The position numbers and the translations under genes were made by a program. From the IMG/VR virus record IMGVR_UViG_3300035135_002626: a DNA stretch of 64,000 nucleotides; one strand, 5' to 3'. Positions 1 to 64,000 of this stretch are shown here, in pieces. The notes under the pieces were generated by a model. It was not told where the DNA came from and did not search any database. It saw only the letters and a program-made list of their open reading frames with translations. The first letter of the stretch is position 1, and each line of letters opens with the position of its first letter. Origin of the DNA: a virus.

Positions 1-243
1 ACATTTGACGGTCGTTTATACTTTAAAAAGAACGACGGTAGTGGCGAACAAATTGTAACTATCCTAGAAGTAACTGAAGAAAACTTAGCAATTGACAGTA
101 GTCAACTTACTTACAGTACTTCAAACAATTTGAAAAATGTAATCAATGACCTCGACGATGCTATTGCTGCAGTCGCTAGCGGCGGCGGTGGAATTGGATC
201 TCACGAGCACGACGACTTGTTTGCATTGATTTTTGCAGTGTAA
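1..243 (+). CDS. 3' end of a virion structural/fibre protein (partial, begins before window)
   Basis: Frame 1 is open from base 1 to TAA at 241-243: TFDGRLYFKKNDGSGEQIVTILEV...GGGGIGSHEHDDLFALIFAV*. It is missing from the ORF track (no start codon in window). The 'TxDGxLYxKK' pattern resembles short phage fibre knobs. Confidence 0.75.
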   Translation, partial: TFDGRLYFKKNDGSGEQIVTILEVTEENLAIDSSQLTYSTSNNLKNVINDLDDAIAAVASGGGGIGSHEHDDLFALIFAV

Positions 244-252
244 GGTAAGTGT

Positions 253-588
253 ATGCCAAATACGTTTAAGTTAAAAACATTTGACGGTAGTTTGCAGTCT
301 AAAAACACTTTTGCTAGTGTTTATACTGTTCCTGCATCAACTACTGCCATGGTTCTCGGACTTGGATGTGCTAATATTTTACCAGACACTATTTTTGTTG
401 ACGTTAAAGTTTTAAACAACGACGGCGACGATGTTTATTATATTAAAGACGCTCCTATTGTTCCGGGTAGTACTCTGGAATGTATGGGCGGCAACCGTAT
501 CGCACTAGAAGTAGGTGATGAAGTACAAGTACGAGCAAACTGGGATAACAGTTTTAACGTACTAATGACAGTATTGGAGATAACATAA
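253..588 (+). CDS. small conserved phage structural protein (MxNTFK...YTVP...VLEIT type)
   Basis: 111-aa ORF with AAGG SD-like site upstream. Motifs YTVPASTT, KDAPIVPGSTLE, GNRIALEVGD and the C-terminal LEIT match a small beta-rich protein family I recall from marine phage tail regions. Confidence 0.75.
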   Translation: MPNTFKLKTFDGSLQSKNTFASVYTVPASTTAMVLGLGCANILPDTIFVDVKVLNNDGDDVYYIKDAPIVPGSTLECMGGNRIALEVGDEVQVRANWDNSFNVLMTVLEIT

Positions 589-589
589 G

Positions 590-1207
590 ATGCCTTATCT
601 CGGTAATGATCCCAATACTGGTGTATACAAAACAAAACGATTTACATATGTTTATACTGCAGGTATCGGCCAAGGTACCTTTAGCGGTGCAGACGATAAC
701 GGCGAAACACTTTACTTGCCAAAGTTTGGTGAAGTACTTGTATTCTTAGATGGTGTACTTGTTCCTCCTACTAGTTATTCGCAAGGTGTTGACAGTGTTA
801 CACTTACTACTAGTCCTGCAGCAGGTACTGAAGTACAAATTATTACAGAACTTGAAAGTTCTTTAATTGATGCTTATACTCGTACTGAAACAAATAATGC
901 AATTGACAATCGTTTAGGTATATGGTATAATCAAAACACAGACTTTACTGCAGCACCACAAGGCAAATACTTTGTAGATGTTAGTTTAAACACCGTAACA
1001 GTTACACTACCACTAACACCTGACTTTGGCAACGAAGTTAAAATTGTTGATATTAAAGGCAACTCAAGAACCAATCCAATTACAGTTAATCGCAATGGAC
1101 ACAACATTATGGGTGTTGGAGAAAATCTAGTTATTAACAGTAACCGTGCTGCACTAGGATTAGTGTATTTTGATGCAAGCGAAGGCTGGGTACTTACAGA
1201 TAAATAA
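590..1207 (+). CDS. virion structural protein: 'YTA..GQ.TF' beta module plus C-terminal 'FVD...TLP..P..G..V' domain
   Basis: 205 aa. The C-terminal ~95 aa (KYFVDVSLNTVTVTLPLTP...VYFDASEGWVLTDK) is paralogous to the C-terminus of the 5807-aa protein (NFFVDTSGGALTISLPANP...VYYNATNGWVLHEK). Confidence 0.8.
   Translation: MPYLGNDPNTGVYKTKRFTYVYTAGIGQGTFSGADDNGETLYLPKFGEVLVFLDGVLVPPTSYSQGVDSVTLTTSPAAGTEVQIITELESSLIDAYTRTETNNAIDNRLGIWYNQNTDFTAAPQGKYFVDVSLNTVTVTLPLTPDFGNEVKIVDIKGNSRTNPITVNRNGHNIMGVGENLVINSNRAALGLVYFDASEGWVLTDK
1200..1206 (+). promoter_or_regulatory. T4-like late promoter box ATAAATA
   Basis: ATAAATA overlaps the upstream stop codon, 27 nt before ATG 1234. T4 gp55 late consensus is TATAAATA. 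Confidence 0.55.
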
Positions 1208-1233
1208 TACTATTATTATGAGGATCTGTTTGC

Positions 1234-3390
1234 ATGTCATTTGCGTTAGCTCACAAACGAAGACAAATTTTTACATACACTGCTATTTTAAACCAAGTCA
1301 CATTTGGCGGAACTGATGACTTGTCAAACACTCTTGACTTTCCAACAGGTGCAACACACAAAGTATACCATAACGATGGTTATGTAGATCCTAACAATTA
1401 TCTTATTTTAAATAACAGTGTAATTTTTAACACTGCACCAAACATTGACAACGGTACACATACAATTAAAATTATTGTACAAACGTTAGAATCGTCAATG
1501 AATGATTATGCATTTAAAATTAAAACAAGTGCAGATGATACTGAAGCATACCTAGTTCAAAACGATCCTAATTACAATCCAACAGATCCTAATACATATT
1601 ACAGTAAAATTAAAATCGAAGATGATTATCTTGTAGCAAAAGATTATGCACACCAAAACTATGCAATTGGTGCAGCAATGGACGCAATTAGTGATAGTAA
1701 ATCATTTGCACAAGCAGAAGTACTGCAAGAAGTTAGCCGTGCTACTAGTGCAGAAAGTGATTTAGATACAAGACTTGCTATACTAGAAGCAGCGGCAAAT
1801 CAAGGCTACGAACTTAACACGTTTACTGCTACACAAGGTCAAACAACATTTACAATGGATTATGATGTTAACATGATTGCAGTGTTCATAAACGGTATTT
1901 TACTTGACGAATCAGACTATACAGCAACTACAGGTACAGAAATTGTACTAGTAGAAGCCTGTGACGCAGGAGACATTGTTAGTATTCCGGAATATTCAAC
2001 AAGTGGTGCAGTACAACAAGCAAATCAAGTAACAACATATTCAGGTGCAAATGCATTGCCAAGCAGTAACAACACAGTAGGAGATTTTGCATTCACTACT
2101 GATACAAAAAGTTTATATATTTGGAATGGTAGTGCGTGGGATAGAGTTTATAATGGTCCAAACCAAACAGTGTCTTGGACTACACAAGCACTTGCAAGTT
2201 ATACACTTGCTACAGATGGGTCAGATACAACTATCACAACACTAGCAAGTGATCCGGAAGGATTTGATATTACATATGGTTATGTAACGTCTCCTAGTAC
2301 ACAAGCACAAGCAACTATTGTAAACAACAACGATGGCACGTTTACACTAACACCAAGCACAGACAGTGCAGACAATGGTACATTTACATTTAGAGCAACA
2401 GCAACAGATGGTGTACATATTATTTCAACAGACTCGACTGTTGAACTTGCACTTACTGGCAGCGGCAGTGGAGGTGGTGGCAGCTGGTATGGCGACAGGG
2501 CAGTAGTAATGGGTGGTTTAACCACCACAGCTATTAATACAATTGAATACTTTGATATTACTACCACCGGTAACTCTGCAGATTTTGGAGATTTATCTGA
2601 GGCTATCTATATAACATCGGCAATGTCAGATAGCACATATGGTGTAAGAACTGGCGGTTTCTCTCCAGCTGATTCTTTAAGACGTAACACAATTGAATAC
2701 ATTACTATTGCAACAGCAGGAAATACTACTGATTTTGGAGATATGACTGTACTAGCATCGCAACATGGCTCGGCTAGCGATGGAACATATGGAATAATGG
2801 CAGGCGGTATAAATGCTACAGGCGTCGGTAATAGTAATAATGATATACAACGAATAACTATTGCAACTCCGAGTAATGCATCTGACTTCGGCGATCTTTC
2901 TAACCAATGGGACGAACTCGCAGGAGTAGCTGATGCAACATACGCTTTGTTTGGCGGCGGACAGTTAAATAGTTCTGTAGTTAATACTATTGAATATGTA
3001 ACAATATCTTCTCCGTCGAATTCAAGTGATTTTGGAGATCTTACTACATCTAGAAGGTTTACAAATAATTCTGCATCTGGGGATACTACTCGTGCGCTGT
3101 TTGGCGGCGGTCAGATTACATTCCCAAACGGAGAAGTGACTATAGATTATGTTACTATTGCTACCCCCGGCAATGCAACTGACTTCGGCGATCTTACATC
3201 GGGTGCCAGAGGTATTTCATCAACTTCTAACGGAACTTACAGTACATTTATTGGCGGATTTAGACCAACTTCTACTAGTAGTAATATAATAGATTATGTT
3301 ACTATACAAACTATCAGCAATGCCAGTGACTTTGGTGATCTGACAGAACCTAAATGGGGAACTTCTGCTACATCAGGGAGCCCTTCATAA
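1234..3390 (+). CDS. modular fibre/adhesin: baseplate-type beta modules, knob, Ig-like spacer, six-repeat Kelch-like head
   Basis: 718 aa with GAGGA SD. N-terminus is paralogous to the 62324 ORF (NDPNYNPTDPNTYYSKIKIE vs NDPAYDPLDTNTYYSDIKIE). Head starts at WYGDR (~2485) and has six 'I(D/E)Y.TI.T..N..DFGDL' repeats. Confidence 0.8.
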   Translation: MSFALAHKRRQIFTYTAILNQVTFGGTDDLSNTLDFPTGATHKVYHNDGYVDPNNYLILNNSVIFNTAPNIDNGTHTIKIIVQTLESSMNDYAFKIKTSADDTEAYLVQNDPNYNPTDPNTYYSKIKIEDDYLVAKDYAHQNYAIGAAMDAISDSKSFAQAEVLQEVSRATSAESDLDTRLAILEAAANQGYELNTFTATQGQTTFTMDYDVNMIAVFINGILLDESDYTATTGTEIVLVEACDAGDIVSIPEYSTSGAVQQANQVTTYSGANALPSSNNTVGDFAFTTDTKSLYIWNGSAWDRVYNGPNQTVSWTTQALASYTLATDGSDTTITTLASDPEGFDITYGYVTSPSTQAQATIVNNNDGTFTLTPSTDSADNGTFTFRATATDGVHIISTDSTVELALTGSGSGGGGSWYGDRAVVMGGLTTTAINTIEYFDITTTGNSADFGDLSEAIYITSAMSDSTYGVRTGGFSPADSLRRNTIEYITIATAGNTTDFGDMTVLASQHGSASDGTYGIMAGGINATGVGNSNNDIQRITIATPSNASDFGDLSNQWDELAGVADATYALFGGGQLNSSVVNTIEYVTISSPSNSSDFGDLTTSRRFTNNSASGDTTRALFGGGQITFPNGEVTIDYVTIATPGNATDFGDLTSGARGISSTSNGTYSTFIGGFRPTSTSSNIIDYVTIQTISNASDFGDLTEPKWGTSATSGSPS

Positions 3391-4709
3391 TGGCAATAAA
3401 CTTTCCAAATAATCCAATAAACGGTGATACACACGTAGTAGACAACATTACATATGTTTACGACGGTCCAAACGGTAAATGGGATATATCAGATCAAAGT
3501 ACAGTTTATGGTAACTTAGCAGACATTAGCCAAGACATCTTACCTAGACTAGATGCACAATACGATTTAGGTTCTAGCGGTCGTCGTTGGAAAGACTTAT
3601 ATTTGTCAGGCACATCAATTGACTTAGGCGGACTAGTATTAACAAATAACAATGGCACACTTAATGTAGACGGTGCTGCAGTTGGGTCCGGTGGAGGCGG
3701 CAGTTCGACACCTGCATTAAATGGTGACGGAACAGTTAACGAACCACCGATGGTGTTAACAGAACCAGCAACAACACACACTCTTAACAGTGATGGTTCT
3801 ACAAGTACTGTTACTATGTTAGCAGAAGACCCAGACGGTGGGTCTATAACTTATGGTATTGCATATAAAAATTCAGGTAATACGAGACCTGCTCAATTAG
3901 CAGCAGATACTACAGTTGATGCCAATGGAGTTTATACATTTACACCGTCGTCAACATCAACTGATGGAGGTTCATTTACTGCCAGATTGTCTGCAACCGA
4001 CGGTGTAAGTGTTATAACCAGATTTGTTGATTTTTCATTAACATTTATTCAAAGTATGTTTGAACCTACAGGAACTACACTATTATTAGGCGTATCATTT
4101 GATAGTGGAGACACTTCAGTAACAGGAACATATACTATTACTGCTCCTGGTGCATTAACGTTCTCGTCAGACGGACAAGGTGTAGCAAATACTGAGTATG
4201 CAACTGGCTGGAGTATAAACACTAATTACTTAACAATCCCTGAATTAGCTGCAGCAGACAGTGGTGCAGATAAAACATATATTGCATGGTATAAAGGAAC
4301 ACAAACATCTGTTGTTACTCCTACAAATTATACTCCAGGTGTTCCGATATTTGGAGATAATAGAAGTTCTACGTGGGTAGGATTTGGAATAGACGGCGGC
4401 AATATTGCTGTAATGGCCGATAATACAGCATACACAGGTACTACTACAGTAACAGATGACACTTGGCATATGTTAGCATGGACTTATTCATCTACAAATA
4501 GTGTTAATGCATTTGTTGACGGAACACAAGAAATAACAAATGCTAATTTAACTGGAGGAGTCGGAAACAATCGAGTTGATCAGATTGGTAACGGATATCC
4601 ATACAGTGGAGTGGCTGCACCAACAGCATTAGACAATATTCAGATATTCAACGGAATACTATCACAATCGGAAATACAAGAAATTTATAATAAAGCTGTA
4701 GGTGCATAA
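3390..4709 (+). CDS. fibre/adhesin with FP N-module, Ig-like spacer and C-terminal LamG/ConA-like domain
   Basis: Start revised from 3354 to ATG 3390 (TAATG overlap; begins MAINFP like its paralogs), giving 439 aa. C-terminus WHMLAWTY..VNAFVDG...QIFNGILSQSEIQEIY is a LamG-like signature. Confidence 0.8.
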   Translation: MAINFPNNPINGDTHVVDNITYVYDGPNGKWDISDQSTVYGNLADISQDILPRLDAQYDLGSSGRRWKDLYLSGTSIDLGGLVLTNNNGTLNVDGAAVGSGGGGSSTPALNGDGTVNEPPMVLTEPATTHTLNSDGSTSTVTMLAEDPDGGSITYGIAYKNSGNTRPAQLAADTTVDANGVYTFTPSSTSTDGGSFTARLSATDGVSVITRFVDFSLTFIQSMFEPTGTTLLLGVSFDSGDTSVTGTYTITAPGALTFSSDGQGVANTEYATGWSINTNYLTIPELAAADSGADKTYIAWYKGTQTSVVTPTNYTPGVPIFGDNRSSTWVGFGIDGGNIAVMADNTAYTGTTTVTDDTWHMLAWTYSSTNSVNAFVDGTQEITNANLTGGVGNNRVDQIGNGYPYSGVAAPTALDNIQIFNGILSQSEIQEIYNKAVGA

Positions 4710-4732
4710 ATTATTCTTTAATTTTAATTTAG

Positions 4733-4740
4733 TATAAATA
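4733..4740 (+). promoter_or_regulatory. T4-like late promoter TATAAATA
   Basis: Exact TATAAATA in intergenic DNA, 23 nt before ATG 4764. Confidence 0.75.
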
Positions 4741-4763
4741 TATTAAAATGAGAAAGAAAACTA

Positions 4764-7187
4764 ATGGCTATTGAATTTCCAGCAAACCCATCAGACTCTG
4801 ATTCCTTTGTTGCAAACAATGTGACATACATTTACGATGGCACATTAGGTGTTTGGAACATCTATTCAGGTACTACATACAACGGCGGCTTCGGCGGCAG
4901 CGGCGGAGCAAGTGTTACAATTGGTGACAGTGCACCTACTAGTCCAAGCAACGGCGATATGTGGTGGGAATCAGATGTTGGTAGATTAAAAATTTACTAT
5001 GACGACGGCGACACAGCACAGTGGGTTGATGCTACACCAACTAGTAACACAGTAGGCGGATCAAACAGTGTAATTGCTCCTACGGCAATTGGTATTATTA
5101 ATGGTACAAGTGGAACAGGAACTGGACTGTCATGGGGTAATTGGGATGCAGTTGCCGGAACATTAGATATTACATTTGATAATGCACAACCAGATGCAAA
5201 CTACGCAGTTGTCTCAGACGGTGAATTTCAAGACGACGGTCGTCATGTTTCTGTACAAAATAAAACTACTACTGGATTTGAAATTAGTTTATATGACGGC
5301 AGCGGAAATGTAAATACGCCAAGTGCGTTAAACTTGTTTACTATTATTGTTTATGCGTCAACTCCTACACAGTTAGTACAAACAAATCCGTACAGTGATG
5401 GAAACGTTGACTCACACTTAAATGTAAGTGGTGCTACAACAGGCGAAGTATTAAGTTGGACAGGCACAGATTATGATTGGGTTACAGCCGCAAGTGGTGG
5501 TGCTAGTGTTACTACTAGCGATACAGCACCAAGTAATCCGAGCGAAGGTGACTTGTGGTATGATACAACTGAACTAACAACTTATGTATATTACAATGAC
5601 GGTGATAGCAGTCAATGGGTAAACGCTAGTCCAAATGGAATGAGTGCAAGTCTTAATATTTCAGACACTGCGCCAACAAACCCAAGTGATGGTGATTTAT
5701 GGTTTGACAGTACTACACTAAAAACATTTGTTTATTATAATGATGGAAGCAGTAGTCAATGGGTAACACTTGTTCCAACCGCAGGCGGAACTGGTGGCGG
5801 AGTAACAACTTATGCTGACACAGCAACACTGGTTCAAGAATCACCTGACGCAGGTTCATTGGGATATGTAACAGCAAACAATAACTTATATCTATATAAC
5901 GGATCTGGTTGGAGTAAAGTAGATACTACTAATAGTGCACCAGTCATTAACAGTGTACAGGATGCAAGTGCAAACACAACTCCATTTAGTTTTGCAACAG
6001 ATGGCACACCTACAGTAATTACAGTTGATGCTACAGACCCTGAAGGCTTTCCGTTGACTTATAGTTATAGTGTAACTAGCGGATCACTTGGAACAACTGC
6101 AACAGTTACACAAGGAACAGGTGCACAATCAAATGAATTTACACTTACACCAGGAACAAACGATCCTGCAGATGTTGGTACATTTGAATTAACATTTAGT
6201 GTAACAGACGGAGTTGAAACTTCTACTAGTGTTGCTGATTTTTCATTAGCGTTTTTTACGCCCTGGTATGGTGATAGGGGATTATTACAATATCAACAAA
6301 ACGCTACTCCTTATACTGAATATGCCGCCGTTGTTGATATTACTACAAATAGTAATGCTACGTATTGGGGAGACTTAACAGTACATGGTAACTATACATC
6401 GGCTGCAAGCGATGCTACAATTGGTGTTTGGAACGGAGCCGGCCTACAAGGTCCTATGAGTTATATGACTTTTGCTACTCAAGGTAATAGCGTATCATTT
6501 GGCGATGGTAACACGTTTGGTAATGTAAACTCAGCACATAACATGCAAAGTAATGGTACATACGGAATGATTATGGGTGGTTATCAATCAAATGCAACCC
6601 CACAAGACGGTATTCCACAAGGCTATGTCGAAGTTATTCAGCGTTTTACATTTGCCCAGACTTCAACTAGACCCACCGATCATGGTAATTTGCGTCTTGG
6701 AGGCACTTTTTATGCCGGTGGTGGGATATCAAGTGCTACTAAATCATTTATTTTAGGCGGTAGTACAGACACTATTAATTATGTTCAAGCCATTGATACA
6801 GTATCTTTTGCAACTCCGAGTAATTCTACTCAATTTGGTAATATGAGCGTAGGTGCAATTTGGGCTGCTGGTTTAAGTGATGAAACACGTGGAGTTTATG
6901 CATTAGGATATACAGGTGGTCATAATAATATAATTGAATATGTAACAATGGATACTCCTAGTAATGCTACAGATTTTGGAGATCTTCAACACACTAAACG
7001 AGCAGTTGGTGCAACAAATAATGCAACAAGAGGTATATTCTGGGGCGGTTATAGCGGATCGGTTTGGTATAACAATATCGACGTAATTACCATTCAAACT
7101 ACAGGTAATGCTAGTAACTTTGGATCTATGCCAATTGCAGGATTTTCAGGAATGTATGAAAGACAAGGTTGCTCAGGAAATGCATAA
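4764..7187 (+). CDS. fibre/adhesin: FP module, three GDLW knobs, small beta domain, Ig-like spacer, Kelch-like head
   Basis: 807 aa. Knobs PTSPSNGDMW, PSNPSEGDLW and PTNPSDGDLW; ITFDNAQPDANYAV..NKTTTGFEI segment (H-lectin/gp53-like by eye); DGTPTVIT..DPE spacer; WYGDRG head. Confidence 0.8.
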   Translation: MAIEFPANPSDSDSFVANNVTYIYDGTLGVWNIYSGTTYNGGFGGSGGASVTIGDSAPTSPSNGDMWWESDVGRLKIYYDDGDTAQWVDATPTSNTVGGSNSVIAPTAIGIINGTSGTGTGLSWGNWDAVAGTLDITFDNAQPDANYAVVSDGEFQDDGRHVSVQNKTTTGFEISLYDGSGNVNTPSALNLFTIIVYASTPTQLVQTNPYSDGNVDSHLNVSGATTGEVLSWTGTDYDWVTAASGGASVTTSDTAPSNPSEGDLWYDTTELTTYVYYNDGDSSQWVNASPNGMSASLNISDTAPTNPSDGDLWFDSTTLKTFVYYNDGSSSQWVTLVPTAGGTGGGVTTYADTATLVQESPDAGSLGYVTANNNLYLYNGSGWSKVDTTNSAPVINSVQDASANTTPFSFATDGTPTVITVDATDPEGFPLTYSYSVTSGSLGTTATVTQGTGAQSNEFTLTPGTNDPADVGTFELTFSVTDGVETSTSVADFSLAFFTPWYGDRGLLQYQQNATPYTEYAAVVDITTNSNATYWGDLTVHGNYTSAASDATIGVWNGAGLQGPMSYMTFATQGNSVSFGDGNTFGNVNSAHNMQSNGTYGMIMGGYQSNATPQDGIPQGYVEVIQRFTFAQTSTRPTDHGNLRLGGTFYAGGGISSATKSFILGGSTDTINYVQAIDTVSFATPSNSTQFGNMSVGAIWAAGLSDETRGVYALGYTGGHNNIIEYVTMDTPSNATDFGDLQHTKRAVGATNNATRGIFWGGYSGSVWYNNIDVITIQTTGNASNFGSMPIAGFSGMYERQGCSGNA

Positions 7188-7197
7188 AGGATAACAA

Positions 7198-8700
7198 ATG
7201 GCACAGAATTTTCCAAACAGTCCAACAAACGGTGACACAACAGTAATAAACGGTATTACATATACTTACGTTAGTGCTTCTAGTAAATGGAGAGCAACAC
7301 AAGTTGGCGGCAGTGGAGCAAGTAGTGGCGGCGCAGGTGTGACAACTTATGCTGATACAGCAACAATGGTTACAGCGGCGCCGGATGCAGGCTCATTGGG
7401 ATACGTAACTGCTAACGAAAATTTGTATATTTACAATGGATCCGGATGGAGTAAAGTAGATACTACTAACCTTTCTCCGGTTATTAATAGTGTACAAGAC
7501 GCAAGTGCAAACACATCTCCATTTAATTTAGCAACTGACGGAACACCTACTGTGATTACTGTTAGTGCAACTGATCCAGAAGGCTTTCCGTTAACATATA
7601 CATATGGTGTAACTAGCGGATCACTTGGTACTACAGCAACAGTTACACAAGGAACTGCACCAAACACAAATGAATTTACAATTACACCTGGCACAAATGA
7701 TCCTGCAGATGCTGGTTCGTTTGAACTAACATTTACTGTAGACGATGGTGTTACTACAGCGGCAACTTCAGTAGCCGATTTTACTTTATCATTTGTTACT
7801 GCACATAATAACGTAACAGCATTTGCTTCTGGTGGTGTTACAAACGTAGGTGTTTCAGATACTATTGACTATTGGTCTACATCACTTTCTGGAACTCAAG
7901 CAACAGTATTTGGAAATATGGCAACAGCATCGTATCGTCAAGGCGCACTTGCAGATGGTCCTGGAGGAAGAGGATGTATATTTGCTGGAGGGTGGAGTCC
8001 AATGGTCGATACTATTCAATATATTACTGTTGCCACTCCTGGTAATGCACAATCGTTTGGAACTATTTCCAGTGGTACAAGAACTATAGCAGGTGGATGT
8101 AGTGATTATACTTATGGTGTAATATTAGCAGGTAATCAAGGCGGTAGTGGTGGCACTCAGACTGATTTAAAAGTTATGGATAGATTTACAGTACAGACAC
8201 TAGGTAATACTACAGATCACGGAGATTTAGTAAACGATCATAATGCATCAATGTCAGCAACTTCACCTGCAGGATCTTCAAGAGGTGTAGTCACAGGTGG
8301 TTTTAGTTCTACTACTATGGAATACTTTGATATTTCAACTCCTGGCAATGCGGCAGTATTTGGTAATACTACAGGTGATGCAATGGGTCATTGTGCTGGT
8401 ATGTCAGATGATACTTATGCAGTATTTGGACCAGATGACGATGGAAACGACAATGCTTTAGAATATATTACTGTAGACACGCTCGGTAATGCACAATCGT
8501 TTGGCACAATATCACAGGCACGTTATTATTGTGCAGGAACTGATAATTTGACATACGGATTTTTAGTCGGCGGAGAAAAAAGTGGTGTTAATAGTTTTAT
8601 TCATGTAACAGAAGTAGTTACAATTGCAACTCCAGGTAATGCATCTAATTTTAATACTTTATCAATCGGAAGACAAGCCGCAAGTGCAGCCGCCGCATAG
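7198..8700 (+). CDS. fibre/adhesin: FP module, knob, Ig-like spacer, divergent Kelch-like head
   Basis: 500 aa. Stalk is nearly identical in protein to that of the 4764 ORF. Head keeps 'YITV.T.GNA..FG' repeats but lacks the GDR start. Ends at TAG. Confidence 0.8.
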   Translation: MAQNFPNSPTNGDTTVINGITYTYVSASSKWRATQVGGSGASSGGAGVTTYADTATMVTAAPDAGSLGYVTANENLYIYNGSGWSKVDTTNLSPVINSVQDASANTSPFNLATDGTPTVITVSATDPEGFPLTYTYGVTSGSLGTTATVTQGTAPNTNEFTITPGTNDPADAGSFELTFTVDDGVTTAATSVADFTLSFVTAHNNVTAFASGGVTNVGVSDTIDYWSTSLSGTQATVFGNMATASYRQGALADGPGGRGCIFAGGWSPMVDTIQYITVATPGNAQSFGTISSGTRTIAGGCSDYTYGVILAGNQGGSGGTQTDLKVMDRFTVQTLGNTTDHGDLVNDHNASMSATSPAGSSRGVVTGGFSSTTMEYFDISTPGNAAVFGNTTGDAMGHCAGMSDDTYAVFGPDDDGNDNALEYITVDTLGNAQSFGTISQARYYCAGTDNLTYGFLVGGEKSGVNSFIHVTEVVTIATPGNASNFNTLSIGRQAASAAAA

Positions 8701-8715
8701 AAAAAAGGATAACAA

Positions 8716-10203
8716 ATGGCAGTAAACTTTCCAGATAGTCCAACAAATGGCGACACAACAGTAATAAATGGCGCAACATATACCTGGGATGGTGTTAAAT
8801 GGGACACAACTAGTTTTGCTAGTAATGTTACAGCAACATATGATAGTCCGCTAAACTTACCAACTACAGGATTAACAAACGGTGATGTTGCTTGGGTTGG
8901 TGGAAGTACTAACAAATTATATATTAGTAACGGTACAGGATGGCTTAGTGCAACACTAACAAATAGTGCACCTGTTATTAATAGCGTACAAGACGCAAGC
9001 GCAGGTACAACTCCATTTAGTTTAGCAACTGACGGAACACCTACAGTAATTACCGTTGACGCAACTGATCCTGAGAGTTTTGGATTAACATATACGTATA
9101 GTGTAACCAGCGGAGCACTAGGCACTACAGCAACAGTAAGCCAAGCAGATAATGTGTTTACAATTACTCCTAGTACAAGCGAAGCAAACGCTGGTACATT
9201 TGGGTTAACATTTAGTGTATACGATGGGGTTAATACAGTTACAAGTGTTGCTGATTTTAGTCTTGCATTTACTGCAATGTATGGTGACAGGGGATTATTT
9301 GCAGGTGGTAATTCACCATCAGCAAGTAACGCAGTTGAGTATATAGACATTACAACAGCAAGTGATGCGGCTACGTTTGGTACATTAAGTACAGGAATTT
9401 CGCATGGCGGCACAGCATCAAATGGCACAATAGGCATATTTTATGGAATAAATGCAAATTCAACTGCATCTCACCGAGATTATTTTACTATACCTAGTAA
9501 CCCTGGTGCTGTGACAGCATCCGAAGCTGGTGCTCTTTCAACTGGTCGTAAAGAACCCGGAAGTGCAGGAGACGGAACATATGGTACGTTTGCAGGTAGT
9601 GTGCCAACTAGTAGTAATAGTAATACCACATTAAGTTCAATTGAATATATAACTATAGCAACAACATCTGCAGGTGCAACTTTTGCTAATCTATCAGCAA
9701 CAACTGGTAGTTTAGCAGGAGCAAGTGACGGAACAAATGCTTATTATTTCGGTGGATATAATTATCAACTTACAAGTAATTGGGACAACAATAGAATAGA
9801 AACATTAGTTATTGCTACACAAGGGCAACAGTCTAGTTTTGGTAACTTAGCAAGTGACAGATATAATCACAGTGCAGCAGGTAACGAAACGTACGGTGTT
9901 ATTGCTGGTGGTGGACCTGATGGTACACAAACTCCAAACTCAACTATAGAGAGAATTGCTTATGCAACACAGACAACTGCTACTAGTTTTGGTAGTTTAA
10001 ATGGCGGCGGGCGATGGAAAAACGGTAGTCTTAATAACGATACATATGCAATTTTTGCAGGGGGCTATACACTAGGACCTGATACTTATTATGGAACAAT
10101 GAATGTTGTGACAATAGATAGCGCAGGAGGATCTTCTGCATTTGGTAATTTAGGTACAAATAGAGGTGACGGTGTTAGAGGTCTATCGGGAAGTCCAGCA
10201 TAA
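8716..10203 (+). CDS. fibre/adhesin: FP module, knob, Ig-like spacer, Kelch-like head
   Basis: 495 aa with AGGA SD; MAVNFPDSPTNGD start; MYGDRG head ending SGSPA. Confidence 0.8.
   Translation: MAVNFPDSPTNGDTTVINGATYTWDGVKWDTTSFASNVTATYDSPLNLPTTGLTNGDVAWVGGSTNKLYISNGTGWLSATLTNSAPVINSVQDASAGTTPFSLATDGTPTVITVDATDPESFGLTYTYSVTSGALGTTATVSQADNVFTITPSTSEANAGTFGLTFSVYDGVNTVTSVADFSLAFTAMYGDRGLFAGGNSPSASNAVEYIDITTASDAATFGTLSTGISHGGTASNGTIGIFYGINANSTASHRDYFTIPSNPGAVTASEAGALSTGRKEPGSAGDGTYGTFAGSVPTSSNSNTTLSSIEYITIATTSAGATFANLSATTGSLAGASDGTNAYYFGGYNYQLTSNWDNNRIETLVIATQGQQSSFGNLASDRYNHSAAGNETYGVIAGGGPDGTQTPNSTIERIAYATQTTATSFGSLNGGGRWKNGSLNNDTYAIFAGGYTLGPDTYYGTMNVVTIDSAGGSSAFGNLGTNRGDGVRGLSGSPA
9172..9219 (+). 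repeat. 48-nt repeat with one mismatch shared between adjacent adhesin stalks (second copy 12024-12071)
   Basis: AGTACAAGCGAAGCAAACGC(T/C)GGTACATTTGGGTTAACATTTAGTGTA, in the Ig-like spacer just upstream of the variable head. Confidence 0.8.
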
Positions 10204-13031
10204 TGTCAGGTTTAGTATTATCAGTTTACAATGCAGTTAGTGAATTACCATCTGGTGCTGCCAATGGTACAATGGCATGGATTGCTGGTAGTACAAATAG
10301 ATTATATATTAGTAACGGTACAGCATGGTATAGTACTAGTGCGTTCGCTAATGTAGCACTTTCAACATATACACTAGCAGGCGATTATCATCATACTTTA
10401 TTGTCTAAAGCAGAGTTAAACGATGCTAATAATACATGGACAATTCGCAATGATTATATCAACGGAATTTCAATTGATCCAAATGATAATAGTATAATAA
10501 TTCCGGGTATGGAAGAACATTGGGCACCTAGTGCAACATATAGACCTGCAATATGGAAATTAAATAATCCAAGTTCAGGCTTGCCTTCGTTGTCGTGGTC
10601 TTCGATACTTACAACTAGTGCCGGCAACGATCCAATGTCAGATTCTGATACAGACGCCGATGGTAACATATATTATGTTTATTGGGGGAGAACAAGCGGC
10701 GGTGATTATGGAGGTATATTTGCTAAAGTATCTCCTACTGGCAGTCTTATCTGGGAAAGTCTTGTATACGATAGTGCTTATGCAGTAAGCACTGCTGACA
10801 GTAAAATGCTTGTTGAAACAATACAAATTGATAAAGAAAATAATATAGCAGTCATCGGTTGTAGAGATAATGATCTAAGATCAAGTTTTATTCAAAAATG
10901 GGATATATCACAGTCTACTCCGTCTATTATTTGGAGTAGAAAACTTTTATATGGAACATCTTTATATAATGGGCAGTTTCATCGTGCTGTTATTGATAAC
11001 AATGGGAACATATATACAAGTGGTGTATCTGCTAAGAGAGAACAAGATTTAGGAGTACCTAGTCCACGTCAAGACGTGTTTGTTACAAAACATTCGTCAG
11101 ATGGTACACTACAGTGGCAAAAACATTATTGTACAAGCGAAACACCTACTATTGCAGTAAGAGGATTTGCTACAGATTCTGAAAATAATTTAATCCTCGG
11201 TGGATATGGATATACGTATGATAATGGGTCACAAAGCGATAGAGATTGGCTTTTAAAACTAGATACAGATGGAAATATATTATGGCAACGGCATATCGGT
11301 CAAGACACCGACGGAACTACTACAGTAGATAATACAACTAGACTAGGTTCAGTGCGCAATATATTAGTAGATGCAGACGATTTTATAATTGCAGCAGGCG
11401 GCAGTAATAGAATTGGATTTTTTGACCCTTATGGGGAACTAATACGTTCGTTAGAGTTTTCTCCTAGTATTGGCACTGATTGTGGTATGATTTTGGATAA
11501 TAACAATAATTTAGTTGTAGTATCGTCGACATCAGTGCAGCAAGGCGCTGACTATCTATCTTGTGCAAGTATATATGTATTACCATCAAATTCGCAACTT
11601 ATAGAAACAGGAACATATAACGATACCGGAAACAGTCTTGGTGTTGATGTAACGATTTCTGAATACAACGATTTAGTAATATATAGTAACGGTGCAGATT
11701 TTGAAATAAACAATGGAATTGCTACTGTAACAAGTGTTACAACGTCAACTACAACATCAGGTACCACAAGAGCATCGGGTTCTGGATATCAGGTTTACAA
11801 CACTGCTTTACCACCTTACGGACCAGTTATCACCAGTATTACAGACGCAAGCGCAGGAACATCACCGTTTACACTAGCAACAGATGGAACTCCTACTGTA
11901 ATCACAGTTACAGCAACAGATACTGATAACGATCCTTTAACTTATAGTTATAGTGTTTCAAGTGGCACACTTGGAGATACAGCAACTATTAGTCAAGCAG
12001 ATAATGTGTTTACTATTACACCAAGTACAAGCGAAGCAAACGCCGGTACATTTGGGTTAACATTTAGTGTAAATGATGGAGATCAAACTACTACAAGTGT
12101 TGCTGAGTTTACATTAAGTTTCGTGGATCCATGGTATGGTGACAGAGCATTATTTGCAGGCGGTACAGGAGATGTGACTACTAGCAACATAGATTATTTT
12201 AGTATTTCGACTGTTGGATCTGTAACGAAGTTCGGGGATTTGTCAACTCGGAGATACTATATGGCAAGTAGCGGGTTGAGTGATTCGACTTATTGTTTGT
12301 TTCTCGGAGGAAGTGACATTGATGTGGGCACCCGAGTGGATACAATCGACTATGTAACTTCTTCTATTCCTTCAGCATCCACTACAGATTTTGGTAACTT
12401 GAGTTCAGGTTCTATGGATGGAACGAGCGGGGTGTGTGATGCTACATACGGGTTACACTTAACAGGATACTTACATCCTAATTACATTAATACAATTGAT
12501 TATTTTACCATTGCTTTGCCAAGTAATGCAACTGATTTTGGAGACGCTACAGATACACAACATTCTAGAGGAGGAGGCACAAATGACTCTACTAGGGGCG
12601 TATTTATAGGTGGTTACGGTACTGCAGGTGCAGGAACAACAGATTACGTAACTATTGCTACACCAGCAAATGCACAAAATTTTGGTAATTTAATTAATAA
12701 TAATTATGACTGTAGTGCTTGTAGTAATAATGTACTCGGTGTTGTCGGCGGAGGCTACGACTCTTCTACCTTTTCACAACTTAGTGCTTTGGATTATATA
12801 ACAATACAAACATTAGGCAATACAACTAATGCCGGAGACTTGACCGTATCAAGACACAAAATATCAGCTTGTAGTAATGGATCAATTGGAGTTTGGATGG
12901 GAGGAAACGCTAATCCTGTCTACAATATTATTGATTATGTAACACTATCAACTACTGGAAATGCAACTGATTATGGCGATTTAACAGTAGGTGGTTACGG
13001 CGGTCAAGCCACTTCAGGTGCACCTGCATAA
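10203..13031 (+). CDS. two-propeller adhesin: knob, SBBP-like beta-propeller, Ig-like spacer, Kelch-like head
   Basis: 942 aa, TAATG-coupled to the upstream gene, no FP module. Repeats DxDGNIY..G / DVFVTKHSSDGTLQWQK / LLKLDTDGNILWQR come first, followed by a WYGDRA head. Confidence 0.75.
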   Translation: MSGLVLSVYNAVSELPSGAANGTMAWIAGSTNRLYISNGTAWYSTSAFANVALSTYTLAGDYHHTLLSKAELNDANNTWTIRNDYINGISIDPNDNSIIIPGMEEHWAPSATYRPAIWKLNNPSSGLPSLSWSSILTTSAGNDPMSDSDTDADGNIYYVYWGRTSGGDYGGIFAKVSPTGSLIWESLVYDSAYAVSTADSKMLVETIQIDKENNIAVIGCRDNDLRSSFIQKWDISQSTPSIIWSRKLLYGTSLYNGQFHRAVIDNNGNIYTSGVSAKREQDLGVPSPRQDVFVTKHSSDGTLQWQKHYCTSETPTIAVRGFATDSENNLILGGYGYTYDNGSQSDRDWLLKLDTDGNILWQRHIGQDTDGTTTVDNTTRLGSVRNILVDADDFIIAAGGSNRIGFFDPYGELIRSLEFSPSIGTDCGMILDNNNNLVVVSSTSVQQGADYLSCASIYVLPSNSQLIETGTYNDTGNSLGVDVTISEYNDLVIYSNGADFEINNGIATVTSVTTSTTTSGTTRASGSGYQVYNTALPPYGPVITSITDASAGTSPFTLATDGTPTVITVTATDTDNDPLTYSYSVSSGTLGDTATISQADNVFTITPSTSEANAGTFGLTFSVNDGDQTTTSVAEFTLSFVDPWYGDRALFAGGTGDVTTSNIDYFSISTVGSVTKFGDLSTRRYYMASSGLSDSTYCLFLGGSDIDVGTRVDTIDYVTSSIPSASTTDFGNLSSGSMDGTSGVCDATYGLHLTGYLHPNYINTIDYFTIALPSNATDFGDATDTQHSRGGGTNDSTRGVFIGGYGTAGAGTTDYVTIATPANAQNFGNLINNNYDCSACSNNVLGVVGGGYDSSTFSQLSALDYITIQTLGNTTNAGDLTVSRHKISACSNGSIGVWMGGNANPVYNIIDYVTLSTTGNATDYGDLTVGGYGGQATSGAPA

Positions 13032-13036
13032 ACCAC

Positions 13037-13065
13037 TTGACAACTTCACATAAATAAATTATAGT
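13037..13065 (+). promoter_or_regulatory. sigma70-type promoter TTGACA-N17-TATAGT with nested late box ATAAATA (13050-13056)
   Basis: TTGACA 13037-13042, 17-nt spacer, TATAGT 13060-13065, all intergenic. GGAG SD precedes ATG 13089. Confidence 0.7.
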
Positions 13066-13088
13066 AGCAGTTAATATGGAGTTAAAGT

Positions 13089-14021
13089 ATGACTGAACAA
13101 AACACTTCTTTAGATAAAGTAGAACAACAAACAACACAAATCGTTAACGCAGATAACCAAGTTACTTTTAATATGCCAACAGTAACTAAAGACGTTATCA
13201 ATAAAAATGCAGTCGCAAAAGTAAATGCAGGCTTGCCGGAGATTGAAGAAAAAACACGTTTCTTTGATCGTAACAACACACAAACAACACTAAGCATGAT
13301 GAGTATTACTATGCTTAATGGTCAATCACCAATGCGTATGATGCGACAAGTTATGGCCGAAGTTGAAAAACGTAAAATGGCACTAGCAGAAGCACAAGTT
13401 AGCCACGCAAAACAATTACAAAAGATTGAAAAACTACAAGCAAAAGTAGATGAAAATCCAGATGACAACGTACTACAAGCAAAACTACGTTTAGCATTTG
13501 TTAGTATCAGTACACTTGAAAGTAAAATTAACGGATCGTTCAAAGACATTGCAACACTAATCGATAGTTATGAAGCATTAAAAGAAAAAAACAATATCGA
13601 CGATTGGGACGAAGAACAGTTTGAAGCATCGGAGAAAAAACACCATATCAGACGTGGCTTTGAATTAATGTATCGTAACTTAATGGATGGTGGTCGTGCA
13701 AGTACTGCTACAATTGAATATATGCAACAGTATGGTATACATCCACAAATTGGTTTAACAGAAGTTAGTGGATATATTAAATTTGTAAATGAACAAATTT
13801 CTAAAAACATTATTCTACACAGTAATCATTTGGAAGAGTTTTTGGACCAAATGGCAGACAAGTATTTCCAATTTGCTGATGCTACAACTGAACGTATCTA
13901 TGGTAAAAAAGATATTTTCAATACTGACTATATGAATAATTTACTTCCTAAAAATACAGAAGAGCCTGAAGAAGAAGTGGAAGAAGTGGAAGAAACTCCA
14001 GAGGAAACTACTGAAGGCTAA
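13089..14021 (+). CDS. charged alpha-helical/coiled-coil protein with acidic tail, function unknown (possible assembly chaperone)
   Basis: 310 aa rich in K/E/Q/M, with a heptad-like stretch (MAEVEKRKMALAEAQVSHAKQLQKIEKLQAKV) and Glu-rich C-terminus. Composition differs from all the T/S/G-rich neighbours. Confidence 0.75.
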   Translation: MTEQNTSLDKVEQQTTQIVNADNQVTFNMPTVTKDVINKNAVAKVNAGLPEIEEKTRFFDRNNTQTTLSMMSITMLNGQSPMRMMRQVMAEVEKRKMALAEAQVSHAKQLQKIEKLQAKVDENPDDNVLQAKLRLAFVSISTLESKINGSFKDIATLIDSYEALKEKNNIDDWDEEQFEASEKKHHIRRGFELMYRNLMDGGRASTATIEYMQQYGIHPQIGLTEVSGYIKFVNEQISKNIILHSNHLEEFLDQMADKYFQFADATTERIYGKKDIFNTDYMNNLLPKNTEEPEEEVEEVEETPEETTEG

Positions 14022-14024
14022 ATA
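14018..14024 (+). promoter_or_regulatory. probable variant late promoter box CTAAATA
   Basis: TAAATA core overlaps the stop codon, 28 nt before ATG 14053, the same spacing as the other boxes. Confidence 0.4.
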
Positions 14025-14052
14025 CTATAAAATAATTATAGGAATTTAGCAA

Positions 14053-16176
14053 ATGGCAATTGGTTTCCCTGCAATCTCAGCCGGTACACTTTCTTTAAAC
14101 GGTAACATCAATGGTAACTTTGAAGTATCATCTACAGTTGGCTGGCTGTATGGTGCTGCAGTAAGTCCTGATGGTACTAAACTTTTTGCAATGGATCGTC
14201 GAGCGCCTGGAGGTGCTGGAGCAGGAACGCAAAAGACAGGCAAAGTTCACCAGTTTACGGCACCTGCAGGATGGTACACTACATTTAATGTTAATCCAAC
14301 CTATGACAATGTATCATTGAATTGGACCGGACAGACAAGTTATACTAGAGGACTACGATTTAATACATCTGGAAATCGTTTATATATTTTAGGTGAAAAT
14401 GATGATGTATATCAATACAATTTAGGAACTGCATGGAGCCTGTCGGGTGCATCATATAGTAATAATAGTATTACTCTTACTACAGTTGCCAGCGATGTAA
14501 ACAGTATTTTGTTTAATAATAACGGAACCAAAATGTATGCGCTCGACGGGAGTAGTAACACGATATATCAGTATACTTTGAGTACTCCAGATGATATAAG
14601 TACTGCTACATATGACGGTTCTTCATCAGACTACGTTATACCAGGGGCCAGTTTCCCGGTGGATTTTAATTTCAATTCAGATGGAACTAAACTGTATATA
14701 CAAATCGGTAGTTATTTACATCGTTATAGCCTTTCAGTTGCATATGATACCTCAACAGCAACAGCAGATAACACTAGTGCAAGTTTTAGTAGTTTTTATG
14801 TTGGAAATGGTCATCCTAGTGGTGCAACATCATTAGGTGGGAACCCTACTGGATTTATATTTAATCATGACAGATCACATATTTTTCATTTGCACGGTGT
14901 ATATAATAGTACATACGGCGAGTATGTTTCTGGGTTTGTGCCATATGCAGTCACTGAAGTAGACGGTGTAGGTGACGGTTCTACATTTACATTCAACAAC
15001 AGAGATTATATATATGATGGCACTAAAGAAGCATGGGAAGTAAATTCACCGATTACAGTTGCACAAACTGGGTCACCTGTTTCAGATCTTAGTGAACTAG
15101 CAGACAGTACGAGTATTTTAGATGATCCTGCAAACACAGTCTTAACATACGCAAACTTAGATGAAATTTTAGCAGTAACAAATCCTGCAACCGGACAACT
15201 TGCATTTAACTTAGATACATCGGATATGTATATATTTGGTGGTACAAACTGGCAAAAAGTTTATGATGAAGATGATTTACCGCCTCCGGTTGTTTGGTAC
15301 GGCGACAGAGGTGTAATATCACTAGGAGATAGAAGTAATACAAAATTAAATACACTAGAATATGTTGACATAACAACAACTGGTAATTCCACTTCGTTTG
15401 GTACTTTAACTGTTGGTCAAGAAAACGGCACAAGTACAGCAGGTGGTGATAGAATGGTTATTTCTCTTGGAATGACTGCTACTACTCCTGCCACTAAAAT
15501 GGAATATGTTACAACTTCTAGTCCAGGAACAGCAACTAGTTTTGGAGATTTATCAGATTCTAGACGTGCCCAAGGTGGTGTTTCAAACGGATCAAGAGGA
15601 TGTTTTGGTGGCGGTCCGAGTACAATGCAAATTGATTATATTACAATTGCAACCGAAAGTAATGCAACTGCATTCGGAACACATTCAAGTGGATTAGGAC
15701 AAGCATGGGGATCGAGTGGTGCTGAAGATGGCACTTATGGATTGTTTATGGGAATAGATGACTCTCCGGGTGCAGATGGTCCTATTGATTATATTACAAT
15801 TGCAACAGAGAGCAATGCAACACTATTTGGTCAACTAACAAGTAATAGAACTTATGGTTGTGCAGTATCTGATTCGACTAAAGCTGTCCATTGCGGTGGC
15901 GCAGGCTATGTTACAGATATGCATTATGTAAATATTGCAACACCTGGTAATTCTACTAGTTTTGGATCTTTGTCACTTGGAAGATCATATCCGGCTGGCA
16001 CATCAAACAATAGCAGAGGTATTATATCTGGTGGATATCACACTGGTAGTAACAGCAATTACACTAACAGTATTGAGTACATTGATATAGCAACTATAAG
16101 CAGTGCAAGTAGTTTTGGTACAATATCTAGTGGTGCACATTCAAATGGTTGTGCAAGTTCAGGGAATGCAGCATAA
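14053..16176 (+). CDS. adhesin with an extra beta-propeller inserted in its N-terminal FP module, short stalk, Kelch-like head
   Basis: 707 aa. MAIGFP is followed by ~298 aa of 'xGTKxYx..YxYxLSxAxxxSTAxY' repeats, then GDGSTFTFNNRDYIYDGTKEAW resumes the module. WYGDRG head. Confidence 0.8.
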   Translation: MAIGFPAISAGTLSLNGNINGNFEVSSTVGWLYGAAVSPDGTKLFAMDRRAPGGAGAGTQKTGKVHQFTAPAGWYTTFNVNPTYDNVSLNWTGQTSYTRGLRFNTSGNRLYILGENDDVYQYNLGTAWSLSGASYSNNSITLTTVASDVNSILFNNNGTKMYALDGSSNTIYQYTLSTPDDISTATYDGSSSDYVIPGASFPVDFNFNSDGTKLYIQIGSYLHRYSLSVAYDTSTATADNTSASFSSFYVGNGHPSGATSLGGNPTGFIFNHDRSHIFHLHGVYNSTYGEYVSGFVPYAVTEVDGVGDGSTFTFNNRDYIYDGTKEAWEVNSPITVAQTGSPVSDLSELADSTSILDDPANTVLTYANLDEILAVTNPATGQLAFNLDTSDMYIFGGTNWQKVYDEDDLPPPVVWYGDRGVISLGDRSNTKLNTLEYVDITTTGNSTSFGTLTVGQENGTSTAGGDRMVISLGMTATTPATKMEYVTTSSPGTATSFGDLSDSRRAQGGVSNGSRGCFGGGPSTMQIDYITIATESNATAFGTHSSGLGQAWGSSGAEDGTYGLFMGIDDSPGADGPIDYITIATESNATLFGQLTSNRTYGCAVSDSTKAVHCGGAGYVTDMHYVNIATPGNSTSFGSLSLGRSYPAGTSNNSRGIISGGYHTGSNSNYTNSIEYIDIATISSASSFGTISSGAHSNGCASSGNAA

Positions 16177-17465
16177 TGGCAATTGGATTTCCAGGCAGTC
16201 CTTTTAATAAAAAACAATTTAGTGTTGATTCTAAACTTTATGAATACAACAGTACACTAGGTGTTTGGTCAAAAGGGGTTAGAGCTCCAGTAAGTCCTGG
16301 TACAGCAAGTATTACAGATTTGAGTCAGTTAACTGATGGATCAAGTCTATTAAACAACGTAGGTTCAACTATTCCTTCATATGCAACCGAAGTTGAAATA
16401 CTTTCGCTGAGTGTTGGTGTACAAGATGGTCAAATGGCTTATGCAGAAGATACTGACAAGTTATATGTATTCTCTGGATATAGTTGGTATAAAACCGGAA
16501 CATCTGTTCAAGCAGTTATTCCTCCTGCACCATTTACATGGGGAGGTGACAGAGGTATATCACCTGGTGACCTTTATAATAATAGTGCAGTGACAGCTAT
16601 GCATTATTTTTCAATTTCTGTATTATCTGGAAACGCAACTGACTTTGGAAACATGACTGTTGCACGTGCAACTGGTGCTGGTGCCAGTAATGGTACACAG
16701 GCTTTATTAATGGGCGGCAGAGCCGGTGGATATTATAATACTGTAGACAAAGTTACTTTCGCTACATTGAGTAGTGCAGTTGATGCTACAGACTTATCTG
16801 CTAGTAGAGCATACAATAGCGGCGTCGGCGACGGAACTTATGCATTCTCAGGCGGCGGCTATGAATCGGCTCCTGTTTCTACTGTAGAATCGTTTAATAT
16901 TTCTACACCGAGTACTGCTACTGCACATGGCAATTTAACAGAAGCAAGATACGGTGCAGCCGCAATGAGTAATGGTAATATAGGTGTGTGGGCAGGTGGG
17001 ACTAGTGGCACAGGTGCTTCAGATGTTATTGATCAAATCACCCTTGCAACAGCCGCAACTGCTACAAGTTTTGGTAATTTGTTAGCAGTAGACGGTACAA
17101 ATAAAATTATGGCATCAACTGCGGTATGTGGAACGTCTGACAATACATATGGCGTAATTATGGGAGGCGGCACCGGGTCTGATTCATCTAATCCTTCGAC
17201 ACGTGCTAACACTACTATCGAATATATAACAATATCTACTGCTGGAAATTCGCAAGACTTTGGCGACTTAACACTAGCAAGATATGGAATGTCAGCGGTT
17301 AGTGATGGTACATATGGCGTTGGCATGAGTGGACACACAGGCATAAATTCGAATGGTACTAACCGTTTAGATTATATAACAATAGCATCTCCAGGTAATG
17401 CAACTACTTTCGGAGAAAATAGATATATTAAACGAGACCAAATGGATGGGATATCCGGAGATTAA
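16176..17465 (+). CDS. short-stalk Kelch-like adhesin (cassette gene A)
   Basis: Start revised from 16149 to ATG 16176 (TAATG overlap), giving 429 aa. Starts MAIGFPGSPFNKKQF; paralog of the 19600 ORF. Confidence 0.8.
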   Translation: MAIGFPGSPFNKKQFSVDSKLYEYNSTLGVWSKGVRAPVSPGTASITDLSQLTDGSSLLNNVGSTIPSYATEVEILSLSVGVQDGQMAYAEDTDKLYVFSGYSWYKTGTSVQAVIPPAPFTWGGDRGISPGDLYNNSAVTAMHYFSISVLSGNATDFGNMTVARATGAGASNGTQALLMGGRAGGYYNTVDKVTFATLSSAVDATDLSASRAYNSGVGDGTYAFSGGGYESAPVSTVESFNISTPSTATAHGNLTEARYGAAAMSNGNIGVWAGGTSGTGASDVIDQITLATAATATSFGNLLAVDGTNKIMASTAVCGTSDNTYGVIMGGGTGSDSSNPSTRANTTIEYITISTAGNSQDFGDLTLARYGMSAVSDGTYGVGMSGHTGINSNGTNRLDYITIASPGNATTFGENRYIKRDQMDGISGD

Positions 17466-17479
17466 TGAAAGAATGACAA

Positions 17480-18694
17480 ATGAGTAAAATAGGTTTTTCA
17501 AGTAATCCAAGCAACGGTGCATCACACACTTGGCGCAGTAGAAGAAGATTTAATTATAGTAGTTCTAAAGGTGGCTGGCAAGCAAAAGGTGCAGTACCTC
17601 CTGCGCCTAGTGCACCTACATTAAACAACAATACAGATCTCAAAGATATGAACGATGCAACAGGACTAGCTGCCAAAATGCGTGGTATGGCAGTTATGTA
17701 TAATTCATACAGTGATTTTCCTACCGAAGATATATATACTGGTAGTTTTGCGTATGCACGTGATACAAATGAACTTTATGTATGGACTGGTGCAAGTCCT
17801 GTTCCACTTTCTTGGTATGGTGATCGTGGTATAGTTAACGCTTCAAGTGATAGTACTATTGAATACTTTGACATTACAACAAGTGGAACTACATCAGATT
17901 TTGGCAGCTTCCCAACAAATGTCAATAGTGTCGGTAGTACATCCGCAACTACAAATGGTACACTAGCAGTAACATTAGGTGTAGGAACAGCTGATTATTC
18001 AGAGGACATGTGGACATATGTTAACGTTGCAACTGTTGGTAACGCAACAGAAATCGGCGCATTACGTATATCGCAACAATCCCATGCAGCTGTCAGTGAT
18101 GCTACATATGGTGTGTTTGAATTCGGCACTCCGGGCAATATAGAATATGTAACTATTGCAACCAGTGGTACATCTAGTACATGGGGAGCAGATGTAAACA
18201 GTGGTTTTAGAAAAACAGGCGCAGGTGATGGAACATATGGACTATTTGCAGGTGCTAGAGCAAGTAACGACGGCGAAACACATATTACAAAACTTACAAT
18301 AGCAACAACAGGCAGTGCTACCGATCATGGTGATCTATTGGAAGGCAGATGGAAAATGGCAGGCGGTGGCGATGGAACATATGCTCTATTTGCCGGTGGC
18401 GGCACAAATAGAAATAGCGCATTCCAAGCATGGACTAATATAGAATACGTTACTGTTGCTACATCGAGCGGTGGAACAACATTTGGATCTTTATCAACAC
18501 AAAGAAATGCTCCAGTTGGATCACACAATGATACAAGATTAGTTATTAGCGGAGGAGATACATCCGGTCGAGGAGTAGGAGTCATATCTTCCCAAGAATA
18601 TATAACAATGGGTACAGCAGGAACTGCTACATCATTTGGTAATCTAAGCAGCCCTGAATATTACAATAGCGGTACATCAGGCAACGCAGCATAA
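17480..18694 (+). CDS. short-stalk Kelch-like adhesin (cassette gene B)
   Basis: 404 aa. Starts MSKIGFSSNPSNGASHTWRSRRRFNY; paralog of the 20844 ORF. Confidence 0.8.
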   Translation: MSKIGFSSNPSNGASHTWRSRRRFNYSSSKGGWQAKGAVPPAPSAPTLNNNTDLKDMNDATGLAAKMRGMAVMYNSYSDFPTEDIYTGSFAYARDTNELYVWTGASPVPLSWYGDRGIVNASSDSTIEYFDITTSGTTSDFGSFPTNVNSVGSTSATTNGTLAVTLGVGTADYSEDMWTYVNVATVGNATEIGALRISQQSHAAVSDATYGVFEFGTPGNIEYVTIATSGTSSTWGADVNSGFRKTGAGDGTYGLFAGARASNDGETHITKLTIATTGSATDHGDLLEGRWKMAGGGDGTYALFAGGGTNRNSAFQAWTNIEYVTVATSSGGTTFGSLSTQRNAPVGSHNDTRLVISGGDTSGRGVGVISSQEYITMGTAGTATSFGNLSSPEYYNSGTSGNAA

Positions 18695-18708
18695 AAGGAT
18701 AAAACAAT

Positions 18709-19572
18709 ATGGCATGGGTAGAAGTACCATTAACAGAAATTACAGTAGCGTCGGGTGGTGTATTATTTACAACCACTGGTACACATACGTGGACTGTGCC
18801 GTCTGGGGTGTCTAAAATTAGTGTTGTTGCTGTTGGCGCAGGTGGCGGAGGCGATGGAGCAACATATAATAATGACGGCGGCGGAGGCGGCGGTGGCGGC
18901 CTCGGCTGGAAAAATGATATTCCGGTAACAACAGGAGATACAATAACAGTGGTAGTTGGAGCAGGTGGCATCGGACAAGGTGCTGCCGGCGGTGATAGTT
19001 ATGTTATTGATACAAGTACAGTTTGTGGTTTCGGTGGCGGCAGTGGCAACAGCTCAATTGGCGGATCAGGAGGCACATACGCTGGTGATGGCGGCGGTAA
19101 TGGAGGCGACGGCGGCACTGGACTAAGTTTCGGTAACGGTGGTGGAGGCGCAGGTGGCTACTCTGGCAACGGCGGCAACGGCGGCATTGGTTTAGATTCG
19201 TATGGGCGCCAAGGGTTTGCTGGCAACGGCGGCGGTGGTGCTGGCGGTAATAACGGCCACGGCGGTGGCGGTGGCGGTGGTGTTGGCCTCTACGGAGAAG
19301 GTGCCAGTGGTGTTGTAGCAAGCGGTAATAACAAAGGCGGTGGTGGTGGATCAGGTGGCACCGACGGTGTTGACGGGTTCGATTCCTCTGGCAACTACGA
19401 AGGCGGAACAGGCGGTAACTATGGCGGCGGTGCTGGAGGCGGTGCAGAAGGAGCACGACCAAACTCAACTGGTGCAAACGGTGCAGTAAGAATTATTTGG
19501 GGAACAGGTAGAGCGTTTCCTAGTACTAATGTAGACGAACTATCATCAACCGATACAGAAACAACTGTGTAA
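18709..19572 (+). CDS. glycine-rich adhesin-like protein (cassette gene C)
   Basis: 287 aa. FTTTGTHTWTVPSGV..ISVVAVGAGGGG, many GGxGG motifs, ending GAVRIIWG..R.FPSTNVD; typical phage Gly-rich receptor-binding architecture. Confidence 0.8.
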   Translation: MAWVEVPLTEITVASGGVLFTTTGTHTWTVPSGVSKISVVAVGAGGGGDGATYNNDGGGGGGGGLGWKNDIPVTTGDTITVVVGAGGIGQGAAGGDSYVIDTSTVCGFGGGSGNSSIGGSGGTYAGDGGGNGGDGGTGLSFGNGGGGAGGYSGNGGNGGIGLDSYGRQGFAGNGGGGAGGNNGHGGGGGGGVGLYGEGASGVVASGNNKGGGGGSGGTDGVDGFDSSGNYEGGTGGNYGGGAGGGAEGARPNSTGANGAVRIIWGTGRAFPSTNVDELSSTDTETTV

Positions 19573-19578
19573 TAAATA
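19572..19578 (+). promoter_or_regulatory. T4-like late promoter box ATAAATA
   Basis: 21 nt before ATG 19600, at the boundary between the two triplet cassettes. Confidence 0.65.
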
Positions 19579-19599
19579 CACTAAACAGGATGTATTAGT

Positions 19600-20844
19600 A
19601 TGAGTTTTGGTTTTCCATCAAACCCTTCAAATAAAAAACAATATATTTCAGGTACCAAATCATATGAGTATGACGGTATACGTGGTGCTTGGGTTGTTAG
19701 TGTACGTCCTGCAGCATCTGCTAATACAGTTAATATTACCGACGTAAGTCAACTAGCAGATCCAAATAGTTTGCTAAACAATGCAAGTTCTACACTTCCA
19801 GTATATGCTTCAGAAGAAAGTTTATATGCTAGTACAGCAGACCTAGATATTGGACAAATGGCATACGTTAGTGAAAACGGTAAAATAGCAATTTGGAATG
19901 GTACTAGTTGGTTCGGTGCAACTACTATTGAATATGTTCCACCACCTCCCAATGGGTTATATGGCGACAGAGCCGTAGTAGGTGGTGGAACAGTCAGTGA
20001 TATAGAATATTTTGATATAACATCTGTTGGAAATTCATCTACATTTGGTAACTTAACTGATACAAATGGACTAGGTTATAATCAACATGCCGCATTATCT
20101 AATAAAGTATATGGAGTGTTCAGTGGAGGAAACTCCGATAGCGGAGTTAACAGCGGAAAAACAGATATAGACTATATAACAATAGCAACATTAGGAAATT
20201 CATCTACATTTGGCAATTTGTCGGAAGCAAGATTTTCACATGCAGGATGTTGCGATAGTACTACCGGGTTATTTGCTGGAGGCAGACTTGGTACTACATA
20301 TACAAATACAATTGATTATATAACTGTAGCAACACCAGGAACTGCGACAGATTTTGGTAATATGCAAACGGCTAGAGGATTTACATCTGCTATCGCAAAT
20401 TTAACATACGGACTTATCGGAGGTGGATATGATACTGGCAGAAGTGATACAATTGATATTGTAACTGTAGCAACACCAAGTAGTGCAACTGATTTTGGTA
20501 ATTTAACAGTCGGCAGAAATGATTTAACGGCTGTACAGTCTGAAACACGTGGTGTATTTTGTGGAGGACGATCGGTTTCAGTAACAAATGAAGATACAAT
20601 GGATTACGTAACTTTTGCAACACCGAGTAGTGCAACTGATTTTGGTAATTTAATAGCAGGTAGATTTTTTGTTCCAGCTGGATCTTCAAATGGAACAAGA
20701 GGATGTATATCCGGCGGATATGATTCAGCTGATTTAGATTCTATCGAGTATATAACAATTGATACTACTGGTTCTGCTAGTTCATTTGGTAATTTATTAG
20801 CTGTTAGAAGACTCACAGCAGGTACATCGGGAGCAGCGGCATAA
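19600..20844 (+). CDS. short-stalk Kelch-like adhesin (cassette gene A')
   Basis: 414 aa. Starts MSFGFPSNPSNKKQY; LYGDRA head; six FG(N/D)L/M repeats. Confidence 0.8.
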   Translation: MSFGFPSNPSNKKQYISGTKSYEYDGIRGAWVVSVRPAASANTVNITDVSQLADPNSLLNNASSTLPVYASEESLYASTADLDIGQMAYVSENGKIAIWNGTSWFGATTIEYVPPPPNGLYGDRAVVGGGTVSDIEYFDITSVGNSSTFGNLTDTNGLGYNQHAALSNKVYGVFSGGNSDSGVNSGKTDIDYITIATLGNSSTFGNLSEARFSHAGCCDSTTGLFAGGRLGTTYTNTIDYITVATPGTATDFGNMQTARGFTSAIANLTYGLIGGGYDTGRSDTIDIVTVATPSSATDFGNLTVGRNDLTAVQSETRGVFCGGRSVSVTNEDTMDYVTFATPSSATDFGNLIAGRFFVPAGSSNGTRGCISGGYDSADLDSIEYITIDTTGSASSFGNLLAVRRLTAGTSGAAA

Positions 20845-22106
20845 TGAGTAAAATAAATTTTCCATCTAATCCATCAGGAGGCGCTGAACACAAATGGCGC
20901 AGTAGAAGAAGATTTAACTATGATAATACACGAGGTGGATGGGCAGCAAGTGGTGGCTCACTTGCAAGCGATGCACCAGCACTAAATTCAAACACATCTA
21001 TTGCTGACTTTAACGACAGTACTGGACTTGCAAACAAGTTAACAGGTAAAGCTACATTATATAATTCATATTATGATTTACCTACTGAAGCATATAAGGG
21101 TACATTTGCATATGTTGCAGATACAAACAAACTTTATATGTGGACTGGAGATAATCCTGCTCCGCCTACTGCTTTATATGGCGACAGAGGAATGTTCATG
21201 GGCGGCGGCGGCATGAGTTCTACTATTCCTAAACATGTAGAATGGGTCGACTTGGTTACTGGCGGAAATGCAGGTAACTTTACTGAAACTTTTAACGTTG
21301 TTTATAGCGCATGTGCAACAACTAACGGACAACGAGCTGTTGCAGTAGGTAGTACTCCAGGCGGAACAGCGGTCAGATATATATCAATACCTGATCCGAC
21401 AACCGAAACTGTTTTATCTGGCTGGTCATTAAATAAAGGTAGACGTGACGGTGCCGCAACAAGTGATGCAGTATATGGTGTATTTTTTACAATTAATGGA
21501 ACAAGCGATCCACTAGATATTGATGCTATAGAATATATAACAATTGACACTACCGGCACTAGTACTATTTTTGGCAACTTAACTGAAGCCACAAACTTTT
21601 GTGGAGATTCGGCTGCATCAAATGGTACTCGTGGAATTCATGCAGGAGGCACAACCGGCGGCACATTTTCTACAAATGGATATGTAAATACAATTGATTA
21701 TATTACGATAGCAACTCCAAGTAATGCACAAGATTTTGGAGACTTAACAGTAAAAAGAGCACAGTTAGCCGCCTGTCACGATGACACAAGAGCAGTATTT
21801 ACAGGAGGTCAAGCATATAGTGGAGGCGGTCAGGGGTTAGATACTGCAGATTATGTTACTATCGCTACTACCGGACAAGCAACTAGTTTTGGAACATTAT
21901 CTAGAGAAAGATATAATCATTCTTCTGTGTCGAACGGAACATACGGTCATACAGTGGGAGGCTATATAAGCGGCGGCCCTGAGGGTTTTGTTATGGTAAG
22001 AGAAATAACACAGTTTACAATCCAAACAAATGCAACATCGACTTCTATTGCAGACTTGCAAACTAATAAAATCGGTATAGGAGCAACTTCTGGGTTTGCA
22101 TCATAA
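20844..22106 (+). CDS. short-stalk Kelch-like adhesin (cassette gene B')
   Basis: 420 aa, TAATG overlap. Starts MSKINFPSNPSGGAEHKWRSRRRFNY. Confidence 0.8.
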   Translation: MSKINFPSNPSGGAEHKWRSRRRFNYDNTRGGWAASGGSLASDAPALNSNTSIADFNDSTGLANKLTGKATLYNSYYDLPTEAYKGTFAYVADTNKLYMWTGDNPAPPTALYGDRGMFMGGGGMSSTIPKHVEWVDLVTGGNAGNFTETFNVVYSACATTNGQRAVAVGSTPGGTAVRYISIPDPTTETVLSGWSLNKGRRDGAATSDAVYGVFFTINGTSDPLDIDAIEYITIDTTGTSTIFGNLTEATNFCGDSAASNGTRGIHAGGTTGGTFSTNGYVNTIDYITIATPSNAQDFGDLTVKRAQLAACHDDTRAVFTGGQAYSGGGQGLDTADYVTIATTGQATSFGTLSRERYNHSSVSNGTYGHTVGGYISGGPEGFVMVREITQFTIQTNATSTSIADLQTNKIGIGATSGFAS

Positions 22107-22121
22107 AAAGGATAAAACAAT

Positions 22122-23015
22122 ATGACATGGGTTAAAATTCCACTAGAACAAGCAGCGGCAGTACCAAGCGGTGTATTATTTGATACAGTAGGTACTCATA
22201 GTTGGACTGTACCGGCTGGTGTTATAAGCATATCTGCAGTTGCAGTAGGCGGCGGTGGTGGCGGCTGGGGATACTATGACGTTGATGCTAGAGATGTCAT
22301 TGACGGAAGTTCAGGTGGTGGTGGTGGCCTGGGCTGGATAAACAATGTAACTGTTACACCTGGCGAAACACTAACAGTTGTTGTCGGCGCAGGCGGCAAT
22401 AACTCAAACACATCAGGCGGTAGATTTGGCACTAGGAGTCCAGGACAAAATGGTGAGGACAGTTCTATATCACGTGGCGGCTCGGTTATTGTTTTAGGTG
22501 GTGGCGGTGGCACCAATGCTCAAGCAGGAACATATACCGGAACAGGCGGCGGCAATGGCGGTGCCGGTAACTACGGCATTAGTAGTCTCAACGGAGGCGG
22601 CGGCGGAGGCGGCGCTGGAGGATATTCGGGCGCAGGCGGAACAGGTGGCAGATACTTACACAACAGTGGTGCTGCAGGTGTAATTAATCCAACAGCAGGC
22701 ACCGGAGGAGGTGGCGGAGGCGGCTATGGCGCAGGTGGTAATACCGGTGTTGGCGGACATGGCGGCGGAGTTGGGCTATATGGTGAAGGTACTAGTGGTG
22801 GCCTCGGCGGACAGCCAGGATCTGGCGGATTTGCTCCAGTAAATTCACAAAGCGGCGGCAAATATGGCGGCGGAGGTGGCGGAGGCGGCGGATCCGGCAG
22901 TGTTGCAGATGATGGTGGCCAAGGCGGCGTGCGTATAATTTGGGGAATAGACAGATCATTCCCAAGCACTAACGTAGATGCAGTTTCATCTACAGATCCA
23001 GAAACAACTGTATAA
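22122..23015 (+). CDS. glycine-rich adhesin-like protein (cassette gene C')
   Basis: 297 aa; paralog of the 18709 ORF, with a shared N-terminus (MxWVxxPL) and C-terminus (FPSTNVD..SSTDxETTV). Confidence 0.8.
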   Translation: MTWVKIPLEQAAAVPSGVLFDTVGTHSWTVPAGVISISAVAVGGGGGGWGYYDVDARDVIDGSSGGGGGLGWINNVTVTPGETLTVVVGAGGNNSNTSGGRFGTRSPGQNGEDSSISRGGSVIVLGGGGGTNAQAGTYTGTGGGNGGAGNYGISSLNGGGGGGGAGGYSGAGGTGGRYLHNSGAAGVINPTAGTGGGGGGGYGAGGNTGVGGHGGGVGLYGEGTSGGLGGQPGSGGFAPVNSQSGGKYGGGGGGGGGSGSVADDGGQGGVRIIWGIDRSFPSTNVDAVSSTDPETTV

Positions 23016-23025
23016 CTATTTTAGA

Positions 23026-23032
23026 ATAAATA
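23026..23032 (+). promoter_or_regulatory. T4-like late promoter box ATAAATA
   Basis: Intergenic, 22 nt before ATG 23055. Confidence 0.65.
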
Positions 23033-23054
23033 TAGTAAAATAGAGAGAACAATA

Positions 23055-24692
23055 ATGGCAGTTGACTTTCCAGCAAATCCAGCCGATGGCGACGAGTTTG
23101 TAAGTGGTATTAGAACATACATCTATGATGGAACAAAAGGTAAATGGAATGTAAAAGTTCCAGGATCTACATATGCATTTAATGCATTAGGTGCAATAAG
23201 TGATCATATTATTCCTAGTGCTGATATTACATATGACTTGGGCAGTGCGACTTATAGATTTAGAGATTTATACCTAAGCGGAAACAGTATTCAACTAGGT
23301 AATAGAACTATTAGTGAAGATAATATTCCCGAAGTTGACTTGACAATTGTTCCTGAAACATTACAATTAGCAGTAGATTCTCCCACAGCAGGACACAGCG
23401 GCGATTGGTTATGGACATGGAAGTCGGGCGCACTTCCTTATGCAAGATTAACTATTACAAATCAAGTACAAGCAAATGTTCCACTTTATGAAAGCGGAAC
23501 ATATACACTATTTAATTTTGCTGCACACGAACTGCATGGTACAATGACACAAACACATAAAATTTATTTAAAATGGATTGAGGGTGCAGGAACTGATAAT
23601 AATGTACCTTGGGCAACAAGCACACTTAACGTACAAAATATTACATTTGAAGGTGTTAACGGTGGAGCAGAAACAGAAGTACAGCGTATAAACATCAGTG
23701 TTCCTGCAGATATTACTACACTAAATCCTACACTTGTTGCACCAACTGTATCATATAATGTAAGTTTTACACAAGCAGGTGCATATACGTTTATGGGAAC
23801 AGCACACGGACAAAACCCAACACTAGGGCCACTGCGTAGAGGTGGCACATATACATTTAATTTAGATTCGAGTTTAAGCGGACACCCGTTTTATTTGACA
23901 ACAGATGATGGAACATTTTGGGGACAAGGTCAGTATTATGGTGAATACACCAGCGGTGTAACTGGATCTAGAAATGAAAGTGGTACACTAGTATTTACAG
24001 TACCAGCAGATGCACCTGATACATTATATTATCAATGTGGTAATCATAATTCGATGCGTGGTGAGTTGGTAATTAAAGATTTAGAAGTTGAAGTAAATGA
24101 TGCAGGTAACTATGTTTTGTATTTTCAACATGATCAAGAAGAACACGCTGTACCAGTAGAACTAAAATCAAAACCGGGTTTAGTACAACAGATTTGTCTT
24201 GTATATGATGCAGCAAGTGAAAAGTTTATTCCCCAAGATATGGGAGACTATATTAGTAAAACTGCAGTAATACAAGAACGTATTCAAGAACTGGCTGCAA
24301 CTACAGTTGACGAAAAAATACAAGATAATACAATTGCAAGTATAGACACTGTAAAAGAAAACACTACCTTTGTTACTAATTTATCACAACAAGGTGAGTT
24401 ACAAATCTTTACTGGAACAGCAAGATGGTATGCTCCGTTTAATTCTGCAGTAACAGGAATAAACATGAAATTAAATGTTGCTGCAGATGGCTTTGTAGCT
24501 ATTGCTGTAAAGAAAAATGGAGTAACTGTCAAGTCAGGTAGTATATCACCGGGTGACACTTCAGCAACTATAGCAAATCCAGATTTTGCTATGACTGAAG
24601 GCGATTATTTAACTGTAGATGTTACATCTATAGGAACATCTGCACCAGGCGAAGATTTAGTTGTTCAAATTAAATATAAAGAAACAACTTAA
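23055..24692 (+). CDS. structural protein with FP module, cupredoxin-like domain and C-terminal beta-sandwich (cassette gene D)
   Basis: 545 aa. Contains GHPFYLTTD...YYQCGNHNSMRG and ends GDYLTVDVTSIGTSAPGEDLVV; paralog of the 28033 ORF. Confidence 0.8.
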   Translation: MAVDFPANPADGDEFVSGIRTYIYDGTKGKWNVKVPGSTYAFNALGAISDHIIPSADITYDLGSATYRFRDLYLSGNSIQLGNRTISEDNIPEVDLTIVPETLQLAVDSPTAGHSGDWLWTWKSGALPYARLTITNQVQANVPLYESGTYTLFNFAAHELHGTMTQTHKIYLKWIEGAGTDNNVPWATSTLNVQNITFEGVNGGAETEVQRINISVPADITTLNPTLVAPTVSYNVSFTQAGAYTFMGTAHGQNPTLGPLRRGGTYTFNLDSSLSGHPFYLTTDDGTFWGQGQYYGEYTSGVTGSRNESGTLVFTVPADAPDTLYYQCGNHNSMRGELVIKDLEVEVNDAGNYVLYFQHDQEEHAVPVELKSKPGLVQQICLVYDAASEKFIPQDMGDYISKTAVIQERIQELAATTVDEKIQDNTIASIDTVKENTTFVTNLSQQGELQIFTGTARWYAPFNSAVTGINMKLNVAADGFVAIAVKKNGVTVKSGSISPGDTSATIANPDFAMTEGDYLTVDVTSIGTSAPGEDLVVQIKYKETT

Positions 24693-24696
24693 ATGG

Positions 24697-24704
24697 TATA
24701 AATA
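24697..24704 (+). promoter_or_regulatory. T4-like late promoter TATAAATA
   Basis: Exact consensus, 35 nt before ATG 24740. Confidence 0.75.
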
Positions 24705-24739
24705 CATTATAGAAAACATCTACTAGTAGGAGAAAATCT

Positions 24740-24967
24740 ATGGATTTTACAATTGATCGTGACACAACAGACGAAAACGGTGATCCAATCACTGTTACTG
24801 AAAACTATTCAGCATCACTCGAAGGCGGTGTTGCAACAGTTAATCATATAGTCGACGGTGAAGCGCAACCGGCTGTGACACAGCCTTGGAACCCTTTACC
24901 AGACGGATCTCGTGCAGATTGGAATGATGTGAATGAAGTAGTTACTTGGTATAAAGAGAATTTTTAA
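24740..24967 (+). CDS. small acidic hypothetical protein (cassette gene E)
   Basis: 75 aa with AGGAG SD; D/E- and W-rich; fills the intergenic space exactly. Confidence 0.7.
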   Translation: MDFTIDRDTTDENGDPITVTENYSASLEGGVATVNHIVDGEAQPAVTQPWNPLPDGSRADWNDVNEVVTWYKENF

Positions 24968-24978
24968 GGAGCATATAA

Positions 24979-26793
24979 ATGGCAGAGATCAAAACCCCTA
25001 GTAAAGCAAATGTATGTAGTGTATTTGAGGACATGAATCCTAATACAAACACTGTCTACTTAGAAGGCGAAGCATATAATAAATCGTCTCTTGCTCCTAT
25101 TTTTAACGCCGCAATGTATATGTATACAGGCGAAGGACAAACAAGTTATCAAGGTCAAAACATTTATCGTCCAACTGATACAAACACATATAACCAACGC
25201 AGTGGTGATGGGCCCGGTACAATGGCTCTTGCTAAAGAAACTGCATTTAGTATGCAAGGTGAAAACACTGGCAACAACCGTAATACTAATGTTCCTTTTA
25301 TAAATTTTTTAAGTATGGCTGAAGAATTGCGTAGTACTGGATTACAACGAATTACAGCAGACGATGGCACTGATTTGTATATTTGGCAACTACGTCCTAT
25401 GTTTTACAACTGGTTCCGTCAGATTAGTTGGTTAAATCCAAGCAAAGAGTTATATGAACAAAGTCCGAGTATTAGTTGGGGTTATAACGGACAAAGTAGT
25501 TCAAGTGAAATTACAGTTCCTGTTTTTGCAACAATCGAAGAAAACGGAACCAAGTGGGTTTCAAACATTACTCAACAACTTAGATATGACGGATATGTTG
25601 CTCGTCCATATATGGGACTAGGTAGAAACAGTATGTTAGATTATAGTGATTCAAACGATACTTGGAACACAACAATGAGAAATCCGTATACTGTGCAATA
25701 TATCGGTCAAAGTTCAGTTGACAACAAACCAATTTACTTGTATAATAGTCATGATAATGATCATTCGCAATATGTTACAAAACATAATGTAAGTTCAAAT
25801 ACCACAACAGATTTACATACTTTTACTGCATCACCAACTGCAGCAGGTACAAACTACGGCGGCACACGTGCCATAACTTCAATGGGTAAACATTGTAAAT
25901 GGGGAAGTAAAGTATTTGATGATCCTACAAGCGCAGGCAATAAATGTTTCTATGTACCATATTTTGATGCTAATTTAAACTATCATCCGTTCTGGTATCA
26001 GTGGGATAAATCAACCGATACATTTACTCGTAATGAAGATATTACAATAACAGGTGATTTAAGTACTGTACACTTTAACAATCACACAGGTGGCCAAGGC
26101 GACAACAGTGATTTTGCAAGTAATTTTTGGAATGAAACATTTGAAAGCAGCGGCAACCGTTACTTAACTGTGTTCCCAGTTCACGGGTCATATCAAATAC
26201 ACGACAATACTCCGCAAGCCAGAACATTTGTGAGTTATGAAGTTGATCCAATTAATCCTAAAAACTTAACACACCACAGTGCTACAATTGTGCCAGTAAC
26301 TATACGTAACGTTGTGATGCTGAATGATGCTCGTACAATGTTAGGTGTAATTGGTGAAGGTGCAATTTATATTTACAACTGGAACAATGTCGACGGGTGG
26401 GTATTAACTACAACTTATTCAGGTAAATTCACTGGATTAGGCCGTGATGGTACTGATCGTATTTGGGCAACCGAAGTTGGTGCCGATGGTAGTTATGCAA
26501 GTATTCATATCATTACACCAAGTATTCCTGTTAAGATTAGTATTGTACCTGCGTCAACAAGTTACAGTTATACAGGAAGTGATATTAGTACAAGTGTTGC
26601 AGTAAGTGCATATAATTCCAGTGGCGACAGAATTGCTGTTGATGTTTCGTTAACAATAGATGGTTCAACTATGAACTTTGGTGGCGGATCAACATCAACT
26701 GTTGTTACTACAAGTATATCGGCTGATGTAACACAGGCAGTTACTATTACAGGTGCTGGATTAAGTGATATCGTTGCTAGTGTTCAAATTTAA
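24979..26793 (+). CDS. beta-rich structural protein, possible propeller plus C-terminal Ig-like domain (cassette gene F)
   Basis: 604 aa with AAGGAG SD; aromatic/N/T-rich; C-terminal alternating V/T strands. Confidence 0.7.
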   Translation: MAEIKTPSKANVCSVFEDMNPNTNTVYLEGEAYNKSSLAPIFNAAMYMYTGEGQTSYQGQNIYRPTDTNTYNQRSGDGPGTMALAKETAFSMQGENTGNNRNTNVPFINFLSMAEELRSTGLQRITADDGTDLYIWQLRPMFYNWFRQISWLNPSKELYEQSPSISWGYNGQSSSSEITVPVFATIEENGTKWVSNITQQLRYDGYVARPYMGLGRNSMLDYSDSNDTWNTTMRNPYTVQYIGQSSVDNKPIYLYNSHDNDHSQYVTKHNVSSNTTTDLHTFTASPTAAGTNYGGTRAITSMGKHCKWGSKVFDDPTSAGNKCFYVPYFDANLNYHPFWYQWDKSTDTFTRNEDITITGDLSTVHFNNHTGGQGDNSDFASNFWNETFESSGNRYLTVFPVHGSYQIHDNTPQARTFVSYEVDPINPKNLTHHSATIVPVTIRNVVMLNDARTMLGVIGEGAIYIYNWNNVDGWVLTTTYSGKFTGLGRDGTDRIWATEVGADGSYASIHIITPSIPVKISIVPASTSYSYTGSDISTSVAVSAYNSSGDRIAVDVSLTIDGSTMNFGGGSTSTVVTTSISADVTQAVTITGAGLSDIVASVQI

Positions 26794-26802
26794 GGATTTG
26801 TA

Positions 26803-28002
26803 ATGGGTGCAATTAGTATTAGAGCAGAGGGCGGTAACACTTCGGGTATACTCGCAAAGTTTGCCACTCTGCCTCTAACAGTAAACGATGCAACAAAACA
26901 CTATCAAAAAATTCCAACAGCAACTAGTAGCGGCTATAACGAATATCAAAGTATTACTAGTATACGTACCAGTGGAAGATTATCGCCTATTGAAGTTGAG
27001 ATTGATAGGGTAAGTGTAGAATCTGAACATACTAATGCACCGTTTGTAATTCCTAATACTATTACATTTAACTTAGGATCATTTACATTAAATTCTACAG
27101 GTGCTAGTGCACAACAAACTGCTGGCGGAACACTTAGTGTAGAGAACAGCGGAATTACACTTGGTAGTGGTTGGTATCAACCACTTGCAATAGCAGTAAA
27201 TGGTTTACAGTTAAAAATACCTACAAACAACTGGACTACATACAACAACTTACAAAACACACAAACAAATATCGGTGTAGATTTACAAGGTCTTGTAACC
27301 ACTACTGAAATTAATAGTAGTGACAGTATTCCTATTACATTTGCTTACGATACAACAGTTTACATGGTAAGACAGACTAGTTGGAATGGTGTTGACATAA
27401 CCGGCTGGACAAGTATTGGCAATGCTGGAAATATTATTCAAGACAGTAGCACTGACGAAGCCGTATACGAAAGAACATTTACAGCGGGTACTTATAATTT
27501 TGACAACAACAGTGCAATGTACTTTTTTAATCCAGATCGCACTACAACTATCCCACCAGAAGGTTTGCTAAAAGAAAATTACAGCGAAACAACTACATAT
27601 AATACAACCCCGACTAATAGTATAACACCGTATGTAGAATATTCTACTCTTGAAGTTAGTAATGGAATATTTCCAGTAACTACACCTAGTGAAAGAATTA
27701 CATTAAAGACATCAAATGAAGTTAGACCATTTACATATTTTACTGAAAAAAACATTTTTGTTAGAAAATCATTAATTAGTAATTTACCAGATGATGGATT
27801 TTTTGATAGTCAAGCAACGTTATCAATATTTGTTCCAACTGGAAATACGCCCTTTGATTTATTTCAACTCAGCAAACAACAATACGGACAAGGATTTTCT
27901 CAATACATTAAAGCAAGAGTAATAGACAGTACAGGAAACAGCGGCGGCACTAGCGGCGGCACTGGCAGTGGTTCCGGACCTGTACAATCTTGGAGTTCGT
28001 AA
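26803..28002 (+). CDS. hypothetical structural protein ending in Gly linker + QSWS (cassette gene G)
   Basis: 399 aa with AAGGA SD; C-terminus GGTSGGTGSGSGPVQSWSS. Confidence 0.7.
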   Translation: MGAISIRAEGGNTSGILAKFATLPLTVNDATKHYQKIPTATSSGYNEYQSITSIRTSGRLSPIEVEIDRVSVESEHTNAPFVIPNTITFNLGSFTLNSTGASAQQTAGGTLSVENSGITLGSGWYQPLAIAVNGLQLKIPTNNWTTYNNLQNTQTNIGVDLQGLVTTTEINSSDSIPITFAYDTTVYMVRQTSWNGVDITGWTSIGNAGNIIQDSSTDEAVYERTFTAGTYNFDNNSAMYFFNPDRTTTIPPEGLLKENYSETTTYNTTPTNSITPYVEYSTLEVSNGIFPVTTPSERITLKTSNEVRPFTYFTEKNIFVRKSLISNLPDDGFFDSQATLSIFVPTGNTPFDLFQLSKQQYGQGFSQYIKARVIDSTGNSGGTSGGTGSGSGPVQSWSS

Positions 28003-28008
28003 TAAATA
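28002..28008 (+). promoter_or_regulatory. T4-like late promoter box ATAAATA
   Basis: 24 nt before ATG 28033, at the start of the second quartet cassette. Confidence 0.65.
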
Positions 28009-28032
28009 GTAATAATAAAAAAGGTATAAATT

Positions 28033-29628
28033 ATGGCTATTGCATTTCCAGCTAGTCCATCAGATGGTGACGAGTATACAGAAAATAATATTACTTATAG
28101 ATATAACGCTGCAAAAGGTGTCTGGAAAGGTATCGGCAGTGTTCCAGTTAGTGCAACTATTCCTAACAGCATTGGTGACTTGGGAGATATTTCTCTTACA
28201 GTTGTTCCAGAAACACTTGAAATAAATGTAGATGATCCAACGGCAGGACATGGTACTGCTTGGCTATGGACATGGGAGCAAACATCACTACCTTTTGCAC
28301 GTTTGAGTATTACTAACCAAACACAGTTAAGTGTTCCTCTTTATCAAGAAGGTACATATCAAATCAATAACTTTGCAAATGAATTACACGGTGACATGAC
28401 TCAAACGCACAGTTTTAAGTTAAAATGGATTGAAGGCGCAGGAGATGATAACTTAGTAGATTGGGTAACAACAACTACAGTAAATCACAGTCATCCGGAC
28501 ATTAACGGTGGTGCATCAACTAGTGTACAAAGACTTAGTTTTACAGTACCAGCAACAGTTACAGCGCCTACACTAACACAGCCAAGTGGAATTACATATA
28601 ATGTTGTTAACAATGGCGCAGGTGCTTATACCTTCTCAGGTACAGCGTCGGGCGATAATGTAACACTAGGTCCATTGTATAGAGGTTCAACTTATACATT
28701 TAGTGTATCTGCAAGCGGGCATCCATTTTACTTTACAACAGACAACGGAACTGCTTTCCAATCAGGACAGTATGTAGGAGAATGGACAACCGGTGTAACA
28801 GGATCGAGAACTGAAAGTGGAACTATCACATTCCAAGTGCCAAGTAATGCTCCAGACACATTATATTATCAATGTGGTAATCACAGTAGTATGCGTGGTA
28901 TTATTCGTATACAAGATTTAGAAGTAGAAACAAACGATAACGGTAACTTTATTATATACGGACAGCATAGTCAAGAACAACACGCTCAAAAAATAGAAAT
29001 ACGTCCACTGCCTTCGTTGAGTTCACAAATGTGTATTGTGTATGATGAACTATCTGGACAATGGCAACCACAAGATTTGGCTACATATGTTGAAAATACT
29101 CCAGCATTTGAAAATAAAATTAAAGAAGTAGCAGGTACTGCAACATTAGTTGCACCCGACGGCACATCACTAGTTGCTAGTGTTGAAATTTATGACGATG
29201 CAAGTTATTTGCCTCTAGTTGGAAATACTACAGGCGACATTGCATATGCAACCGACACAGGTAAACTATATGTTTGGAACGGAAGTTCTTGGAATGACAG
29301 TGCTGACAAAACAAAATATATTACACTAAGACAAAGCGGAGACTTAACAGTTACCACTGGTACTAAACGTTGGTATGCACCGAAAGCTCTTACTATTAAA
29401 GATATTACTGCTAGAGTAGATACTGCTCCGGTTGGTGCAGCGATAAATATAAGCATAAACAAAAACGGTATACAGGCATCGACAATATCTATTGCCGCAA
29501 GTGCTACTAAAACAAGTTCGACAGTGTCAATTGCAATGGCAGCAGATGATTACATAACAGTAGATGTAACTCAAATTGGAAGTTCGACAGCAGGCGCAGA
29601 GTTAAGTGTAACGTTTACATATGAATAA
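28033..29628 (+). CDS. structural protein with FP module, cupredoxin-like domain and C-terminal beta-sandwich (cassette gene D')
   Basis: 531 aa. Contains GHPFYFTTD...YYQCGNHSSMRG; shares VPETL..PTAGH..WLWTW and QPQD motifs with the 23055 ORF. Confidence 0.8.
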   Translation: MAIAFPASPSDGDEYTENNITYRYNAAKGVWKGIGSVPVSATIPNSIGDLGDISLTVVPETLEINVDDPTAGHGTAWLWTWEQTSLPFARLSITNQTQLSVPLYQEGTYQINNFANELHGDMTQTHSFKLKWIEGAGDDNLVDWVTTTTVNHSHPDINGGASTSVQRLSFTVPATVTAPTLTQPSGITYNVVNNGAGAYTFSGTASGDNVTLGPLYRGSTYTFSVSASGHPFYFTTDNGTAFQSGQYVGEWTTGVTGSRTESGTITFQVPSNAPDTLYYQCGNHSSMRGIIRIQDLEVETNDNGNFIIYGQHSQEQHAQKIEIRPLPSLSSQMCIVYDELSGQWQPQDLATYVENTPAFENKIKEVAGTATLVAPDGTSLVASVEIYDDASYLPLVGNTTGDIAYATDTGKLYVWNGSSWNDSADKTKYITLRQSGDLTVTTGTKRWYAPKALTIKDITARVDTAPVGAAINISINKNGIQASTISIAASATKTSSTVSIAMAADDYITVDVTQIGSSTAGAELSVTFTYE

Positions 29629-29640
29629 GAGAGAAACAAA

Positions 29641-29907
29641 ATGGCAATAACAGATGCAGATATAAAAGCAGCAGTATGTGCAAAATACGGAATACTGTGG
29701 GATGATGATTATCCTGAACAAGACATAACAGTATATCGTGCCGAAGACGGGATAGAACCTGATGTAAATTTACATGATGTATTTGAAGATTTTGGAACAT
29801 TAAGAACAATGTCAACAATGATCGGAACAATCATTGAGATTGCAATTGTAGGTGAACACGCATTTAAAACTGGACAAAGCACCAACTGGTCAGAATGGAC
29901 TGGGTAA
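29641..29907 (+). CDS. small acidic hypothetical protein (cassette gene E')
   Basis: 88 aa, D/E-rich with terminal NWSEWTG; same position in its cassette as the 24740 ORF. Confidence 0.65.
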   Translation: MAITDADIKAAVCAKYGILWDDDYPEQDITVYRAEDGIEPDVNLHDVFEDFGTLRTMSTMIGTIIEIAIVGEHAFKTGQSTNWSEWTG

Positions 29908-29917
29908 GGAGAATAAT

Positions 29918-31027
29918 ATGGCATATATCAAAATAAAAAGTAACTTTTCAACATCATCCTACATAGAACGAAACGGATTTTATCCAATTCAATATGCAAC
30001 TATTAGCCAAACTATTTACACTGGGTCACCAGTAAATACTGCTCTTTCTGCTGTCGTTGGCACAGGTCCTTCTGCAGGTATGTATTATGATTACACGTCA
30101 TCATGGCCAGATGCTAGTGCATCCAACGACGGTTATTATGCATTTATAAAGAAACATTATTCGTATGAACAAGTGGCAAACTATCAACCACGCTGTGGCG
30201 TTTATGGGTACCATAATGGTTCCTACGGATTAAGGTGGAAGCATTGTACGTGGAATTTGTCAAATCCTGGTCCCAATAGTATAAATTCTTATTGGACAGG
30301 TTACAGCAATACTAGTTACGATTATGGAAGATTAGGCGGTGAACACTGGAATTGGATAGACGAAGTACATATGATTGTTAATGATACAACATGGGCTATA
30401 CAAATTATTGGTACAGGTACAGACTCTACTAGACAAATTGCTACAATGGTACTCAGTGATATCGAGTATAATGCATCAATTGATACACATAGTTTTGCTG
30501 GTAATCAATACTATTGTCCAACAGTTAGTTTTCATAGTATTATAAAAGGTAATCCATATATAGATAATGCCGCACCAACCGCAGATCAGCACCGTTTTTC
30601 AGTTTATAGACCTCAATATGTAGAAAGAGGCGGCACCTATCTTAATAGTAGCTATTCAGATAGTGGGTTACAATGGGGATATCACACTACTAATAGTGGT
30701 GCTATTGCTAGATTATATCCAGAAGCTAGATCTAGAGTAGGATCTATGCAAGTTGCAAACGGAGAAACTACAAATCAGTTGATCCCTATTTATTATGATC
30801 CTGGAATGAGATCAGAAACAGCAGACACTAGATATGGCAGACTAATGAATGTGTATAGAACAACAGAAGGTTCTTCTTTGAGAACCGGTGATGTTATTAC
30901 CGACGGAACTACAAGATATAGAATTTTTGCCAACTGTTGGAAAGCAGGTGGTTCAAACATGAATGACGTTGGTTATTCAGCTACACTTGCATTCCCTGAG
31001 GATAACGTACCGTTTAGTGCACCGTAA
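29918..31027 (+). CDS. Tyr/Ser-rich hypothetical structural protein (cassette gene F')
   Basis: Start revised from 29852 to ATG 29918 (AAGGAG SD at 29906-29911; removes the overlap with the upstream ORF), giving 369 aa. Confidence 0.7.
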   Translation: MAYIKIKSNFSTSSYIERNGFYPIQYATISQTIYTGSPVNTALSAVVGTGPSAGMYYDYTSSWPDASASNDGYYAFIKKHYSYEQVANYQPRCGVYGYHNGSYGLRWKHCTWNLSNPGPNSINSYWTGYSNTSYDYGRLGGEHWNWIDEVHMIVNDTTWAIQIIGTGTDSTRQIATMVLSDIEYNASIDTHSFAGNQYYCPTVSFHSIIKGNPYIDNAAPTADQHRFSVYRPQYVERGGTYLNSSYSDSGLQWGYHTTNSGAIARLYPEARSRVGSMQVANGETTNQLIPIYYDPGMRSETADTRYGRLMNVYRTTEGSSLRTGDVITDGTTRYRIFANCWKAGGSNMNDVGYSATLAFPEDNVPFSAP

Positions 31028-31037
31028 GGAAGGTTAA

Positions 31038-31268
31038 ATGTCAACTGAGTATACTAACCATGTTGAAATGAACAGTGATTTGGTAAGCACCGGAACACTT
31101 TTTAAAGGCAGCGCCATATTTACATTTCGGCCAGTAACTGGTACTGATACAGGATCAATCCCTCCAACTTATAGTTCAAATCCAGTTATCAGCGACGGTG
31201 GCGGCGGTGGCGGCGGCACTACACAAGTTACTGGTGCAGATGCACAAAGTTGGTCAGATAGCATTTGA
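31038..31268 (+). CDS. small protein ending in Gly linker + QSWS (cassette gene G')
   Basis: 76 aa with AAGGAAGG SD; C-terminus DGGGGGGGTTQVTGADAQSWSDSI. Confidence 0.65.
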   Translation: MSTEYTNHVEMNSDLVSTGTLFKGSAIFTFRPVTGTDTGSIPPTYSSNPVISDGGGGGGGTTQVTGADAQSWSDSI

Positions 31269-31293
31269 CAAAACCAATAAATATAGTTATTAT
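31265..31293 (+). promoter_or_regulatory. sigma70-type promoter TTGACA-N17-TATTAT with nested late box ATAAATA (31277-31283)
   Basis: TTGACA 31265-31270 (overlaps the upstream TGA stop), 17-nt spacer, TATTAT 31288-31293; ATG at 31313. Confidence 0.55.
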
Positions 31294-31312
31294 ATGATAA
31301 AGGTTTTGTTAA

Positions 31313-33352
31313 ATGCCCGTGACTTTTCCAAACAATCCAAGCGATGGTGATACGTATACACTAGGTTTACGTACATATACCTATTCATCTGCTAATAGTT
31401 TTTGGGTATTGACTAACGATGGCAGCGGATTAAACTTAACTAACTTATCAACTAACATACTTCCAAGCACAGACGCAACATATAACATTGGTTCAGCAAC
31501 TAATCAATGGAATAATGTATACATTGCAAACTCTCTAAACATCGATGGTGCAGTAATTACAGCAAATGCCGACGGTAGTTTAAACTTTCCAGCAGGTAGT
31601 GCAGTAGAAGCAGACATTCCAGAAACATTATTAGACTTAAACATTGTAGATGGCACAGTCGGACAAGCATTATTAACCACTGGTGTTGGCACATTTTATT
31701 TTGGTGATGTGTTACAGTACACAGACCTAAGTGTAACAGTTGCAACAGCAGGTACAGCAGGATTAACATATAATAATAGCACAGGTGAATTTACTTATAC
31801 ACCGCCAGACTTATCATCATACTTTGAATTTACCGGAGACTATACAGAATTAACAAATAGACCAACTATTCCAAGTGGTATAAATGATTTAGACTTTATT
31901 GATATAGTAGGTGTTACTGACGGACAAGTATTAAAGTATAATTCAGCAACAGGTAATTGGGAAAACGAAAACGAAGCAGGCGGTATTGACTTGACAGACT
32001 TTTCAGTTGCTACAAATAGTGCAAGTAGTTCAAGTACATTATCTTACAATAACACAACTGGTACATTTACATTTACTCCCCCAGACATTTCAGACTTTAT
32101 TGCACTAACTGATATAAGTGTCGGAGCAGACGGTGCTGCATCTGGAAGCGGAAGTCTTACTTATAATAGTACAAGTGGCGTTTTCACTTATACACCACCT
32201 GACTTATCTGACTTTGTTACAAGTACTAGTTTTAATCTTGCACTAGATGACTTAACAGATGTAGCAGCAAGTAGTCCTAGTAATAACCATGTATTAAGAT
32301 ACGATAGCAATGCACAACAATGGGAATCATCTCCAGAAAATACAGGTGTTAACTTAACTGATTTAAGTGCAAGTGTAAATCCATCGCCAAGTGGCAGTGG
32401 TAATTTTCAATATAACAGTGCAAGCGGTGTATTTACATTTACAAAACCTGATTTATCACCATATGCAACTAGTTCAAGTTTGTCAACAGTGGCAACAACT
32501 GGTAGTTATAATGATCTTAGCAACACTCCGACTATACCGAGTGCATTAACTGACTTAGGTATTACAGATGGTACTAGTGGACAAATACTTTCAACAGATG
32601 GAAGTGGTAATTTCACATTTGTTGACAGTGGTGTTGACTTAACAGCATTTAGTGTAGGTGCCGAAGGTACTGCTAGTGGCAATGGTAGTGTTGAATACAA
32701 CAATACAACAGGCGTGTTTACATATACACCGCCTGTTATTCCCGCCGACTTGAGTGATTTAACAGACAACAACGGATTATTAGAACCTCCGTATATTGTA
32801 AGTGTTAGTCCTACAACATTTGGCGGTGACAATGCTTCTACTTTTACAGTACGAGGCGGACATTTCAAGTCAAACGGTAGTATTAGTTTTAAAGATCAAA
32901 ACGGAGACTACTGGACAGCAGGTACATATACATTTACTTCTTCATCTGAAGTAGAAGTTACTACTCCTAAAGCATTTACAGTAGCAGATGGTCCACTAGG
33001 TGTACGTTATACCGACACAGGCGGAACAAATCCTGTTGAATTAACTAACTTAATCGGAACAGGCGGTGCTCCAAGTTGGGTTACAGCAAGTGGATCGCTT
33101 GCTACACTTACAGTCGGTGATCCTACAAACGTTACAGTACAAGCAAACGAACCTGATGGACAAACAATTATATACAGTGTAACAGTTGGACAGTTACCAC
33201 CGAATGTTACACTAGGAACCTTTACAGGTGTAATAAGTGGCTCAGGTCCTGCAAGTCTTGGTGCACCAACAACCTATGCATTTACTATACAAGCACAAGA
33301 TACAGCAGGCAACTCTACTCCTCAAAACTTTAGTATTACCTACAATCCATAA
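31313..33352 (+). CDS. fibre protein: FP module, five 'YNxxxGxFTxTPPD' shaft repeats, C-terminal IPT/Ig-like domains
   Basis: 679 aa. Repeats include LTYNNSTGEFTYTPPDLS. PYIVSVSPTTF..TFTVRGGHF is IPT-like; GQLPPNVTL..TGVISG..YAFTIQAQD is putative-Ig-like. Confidence 0.75.
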   Translation: MPVTFPNNPSDGDTYTLGLRTYTYSSANSFWVLTNDGSGLNLTNLSTNILPSTDATYNIGSATNQWNNVYIANSLNIDGAVITANADGSLNFPAGSAVEADIPETLLDLNIVDGTVGQALLTTGVGTFYFGDVLQYTDLSVTVATAGTAGLTYNNSTGEFTYTPPDLSSYFEFTGDYTELTNRPTIPSGINDLDFIDIVGVTDGQVLKYNSATGNWENENEAGGIDLTDFSVATNSASSSSTLSYNNTTGTFTFTPPDISDFIALTDISVGADGAASGSGSLTYNSTSGVFTYTPPDLSDFVTSTSFNLALDDLTDVAASSPSNNHVLRYDSNAQQWESSPENTGVNLTDLSASVNPSPSGSGNFQYNSASGVFTFTKPDLSPYATSSSLSTVATTGSYNDLSNTPTIPSALTDLGITDGTSGQILSTDGSGNFTFVDSGVDLTAFSVGAEGTASGNGSVEYNNTTGVFTYTPPVIPADLSDLTDNNGLLEPPYIVSVSPTTFGGDNASTFTVRGGHFKSNGSISFKDQNGDYWTAGTYTFTSSSEVEVTTPKAFTVADGPLGVRYTDTGGTNPVELTNLIGTGGAPSWVTASGSLATLTVGDPTNVTVQANEPDGQTIIYSVTVGQLPPNVTLGTFTGVISGSGPASLGAPTTYAFTIQAQDTAGNSTPQNFSITYNP

Positions 33353-33363
33353 TTTCAAAATGG

Positions 33364-33370
33364 ATAAATA
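33364..33370 (+). promoter_or_regulatory. T4-like late promoter box ATAAATA
   Basis: Intergenic, 33 nt before ATG 33404. Confidence 0.65.
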
Positions 33371-33403
33371 TTGTTAAGTAATTACGTTAGGTAGAGTGAC
33401 TAA

Positions 33404-36400
33404 ATGAGCATTAATAGAAAACTTTCTAAATTAGCAAACATTATCGATGATGCAACACAGAATCAGTACTTGGTTGCAGACGGCAGCGGCGAACTTGTAT
33501 TCGGCGACTTAACAGTTAGTTTAATAGATGGTACTAATACTACTATTACTAAATCAACAGATCCCGTAACAACTCTTAGATTTGATACAGACAGTGGATT
33601 TGACTTAGATGATTTAGGTGGCGGCGCTGTTAAAATCAAAATGAACAGTACTTTTAAAACTTGGGAAGTGCCTGGTCAGCAAGATTTGGTTGCGAGTGGA
33701 CTTGACACAATTAAAATTATTCCAGGTAGTGGTCTTGCTATCACTACAAATCCAAGTGCAAGCCCACAAGAGATTACGTTTTCAAGCACACTAACAGATA
33801 CTGACGGACTATTAGAAGGTTCTACTAATTTATACTACACTGATGCTCGTGTAGATACACATTTAGGTAGTGGTAACGTTTTAGATATTGTTGTACGTGA
33901 TATCAGTGCAAGAGATGTTACAATTAGTGGTGACTTAAATGTTGCAGGCACAACTACAACAGTTAATCAAACTACACTAACAGTTAATGATAGTAAAATA
34001 TTCTTAGCAGACGGTAACAATGCAGATGTTATTGACAGTGGTATTATTTTAAATTATAATGACGGTACTAATAAAACAGCAGGTGTGTTTAGAGATGCGT
34101 CAGATGGTGTATTCAACTTTTATCACGAGTACACACCAAATGTTGGAACAACATTAGACACAGCACATTCTAGTTATAGTCTTGCTAAAATTAAAGCAGA
34201 TGAATTTGTTGGTAGTTTAGATTGGAATAATATCTATAACAAAGATGATGTTACTTTTACAAGTGTAGAAGTAGTTGACTTATTAGTTACTGGTACACAA
34301 ACTATTAATAATACAACAAATGTAAGTACTATAAATCCATTTATCTTACTTAATGACAACCCAAGTACAAATGTTGACACTGGTGTTGTTGGCAAGTACG
34401 ACATTGGCGGAACTGACTATGTCGGCGGTTACTTTAGAGATGTAAGTGATGGCGGCAAATTTAAATTCTTTGAAGGCAGTACACAAACATTTACAGATAG
34501 CAGTACTGTTGATGTTAATGCTACAGGCTTTACACTAGCAACTGTTGTAGCAGACACATTTGAAGGTAGTTTAGATTGGTCAAATGTTACAAATGCGCCT
34601 AGTATACCTTCATTCTTAAATGATTTAAGCGATGTTGATACAACAACAAATGCGCCTGCAGATGGACAAACTATTATTTGGGATGCCGCTAATAGCATCT
34701 TTATTCCGGGAGATAGTTTTAATCAGACGGATTTTGATGCAGCAATTGCACTTAAATCAATCGATGTACTCGCAGATGTTGACACTACAAGTAATGCAGC
34801 AAACAATGGTGATGCACTTGTATGGGATGGATCAAACTGGGTACCTGGTAATGCAACAGCAAATGTTACTATTAGTACAACTGCTCCGAGCAATCCAGAA
34901 TTAGGCGATGTGTGGTTAGATGAAGCTACACTTGACATGTTTGTTTATTATCCAGACACAAATGGCAACATCTGGGTGCAGGTTAACAATTTAGATACAC
35001 CTACAGAACTAAACGACTTAACAGATGTAGATTTAGTAACCAACGCACCTGCTGATGGAGAAGCACTTGTATGGGATGCCGCTAACAGTGTATTTGTACC
35101 ACAGGCGCCATTTAGTCAAACAGACTTTGACACTGCATTTGCTGCCAAAGATACAGATGATCTAAGTGAAGGAACAACAAACCTTTACTATACAGATGCA
35201 CGTGTTAATACTTTCTTAGGTGGCGGAACAGCAGGTAATATTATAACAACTGGTTATATTGCAGGACCTGCTAATTTTACAATTGATCCGGCTGCAATTG
35301 GTGACGATACAGGAACACTTATTGTTGCTGGTAACTTAACTGTACAAGGTACAACAACAACTGTCAACAGTAATGTTGTAGAAATTGGCGACAGTATTAT
35401 TACACTTAACAGTGATGAAACAGGCGTGCCAAGTCAAAACGGCGGCATTGAAATTGAACGTGGTACCAGTGCAAACGTCCAACTACGATATAATGAAACA
35501 AGTGATAAGTGGGAATTTACTAATGATGGTACTACTTACACTGAACTAGGAACTGCTGGAACATTCACAGGCACTACAGACGATGTAACAGAGGGTTCAA
35601 CTAATCTATACTTTACCGATGCACGTGCAGATGCCAGAGCCGATGTACGTATTGCTGCAGCAAGTATTGATGCACTAAGTGATGTAGATACTACAAGTAA
35701 TGCAGCAAGTAATGGAGATGCACTTGTATGGGATGGAGCCAACTGGGTTCCACAAGCACCATTTAGCCAAGCAGATTTTGATACTGCATTTGCACTTAAA
35801 AGTATTGACGATTTAAGTGATGTAGATACAACTACTGCAGCACCAAGCACAGGCGATGCACTTGTTTGGGATGGTAGTAATTTTGTTCCAGGCAATGCAG
35901 TTGCTAACGTGAGTATATCTGCAACTGCTCCGAGCAATCCTGAGATAGGCGATGTTTGGTTAGATGAAGCAACATTAGATATGTATGTTTATTATCCAGA
36001 CACTAACGGAAATATCTGGGTACAGGTTAACAACTTAGATACACCTACAGAACTAAATGATTTAACTGACGTAGACTTAGTAAGTAATGCACCAAGTGCA
36101 GGACAAGCACTTGTCTGGGATGCAGCAAACAGTGTGTTTATTCCGGGGGATAGTTTCAGTCAAACAGACTTTGATGCAGCGTTTGCAGCAAAAGACACAG
36201 ATGATCTAAGTGAAGGAACAACTAATCTTTACTATACAGATACTAGATTTGATAACAGACTAGCAACAAAAACAACAACTGACTTAGCAGAAGGCACAAA
36301 CCTTTACTACACAGATGCACGTGTAACAACAAGAATCAATAATACAAGTATTGATGCATTACAAGACGTTGATACATCTTCAGTTGTTCCAAGTAACGGT

Positions 36401-39400
36401 GAAGCACTTGTTTGGAATGGCAGCGAATGGGCTCCTGGTACAGTTACAAGTTTCAGTGAAACACTTACAACACTAAGTATAGGTTCTAATATACTTTCGT
36501 ATGTAGATGAAAATGGTGCTACAACAAATATTGACTTATCACTTTACCTAGATGATACAAACTTAGCAAGACTAACAAGCGGTAGTTTAAACTCAAGCAC
36601 AGGTGTTGCAACATTTACACGTGACGATGCAAGTGTGTTTACTGTAGACTTTAGTTCACTTATTAACTTAAATGTTGATGCAGTAGTTACAGTAAGTGGT
36701 GGCAACTTTTATATCGACGGCGAGCAACAAGCAACAATTAGTTTAGAGCCTGGTAGAACATATAAGTTTAATCAAGACGATAGTTCAAACAGCACACATC
36801 CGCTACGTTTTAGTACTACTGAAGATGGTACACACGGCGGCGGTGTTGAATACACAACAGGTGTAACAGCAATCGGAACTCCAGGTAGTTCAGTTTCTTA
36901 TACAGAAATTACAGTTACACAAAGTACACCAACACTATATTACTATTGTGCTAACCACAGTGGTATGGGTGGTAAAGTTGCAGTAGGCAATGCATTCGAT
37001 ACAGATGAACTAGTAGAAGGTTCAAATAACTTGTACTTCACTGATGCACGTGCAGATGCAAGAATTGCTGCAGCAAGTGTAGGTGATTTAAATGACGTAG
37101 ACATTACTACTACAACTCCATCAGACAACAGCGTACTTGTTTGGGATAGTACACTAAGCAAATTTGTATCTGGATTTAGTTCAAGTGTTAACTTGTCGAG
37201 CACTGTTCCTTCAAATCCAAGTGAAGGTGACTTGTGGCTAAACAATGCTACTATGAATTTATATGTTTGGTATACAGATTCAGATAGTTCGCAGTGGGTA
37301 CATATTAACCCGTATTCAGAAGCCGTTAGAGCAAACATTGGTTCAACTCCTCCTGCAAATCCAGACAATGGCGACTTATGGGTAGATGAAACAAACTTAG
37401 ATTTTTATATCTATAACGGTACTGCATGGGCACAACTAAACCAAAGTAATATTCCAACTGAAATTAGTGATTTAGTTGATGTTAATGCAGCGGGTGTCGT
37501 TGACGGACAAGTTCTCGTATACGACTTAGCAACAAGTACATTTATTCCAGGTGACGCATTTAGTCAAGCAGACTTTGATACAGCATTTGGTGCTAAATCA
37601 ATTGATGCACTTAGTGATGTTGATACAACTAGTGCAACTCCAAACAGTGGACAAGCACTTGTATGGGACGGAGCAAACTGGGCACCAGGTACAGTTAGTG
37701 CTGGTAACTTTACTGAAACAACTACTACACTAACAGGCGACAGTGTAAATCAAAAACTTGTTTACACAGACGAAGCAGGTACAGCAAATGACATTGATTT
37801 AAGTTGGGCAGTTGATGATACAAATCTAGCACGTATTACAAGTGGTACACTTGATAATATAACTGGTATTGCAACGTTTACAAGAGATGATGCAACTACA
37901 TTTACAGTTGATTTTAGTGCACTATTCGACGACACAAACACATACTTGTCAACACTAGCATTTGATACAGGAACCGGTGTATTAACTGGAACATTAAGCG
38001 ATTCAACAGCAATAACAGTTGACTTAGATGGACGTTACTTAGAAACATTAGGTAGTATTGATGGTCACACAGACGTAGATATTACAACTACAGCACCTAC
38101 AGACGGACAAGCACTTGTATGGGATAATGCTAACAGCAAGTTCGTACCAGGTGATAGTTTCAGTCAAACTGATTTCGATAATGCATTTGCACTCAAATCA
38201 GTTGATGCACTTAGTGATGTAGACACAACTAGTGCAGCACCTACTTCAGGTGACGCACTTGTATGGGATGGTGCAAATTGGGTACCTGGTAATGCAACAG
38301 CAAATGTTACTATCAGTGCTACTGCACCTAGCAACCCAGAATTGGGAGATGTATGGCTAGACGAAGCAACGTTGGATATGTACATTTACTATCCAGATAC
38401 AAATGGCAACATTTGGGTACAGGTTAACAATTTAGATACACCAACTGAACTAAATGACTTAACCGATGTAGATTTAGTTTCAAATGCACCAACAAACGGA
38501 CAGGCACTTATCTGGGATAATGCTAACAGTGTATTTGTCCCAGGCGATTCATTTAGCCAAGCAGATTTTGATACTGCATTTACTGCGAAATCTACTGATG
38601 ATTTAAGTGAAGGTAGTGTTAATCTTTACTACACTGATACAAGAGCAGATGCAAGAATTGCTGCAGCAAGTATTGATGCACTTAGTGATGTAGATACAAC
38701 TAGTGCAGCACCAGCAGTTGGCGAAGTGCTCAGATGGGATGGTAGTAACTTTGTTCCTGGTAGTGTTAATGCACTAGAAACATTAACAACACTAACAGCA
38801 GACAGTGTCAATCAAAGATTACAGTATACTGATGAAGCAGGTACAGTTAACAATATTGATCTAAGTTGGACTGTTGATGATACGAACCTAGCACGTATTA
38901 CAAGTGGTAGTTTAAATGGATCAACTGGCATTGCAACATTTACACGTGACGATGCAACTACATTTACAGTTGACTTTAGTCCATTCTTTGACGATACTAA
39001 CTTAGCACGTATTACAAGCGGTACTGTAAATGCAGGTACACTAACACTTACAAGAGATGATGCAAGTACAATTGCAATTGATGTTAGTTCATTAATCGAC
39101 ATTGATAGCACAGCACTTGTTACTGTAAGTGGTGTTGGCATTAACTCAATCGACTTTAGCACAATGAACGCAGCAGGATTTAGCGGCGGTGTTAACACAT
39201 TTGCATTTAGTTACACAGGATATGCAGGTGGTGGTTACAGTGGTCCTGCAGGTGTTATGGAACTTGGCAGAAAATATTTAGAAGTAGAATTCACTACACT
39301 AAGTAGAGGTGCAATTGGTATCAACGGAACTAATGTTGATTTGTCAAGTGGTAATGTTGGCGGTGTTGCTTCTAACATGAGTGGATTTACAGTAGGTGAT

Positions 39401-42400
39401 GTACTAGGTATTGTTTACGATACTACAACACGTGAAGTTTACTATAGTAAAAACGGCGCTAACTGGAGTCCAACAGATCCTAACACGGGCGCAGGTTATT
39501 CGATCAGTGGTAACTCAGGTGATATAGTACAGTTTGATTTTAGAAATACAAGTGGATCCCAAGGTAGTACATTCCACGGTGATTTAAACACAGGCGCAAT
39601 TACATATCCATTAGCACATGCAATTCCAGCAGGCACAACACCATACAGTGGTACAGGCACAGCACAATTCTTAATCGACGGTGCTCCTGCAGCAACAGTT
39701 AGTTTTGAACCTGGAAGAACTTATATATTTGATCAAAGTGATGCAACTAACTTAGGACATCCACTTAGACTAAGTGAAACAGAAGATGGTACACACAATA
39801 GTGGTAGCGAGTATACAATCGGTGTAACTACTGTTGGATCTCCAGGTACTACAGGATCTTATACACAAATCGAAGTGTTCCAGTCAACACCGACACTTTA
39901 CTATTATTGTTCTAACCATAGTGGCATGGGCGGCGGAGTTGCAGTTGGTAACGTATTAAATGTTGGAGATTTAGCAGACGTAGATACAACATCGAATGCT
40001 CCAACTGACGGACAAGCACTTGTATGGGATAATGCAACAAGCACATGGATACCTGGAGACTCATTTAGTCAGACTGATTTTGATACTGCATTTGGTAATA
40101 AGTCAATTGATTCACTTTCAGATGTAGACACAACAACTACAACACCTGCTAGTGGTGATACATTAGTTTGGGATGGCGCAAACTTTGTTCCGGGTAATGC
40201 TGCAGCAAATGTTACAGTCAGTACCACAGCACCAACAAGCCCCGAAGAAGGTGATTTGTGGTATGACGAAGACTATGGTGATTTATTTGTATACGTTACT
40301 GACGGAAGTGGAACAAGTCAGTGGGTAGCAGTTGTTGATAGTCAACTTCCAGCAGCACTTACTATTAGTTCGACACCTCCTGCAAATCCAAACGAAGGTG
40401 ACTTGTGGGTTGACGAAGATGATATGCAACTGTACACATATTATATAGATGCTAATAGTGCACAGTGGGTACAAATTACACCAGAATATGCAGTTGCTAT
40501 TTCAACAATCAGTGCAACACAACCAACAAACGGTTATGAAGGCGAATTATGGTATGATACTGCTAACAGTCTAATGTATGTTTATGATGGTACAACTTGG
40601 CAACAAGTTGGTAGTGCTATCAATAACATAGGCGATTTGGGCGATGTTGACACAAGTACAGTAGCACCAACCAACGGACAAGTTCTTATTTGGAATAGTA
40701 CAACTAGTTTATTTGAACCAGGTACAATACAAGGCTATTCAGGCACAGATTTTGATACTGACTTTGCAGCAAAAACAACAGATGACTTAACCGAAGGAAG
40801 TACAAACTTATATTACACAGATGCACGTGTTGATAGTTTCTTAGGCGGCGGAACAGCAGGCAATATTATTACAACTGGTTACTTGGCAGGTCCAGCAACA
40901 TTTACTATTGACCCAGCAGGTATTGGAGACAATACAGGTACTGTTGTTATTGCAGGTAACCTACAAGTTGATGGTACAACTACAACTATCAATAGTACAA
41001 CTGTAGAAGTAGATGATCTGAACCTTACATTAGGCAGTGGAGCAACTAACGCTGCGGCAGCAAATGGCGGCGGTATTACACTTGATTTAGGTACAGATGG
41101 TACAGCAACATTTACATATAACAGTACAACAGATACTTGGGATGCTAACAAAACAATCAATGCTAACGTTACAGGACAAGTTACAGACATCAGTAACTTT
41201 ACTACAGATGACTTAGCAGAAGGTTCAACTAATTTATATTATACAGATGCACGTGTTCAAGCAGTTAGTATAAACGAAGTTGTAGAAGATACAACTCCTA
41301 CACTAGGTGGTAACTTAGACGCTGGTACATTTAATATTACAAATATAAGTGCAGATGGATATAGTTTACCAACTGCAGATGGCACCAACCGTCAAGTTAT
41401 AATGACAGATGGTAGTGGTACACTGTCATTTGAAGATTTAGATACTATTCATACCGAAGCAACTAACCAAACAGGATCAACTATCCTTAAAGGTACACCA
41501 GTTTATCAAACAGGCACAAGCGGTAATGCAATGACAATTGCTCCTGCAGATGCAAGTAGTGCTAGTACAATGCCAGCAGTTGGTGTACTAGAGCAAGACT
41601 TAGCGTCCGGTGCAACTGGATTTGTTATTCACATGGGGCAAATCAGTGGTGTTGATACAAGTACATTTAGTGAAGGTGACACAATTTACGTTGCTGTCGG
41701 CGGCGGCTATACAAATGTTGCGCCAACAGGAGAAAGCAACTTACTGCAAAACCTAGGTCGTGTTACAAAAGTACATGCTACAAATGGCGGCGGAGTTATT
41801 ATGGGTGCAGGACGTACAAATGCTGTACCTAACCTAAACGACGGCAATATCTTTATAGGTAATGCAAGTAATCAGGCTGTTACTGCAGCACTTACAATTG
41901 ACTTATTAGGTGATGTAGATACAACAACAACTGCACCAGTAAGCGGAGATACGCTTGTATGGAATGGAACAAACTTCGTACCAGGGAATAGTGTTGCTAA
42001 CCTTACAATTAGTACAACTGCTCCAAGTAATCCAGACTTAGGAGATATGTGGTTAGACGAAGCAACTCTTGATATGTTTGTTTATTACCCAGACACAAAT
42101 GGTAACATTTGGGTGCAGGTTAACAATTTAGATACACCTACAGAACTAAATGACTTAACCGATGTCGATTTAGTAACAAACGCACCAGCAGATGGAGAAG
42201 CACTTGTATGGGATGCAGCAACAAGTACATTTGTTCCTGGTGTAACATTTAGTCAAACTGATTTTGATACAGCATTCGGCAACAAATCAATTGATGCACT
42301 AAGCGATGTAGACACAACTAGTAATGCAGCAAGTAATGGAGATGCACTTGTATGGGATGGAGCCAACTGGGTTCCACAAGCACCATTTAGTCAGACTGAT

Positions 42401-45400
42401 TTTGACACTGCATTTGCAGCAAAAGACACAGATGACCTGAGTGAAGGAACAACAAACCTTTACTATACAGATGCACGTGTTGACAGTTATGTGAGTGGCG
42501 GATCGTTAAGTAACATTGTAACAACTGGTTACATACGTGGTCCTTCATCGTTTACTATTGACCCAGCAGGGCACGGAGATAACACAGGTACAGTTGTTAT
42601 TGCAGGTAACTTACAAGTTGATGGTGTTACAACAGCAATTAACAGTACAACAATAAATGTCGATGATAAAAATCTAGAACTAGGAAACGGTAGTACAAGT
42701 GCTGCAAACTCAAATGGCGGCGGTATTACTTTAGAGTTAGGTACAGATGGACTTGCTACTATCTTATATAATAGTGCAACTGATACATGGGATTTCAACA
42801 AAGACATAACAGCAACCGTAACTGGTACAGTAAGCGACATTAGCAATCACAGTATCGACGGACTAAGTGACGTAGATACGACAACAAGTGCTCCAGTAAG
42901 CGGAGATACGCTTGTTTGGAACGGATCAAACTTCGTACCAGGTAACAGTGTTGCTAACTTAACTATTAGTACAACAGCACCTAGCAATCCAGATTTAGGT
43001 GACATGTGGCTAGATGAAGCCACATTGGATATGTTTGTTTATTACCCAGATACAAATGGCAACATTTGGGTACAGGTTAACAACCTAGATACACCTACAG
43101 AACTAAACGATTTAACTGATGTAGATTTAGTCTCAAATGCACCAGCAGACGGACAAGCACTCATTTGGGACAATGCTAATAGTGTATTTGTTCCTGGTGA
43201 TAGTTTCAGTCAAGCAGATTTTGATACAGCATTTGGTAATAAGTCAATAGACGCATTAAGTGATGTGGACACAACTAGTGTTGCTCCAACTTCAGGTGAT
43301 ACACTAATATGGGATGGTGCAAACTTTGTACCTGCAGATCCTGGTGGTAGAGTTACACTAAGTGCAAGTACACCTAGTCCTGCAATCACTGGAGACTTAT
43401 GGATTGACAGTGCTAACTTAGATACATATGCGTATGATGGTGCGAACTGGGCACAAATTAACCAAAGTAATCTTGTTACTGAAATAAGCGACTTAATTGA
43501 TGTTAATGCTGCAGGTATTGCAGACGGGCAAGTATTGGTTTATGACAATGCTACAAGCACGTTTATTCCTGGTACAGCATTTAGTCAAACTGATTTTGAT
43601 ACAGCATTTGCACTTAAATCAATTGGCGGACTAAGCGATGTAGACATTACAACTACTGCACCAACTGACGGACAAGTTCTTATTTGGGATAATGCTAACA
43701 GCGAATTTATTCCTGGTACAATACAAGGTTATGCGTCAGGCGATTTTGATACTGACTTTGCAACTAAAACAACAGACGACTTAACTGAAGGTTCAACTAA
43801 CCTTTATTATACAGACACACGTGTTAATACGTTCTTAGGTAATGGTACTGCTGGTAACATTATTACAACTGGTTACTTACGTGGCCCAGCAAGTTTTGTA
43901 ATTGATCCTGCTGCACACGGAGATAACACAGGTACTGTTGTTATTGCAGGTAACTTACAAGTTGACGGTGTTACAACACAAATTAATAGTACAACACTTA
44001 CAGTTGATGATCTCAACATTGTAATGGGCAGTGGAGCAACAAATGCATCTGCAGCAAACGGCGGTGGTATTACACTTGATTTAGGATCAGACGGACTTGC
44101 TACTATACAATATGCAAGTGCAACAGATACATGGAACTTTAACAAAGATATAACAGCAAATATATCCGGAACAGTAAACGATATTAGTAACCATAGTATC
44201 GATGGGTTGAGTGATGTAGACACAACTAGTGCAGCACCTACAAGTGGTGATTCACTTGTATGGGATGGATCAAACTTTGTTCCAGGAAAAGGAATTGCTA
44301 ATGTAAGTATCAGTGCAACTGCTCCAAGTAACCCAGCACTAGGTGATGTTTGGTTAGATGAAGCAACATTGGATATGTATGTATACTATCCAGATACAAA
44401 TGGCAACATCTGGGTACAAGTTAACAACTTAGATACACCAACTGAACTAAACGACTTAACAGATGTTGACTTGGTAACTAATACACCTACAGATGGTCAA
44501 GCACTTATCTGGGATAATGCTAACAGCGTGTTTGTACCTGGGGATTCATTTAGCCAAGCAGATTTTGATACAGCATTTACTGCTAAGTCAACTGACGATT
44601 TAAGTGAAGGATCAACTAACTTATATTATACAGATACAAGAGCAGATGCACGTATTGCTGCAGCAAGTATTAATGCACTAAGCGATGTAGATACAGCAAG
44701 TGTTGCTCCAACTGATGGACAAACACTAATATGGGACAATGCTAACAGTGTATGGGAACCTGGTACAATTACAGGATACACAGATGCAGATGTTACTGCA
44801 CACTTGCTATCATTTGATGGTAGCATTATACCAGACACAAATATTGCATATGACTTGGGTTCTACATCTGCTGCATGGCGTGATGTATACATTGGACCAG
44901 GTTCATTGTATATGAACAACACACAAGTATTATCAGAAGATGCTGTAACACAAGGTGTTAAACTAGCAGGTACTACAAACCAGCACGTACACTTAGTAAC
45001 ACACGGTACTGGTGAAACAACACTTGAAACAAGTGCAGACATGGTGCTAACAGCACACAGCAATGCTGATATTACACTTAACACTTCAAACGGACATATT
45101 GTATTAAACGGTAACGTTGTAATGCAAGGTAAATTTGTTACACAGTATCCAGTTGTAACAGTAGCAGGCGGCGTATTTGTTGTTGACGGTGCAAGTCAGC
45201 CAGTACTAAGTTTAGAGCCTGGCAGAACATACAGATTTGATCAATCAGATGCAACTAACACTACTCATCCATTTAGATTTAGTACAACACCAAACGGTAC
45301 ACACAACAGTGGTGTAAATTATACAACAGGTGTTACAGAAGTAGGAACTCCTGGTACAGCAGGTGCTTACACAGAGATTGAAGTTGATTATGCAACTCCA

Positions 45401-48400
45401 ACACTTTACTACTACTGTGGTAATCATAGCGGAATGGGTTCAAGTGCTGCAGTAGGTAATATTCCAAATGATATTACAACTACAGCACCAACAGATGGAC
45501 AAGCACTTGTATGGGATGCAACACAAGGTATTTTTGTTCCAGGTGATTCATTTAGCCAAACAGATTTTGATACAGCATTTGGATTAAAGAGTATCAGTGA
45601 TTTAAGTGATGTTGACACTACAGGTGCAGCAGATAATAGTGTACTTGTATGGGATGCAACACTAGGAATATATGCACCAGGATTTAGTTCAAGTGTTAAC
45701 CTATCGAGTACAGTACCAAGTAATCCAAGCGAAGGTGACTTGTGGCTAAACAACAACACAATGAACTTGTATGTATATTATACAGATTCAGACAGTAGTC
45801 AATGGGTACATATCAACCCATACTCAGAAGCGGTACGTGCTAATATTGGTGCAACTCCTCCTGCAAATCCAGATAATGGTGATTTATGGGTAGACGAAAG
45901 TAACTTAGACTTTTACATTTACACCGGCACTGCTTGGGCACAACTAAACCAAAGTAATATTCCAAGTGAATTAAGTGACTTAATTGATGTTACAACTGGT
46001 ACACCAACAGACGGACAAGCACTTGTATGGGATGCAGCAACTAGTCAATGGATTGCAGGCGAGAGCTTTAGTCAAACAGACTTTGACAGTGCAATTGCAT
46101 CAGTTAGTATCGACGACTTATCAGACGTAGATACAACTACAAACGCACCAGTAGACGGACAATCTTTAATATGGGATAATGCTAATAGTAAGTTTATCCC
46201 AGGAGATTCATTTAGTCAATCAGATTTTGATACTGCATATGCAGCAAAAATTGCAGCAGATACTACATTCGGTGCTAACGTTATTGTAACTGGAAACTTA
46301 CAAGTCGATGGTACAACAACTACAATTAACAGTACAACACTTACAGTAGACGATCTTAACATTACATTAGGTAGTGGTGCAGCAGATGCAGCATCAGCAA
46401 ATAACGGTGGCATTACGCTAGACTTAGGTAGCGATGGCTTTGCAACAATAGTATATAATGCAGTAGACGATACCTGGGACTTTAACAAAACTATCGGTGG
46501 TACTATAAATGATATTAGTAATCACAGCATCGGTGGATTAAGTGATGTAGATATTACAACTACAGCACCAAGTTCAAATCATCAAATACTAAAATGGAAC
46601 GGTAGTGAATTTGTCATCGGTGACATTACAGTTATTGGTGCAGTTGCTCCTGTAAGTCCAGACACAGGACAGTTATGGTTTGATACTTCAGATCAATATA
46701 ACCTAACAATGAAAATTTGGGATGGTTCTGTCTGGCAAATAGCAGGCGGGGGTTCTGGCGCAGTTGAAGTTAGTGCTACAGCACCAGCAGGACCTAGAGA
46801 TGGTGATCTTTGGATCGAAGATGCTACTATGAATTTATATGTTTATTATGAAGATGTTGATAGCGGACAGTGGATTCAAATTAACAACAACCCATCACTT
46901 GCAAGCCAAGGCATTAGAGCAAATGTTGAAGTAGGTCCAACAGCACCATTTGCAAACTTAACAGCAGGCGACTTATGGTACAACAGCGATGACGGTAGTA
47001 TGTATGTATACTACGAAGATGTAGACACATCGCAGTGGGTACAAGTTGTTAACCCATTTGCACAATTAAGTTTATTTGACTTAGAAGATGTCACTGACGG
47101 AACAGCAAATCAAGTACTAACAACCGACGGTGCTGGTAATGCCACATTCCAAGATGTGCCACGTGATGTAAGTGAACTAACAGATAGTACAAGTCTACTA
47201 GATATTAACTTGCATTTGCGTACAACTGGTGCAGATTTAGTTAAAGCAACTAACGCAGGTAGCCATGTACTAGAACTAGATAGAACAACTGATACTGGTG
47301 AAATAATTCAACTTAAATCACTAGGTGTTCAGCAAGGTAGTATTAACATTGATGCAAACAACAACATTGTTATTGAAGCAGATAACCAAGATGTCATACT
47401 TACTGGTGCTGAAGTACAAACAAATAGTGCTATTAGATTTAATGTTCCAACTGTTGGAACTACTACATTTAATGTTACAGTTGCTAGCGGTACAAATGAT
47501 TATGGTACTGGTAACAAATATTATATCGAAGGATATACAGATGTAAGTCCTACACTAACACTATTGGAAGGTCAGACTTACAGATTTGATCAAAGCGATG
47601 CTTCAAATGCAACACACCAACTACTAATTTCATCTACTGCAAACGGTACTTGGGGAGGTGGTGTAGAGTACACAACAGGTGTTACTAAAGTAGGTACAGC
47701 AGGTAGTGCTGGCGCATATACAGAAATTACTGTTCCTGTAGGTGTTCCGACATTATACTACTACTGTGTTAATCACAGTGGTATGGGCGGCCAAGCAAAT
47801 ACAATCCTCGGTAATGCAATTTTACACGTTGAAGGACCAGTTACTGATGCTTATGAAACATCTCTTATTATAACAAATCCAACACAAGACAGGGCTGTTA
47901 CATTTAAAGATGAATCAGGTACAGTTGCATTAGTAAGCGATATTCCAACTAGTATTACTGATTTAGGAATTGTCGATGGTACATTAAATCAAGTGCTTAA
48001 AACCGACGGTAACGGTAACTTTACTTTCCAAAATGCACAAGAGCGTCCAACTGCATATGCAAGCGACACAGCACCAGTAGTTGGAGATGAAAAACCAGGT
48101 GACTTGTGGTATAACACAACAGATGGTAGTTTGTATGTATTGTTCGAAGATGTTGATACAGAGCAATGGGTACAAGTTGTTAACCCATTTGCACAATTAA
48201 GTTTATTTGACTTAGAAGATATTACAGATGGAACAGCAAATCAAGTTCTTACTACAGACGGTGCAGGTAATGCAACATTCCAAGATGTACCAAGAGACAT
48301 TGGCGACTTAACTGATACAACAAGTTTACTTGACATTAATTTACATTTACGTACAACTGGCGCAGATTTAATCAAATCTGCAGTAAACAGTAGTCACTTA

Positions 48401-50827
48401 CTTGAACTTAACAGAACAGGTGTAACAGGCGATGTTATTAAAATTGACTTCAACGGTACACAACAAGGTACAATTGGAACTAACAGTACAAATGATGTTG
48501 TAATTACAAGTGACTTAGGTAATATTGAACTATTAGCAAATAATAACACAGTACTTACTATCAATGATACAGAAACAGTTATTGATGCACCACTAAAATT
48601 TAGTTCAACTGCAGGTAACACATTCTTATCAGTTGAAGGTTCAGTTGATGACGGAAAATCAATGTCGTTTACTGTAACAGAACCAACATTTAACAGAACA
48701 GTTACTTTCAAAGACGAAGATGGTACAGTTGCATTAGTAAGCGATATTCCAACTGACTTAACCGATTTAGGTATTGCAGATGGTACAATCAACCAAGTAC
48801 TTAAAACTGACGGTAACGGCAACTTTAGTTTCCAAAATGCTGCAGCAAAACCGATTGCAACAGCAGGTGATAACGCACCAAATGTTGGGGACGAAGTAGC
48901 AGGTGACTTGTGGTATAATACAACAGACGGTTCACTTTATGTTTACTATCAAGATGCTGATACATTACAATGGGCACAAGTTGTCAACCCGTTTGCACAA
49001 CTTAACTTGTTTGATTTAGAAGATATTACAGACGGAACTAACTTACAAGTTCTTACTACAGATGGCGCTGGTAATGCAACATTCCAAGATGTACCACGTG
49101 ATGTAAGTGATTTAACGGACAGCACAAGTTTACTAGACATTAATCTACACCTTTCAACTACAGGTGCTGATTTAATTAAAGCAACTAATGCAGGAAGTCA
49201 CGTACTTGAACTAAACAGAACCACTGATAAAGGTGAAATTATTCAACTTAAATCTCTAGGCATTCAGCAAGGTAGTATCAATATTGATGCAAATAATAAC
49301 ATTGTTATTGAAGCAGACAACCAATCAATTCAACTACTTGGTAATGAAGTACAAACAAACAATGCACTAAGAATTGGTACTGGTACTTTCTTACACGTTG
49401 AAGGTGCAACAGATGATGCATTTGAAACTTCGTTTGCAGTAGTAGATCCAACAGCAGATAATACTATCACATTTAAAGATGGAAGCGGCACAGTAGCATT
49501 TGTTGCAGACATTCCAACTAGTATTACTGACTTAGGTATTAGCGACGGTACAATCAACCAAGTACTTAAAACAGATGGTGCTGGTAACTTTAGTTTCCAA
49601 AACGCAGCAACGAAACCAACATCTTATGCAGGTGATAATGCTCCTAACGTTGGGGACGAAGTAGCAGGTGACTTGTGGTATAATACAACAGACGGTAGTT
49701 TATACGTACTTTATCAAGACGTCGACACACTACAGTGGACACAGGTTGTTAACCCATTTGCGCAGTTAGACTTGTTTGACTTAGAAGATATTACAGACGG
49801 AACAGCAAATCAAGTCCTAACAACTGATGGCGCAGGCAATGCAACATTCCAAGATGTACCACGTGATGTGAGTGAACTAACAGATACTACAAGTTTACTT
49901 GATATTAATTTACATCTTTCAACTACAGGTGCTGACTTGATTAAAGCAACTGTAGCAGGAAGTCACGTACTTGAACTAAACAGAACTACTGATACAGGTG
50001 AAATTATTCAACTTAAATCAGCAGGTGTACAGCAAGCAAATATAAGTATTGACAGCGGCAATAATCTTGTGTTACAAAGTACAAGTAATGCTATTAAGTT
50101 AGTAGGTACACAAGTTGAAACTGACAGTACTATTAGATTTACTGCAAGTGCGGCTAATACTATTATTGAAGTCGAAGGCACTACTGAAGATGCATTTGAA
50201 ACTTCAATTGTTGTAACAGAACCTACTGCAGACAGAACAGTTACATTTAAAGACGAGTCGGGTACTGTTGCTCTAATAAGTGATATTCCAACTACTCTTA
50301 CTGATATTGGTATTACAGACGGAACACTTAACCAAATATTATCAACAGATGGTGCTGGTAACTTCTCGTTTGTTAATAATGCCGGTATTAGTATGCAGTT
50401 CTCAGACACTGCTCCAGCAATTGTTGGAAGACAGCCAGGCGACTTGTGGTATCATACTAGCGATGGTAGTATGTACGTTCTCTTTGAGGATGTAGATTCT
50501 ACACAATGGGTTCAAATTATTAACCCTAATGCAGACGGATGGGTAGAACTTACTGGTAGTACTACACTACCAGCCTCTGGTGGTAATTTCTTTGTTGATA
50601 CATCAGGTGGTGCACTAACTATATCGTTACCTGCTAATCCGACTATGGGTACAAAAGTACACTTAATTGACGGATCCGGAAATGCAGGAACAAATAATAT
50701 TACAGTTGCACGTAATAACAAAAATATTGAAGGTGTAGCAAATGATGTTATTATGAACTATAACAGGGCTACAATAACACTAGTTTATTACAATGCAACA
50801 AACGGATGGGTATTACACGAAAAATAA
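33404..50827 (+). CDS. giant (5807 aa) repetitive acidic tail-fibre/scaffold protein
   Basis: Uninterrupted 17.4-kb ORF with ~21 PxxPxxGDLW-type knobs, many 'DLxDVDxT..PxxGxxLxWD' and 'TDDLxEGxxNLYYTDAR' shaft repeats, four cupredoxin-like domains, one SPRY-like insert, four tandem C-terminal units and a terminal domain shared with the 590 ORF. Confidence 0.85.
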   Translation: MSINRKLSKLANIIDDATQNQYLVADGSGELVFGDLTVSLIDGTNTTITKSTDPVTTLRFDTDSGFDLDDLGGGAVKIKMNSTFKTWEVPGQQDLVASGLDTIKIIPGSGLAITTNPSASPQEITFSSTLTDTDGLLEGSTNLYYTDARVDTHLGSGNVLDIVVRDISARDVTISGDLNVAGTTTTVNQTTLTVNDSKIFLADGNNADVIDSGIILNYNDGTNKTAGVFRDASDGVFNFYHEYTPNVGTTLDTAHSSYSLAKIKADEFVGSLDWNNIYNKDDVTFTSVEVVDLLVTGTQTINNTTNVSTINPFILLNDNPSTNVDTGVVGKYDIGGTDYVGGYFRDVSDGGKFKFFEGSTQTFTDSSTVDVNATGFTLATVVADTFEGSLDWSNVTNAPSIPSFLNDLSDVDTTTNAPADGQTIIWDAANSIFIPGDSFNQTDFDAAIALKSIDVLADVDTTSNAANNGDALVWDGSNWVPGNATANVTISTTAPSNPELGDVWLDEATLDMFVYYPDTNGNIWVQVNNLDTPTELNDLTDVDLVTNAPADGEALVWDAANSVFVPQAPFSQTDFDTAFAAKDTDDLSEGTTNLYYTDARVNTFLGGGTAGNIITTGYIAGPANFTIDPAAIGDDTGTLIVAGNLTVQGTTTTVNSNVVEIGDSIITLNSDETGVPSQNGGIEIERGTSANVQLRYNETSDKWEFTNDGTTYTELGTAGTFTGTTDDVTEGSTNLYFTDARADARADVRIAAASIDALSDVDTTSNAASNGDALVWDGANWVPQAPFSQADFDTAFALKSIDDLSDVDTTTAAPSTGDALVWDGSNFVPGNAVANVSISATAPSNPEIGDVWLDEATLDMYVYYPDTNGNIWVQVNNLDTPTELNDLTDVDLVSNAPSAGQALVWDAANSVFIPGDSFSQTDFDAAFAAKDTDDLSEGTTNLYYTDTRFDNRLATKTTTDLAEGTNLYYTDARVTTRINNTSIDALQDVDTSSVVPSNGEALVWNGSEWAPGTVTSFSETLTTLSIGSNILSYVDENGATTNIDLSLYLDDTNLARLTSGSLNSSTGVATFTRDDASVFTVDFSSLINLNVDAVVTVSGGNFYIDGEQQATISLEPGRTYKFNQDDSSNSTHPLRFSTTEDGTHGGGVEYTTGVTAIGTPGSSVSYTEITVTQSTPTLYYYCANHSGMGGKVAVGNAFDTDELVEGSNNLYFTDARADARIAAASVGDLNDVDITTTTPSDNSVLVWDSTLSKFVSGFSSSVNLSSTVPSNPSEGDLWLNNATMNLYVWYTDSDSSQWVHINPYSEAVRANIGSTPPANPDNGDLWVDETNLDFYIYNGTAWAQLNQSNIPTEISDLVDVNAAGVVDGQVLVYDLATSTFIPGDAFSQADFDTAFGAKSIDALSDVDTTSATPNSGQALVWDGANWAPGTVSAGNFTETTTTLTGDSVNQKLVYTDEAGTANDIDLSWAVDDTNLARITSGTLDNITGIATFTRDDATTFTVDFSALFDDTNTYLSTLAFDTGTGVLTGTLSDSTAITVDLDGRYLETLGSIDGHTDVDITTTAPTDGQALVWDNANSKFVPGDSFSQTDFDNAFALKSVDALSDVDTTSAAPTSGDALVWDGANWVPGNATANVTISATAPSNPELGDVWLDEATLDMYIYYPDTNGNIWVQVNNLDTPTELNDLTDVDLVSNAPTNGQALIWDNANSVFVPGDSFSQADFDTAFTAKSTDDLSEGSVNLYYTDTRADARIAAASIDALSDVDTTSAAPAVGEVLRWDGSNFVPGSVNALETLTTLTADSVNQRLQYTDEAGTVNNIDLSWTVDDTNLARITSGSLNGSTGIATFTRDDATTFTVDFSPFFDDTNLARITSGTVNAGTLTLTRDDASTIAIDVSSLIDIDSTALVTVSGVGINSIDFSTMNAAGFSGGVNTFAFSYTGYAGGGYSGPAGVMELGRKYLEVEFTTLSRGAIGINGTNVDLSSGNVGGVASNMSGFTVGDVLGIVYDTTTREVYYSKNGANWSPTDPNTGAGYSISGNSGDIVQFDFRNTSGSQGSTFHGDLNTGAITYPLAHAIPAGTTPYSGTGTAQFLIDGAPAATVSFEPGRTYIFDQSDATNLGHPLRLSETEDGTHNSGSEYTIGVTTVGSPGTTGSYTQIEVFQSTPTLYYYCSNHSGMGGGVAVGNVLNVGDLADVDTTSNAPTDGQALVWDNATSTWIPGDSFSQTDFDTAFGNKSIDSLSDVDTTTTTPASGDTLVWDGANFVPGNAAANVTVSTTAPTSPEEGDLWYDEDYGDLFVYVTDGSGTSQWVAVVDSQLPAALTISSTPPANPNEGDLWVDEDDMQLYTYYIDANSAQWVQITPEYAVAISTISATQPTNGYEGELWYDTANSLMYVYDGTTWQQVGSAINNIGDLGDVDTSTVAPTNGQVLIWNSTTSLFEPGTIQGYSGTDFDTDFAAKTTDDLTEGSTNLYYTDARVDSFLGGGTAGNIITTGYLAGPATFTIDPAGIGDNTGTVVIAGNLQVDGTTTTINSTTVEVDDLNLTLGSGATNAAAANGGGITLDLGTDGTATFTYNSTTDTWDANKTINANVTGQVTDISNFTTDDLAEGSTNLYYTDARVQAVSINEVVEDTTPTLGGNLDAGTFNITNISADGYSLPTADGTNRQVIMTDGSGTLSFEDLDTIHTEATNQTGSTILKGTPVYQTGTSGNAMTIAPADASSASTMPAVGVLEQDLASGATGFVIHMGQISGVDTSTFSEGDTIYVAVGGGYTNVAPTGESNLLQNLGRVTKVHATNGGGVIMGAGRTNAVPNLNDGNIFIGNASNQAVTAALTIDLLGDVDTTTTAPVSGDTLVWNGTNFVPGNSVANLTISTTAPSNPDLGDMWLDEATLDMFVYYPDTNGNIWVQVNNLDTPTELNDLTDVDLVTNAPADGEALVWDAATSTFVPGVTFSQTDFDTAFGNKSIDALSDVDTTSNAASNGDALVWDGANWVPQAPFSQTDFDTAFAAKDTDDLSEGTTNLYYTDARVDSYVSGGSLSNIVTTGYIRGPSSFTIDPAGHGDNTGTVVIAGNLQVDGVTTAINSTTINVDDKNLELGNGSTSAANSNGGGITLELGTDGLATILYNSATDTWDFNKDITATVTGTVSDISNHSIDGLSDVDTTTSAPVSGDTLVWNGSNFVPGNSVANLTISTTAPSNPDLGDMWLDEATLDMFVYYPDTNGNIWVQVNNLDTPTELNDLTDVDLVSNAPADGQALIWDNANSVFVPGDSFSQADFDTAFGNKSIDALSDVDTTSVAPTSGDTLIWDGANFVPADPGGRVTLSASTPSPAITGDLWIDSANLDTYAYDGANWAQINQSNLVTEISDLIDVNAAGIADGQVLVYDNATSTFIPGTAFSQTDFDTAFALKSIGGLSDVDITTTAPTDGQVLIWDNANSEFIPGTIQGYASGDFDTDFATKTTDDLTEGSTNLYYTDTRVNTFLGNGTAGNIITTGYLRGPASFVIDPAAHGDNTGTVVIAGNLQVDGVTTQINSTTLTVDDLNIVMGSGATNASAANGGGITLDLGSDGLATIQYASATDTWNFNKDITANISGTVNDISNHSIDGLSDVDTTSAAPTSGDSLVWDGSNFVPGKGIANVSISATAPSNPALGDVWLDEATLDMYVYYPDTNGNIWVQVNNLDTPTELNDLTDVDLVTNTPTDGQALIWDNANSVFVPGDSFSQADFDTAFTAKSTDDLSEGSTNLYYTDTRADARIAAASINALSDVDTASVAPTDGQTLIWDNANSVWEPGTITGYTDADVTAHLLSFDGSIIPDTNIAYDLGSTSAAWRDVYIGPGSLYMNNTQVLSEDAVTQGVKLAGTTNQHVHLVTHGTGETTLETSADMVLTAHSNADITLNTSNGHIVLNGNVVMQGKFVTQYPVVTVAGGVFVVDGASQPVLSLEPGRTYRFDQSDATNTTHPFRFSTTPNGTHNSGVNYTTGVTEVGTPGTAGAYTEIEVDYATPTLYYYCGNHSGMGSSAAVGNIPNDITTTAPTDGQALVWDATQGIFVPGDSFSQTDFDTAFGLKSISDLSDVDTTGAADNSVLVWDATLGIYAPGFSSSVNLSSTVPSNPSEGDLWLNNNTMNLYVYYTDSDSSQWVHINPYSEAVRANIGATPPANPDNGDLWVDESNLDFYIYTGTAWAQLNQSNIPSELSDLIDVTTGTPTDGQALVWDAATSQWIAGESFSQTDFDSAIASVSIDDLSDVDTTTNAPVDGQSLIWDNANSKFIPGDSFSQSDFDTAYAAKIAADTTFGANVIVTGNLQVDGTTTTINSTTLTVDDLNITLGSGAADAASANNGGITLDLGSDGFATIVYNAVDDTWDFNKTIGGTINDISNHSIGGLSDVDITTTAPSSNHQILKWNGSEFVIGDITVIGAVAPVSPDTGQLWFDTSDQYNLTMKIWDGSVWQIAGGGSGAVEVSATAPAGPRDGDLWIEDATMNLYVYYEDVDSGQWIQINNNPSLASQGIRANVEVGPTAPFANLTAGDLWYNSDDGSMYVYYEDVDTSQWVQVVNPFAQLSLFDLEDVTDGTANQVLTTDGAGNATFQDVPRDVSELTDSTSLLDINLHLRTTGADLVKATNAGSHVLELDRTTDTGEIIQLKSLGVQQGSINIDANNNIVIEADNQDVILTGAEVQTNSAIRFNVPTVGTTTFNVTVASGTNDYGTGNKYYIEGYTDVSPTLTLLEGQTYRFDQSDASNATHQLLISSTANGTWGGGVEYTTGVTKVGTAGSAGAYTEITVPVGVPTLYYYCVNHSGMGGQANTILGNAILHVEGPVTDAYETSLIITNPTQDRAVTFKDESGTVALVSDIPTSITDLGIVDGTLNQVLKTDGNGNFTFQNAQERPTAYASDTAPVVGDEKPGDLWYNTTDGSLYVLFEDVDTEQWVQVVNPFAQLSLFDLEDITDGTANQVLTTDGAGNATFQDVPRDIGDLTDTTSLLDINLHLRTTGADLIKSAVNSSHLLELNRTGVTGDVIKIDFNGTQQGTIGTNSTNDVVITSDLGNIELLANNNTVLTINDTETVIDAPLKFSSTAGNTFLSVEGSVDDGKSMSFTVTEPTFNRTVTFKDEDGTVALVSDIPTDLTDLGIADGTINQVLKTDGNGNFSFQNAAAKPIATAGDNAPNVGDEVAGDLWYNTTDGSLYVYYQDADTLQWAQVVNPFAQLNLFDLEDITDGTNLQVLTTDGAGNATFQDVPRDVSDLTDSTSLLDINLHLSTTGADLIKATNAGSHVLELNRTTDKGEIIQLKSLGIQQGSINIDANNNIVIEADNQSIQLLGNEVQTNNALRIGTGTFLHVEGATDDAFETSFAVVDPTADNTITFKDGSGTVAFVADIPTSITDLGISDGTINQVLKTDGAGNFSFQNAATKPTSYAGDNAPNVGDEVAGDLWYNTTDGSLYVLYQDVDTLQWTQVVNPFAQLDLFDLEDITDGTANQVLTTDGAGNATFQDVPRDVSELTDTTSLLDINLHLSTTGADLIKATVAGSHVLELNRTTDTGEIIQLKSAGVQQANISIDSGNNLVLQSTSNAIKLVGTQVETDSTIRFTASAANTIIEVEGTTEDAFETSIVVTEPTADRTVTFKDESGTVALISDIPTTLTDIGITDGTLNQILSTDGAGNFSFVNNAGISMQFSDTAPAIVGRQPGDLWYHTSDGSMYVLFEDVDSTQWVQIINPNADGWVELTGSTTLPASGGNFFVDTSGGALTISLPANPTMGTKVHLIDGSGNAGTNNITVARNNKNIEGVANDVIMNYNRATITLVYYNATNGWVLHEK
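35696..35766 (+). repeat. 71-nt perfect direct repeat, copy 1 (copy 2 at 42320-42390)
   Basis: AGTAATGCAGCAAGTAATGGAGATGCACTTGTATGGGATGGAGCCAACTGGGTTCCACAAGCACCATTTAG is identical at both positions (compared by hand). Confidence 0.85.
42320..42390 (+). repeat. 71-nt perfect direct repeat, copy 2
   Basis: Identical to 35696-35766. Confidence 0.85.
48884..48931 (+). repeat. 48-nt perfect direct repeat (second copy 49649-49696)
   Basis: GTTGGGGACGAAGTAGCAGGTGACTTGTGGTATAATACAACAGACGGT occurs in two tandem C-terminal units of the giant gene. Confidence 0.8.
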
Positions 50828-50905
50828 AAGAAGACATTATAGTGCCTACTGCAAGATCTACCGCCAAAGAGTTAATTAGAACTTCATCTTAATATTCTTT
50901 CCGTG

Positions 50906-50912
50906 ATAAATA
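50906..50912 (+). promoter_or_regulatory. T4-like late promoter box ATAAATA
   Basis: Intergenic, 24 nt before ATG 50937; GGAG SD follows. Confidence 0.65.
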
Positions 50913-50936
50913 CTTTTAATAAAACGGAGAGCAAGC

Positions 50937-51122
50937 ATGGCATTTAATTTTCCAGCAAACCCATCAAATGGTGATACATACAGTTTAAACGGTATTACAT
51001 ATGTATATCGTACTTCTACCGGTGCGTGGGAGGTTGCAACAAATATTAATACCACAGAATTAGATGCAGACCTTGCATCAAAAAAATTAGCAGTAGCATA
51101 TGCAATTGCACTTGGAGGATAA
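50937..51122 (+). CDS. 61-aa mini-protein: FP module plus hydrophobic C-terminal helix
   Basis: MAFNFPANPSNGDTYSLNGITYVYRTSTGAWEV...LASKKLAVAYAIALGG*. Confidence 0.8.
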   Translation: MAFNFPANPSNGDTYSLNGITYVYRTSTGAWEVATNINTTELDADLASKKLAVAYAIALGG

Positions 51123-51128
51123 CTTAAT

Positions 51129-54100
51129 ATGGCTAAGAAACTTATAAATTACGGATACACGTTTAATGTGTCTGCAGGTACAATTGTTATCAAGGGATAT
51201 CTAAAATTAGATGATATCTTTCTGATTACAAATGTAACAACGAATGATATTATTTACAACTTTGCTGATCCAGCAGCTGGTGGTACAGTCACTTGGGATA
51301 GTGTAGCAGAAGAAATTACACTAAACCTAGATATGGATGTTAATGCACTAGGCACTATGGCAGATACAGACCGTTTACAAATCATTGTAGACGAAGGTAA
51401 TGCTAAGATGGATATTGATGATTCATTCTTAGATCCAGTGCATAAAATTCGTGTTAGTATGCCAGAAAACCTAATTGACACTGACTTTGAATACGGTCTA
51501 CAGCCAACTAAGTGGGAAACACTTGAACTATCTAATAACGTTCCTTCATTTTACATCTCAGACGGGGATTTAGCCATTGCCGATGTTTTGAGTATAAATG
51601 CAGTTGACGGTTCGAGAATTGTTACTGTTATCACAAGTGAAGATCACTCGTTACCAATTGGTACTCCAATTGACGTCCAAGGTCTTGCAAGTAGAACAGC
51701 AGAAGGTAAATTCCTAATTGCTAGTGTTCCAACTACAACTAGTTTTACATTTAGAGCAAATGCTGCACAAAAAATAACAGGTAATATTGGTAACATTTAT
51801 TCTACAGTTACTCCAGGTACATTCTATACAGGTTCTCAAATTCCATTTGATCCTGCAGCAGGTGTTGTTACTGACCAAGCCGAACCGAGTACAATTACAG
51901 TTACTACATCAGATCCACATGGGTTCGTTGCTGGAAACCAATTCTACTTGTTAAACAGTATTGGTGGTAAATCTGTTAAATTTGAATATATAACAACAGA
52001 TACTGCTCCAGACGGACGTCCATATGTAGATGAAGTCGAAACACTTTCATTTAGTGTTAGTCCAGATTTAACAAAAACTGAAACAAAACAATATAAGTCT
52101 CGTTGGAGTACAAAGTTTGATAGTACGCAAGTTAATACAACTACTAACACTATTCAATGGACAAATCACCAACTTAGAGACAACGATACTGTTTTCTATA
52201 TGCCACCTACTTCGGATGAATCAATCGGCGGCTTAGGTACATTTTTTCCATACTATATTAAAAAAGTAGATGACAATAATGTTCAGTTAACATCTACTTA
52301 TAATGGATCTGCAATTAGTTTTAGTAGTGCAGGTACCAGTTACTTTGGTAAACACTCACTACACTTAGTATACGAAATTAAATATAACTATTCACCTTAT
52401 CGTAATAGTTACAATAGACACTATCCTAGATATGCTTATAACAGCACAGGTTCGGGTTGGGACTTGAACCAAACATTTAATGGCGGTAGAGGGCTAGGCC
52501 ATCAAAGCGGACAAACTGTATTTTGGGTTCCTTTCGCAAGAAACAGCCCCAGTAGTTATTGGTTAATGTTTTACTATGTAAGTAGTAGTTATTCATATTC
52601 ACCTTACTCAAGTAGTAACTTCCAATTCTATTCAAGTAGTGGTATAAATCAAGCAAACAGATTTAATATCTTTGAAGACTTCACTCGATTTAGTACTAAT
52701 AGTTGGACAAGTTATTTCTTCTTGTCAGGGAATCAGATTTATACACAAAAATATTACTGGTACGGAACTTATAACTATTATCCAAGTGATTTGTATGAAT
52801 TCTTTGTTCCGATGGTCGAAGACGCAGAAGGTGATTCGTTCTATATCGAAGACCATGGATTAACAACAGGCGATCAAATTACAATTACTACCAACAGTGG
52901 AACATATGGTGGATACAGTGGTGTAAACAGTATGTTAAGACACCAAGGTAATACAAGTCCTACCAACACAACTAATTTAACTACACTTCCAGATGCTACA
53001 TATAGTGTTGATGTTATATCCGAAGATAGATTTAAACTATCCGGTGTTAGACTATCTGAAGCAAAAGGTCAGTATACATTTGTTGGTGAAAAGCGTAACG
53101 CACTTGCAAACACATTCTACTTAGAAAATCATGGATTGATTAGTGGTACAGACGTTACTGTTACAGAAATAAATGGCGGTACACTTCCAACATCAACATC
53201 AGGTCAAATTTTACCAAATTCTTCATCTGGACCTGAAGGTACTAACGTAAACAGTTGGAGTGTTTTGAACAATAGTATCAACACATACTTAACTGCAAAC
53301 ACTGCAGGTTTACAAAACATGGTTACTGCAACAAACAGAAATTCAACACGTGTGTTTAACAGCGGTGTAAGTAGTGGGAACTCTGCAATGAGTTACTATG
53401 ATTTGTATTATACAACTAATACAGTATGGTATAGTAACTATGGTTCACTAAACCCACCGTCAAGTACACTATATGTTGGAAACTTTAGTAGTACAAGACC
53501 ATATAACATTCTACAAGGTACTAACCTAGCAGACAGAAACAACATGATGGTTGCTACAGATTGGGAGCCTAACTCAACACTACCTTATTACTTCTGGACA
53601 CGTGAATCGGCAAGAGCTAATAGTAGCGAATACTGGTATGGATACTTACGTGATGGATTTGGATTACCATCACCTGGTAGTATGCAAGTTAGTAGTACTA
53701 GTAATAACCGAAATAACACAATCGGCGGCAATGACTATAGATGGTCAACTACATACTTTAAACATGTTTATAGTGGCGCAAACGCACTTTGTTATATGAA
53801 CGGCCATTTCTTTAATAACTCCGATTGGAATATATATAATTCAAATACAGGTATGACAAGACAAACCAATAACAATACATATTTCTATAGTTATTGGAGT
53901 GGTAACTATTACTGGAGAGACGTGATCGAATTTGGTCTAGTTTGGATGATAGATGACGCTGATACTGCATTTAATAGTAATACAGATTTTGATAACTTAA
54001 TGGTTCAAATGTTAACAGACTTTGATGCAGGTTATATCTATCCAAACTTAGTTGCAGGAAATTCATACACTGCAAATGCTATTACTGATAACAGAATTGC

Positions 54101-57071
54101 ATTAGAAGAAAACGGTGTACAAATTAACTTAACAAACCAAGGTACTGGAGACTTTGAATTTGTAACTGCAGCAGAACTAGGTGTTATCGACGGTACATAT
54201 ATTACAACAGGAACAACTGAAGATACATTTACATTCAATGCAACAAACAAAATCTTTGGTGCACAAATTGATTTAGATGGTACAACTGCACTAGCAGATG
54301 GTACAATCCAAGTTGCTGCAGGTGGTGATCATACATTGATTACAGGTACTGCAGTTCTTTATGATAATAATGGAAATCCAGATTTACAAAACTTAACAAG
54401 TGGACAAACATATTATGCTGTGGCAGTAGATGAACAGTTTATACAGTTTGCTCCAACTGAACAAGATGCGTTAAACAGAGATAACATTATTGAACTAGCA
54501 GCAGGCACTGGTACACATAAAATTACTACCAATAACATTGCAGGTATTGCAGAAGCAATTGGTACAGTTGCAGTTGAATCTGGATCAAATGTTATCGAAG
54601 GTGCAGAAACACTGTTTAAACGTTACTTTAAAGTAGGCGATAAAATTTATGTTAAAGATTCAAGTAGTACACCAGGTGAACTACTCGAAAGAACTGTTAC
54701 ATCTATTTCAGATGATAGTAAAATGACAGTTGACAGACAGTTTGACATAACCAATAGTGCAACAAAACACTTCCTGGAAACAAAAGTTTATGCTAAACCA
54801 GATGGTTACTCAGTGCATAGACCGTTTGACGGCGGTGTTGAAATTGGCGCTGGTACAAGTCCTTACTCACAAGTTACAAGACAAACACGTAAGTACTTTA
54901 GATATCAGTCAGGTAAAGGTATTCAAACCTCACTAGCGATTAACTTTAATCCGCCTGTTACATTAGAAAGATTGTCTGGTGCTGCAGGACAAACTGCGCC
55001 AGCCGTGACTTATACCGTTACAAACGATGGTAGTTCGTATTGGCAAATTGCTGAAATCACAGGTGATAACCCTATCCTAAGACTTTATAGAGGTGCGACA
55101 TATACACTTAATATTACAGCAACAGGGCATCCGTTCTACTTCTCAACAGATAGTGGTTCTAATTATAGTTCAGGTACATACTTTGGTGAATACACCGATG
55201 GCGTAACAGGATCTAGAACTGAAACAGGAACACTTACATTTGTTGTTCCAGAAGATGCTCCAGATCAATTATATTACTTCTGTGGTAATCACCAAGGAAT
55301 GTACGGTATTGTTGACATTGAAGATTATCCTTCAAATACTGCAACAGCAACAACCAAATATCCACACAGACTGATGATGGGTTCGACTATTACTGTTAAA
55401 GATGCGTCAGATGATGCATATAACGGACAAAAAACAGTCTCCGAAGTAGTTGACGAATTTACATTCAAATACGGTATGACACAACCACCGGGTGTGTCAG
55501 TTCCGAGTGGTATTATTAAATACAACCTAAATGGTTATCAAGGAGCATATATACGTGCTGGTATGTTTGATCAACAAAACGGATTCTTCTTTGAATACGA
55601 TGGTCAACAACTATACTGTGTTAGACGTTCATCAACTACACAGTTAAGTGGTACAAGTACACTAGTTAACAATAGTGGTAGAGTTAACGGCGATAGTTCA
55701 TGTGACTTTAGTGGACAACTTAATGTAGGTGACTATGTTGTTATCCGTGGACAAAGTTATAAAGTAACTAAGATTGCAAGTAGAAACGAAATGTACGTAC
55801 AGCCTCAATTTAAAGGTGTAAGTACAAGTGGTGCTATTTTAACTAAAACCGAAGACGTTAGAGTTCCACAACCATTATGGAATATCGATCCATGTGATGG
55901 AACAGGTCAAAAAGGTTTCATACTAGATATTGATAAAATTCAAATGGCATATATGGACTATAGTTGGTATGGTGCTGGTAAAATTAGATTTGGATTTAAA
56001 GATGCACACGGACATGTTAAATATGTACACGAGTTTATTCACAACAACAGACTAGACGAAGCGTACATGCGTTCAGGTAACTTGCCTGCCAAGTATGAAA
56101 TCGAAAATGGTGCAAATCCAACATATGCACCAACACTGTTCCACTGGGGTACATCGGTTATTATGGACGGTACATTTGACGACGATAAAGCGTACTTGTT
56201 TACCGCTCCATCTAAATCACTATCGTTTACAAACGGTGAAGCAAATACTGCTACAACATCAGGCAACTCAAGTTTTTATACACAGTATGACTGGAGAAGT
56301 AGACAGTATGACTGGTGGGTAAGAATTCCGTTTAGTAGTAACGACTCAAGTAAGTTCTATAGTGGATTGAAATTATACACAGCAGGTGGAGAACTAGACG
56401 GAGACGAAGTAGACTTTACAGGATTCCAAGGTAGTACATTCTATGCATACATTTATGTTACAAAGTCAAGAAGTACTCCTGCAATTTATCCAAGTGTTAC
56501 TTCAAGTACAGCGGTTTCTCTAGGTGCACCAACAGGTGGTAGCGATGAAGCAGTTAACCTAGGTACTGATGATATTCCACTAGTGTCGCTTAGACTTGCA
56601 CCAAGTGTTGACAGTAACTTGTCAGGAGACTTAGGTGAAAGAGACATTATTAACAGAATGCAGTTGAAACTGAACGAAGTTGGTTTGATTCTAACACACG
56701 ACTGTGAAGTTAAACTAATCCTAAACGGTGACTTGTCAAGTATCAATTGGGAAAACGTTGCTAACCCATCACTATCACAACTTATTAAACACGAAGCAGG
56801 TGATATTATTACAGGCGGTACAGAGGTGTTTAGTTTCCGTGCTGCAGGTGGTAGTACTGATAGTAGTGGTAAACGTTTGTCAAACGCTTCAAACTTTAAT
56901 TTGGGAGATATTATTGACTTAGGTAATAGTATACTAGGTGGTAACGGTACGTTCCCGAATGGTCCAGATGTTATTTCAATTGTTGTTAAGGTTGTTGACA
57001 CTGGTGGTATTGGCGCAGGACAACCGTTCTCAGCATCAGGACGTATTACTTGGTCAGAATCACAAGCGTAA
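51129..57071 (+). CDS. large virion structural protein (cyanomyovirus-like) with an inserted cupredoxin-like domain
   Basis: 1980 aa with GGAGG SD. Motifs RVSMPENLIDTDFEYGLQPTKWE, RQTRKYFRYQSGKG and HWGTSVIMDG recall large structural proteins of marine T4-like phages; several 'HGL..GD.(I/V)' repeats; GHPFYFSTD...YYFCGNHQGMYG. Confidence 0.75.
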   Translation: MAKKLINYGYTFNVSAGTIVIKGYLKLDDIFLITNVTTNDIIYNFADPAAGGTVTWDSVAEEITLNLDMDVNALGTMADTDRLQIIVDEGNAKMDIDDSFLDPVHKIRVSMPENLIDTDFEYGLQPTKWETLELSNNVPSFYISDGDLAIADVLSINAVDGSRIVTVITSEDHSLPIGTPIDVQGLASRTAEGKFLIASVPTTTSFTFRANAAQKITGNIGNIYSTVTPGTFYTGSQIPFDPAAGVVTDQAEPSTITVTTSDPHGFVAGNQFYLLNSIGGKSVKFEYITTDTAPDGRPYVDEVETLSFSVSPDLTKTETKQYKSRWSTKFDSTQVNTTTNTIQWTNHQLRDNDTVFYMPPTSDESIGGLGTFFPYYIKKVDDNNVQLTSTYNGSAISFSSAGTSYFGKHSLHLVYEIKYNYSPYRNSYNRHYPRYAYNSTGSGWDLNQTFNGGRGLGHQSGQTVFWVPFARNSPSSYWLMFYYVSSSYSYSPYSSSNFQFYSSSGINQANRFNIFEDFTRFSTNSWTSYFFLSGNQIYTQKYYWYGTYNYYPSDLYEFFVPMVEDAEGDSFYIEDHGLTTGDQITITTNSGTYGGYSGVNSMLRHQGNTSPTNTTNLTTLPDATYSVDVISEDRFKLSGVRLSEAKGQYTFVGEKRNALANTFYLENHGLISGTDVTVTEINGGTLPTSTSGQILPNSSSGPEGTNVNSWSVLNNSINTYLTANTAGLQNMVTATNRNSTRVFNSGVSSGNSAMSYYDLYYTTNTVWYSNYGSLNPPSSTLYVGNFSSTRPYNILQGTNLADRNNMMVATDWEPNSTLPYYFWTRESARANSSEYWYGYLRDGFGLPSPGSMQVSSTSNNRNNTIGGNDYRWSTTYFKHVYSGANALCYMNGHFFNNSDWNIYNSNTGMTRQTNNNTYFYSYWSGNYYWRDVIEFGLVWMIDDADTAFNSNTDFDNLMVQMLTDFDAGYIYPNLVAGNSYTANAITDNRIALEENGVQINLTNQGTGDFEFVTAAELGVIDGTYITTGTTEDTFTFNATNKIFGAQIDLDGTTALADGTIQVAAGGDHTLITGTAVLYDNNGNPDLQNLTSGQTYYAVAVDEQFIQFAPTEQDALNRDNIIELAAGTGTHKITTNNIAGIAEAIGTVAVESGSNVIEGAETLFKRYFKVGDKIYVKDSSSTPGELLERTVTSISDDSKMTVDRQFDITNSATKHFLETKVYAKPDGYSVHRPFDGGVEIGAGTSPYSQVTRQTRKYFRYQSGKGIQTSLAINFNPPVTLERLSGAAGQTAPAVTYTVTNDGSSYWQIAEITGDNPILRLYRGATYTLNITATGHPFYFSTDSGSNYSSGTYFGEYTDGVTGSRTETGTLTFVVPEDAPDQLYYFCGNHQGMYGIVDIEDYPSNTATATTKYPHRLMMGSTITVKDASDDAYNGQKTVSEVVDEFTFKYGMTQPPGVSVPSGIIKYNLNGYQGAYIRAGMFDQQNGFFFEYDGQQLYCVRRSSTTQLSGTSTLVNNSGRVNGDSSCDFSGQLNVGDYVVIRGQSYKVTKIASRNEMYVQPQFKGVSTSGAILTKTEDVRVPQPLWNIDPCDGTGQKGFILDIDKIQMAYMDYSWYGAGKIRFGFKDAHGHVKYVHEFIHNNRLDEAYMRSGNLPAKYEIENGANPTYAPTLFHWGTSVIMDGTFDDDKAYLFTAPSKSLSFTNGEANTATTSGNSSFYTQYDWRSRQYDWWVRIPFSSNDSSKFYSGLKLYTAGGELDGDEVDFTGFQGSTFYAYIYVTKSRSTPAIYPSVTSSTAVSLGAPTGGSDEAVNLGTDDIPLVSLRLAPSVDSNLSGDLGERDIINRMQLKLNEVGLILTHDCEVKLILNGDLSSINWENVANPSLSQLIKHEAGDIITGGTEVFSFRAAGGSTDSSGKRLSNASNFNLGDIIDLGNSILGGNGTFPNGPDVISIVVKVVDTGGIGAGQPFSASGRITWSESQA

Positions 57072-57084
57072 TAGGAGACAGTAA

Positions 57085-59721
57085 GTGCCAATTACCTTTC
57101 CGTCGAACCCGAGCAATGCTGATGAATACACCTTTAACGGAAGAACCTACACATACAATGCTTCAAGAGGCGTATGGTTAGGTTCTAGAGGTAGTTCAGT
57201 CAGCGCCGGGGGCGGGGGAGGAGCAGCACTTACTGTTTCGGACACTGCACCTACTAGTGCAAATGAAGGTGACTTATGGTTTCACAGTACATTACTAGAA
57301 ACTTATGTATACTACAATTCACAGTGGGTATTATCTAATCCATCAGGCAGTGGTGGCGGTGGTGGTGGCGGAGGTGGAACTACAACATATGCCACTGCAG
57401 CAGAACTTCCACAAACTGCAACAAATGGTGATTTAGCACTAGTTGAAGAAACAGATAAACTATATATTTGGAACGACACTGCTTGGTATAATATTGCACT
57501 TATTAACACAGCACCTAGTATTACACAAGGTGGCGCTGGTAGTTACAACTTAGCAATAGATGGCACACCTACAGTAATTACATTAACAGCAACTGATCCA
57601 GAAAGTGTTCCGGTAACATGGAGTTATGCTGTGACCAGTGGATCGCTAACTAACGGAGGTGGCACAACTGCAACAGTAACACAAGCAGATAACGTATTCA
57701 CAATTACTCCTACTACAACAGAAGCATATGCTGGTGAATTTACGTTAACATTTAGTGTAACAGACGGTGCAAACATTGTAAATGATGTAAATTCATTTAG
57801 TTTAGATTTTGTAACAATAGTAGAAAATTCTAAATATACGACTTCACTTATTACAACCAGTACTACTGCACAAAATAATGGTATTAATGACTTAACCGAT
57901 TTAACAAGTACTTACACATTTACCGGTGATCCATCTGGTTTTAGTAATTGGTCGCCATTTAAATCTGGCGGATATAGTACATACTTTGATGGAACAGGAG
58001 ATTATATACATACTGACCTTGGTGTAAATGGTGGCCCAGATGGTGATTTCACCATTGAGTTTTGGGCATATACTACCAATGGGACCACAAATAGTGGATG
58101 GTTTCATATGTCTGACACTGCAGGTGGATTTAATAGTTCTGCTGCGGCTCTTGCTTTAGGTAAAACAGCTACCAACAAATTTTATTATGGCAATGGCTCA
58201 GGTGATGCAAGCACATACACTGGTAATAATGTTTGGCAACACTGGGCAATGGTTAGAAGTGGAAGTACAATAACTCTTTATAGAGATGGTATTTCAATTG
58301 ATACTCAAACAAATGCAACTGATCATTCATCATATCGGTATTTAGCAGTTGGTGGTTATTATAGCACTGCTTATTTAACTACTGGTTATATTAGTGATTT
58401 TAGATATGTAAAAGGAACTGCTTTATATACAGCAAACTTTACACCACCAACTGAACGACTAACTGCAGTTGCAAATACAGTATTACTAACATGTGCATCT
58501 AATACATTTAAAGATGATTCAACTAATACACATACCATTACAACTGCAGGTAACCCTAAAATATCAGGGTTCATACCGTATGATTACAGTGAATACAATA
58601 AAGATGATAACATTGGTTCATATTATCAAAACGGATCAAACAATTTCACAACTACTGCTATTATACCTTCTAGTAATTATACAATAGAAGGGTGGGTATA
58701 TGTCAATGGCACAAATGACAGCGGAACTCTAATGGCTGTCCATGCTCTGTCTGGTGGTAGATCTTGGCTGCTATTTGCAAGAAGCGACTATATTGGCATG
58801 GCAGTGTCGGGACAGACTGACGTAGGCCTGGCAGGTAATTATTTAAATCGCTGGACACACTTTGCATGGACGTGGGATGGCACAACTCAAAAAATGTATA
58901 TCAATGGCGTGATGAGTGCAAGTGCCGCTGTTTCATCATTTGCTGGATCTTCGTCGCCTTTATCATTTGGTTTTAACTTGGATAATGCACCTAGTAATTG
59001 GTACTACCAAGGGTATGCTACTAATATAAGATTTAGTAATATAATTCGATATACCACCGACTTTGATCCACTAACAGAATCTAAAAAGTTTACATCTGAT
59101 GCGAATACAGTGTTGTTAGTTGATCCATCCGAAGACCAATCAATTATAGACAAGTCGATGCAAGAAACTGTAGTTTCGTTAGGTGGAAATACTACATCAT
59201 CAACAACACAGACAAAGTATTCAAGCTCTAGCATTTATTTTGACGGATCAGGCGATTATATATCAAAATCCAGTTCTTCTTTACTTTCAATGGGAAGCGA
59301 AGACTATACAGTAGAACTTTGGGCGTATTTCAATTCTCTTCCAACAACTTCTAACGGTTGGCATATGATATTTGCTGCAAGAGATGGATCTGATAACGGA
59401 ATAGCATTTTATGTAGACGGTCCAACGCCGCACGTTGAAATCTACACTAATACACTAGTTGCGTCAGGAGCAACAACACTTTCAACAGGTCAATGGTATC
59501 ATTTAGCATATGTAAGAACCAACGGTACTGCAAAGGTTTTTATAAATGGAACAGAAGAATTAAGTTACTCTTATACAACTTCTGTAGGTGACGCTACACT
59601 ATTGATTGCTGGCTTTACATCTCAATTCGCAAATATGTATATAGAAGATTTCAGAATTACAAAAGGCTTAGCCAGATACACCACAAACTTTACACCGCCG
59701 ACAGGATCATTAGAGGGATAA
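57085..59721 (+). CDS. adhesin with FP module, knobs, Ig-like spacer and three LamG/ConA-like domains
   Basis: 878 aa; GTG start with AGGAG SD. Three 'F/YT(I/V)ExWxY...WxHxAxxRxG...xxNG...DFR' blocks. Confidence 0.8.
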   Translation: MPITFPSNPSNADEYTFNGRTYTYNASRGVWLGSRGSSVSAGGGGGAALTVSDTAPTSANEGDLWFHSTLLETYVYYNSQWVLSNPSGSGGGGGGGGGTTTYATAAELPQTATNGDLALVEETDKLYIWNDTAWYNIALINTAPSITQGGAGSYNLAIDGTPTVITLTATDPESVPVTWSYAVTSGSLTNGGGTTATVTQADNVFTITPTTTEAYAGEFTLTFSVTDGANIVNDVNSFSLDFVTIVENSKYTTSLITTSTTAQNNGINDLTDLTSTYTFTGDPSGFSNWSPFKSGGYSTYFDGTGDYIHTDLGVNGGPDGDFTIEFWAYTTNGTTNSGWFHMSDTAGGFNSSAAALALGKTATNKFYYGNGSGDASTYTGNNVWQHWAMVRSGSTITLYRDGISIDTQTNATDHSSYRYLAVGGYYSTAYLTTGYISDFRYVKGTALYTANFTPPTERLTAVANTVLLTCASNTFKDDSTNTHTITTAGNPKISGFIPYDYSEYNKDDNIGSYYQNGSNNFTTTAIIPSSNYTIEGWVYVNGTNDSGTLMAVHALSGGRSWLLFARSDYIGMAVSGQTDVGLAGNYLNRWTHFAWTWDGTTQKMYINGVMSASAAVSSFAGSSSPLSFGFNLDNAPSNWYYQGYATNIRFSNIIRYTTDFDPLTESKKFTSDANTVLLVDPSEDQSIIDKSMQETVVSLGGNTTSSTTQTKYSSSSIYFDGSGDYISKSSSSLLSMGSEDYTVELWAYFNSLPTTSNGWHMIFAARDGSDNGIAFYVDGPTPHVEIYTNTLVASGATTLSTGQWYHLAYVRTNGTAKVFINGTEELSYSYTTSVGDATLLIAGFTSQFANMYIEDFRITKGLARYTTNFTPPTGSLEG

Positions 59722-59724
59722 CAA

Positions 59725-62235
59725 ATGGCAGTAACTTTTCCAACAAGCCCAACTAACGGACAAACATTTACAGCAAATGGACTATCATATGTTTATAATG
59801 CAACATATGGTGTTTGGAGATTAAATGTTTCTACAGGCAGTAGTGGCGGTACCGGTGGCGGTGTTACTACATATGCAACAGTTGCTGAACTTCCACTAAC
59901 AGGTAACAGCAACGGCGATATGGCATTTGTTGAAGAAACTGACAGACTATATTTGTCAAATGATAACGGTTGGTTTAACATTGCACTTATTAACACAAGC
60001 CCAACAATTACACAAGGTGGCGCTGGTAGTTATGCACTAGCAGCAGATGGTACACCTACAGTAATTACGCTAACAGCAACTGACCCAGAAGAAGTACCAC
60101 TTACTTGGAGTTATAGTGTAACCAGCGGAGCACTTGGTACTACAGCAACCGTAACACAAGCAGATAATGTGTTTACTATAACACCTGGAACAGATGCAGC
60201 AAACGATGCAGGAACTTTCGAAATAACATTTAGCGTAACAGATGGAACAAATATTGTAAGTGACGTTAATTCCTTTAGTTTAGTGTTTAGTACTTTAGTA
60301 CAAAATTCAAATTACACAATAGCGTTAATAACAACAGATGGATCAACGGGTAATAATACCACATTTGTAGATAGTTCAACAAATGGGGCTACAATAACAG
60401 CATCTGGCAATCCAAAATTAACTACATATAGTCCTTATAGAGATGGTGGTTACAGTGTTAAAATTGATGCTACTGCCGGTAGTTGGATATACGCTAATTC
60501 ACATTCAGATTTTAATTTTGGTACAGGTGATTTTACTGTAGAATTTTGGATGAAAAGTCAAAAGTCAGACCAATGGCTTTTATTGATAGACCAACAATAC
60601 CAAGCACAGGGTATTTCTATTTGGGTTAATCCTACTAACCAATTAATATATTATCCAAATAGTAGCACACCTGCGTTAACATCTCAGGCATTACCAATGA
60701 CTGATTGGATACACGTTGCTTTAGTTCGTTCTAGTGGAACAACAAAGTTTTATGTTAATGGTGTTTGGAATTCAACAAGTTATTCAGATAGTCAAAATTT
60801 CAATACTAATTTGCCTTTCAAGATGGGATCCGATTATAGTCCAGCAAGTTATGGGTACCTAGGTTTTTTTAGAGATGTACGAGTTACAGATACAGCAGTT
60901 TATTCTGCTGATTTTACTCCTCCAACAGAACCATTAACAGAAATTTCTGGAACAAAACTTCTTACATGTCAAAGTTCAAATTTCAAAGATGTGTCTACTA
61001 CTCCTCACACAATAACTGTAGTCGGATCTCCATCTATAGTACCATATGGACCATATGATTATGATGCTTTTGATCCTCAGTTACATGGCGGCTCTGTTTA
61101 TTTTGATGGTAGTAACTATTTACAAGCTCCGTATCACTCTTCGTTTGATTATAATTCTTCTACACCATTTACTATTGATATGTGGTTCTATCCTCTTGTG
61201 TCGAGTACAGACGCACAGCATATCGCCTCATCAAACACAAGTGGTGTCGACGCAGGTCTAAACTGGTTATTTAGACAAAAAGCAGACAATACACTTAGGT
61301 TTGTAATGATTGACGGTTCTGGCACAGTAGTTACATGTGATTCTACATACGAAATGAAAATAAATGCGTGGAATCACGTAGCCGTAATTATGACAGGTTC
61401 ATCAATAAGACATTGGTTAAATGGTACTTGGCAACAAGAGGTATCTTTTTCTGGAACACAGCAGGTAAATGGTAATATTGATATTGGTAGATGGGGATCA
61501 ACATATTATAATGGTTATGTTTCAGACTTTAGATATAATGTTGGTGAGGAGTTATATACTGGTGTTAATCAATTTAGTGTTCCAATTCCAACAGAACCGT
61601 TAAGTAGTACAAATTCAGAGTTACATATTAAAGGTACTAGTGCAAATATTATTGATAAATCACAGTCAACTATTATTGCTGTTAATAGTGGCTATGCTGA
61701 CGACGGTTCGTATGGAGGTGTTGGGCCTAAATATGCTGGAACTTCAATTTATAATACATCTAACAATTCACTAACAGGAATATCATTTACTTTGCCTGTA
61801 GCATTAGATACTGATGATTTTACTATCGAAGGATGGTTGCGATGGATAACAAATGGGTCGTGGGATGGTTGTTTCTTTCAAATAGGCGATCATACACAAA
61901 GTTCAGGACTTATTTTAAATTTACATAATCCTAATCCTGTAATTAGATTTGGCAGTAGCAATACTTATGTAGATAACACTACAACTCTTACATCTAATCA
62001 GTGGTATCATATAGCAGTAACAAGAGAAAGCGGTGTTTGTAAAATTTGGTTAGACGGGCAATTAGAAGGCTCACGATCAACACCTGAGAATATAACTGCA
62101 ACAACAGGTTATATATTATCTGCAACTTATAATAATTCAGGCATAGTTGGGCATGTAGAAGATTTCAGAATTACAAAAGGCCTTGCTAGATACACTGCTA
62201 ACTTCACACCACCGACAGCATCACTTGATGGATAA
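59725..62235 (+). CDS. adhesin with FP module, knob, Ig-like spacer and three LamG/ConA-like domains
   Basis: 836 aa; tandem paralog of the 57085 ORF. Both end EDFRITKGLARYTxNFTPPTxSLxG. Confidence 0.8.
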   Translation: MAVTFPTSPTNGQTFTANGLSYVYNATYGVWRLNVSTGSSGGTGGGVTTYATVAELPLTGNSNGDMAFVEETDRLYLSNDNGWFNIALINTSPTITQGGAGSYALAADGTPTVITLTATDPEEVPLTWSYSVTSGALGTTATVTQADNVFTITPGTDAANDAGTFEITFSVTDGTNIVSDVNSFSLVFSTLVQNSNYTIALITTDGSTGNNTTFVDSSTNGATITASGNPKLTTYSPYRDGGYSVKIDATAGSWIYANSHSDFNFGTGDFTVEFWMKSQKSDQWLLLIDQQYQAQGISIWVNPTNQLIYYPNSSTPALTSQALPMTDWIHVALVRSSGTTKFYVNGVWNSTSYSDSQNFNTNLPFKMGSDYSPASYGYLGFFRDVRVTDTAVYSADFTPPTEPLTEISGTKLLTCQSSNFKDVSTTPHTITVVGSPSIVPYGPYDYDAFDPQLHGGSVYFDGSNYLQAPYHSSFDYNSSTPFTIDMWFYPLVSSTDAQHIASSNTSGVDAGLNWLFRQKADNTLRFVMIDGSGTVVTCDSTYEMKINAWNHVAVIMTGSSIRHWLNGTWQQEVSFSGTQQVNGNIDIGRWGSTYYNGYVSDFRYNVGEELYTGVNQFSVPIPTEPLSSTNSELHIKGTSANIIDKSQSTIIAVNSGYADDGSYGGVGPKYAGTSIYNTSNNSLTGISFTLPVALDTDDFTIEGWLRWITNGSWDGCFFQIGDHTQSSGLILNLHNPNPVIRFGSSNTYVDNTTTLTSNQWYHIAVTRESGVCKIWLDGQLEGSRSTPENITATTGYILSATYNNSGIVGHVEDFRITKGLARYTANFTPPTASLDG

Positions 62236-62236
62236 A

Positions 62237-62243
62237 ATAAATA
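62237..62243 (+). promoter_or_regulatory. late promoter box ATAAATA (distal of two)
   Basis: Immediately after the stop of the 59725 ORF, 80 nt before ATG 62324. Confidence 0.45.
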
Positions 62244-62288
62244 CTATAGCGCAGAGTGTACCAGTCTAACTCTAAAAGTTTGATTTGG

Positions 62289-62295
62289 ATAAATA
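62289..62295 (+). promoter_or_regulatory. late promoter box ATAAATA (proximal)
   Basis: 28 nt before ATG 62324. Confidence 0.65.
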
Positions 62296-62323
62296 TAATT
62301 AATAAGATAGAAAGATTTAAATT

Positions 62324-64000
62324 ATGTCCTTAGATTTAGATTATTCGTTGTTAAGTACACAAAAGCGTGTTTACGAATATACTGCAGCACTAAACCAAAT
62401 CACTTTTAGTGGTGCTGACGCTGCGGGCAACGTGCTAGCAATAGACACGAACTCGACAGTAAAAGTATACGTAAATGAAGTTTTGCAAACCTCTGGCGTG
62501 GTTTCAAACAGTACAAATAATAACGTAACATTTTCAAGTGCACCAAATACAGATAGTGGCACTTATACTGTTACAATTATTATTGTAGACGCTGCAACTG
62601 ATACAACATTTTTAACCACTGTAACAAGTGAATCACTTGACGCTGAAACATATATTGAAGTAAACGATCCTGCATACGATCCGCTAGATACAAACACATA
62701 TTACTCAGACATTAAAATTGAAAGTTACTTAGATGACTTAGAGTATGCTACAGAAGATTTTGCTGTTAGTTCAAGTTTAAGTAGTTTGAACTTTGCAATT
62801 GCTGAAGCAACTGATTTGTTCTTAGAAGAAAAAAATAATAGAATTGACGCTGATACTACACTACAAACAAACATTGATGCTATTGATGCAACAGCAGGTA
62901 GTGCAGTACAAACAAGTGATTTTGACAGTTTATTTGACACCAGACTAGCAACAAAAGACACAAATGATCTAGACGAGGGCGTAACTGAATATTCAGACGT
63001 TGTTATTACTGGCACAGCACAAGCACCAAATACAATTGCTGCACAAACATATAATCAAACAGTAGTAACTGGTACAGTTGCTAACCCAACTAATACAACA
63101 GCAGACCCGTTAATCATCAATGGTACTTCAATTAACTTTAGTACAACAAACTTGCCACTTGGTGATATCATTAACGAAATTACTGCAGCCGCTATTCCAA
63201 ATTTACTAGCAGCATCAACAATTACAAATGAAATTGAACTTACATATGCACCGCAAAACGCAAACGACGATTTAACAATCGGTGCAAACCAAACTGCAAC
63301 TGACTTTGGATTTACAGCAGGTGCAACAGCACCGACAGTTGCAAACACAACTTATACACAAGTTATTATTAATGGTACAACAGTTGATATTGTTGACCAA
63401 CAAGGCGGACTTACAAGTGACATCGACGATGTTGTTGCAAGTATTAACGGTGCAAGTATTGCAGGTATTGTTGCAGATAAGGACGGCAACGATGCACTAG
63501 TACTTACATATTCACCGCCAAATGGCAATGCACTAGACTTAGTTATTGGTGCAGGTACAGCAAACACAGATTTAGGATTAACAGCAGGTACAACTACAAG
63601 TACAACAACTGATCCTAATTTATACTTTACACAAGCGAGAGCAAGAGGATCAATTAGTGTTAGCGGTGACTTGTCATATGACCAAGCAACAGGTGTTATC
63701 AGTACACAAGGACTTGCGAGTAGTACAACAGACGACTTAGCAGAAGGTTCAACTAACCTTTACTTTACAGATGCTAGAGCAAGAGCAGCACTAAGTGGCG
63801 GCACAGGTGTAACTTATGACAGTGGCACAGGTGTTATTGCTATTGGACAAGAAGTTGAAACAACTTCAGATGTATCATTTAACACAGTAACAACAGCATC
63901 TAATGTTACAATTAACGGTAACTTAACAGTTCAAGGTACAACTACAACAGTTAATTCAAACCAAGTTGACATTGGCGACAGTATTATCCTACTTAACAGT
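62324..64000 (+). CDS. fibre protein, N-terminal part (runs off the window)
   Basis: Open frame from ATG 62324 to the window end (559 codons, absent from the ORF track): MSLDLDYSLLSTQKRVYEYTAALNQITFSG... N-terminus is paralogous to the 1234 ORF; later TTDDLAEGSTNLYFTDARA and GNLTVQGTTTTVNS repeats match the giant protein. Confidence 0.8.
   Translation, partial: MSLDLDYSLLSTQKRVYEYTAALNQITFSGADAAGNVLAIDTNSTVKVYVNEVLQTSGVVSNSTNNNVTFSSAPNTDSGTYTVTIIIVDAATDTTFLTTVTSESLDAETYIEVNDPAYDPLDTNTYYSDIKIESYLDDLEYATEDFAVSSSLSSLNFAIAEATDLFLEEKNNRIDADTTLQTNIDAIDATAGSAVQTSDFDSLFDTRLATKDTNDLDEGVTEYSDVVITGTAQAPNTIAAQTYNQTVVTGTVANPTNTTADPLIINGTSINFSTTNLPLGDIINEITAAAIPNLLAASTITNEIELTYAPQNANDDLTIGANQTATDFGFTAGATAPTVANTTYTQVIINGTTVDIVDQQGGLTSDIDDVVASINGASIAGIVADKDGNDALVLTYSPPNGNALDLVIGAGTANTDLGLTAGTTTSTTTDPNLYFTQARARGSISVSGDLSYDQATGVISTQGLASSTTDDLAEGSTNLYFTDARARAALSGGTGVTYDSGTGVIAIGQEVETTSDVSFNTVTTASNVTINGNLTVQGTTTTVNSNQVDIGDSIILLNS

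What the first reader, a model, noticed from the sequence alone, without database searches (positions are those of the whole stretch)
3390..62235. Fifteen different proteins share one N-terminal module: candidate docking tag for a branched multi-adhesin apparatus
Seen: ORFs at 3390, 4764, 7198, 8716, 14053 (split), 16176, 17480, 19600, 20844, 23055, 28033, 31313, 50937, 57085 and 59725 all begin with M-x(2-3)-F-(P/S)-xx-P-xx-(GD/variant)...(T/S)Y-x-Y...G-x-W. Downstream they carry unrelated cargo (Kelch-like heads, LamG, cupredoxin, Ig, or only a helix). Known: branched receptor-binding systems (CBA120, K64-1) attach several tailspikes through short N-terminal docking domains. Inference: this module may be a common attachment tag that loads ~15 adhesins on one virion, possibly on the repeated knobs of the 5807-aa protein, in cellulosome-like scaffold logic.
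Basis: partly seen in the sequence, partly recalled or inferred. Interest (0 to 1): 0.8.

Follow-up and report, generated by a model that had tools for sequence, protein, structure and literature searches.

The report
Shared N-terminal trimer node on phage fibres
Fourteen tail-fibre-like genes of an uncultured marine T4-like phage, plus one split copy, begin with the same 35-residue unit, which most likely clamps three chains together at the virion end of each fibre; a shared docking role is not shown.

Summary
Fourteen + strand ORFs begin with one 35-aa module, and ORF 14053 carries it split by a ~300-aa propeller. Each copy still scores 35-58 bits when left out of the profile, and nothing else in six frames matches.

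The module is not private to this phage. The profile finds 4,818 protein clusters, and 143 of the best 148 start with it. Cultured cyanomyophages carry several copies (S-H34 10, P-SSM2 4, S-CREM2 3). Two of the three S-CREM2 proteins were detected in virions. No Pfam or NCBIfam model covers it.

Its best structural matches are a 34-residue phiKZ capsid chain and the 39-aa D4 subdomain of CBA120 tailspike 3. D4 is a three-stranded sheet that forms a beta-prism II homotrimer. The same motif also recurs inside the 5807-aa fibre (14x), ORF 4764 (2x) and ORF 57085.

My reading: it is the N-terminal copy of a general trimer-node building block, with cargo swapped behind it. A shared docking role is possible but unproven. 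Docking on the giant protein's knobs has no support. The one complex prediction gave no answer.

Only first-reader notes on this same window exist in the scan, none on other DNA.

The parts
3390..3494 (+). N-terminal module of the 439-aa ORF (LamG cargo)
   Evidence: HMM 67.1 bits; 58.4 bits when left out
4764..4868 (+). N-terminal module of the 807-aa ORF
   Evidence: 60.6 bits; 50.6 left out; AF2 model with alignment, pLDDT 85-87, strands 14-17, 20-25, 30-33
7198..7302 (+). N-terminal module of the 500-aa ORF
   Evidence: 59.6 bits; 46.1 left out
8716..8814 (+). N-terminal module of the 495-aa ORF (two residues shorter)
   Evidence: 50.9 bits; 35.7 left out
14053..14076 (+). First half (MAIGFPAI) of the split module in the 707-aa ORF
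   Evidence: Matches profile positions 1-7; conserved in homologs at 99, 77 and 63% identity
14077..14973 (+). Lactonase/SGL-type beta-propeller inserted inside the module
   Evidence: Homologs carry PF08450 and PF10282
14974..15048 (+). Second half (GD..Y.Y..W sheet) of the split module
   Evidence: 23.0 bits, profile positions 11-35; same score in homologs P0280-83 and P0288-92
16176..16280 (+). N-terminal module, NKKQ subclass, 429-aa ORF
   Evidence: 53.3 bits; 35.0 left out
17480..17590 (+). N-terminal module, WRSRRRF subclass, 404-aa ORF
   Evidence: 49.6 bits; 35.8 left out
19600..19704 (+). N-terminal module, NKKQ subclass, 414-aa ORF
   Evidence: 57.0 bits; 45.0 left out
20844..20951 (+). 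N-terminal module, WRSRRRF subclass, 420-aa ORF
   Evidence: 50.7 bits; 38.1 left out
23055..23159 (+). N-terminal module of the 545-aa ORF (followed by a YDLGS..RFRDLY motif and a cupredoxin-like region)
   Evidence: 62.5 bits; 54.9 left out
28033..28131 (+). N-terminal module of the 531-aa ORF
   Evidence: 62.2 bits; 55.2 left out; phrog_17970 positions 1-37, E 6e-8
31313..31417 (+). N-terminal module of the 679-aa ORF (He_PIG Ig at the C-terminus)
   Evidence: 57.5 bits; 46.3 left out
50937..51122 (+). 61-aa ORF: module (residues 1-35) plus a C-terminal hydrophobic helix ending ...AVAYAIALGG
   Evidence: 65.4 bits; AF2 gives a three-stranded sheet plus helix 39-54; conserved in L005 and L086
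57085..57186 (+). N-terminal module of the 878-aa ORF (GTG start, LamG cargo)
   Evidence: 56.1 bits; 48.3 left out
59725..59832 (+). N-terminal module of the 836-aa ORF (LamG cargo)
   Evidence: 57.9 bits; 45.9 left out
4917..5045 (+). Internal copy of the related motif (..TAPxxPxxGD.W..Y.YY..QW.) in ORF 4764
   Evidence: AF2 strands 66-69, 74-80, 85-89 at pLDDT 87-88
5655..5783 (+). Second internal copy in ORF 4764
57232..57360 (+). Internal copy in ORF 57085
34868..48994 (+). Span of the 5807-aa ORF that holds 14 internal copies of the related motif (Gly of the GD pair at residues 501, 849, 1275, 1323, 1648, 2283, 2880, 3199, 3647, 4111, 4159, 4467, 4522, 5167)
   Evidence: Regex list; alignment A3; profile-profile match to the N-terminal module at 93% / E 2.8e-7 and 80% / E 1.5e-5

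Best explanation
The module is the N-terminal edition of a small, widespread fibre building block of about 35 residues: a Pro-rich arm (F-P-x-N-P-x-N-G-D) followed by a three-stranded antiparallel sheet carrying Y..Y and W. In trimeric phage fibres and tailspikes three such sheets pack around the three-fold axis as a beta-prism II-like node. Here 14 fibre genes start directly with that node, with no leader. It would register and clamp the three chains at the N-terminal end and give every fibre the same compact trimeric knob. By analogy with T4 gp12, gp34 and fibritin, that end should be the virion-proximal one. Behind the node, usually after a Gly-rich linker and often a second node, come interchangeable stalks and heads. 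Shown: the paralogy, the wide distribution, the almost exclusive N-terminal position, the kinship with the internal motif, the predicted fold and its best solved matches, and virion presence in a cultured relative. Inferred: that the module trimerises here, that this end faces the virion, and whether the knob is also what sits in a socket.
For: 1. Paralogy is robust.
2. The profile finds 4,818 clusters at E<=1e-3 among 1.84 billion representatives. Of the best 148, 143 start with the module, and a few carry internal tandem copies.
3. A profile-profile match links it to the internal motif: 93% / E 2.8e-7 and 80% / E 1.5e-5. That motif recurs 14x in the giant fibre and also in ORFs 4764 and 57085, so the unit works inside fibre shafts, where it cannot be a terminal tag.
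4. AF2 gives strands 14-17, 20-25 and 30-33, both from a single sequence and from an alignment (pLDDT 85-87). The internal motif gets the same topology.
5. Fold searches by two programs put the same two chains on top. One is phiKZ 8y6v_I (rmsd 1.2-1.4 A over 32-33 residues, 24-34% identity). The other is CBA120 TSP3 residues 589-623 (rmsd 1.1-1.8 A over 33-35 residues, 29-33% identity).
6. PMC6517402 describes that TSP3 region (D4) as a three-stranded sheet forming a beta-prism II trimer, with a core lined by Asn, Trp and Pro. The pairwise alignment puts module N4, P6, N8, P9 and W31 on identical TSP3 residues.
7. The second motif also matches collagen XV/XVIII trimerisation domains at Z 4.7-5.2.
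8. The M-A at the start aligns with the T-A that opens the internal motif and TSP3 D4. So the exact N-terminal placement follows from genes starting at a domain boundary.
9. S-CREM2 ORF114 and ORF127 carry the module and are in the virion proteome.
Against: All structural Z-scores are low (3.2-5.2), as expected for 33 residues but below the tool's trust level, and Foldseek E-values are 0.08-2. The sequence link to the TSP3 D4 family is weak: hhalign 24%, E 8e-4, and pairwise z from 0.2 to 6.4. No homotrimer was predicted or measured here. F5, N4, T14, T21 and G29 are conserved only in the N-terminal edition. They hint at an extra function, such as capping or a partner interface. The 61-aa protein has no cargo at all, which is odd for a mere folding nucleus. 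TSP3 D4 sits at the distal C-terminal end, so its position gives no guide to attachment.
Confidence: 0.55

Rival explanations
1. Common docking tag. The module, as a trimeric knob or through its N-terminal arm, plugs into one class of socket on the baseplate or on another fibre, so that many different adhesins load on one virion in a branched apparatus. In the narrower version the sockets are the knobs of the 5807-aa protein.
For: The position is almost always N-terminal, and T4-type fibres attach by that end (fibritin: PMC3797505). Some residues are conserved only in the N-terminal edition: F5, N4, T14, T21, G29. The cargo-less 61-aa protein keeps the module at high conservation in L005 and L086. 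The split copy keeps both halves down to 63% identity. Cargo is swapped behind a constant module in close relatives. Module proteins are in S-CREM2 virions. ATAAATA boxes lie 50 nt or less upstream of 11 genes, six of them module genes, which suggests co-directional late expression.
Against: No socket was found. The phrog_677 regions are cupredoxin-like, with no match to T4 gp10. The giant protein contains the same motif 14 times instead of an evident receptor for it. The conserved 1980-aa neighbour occurs in relatives that show no module within about 10 kb on either side of the gene (L087). Three charge-distinct subclasses (NGD, NKKQ, WRSRRRF) argue against one uniform socket. Occupancy of 14-15 fibre types on one particle is untested.
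Confidence: 0.25
2. In-trans adaptor. The 61-aa protein (module plus C-terminal helix) binds the N-terminus of the conserved 1980-aa structural protein and lends it the shared N-terminal knob. This would be like a joint protein between fibre segments.
For: The gene just upstream of the ~1900-aa protein always ends in ..AIA[YM][AS]IALG, whatever its length or N-terminus: 61 aa in the window, L005 and L086; 87 aa in L087; 482 aa in L088. The 61-aa stop codon sits inside a GGAGGA Shine-Dalgarno-like site for the next gene, 6 nt before its ATG.
Against: The complex prediction gave a score of 0.00, which the tool rates as no answer and which therefore carries no weight either way. None of 120 homologs of the 1980-aa protein has the module fused, so there is no Rosetta-stone support. 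The tail could equally bind something else.
Confidence: 0.2
3. Recombination handle. The conserved 5' ends exist mainly as DNA homology that lets cargo cassettes be exchanged between paralogs.
For: Hybrid genes exist. P0025 in L005 has the N-terminus of ORF 57085 and a body like ORF 59725. In L093 the counterpart of ORF 3390 is 137 aa instead of 439, and that of ORF 7198 is 844 aa instead of 500.
Against: Median nucleotide identity between modules is 53%, and the longest exact run is 23 nt, in one pair only. Amino-acid positions are conserved across thousands of clusters, which points to selection on the protein.
Confidence: 0.05

Closest known systems
D4 subdomain of CBA120 tailspike protein 3 (PDB 5w6f / 6nw9; PMC6517402)
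   Same: About 35-39 residues with a Pro-rich arm and a three-stranded antiparallel sheet. It is one of the two best solved matches by both aligners (rmsd 1.1-1.8 A, 29-33% identity). Both share N-x-P-A-N-P ... G ... G-x-W in the same register. In TSP3, three copies form a beta-prism II trimer.
   Different: D4 is at the C-terminal, distal end of a tailspike; here the unit is the very first residues. The profile-level sequence link is weak (24%, E 8e-4). The N-terminal edition has F where D4 has R, and has its own conserved T14, T21 and G29.
Internal 'TAPxxPxxGDLW...YVYY...QWV' fibre motif (phrog_9729, phrog_3304 and phrog_9627 regions)
   Same: Profile-profile match at 80-93%; same predicted three-stranded topology; found in the same proteins and the same phage.
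   Different: It is internal and repeated. It has W after the GD pair and a longer second hairpin. It lacks the invariant F5.
Branched receptor-binding complexes (CBA120 TSP1-4; Klebsiella phages with dual RBPs)
   Same: Several receptor-binding proteins in one genome, with a short shared N-terminal part and variable cargo.
   Different: Those systems dock on T4 gp10-like domains of a primary RBP (PMC8825819 abstract; own knowledge for the Klebsiella phages). No such domain could be shown here. No interaction is shown either.
Conserved ~50-aa N-terminal attachment domain of T4 fibritin (PMC3797505)
   Same: A short conserved N-terminal domain of a trimeric T4-type fibre, with a variable distal end.
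   Different: There is no sequence relation: T4 has no match to the module at E<=1. Fibritin is a single gene, not 14 paralogs.
Small trimerisation units: T4 foldon and the collagen XV/XVIII trimerisation domain
   Same: Tiny beta-structured trimerising units. The foldon shares the P-x-x-P-x-x-G-[DQ]-x-Y spacing. The collagen domains are the top Z hits for the second motif (Z 4.7-5.2).
   Different: The foldon match is only 5 bits. The collagen matches have rmsd 4.0-4.3 A and 8-13% identity. These are analogy only.

Membership tests
Beta-prism II trimerisation subdomain of the TSP3-D4 type | A ~35-residue three-stranded antiparallel sheet preceded by a Pro-rich arm | tested here: met
   AF2 models: strands 14-17, 20-25, 30-33; pLDDT 75-87 over the module
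Beta-prism II trimerisation subdomain of the TSP3-D4 type | Superposes on the solved D4 subdomain | tested here: inconclusive
   rmsd 1.1-1.8 A over 33-35 residues at 29-33% identity, among the top matches of two programs. But Z is 3.2-4.2 and Foldseek E is 1.4-2.3, too small a domain for significance
Beta-prism II trimerisation subdomain of the TSP3-D4 type | Sequence homology to the D4 family | tested here: inconclusive
   hhalign 24% probability, E 8e-4, consistent register; pairwise z 0.2-6.4
Beta-prism II trimerisation subdomain of the TSP3-D4 type | Forms a homotrimer around a three-fold axis | not tested
CBA120-type branched RBP system | A T4 gp10-like branching domain on a primary RBP | tested here: not met
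   phrog_677 regions of ORFs 23055 and 28033 and of the giant protein give no T4 gp10 hit in the PDB. They resemble blue-copper domains instead
CBA120-type branched RBP system | Physical binding of secondary RBP N-termini to the primary RBP | not testable with these tools
   The only complex prediction (61-aa x 1980-aa N-terminus) returned no answer
T4 fibritin foldon | Sequence match to the 27-aa foldon | tested here: not met
   5.0 bits on the isolated foldon and -1.2 bits in full-length wac
T4 fibritin N-terminal attachment domain | Homology to the wac N-terminus | tested here: not met
   No match in the T4 genome at E<=1; no wac N-terminal hit
Curated domain families (Pfam-A, NCBIfam) | A model covering residues 1-35 | tested here: not met
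   No hit over the module in Pfam or NCBIfam. Only whole-protein PHROGs start with it: phrog_17970, 3449, 3420, 33894

The most novel reading that the evidence does not exclude
The module is a universal trimeric plug. A whole class of marine T4-like phages would use one 35-residue N-terminal knob to load many interchangeable adhesins (10-15 per genome) onto a common class of sockets. A 61-aa 'tag plus tail' protein would supply the same plug in trans to a conserved ~1900-aa structural protein. That would be a cellulosome-like plug-and-socket logic for host-range breadth.
Probability: 0.2. Interest if true: 0.75.

Novelty: new variant of a known kind. Interest (0 to 1): 0.5.

Why it matters
The module defines a large domain family without a curated model: 4,818 clusters at 50% identity and no Pfam or NCBIfam entry. 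It marks the first residues of fibre and adhesin genes in abundant marine myophages, including cultured cyanophages. An HMM for it would give a cheap way to find and count receptor-binding genes in marine viromes and to place their N-termini correctly.

If it is a compact trimer node, it is a natural alternative to the foldon for trimerising fusion proteins. If it also docks, cultured phages such as S-H34 (10 copies) offer a tractable system to study how one virion carries many adhesins.

Tried and rejected
1. Complex prediction of the 61-aa protein (x3) with residues 1-220 of the 1980-aa protein (x3) scored 0.00 with low pLDDT. The tool rates this as no answer, so it is not evidence either way.
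2. Stop-codon readthrough fusing the 61-aa and 1980-aa ORFs was rejected. They are in the same frame, but the stop is TAA and relative L005 has a second in-frame TAA.
3. Rosetta-stone test: none of 120 homologs of the 1980-aa protein carries the module.
4. The phrog_677 regions were examined as possible T4 gp10-like docking platforms. No T4 gp10 match was found; they look cupredoxin-like.
5. Foldon homology gave only 5 bits.
6. PDB sequence searches with three profiles (module, internal motif, both together) found nothing significant. ORF 4764 residues 1-400 gave no hit.
7. Megablast of the first 20 kb against phages gave no match.
8. Relatives were fetched through the 310-aa ORF 13089, giving 80 IMG/VR loci. 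Almost none has the module, so that gene is a conserved neighbour of other fibre arrays and not a marker for the module.
10. The identity of phiKZ chain 8y6v_I could not be settled from the paper. It may be gp184.
11. No whole genome is held for this window, so a search for a co-occurring socket gene was not possible.

Full report
**Setting.** The window is a one-strand array of tightly packed structural genes, with GC 36-47%. It has no near-identical match among 50,697 phage records. Its proteins hit tail-fibre, baseplate and virion-structural PHROGs, and their best tblastn matches are cyanomyophages of the Kyanoviridae. A metagenomic relative that shares the 1980-aa protein at 73% identity continues into T4 gp13 and gp14 neck genes. 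So this is an uncultured marine T4-like myophage. ATAAATA, the core of the T4-type late promoter (own knowledge), is depleted overall: 15 copies against 26 expected. Yet 12 of its 13 + strand copies lie 50 nt or less upstream of gene starts, in front of 11 genes, six of them module genes. That fits co-expressed late genes.

**Observation.** Fourteen align over about 35 residues with M1, F5, P9 and W31 invariant and P6 and Y24 nearly so.
- A local HMM gives 50-67 bits for each. Nothing else in six frames exceeds 6.4 bits except ORF 14053.
- Left out of the model, each copy still scores 35-58 bits and ranks in the top 14 of 1,178 segments.
- ORF 14053 has the module split. MAIGFPAI is followed by a lactonase/SGL-type propeller of about 300 residues, then by the GD..Y.Y..W half at 23 bits.
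- Both halves persist in homologs at 99, 77 and 63% identity.
- Conservation is at the protein level: median amino-acid identity is 38%, median nucleotide identity is 53%, and the longest shared DNA run is 23 nt.
- There are three subclasses: NGD-type (10 copies), NKKQ-type (16176, 19600) and WRSRRRF-type (17480, 20844).

**Distribution.** The 36-position profile finds 4,818 clusters at E<=1e-3 and 134 at E<=1e-10 among 1.84 billion representatives. Of the best 148, 143 have it within the first six residues, and a few long proteins hold internal tandem copies.
- No Pfam or NCBIfam model covers it. Several PHROGs begin with it: phrog_17970, 3449, 3420 and 33894.
- Cultured cyanomyophages carry several copies: S-H34 has 10, six of them on consecutive genes; P-SSM2 has 4; S-CREM2 has 3.
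- T4, Syn9, S-PM2 and HTVC008M have none at E<=1.
- In S-CREM2 the module-bearing ORF114 (7 peptides) and ORF127 (1 peptide) are in the virion proteome (PMC10665884).

**What the module is.** The same proteins hold an internal motif of the form ..TAPxxPxxGD.W....Y.YY....QW.. It occurs 14 times in the 5807-aa fibre, twice in ORF 4764 and once in ORF 57085.
- Profile-profile comparison links this motif to the N-terminal module at 93% / E 2.8e-7 and at 80% / E 1.5e-5 with the tool's alignments.
- The M-A that opens the module aligns with the T-A that opens the internal motif. These genes therefore simply start at a domain boundary.
- AF2 predicts a Pro-rich arm and three strands (14-17, 20-25, 30-33), both from one sequence and from a 22-row alignment (pLDDT 85-87). 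The internal motif gets the same topology.

**Fold matches.** Fold searches by VIA-align and by Foldseek put the same two chains on top.
- One is a 34-residue chain of the phiKZ capsid (8y6v_I): rmsd 1.2-1.4 A over 32-33 residues at 24-34% identity.
- The other is residues 589-623 of CBA120 tailspike 3: rmsd 1.1-1.8 A over 33-35 residues at 29-33% identity.
- The TSP3 paper describes that region (D4) as a three-stranded sheet, three of which form a beta-prism II trimer whose core is lined by Asn, Trp and Pro (PMC6517402).
- The pairwise alignment puts module N4, P6, N8, P9 and W31 on identical TSP3 residues.
- The statistical support is modest. Z is 3.2-5.2, hhalign against the D4 family gives 24% / E 8e-4, and pairwise z ranges from 0.2 to 6.4.
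- The second motif also resembles the collagen XV/XVIII trimerisation domains (Z 4.7-5.2). The resemblance to the T4 foldon is only a pattern, at 5 bits.

**Mechanism.** I read the module as the N-terminal copy of a general trimer node. It clamps and registers three chains at the N-terminal end, which by analogy with T4 fibres should face the virion. It presents a uniform knob, and cargo is exchanged behind it. Exchange is visible in relatives. In L093 the counterpart of ORF 3390 is 137 aa instead of 439, and that of ORF 7198 is 844 aa instead of 500. P0025 joins the N-terminus of ORF 57085 to a body like ORF 59725. That the unit also occurs inside shafts, and at the distal end of TSP3, shows it does not need a partner protein to have a role.

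**Docking.** A shared socket remains possible.
- For it: some residues are conserved only in the N-terminal edition (F5, N4, T14, T21, G29), a cargo-less 61-aa protein keeps the module, and the split copy keeps both halves.
- Against it: no socket was found. The phrog_677 regions of ORFs 23055 and 28033 and of the giant protein look cupredoxin-like and give no T4 gp10 match.
- The giant protein carries the node itself.
- The conserved 1980-aa protein also occurs in a relative (L087) that shows no module within about 10 kb on either side of the gene.

**The 61-aa protein.** The gene directly upstream of the ~1900-aa protein always ends in ..AIA[YM][AS]IALG, whether it is 61, 87 or 482 aa long and whatever its N-terminus. 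It is translationally coupled to the next gene. This suggests a joint between the two proteins. The complex prediction gave no answer, and no fused homolog exists among 120.

**Other N-terminal tags.** The window and its relatives hold further shared N-termini.
- MS.NRKL..LA..ID.. occurs on the giant protein and on four paralogs in L008.
- An F.YTA..Q.TF.G.D type occurs on ORFs 590, 1234 and 62324.
- A MAK.AF.V..G..PGHTT type occurs in L086 and L087.
- Propeller-bearing homologs of ORF 14053 use many different N-termini.

Exchangeable N-terminal units are thus a general habit of these phages.

**Verdict.** I class it as a new variant of a known kind, namely a small trimerising or anchor unit shared by fibre paralogs. 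It has a previously uncurated family of thousands of clusters and an unusual copy number of 14-15 in one array.

Noticed in passing
window 50937-51122 and 51129-57071; L005, L086, L087, L088: The gene just upstream of the conserved ~1900-aa virion protein always ends in a hydrophobic tail ..AIA[YM][AS]IALG. Its length (61, 87 or 482 aa) and its N-terminal type vary. Its stop codon lies in a GGAGGA site for the next gene.
   Followed up: partly
window 14053-16176: A lactonase/SGL-type beta-propeller (PF08450-like) is inserted between the FP arm and the GD..W sheet of the module. The split is conserved in homologs down to 63% identity.
   Followed up: yes
window 13089-14021; L006-L085: The 310-aa acidic-tailed ORF has more than 125 IMG/VR relatives (59-84% identity). 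They usually sit between a fibre array and a terminase-like or other morphogenesis gene. It had no tblastn match among cultured phages at E<=1e-5, and its function is unknown (phrog_1409).
   Followed up: partly
window 33404 (giant ORF N-terminus); L008 813-9954: A second shared N-terminal tag (M..[SN]RK.ANLG..[IL]DSG...) heads the 5807-aa protein and four consecutive fibre paralogs in relative L008. A third type (F.YTA..Q.TF.G.D) heads ORFs 590, 1234 and 62324.
   Followed up: no
window 590-1207 and 33404-50827 (C-termini): The 205-aa ORF and the 5807-aa ORF end in the same ~45-residue C-terminal sequence (..N.ITV.RNG.NI.GV......N.NRA...LVY..A..GWVL..K).
   Followed up: no
window 3390, 10203, 16176, 20844: Four gene junctions overlap by one base (..TAATG..), so the stop of one fibre gene shares its last A with the next start. 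This suggests translational coupling within cassettes.
   Followed up: no
window, 13 + strand ATAAATA sites (e.g. 4734, 19572, 23026, 28002, 31277, 33364, 50906): ATAAATA is depleted overall (15 against 26 expected), but 12 of the 13 + strand copies lie 50 nt or less upstream of gene starts. They look like T4-type late promoters that split the array into about 11 units.
   Followed up: partly
L005 868-1215 versus window 50828-50936: Relative L005 has a 115-aa Phage_tail_APC (tail assembly chaperone) gene between the giant fibre and the 61-aa gene. The window has only 110 nt there.
   Followed up: no
window 23055-24692, 28033-29628, 35900-37100: Regions annotated through phrog_677 as 'baseplate wedge tail fiber connector' resemble blue-copper (cupredoxin) domains: weak pseudoazurin, amicyanin and plastocyanin hits, and Atlas clusters named blue copper domain.
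   Followed up: partly
PDB 8y6v chain I (phiKZ capsid, residues 69-102): The best structural match of the module is a 34-residue beta fragment in the phiKZ capsid model. I could not establish its protein identity (possibly gp184) or its oligomeric state. It may show the fold used in a heterologous complex.
   Followed up: partly
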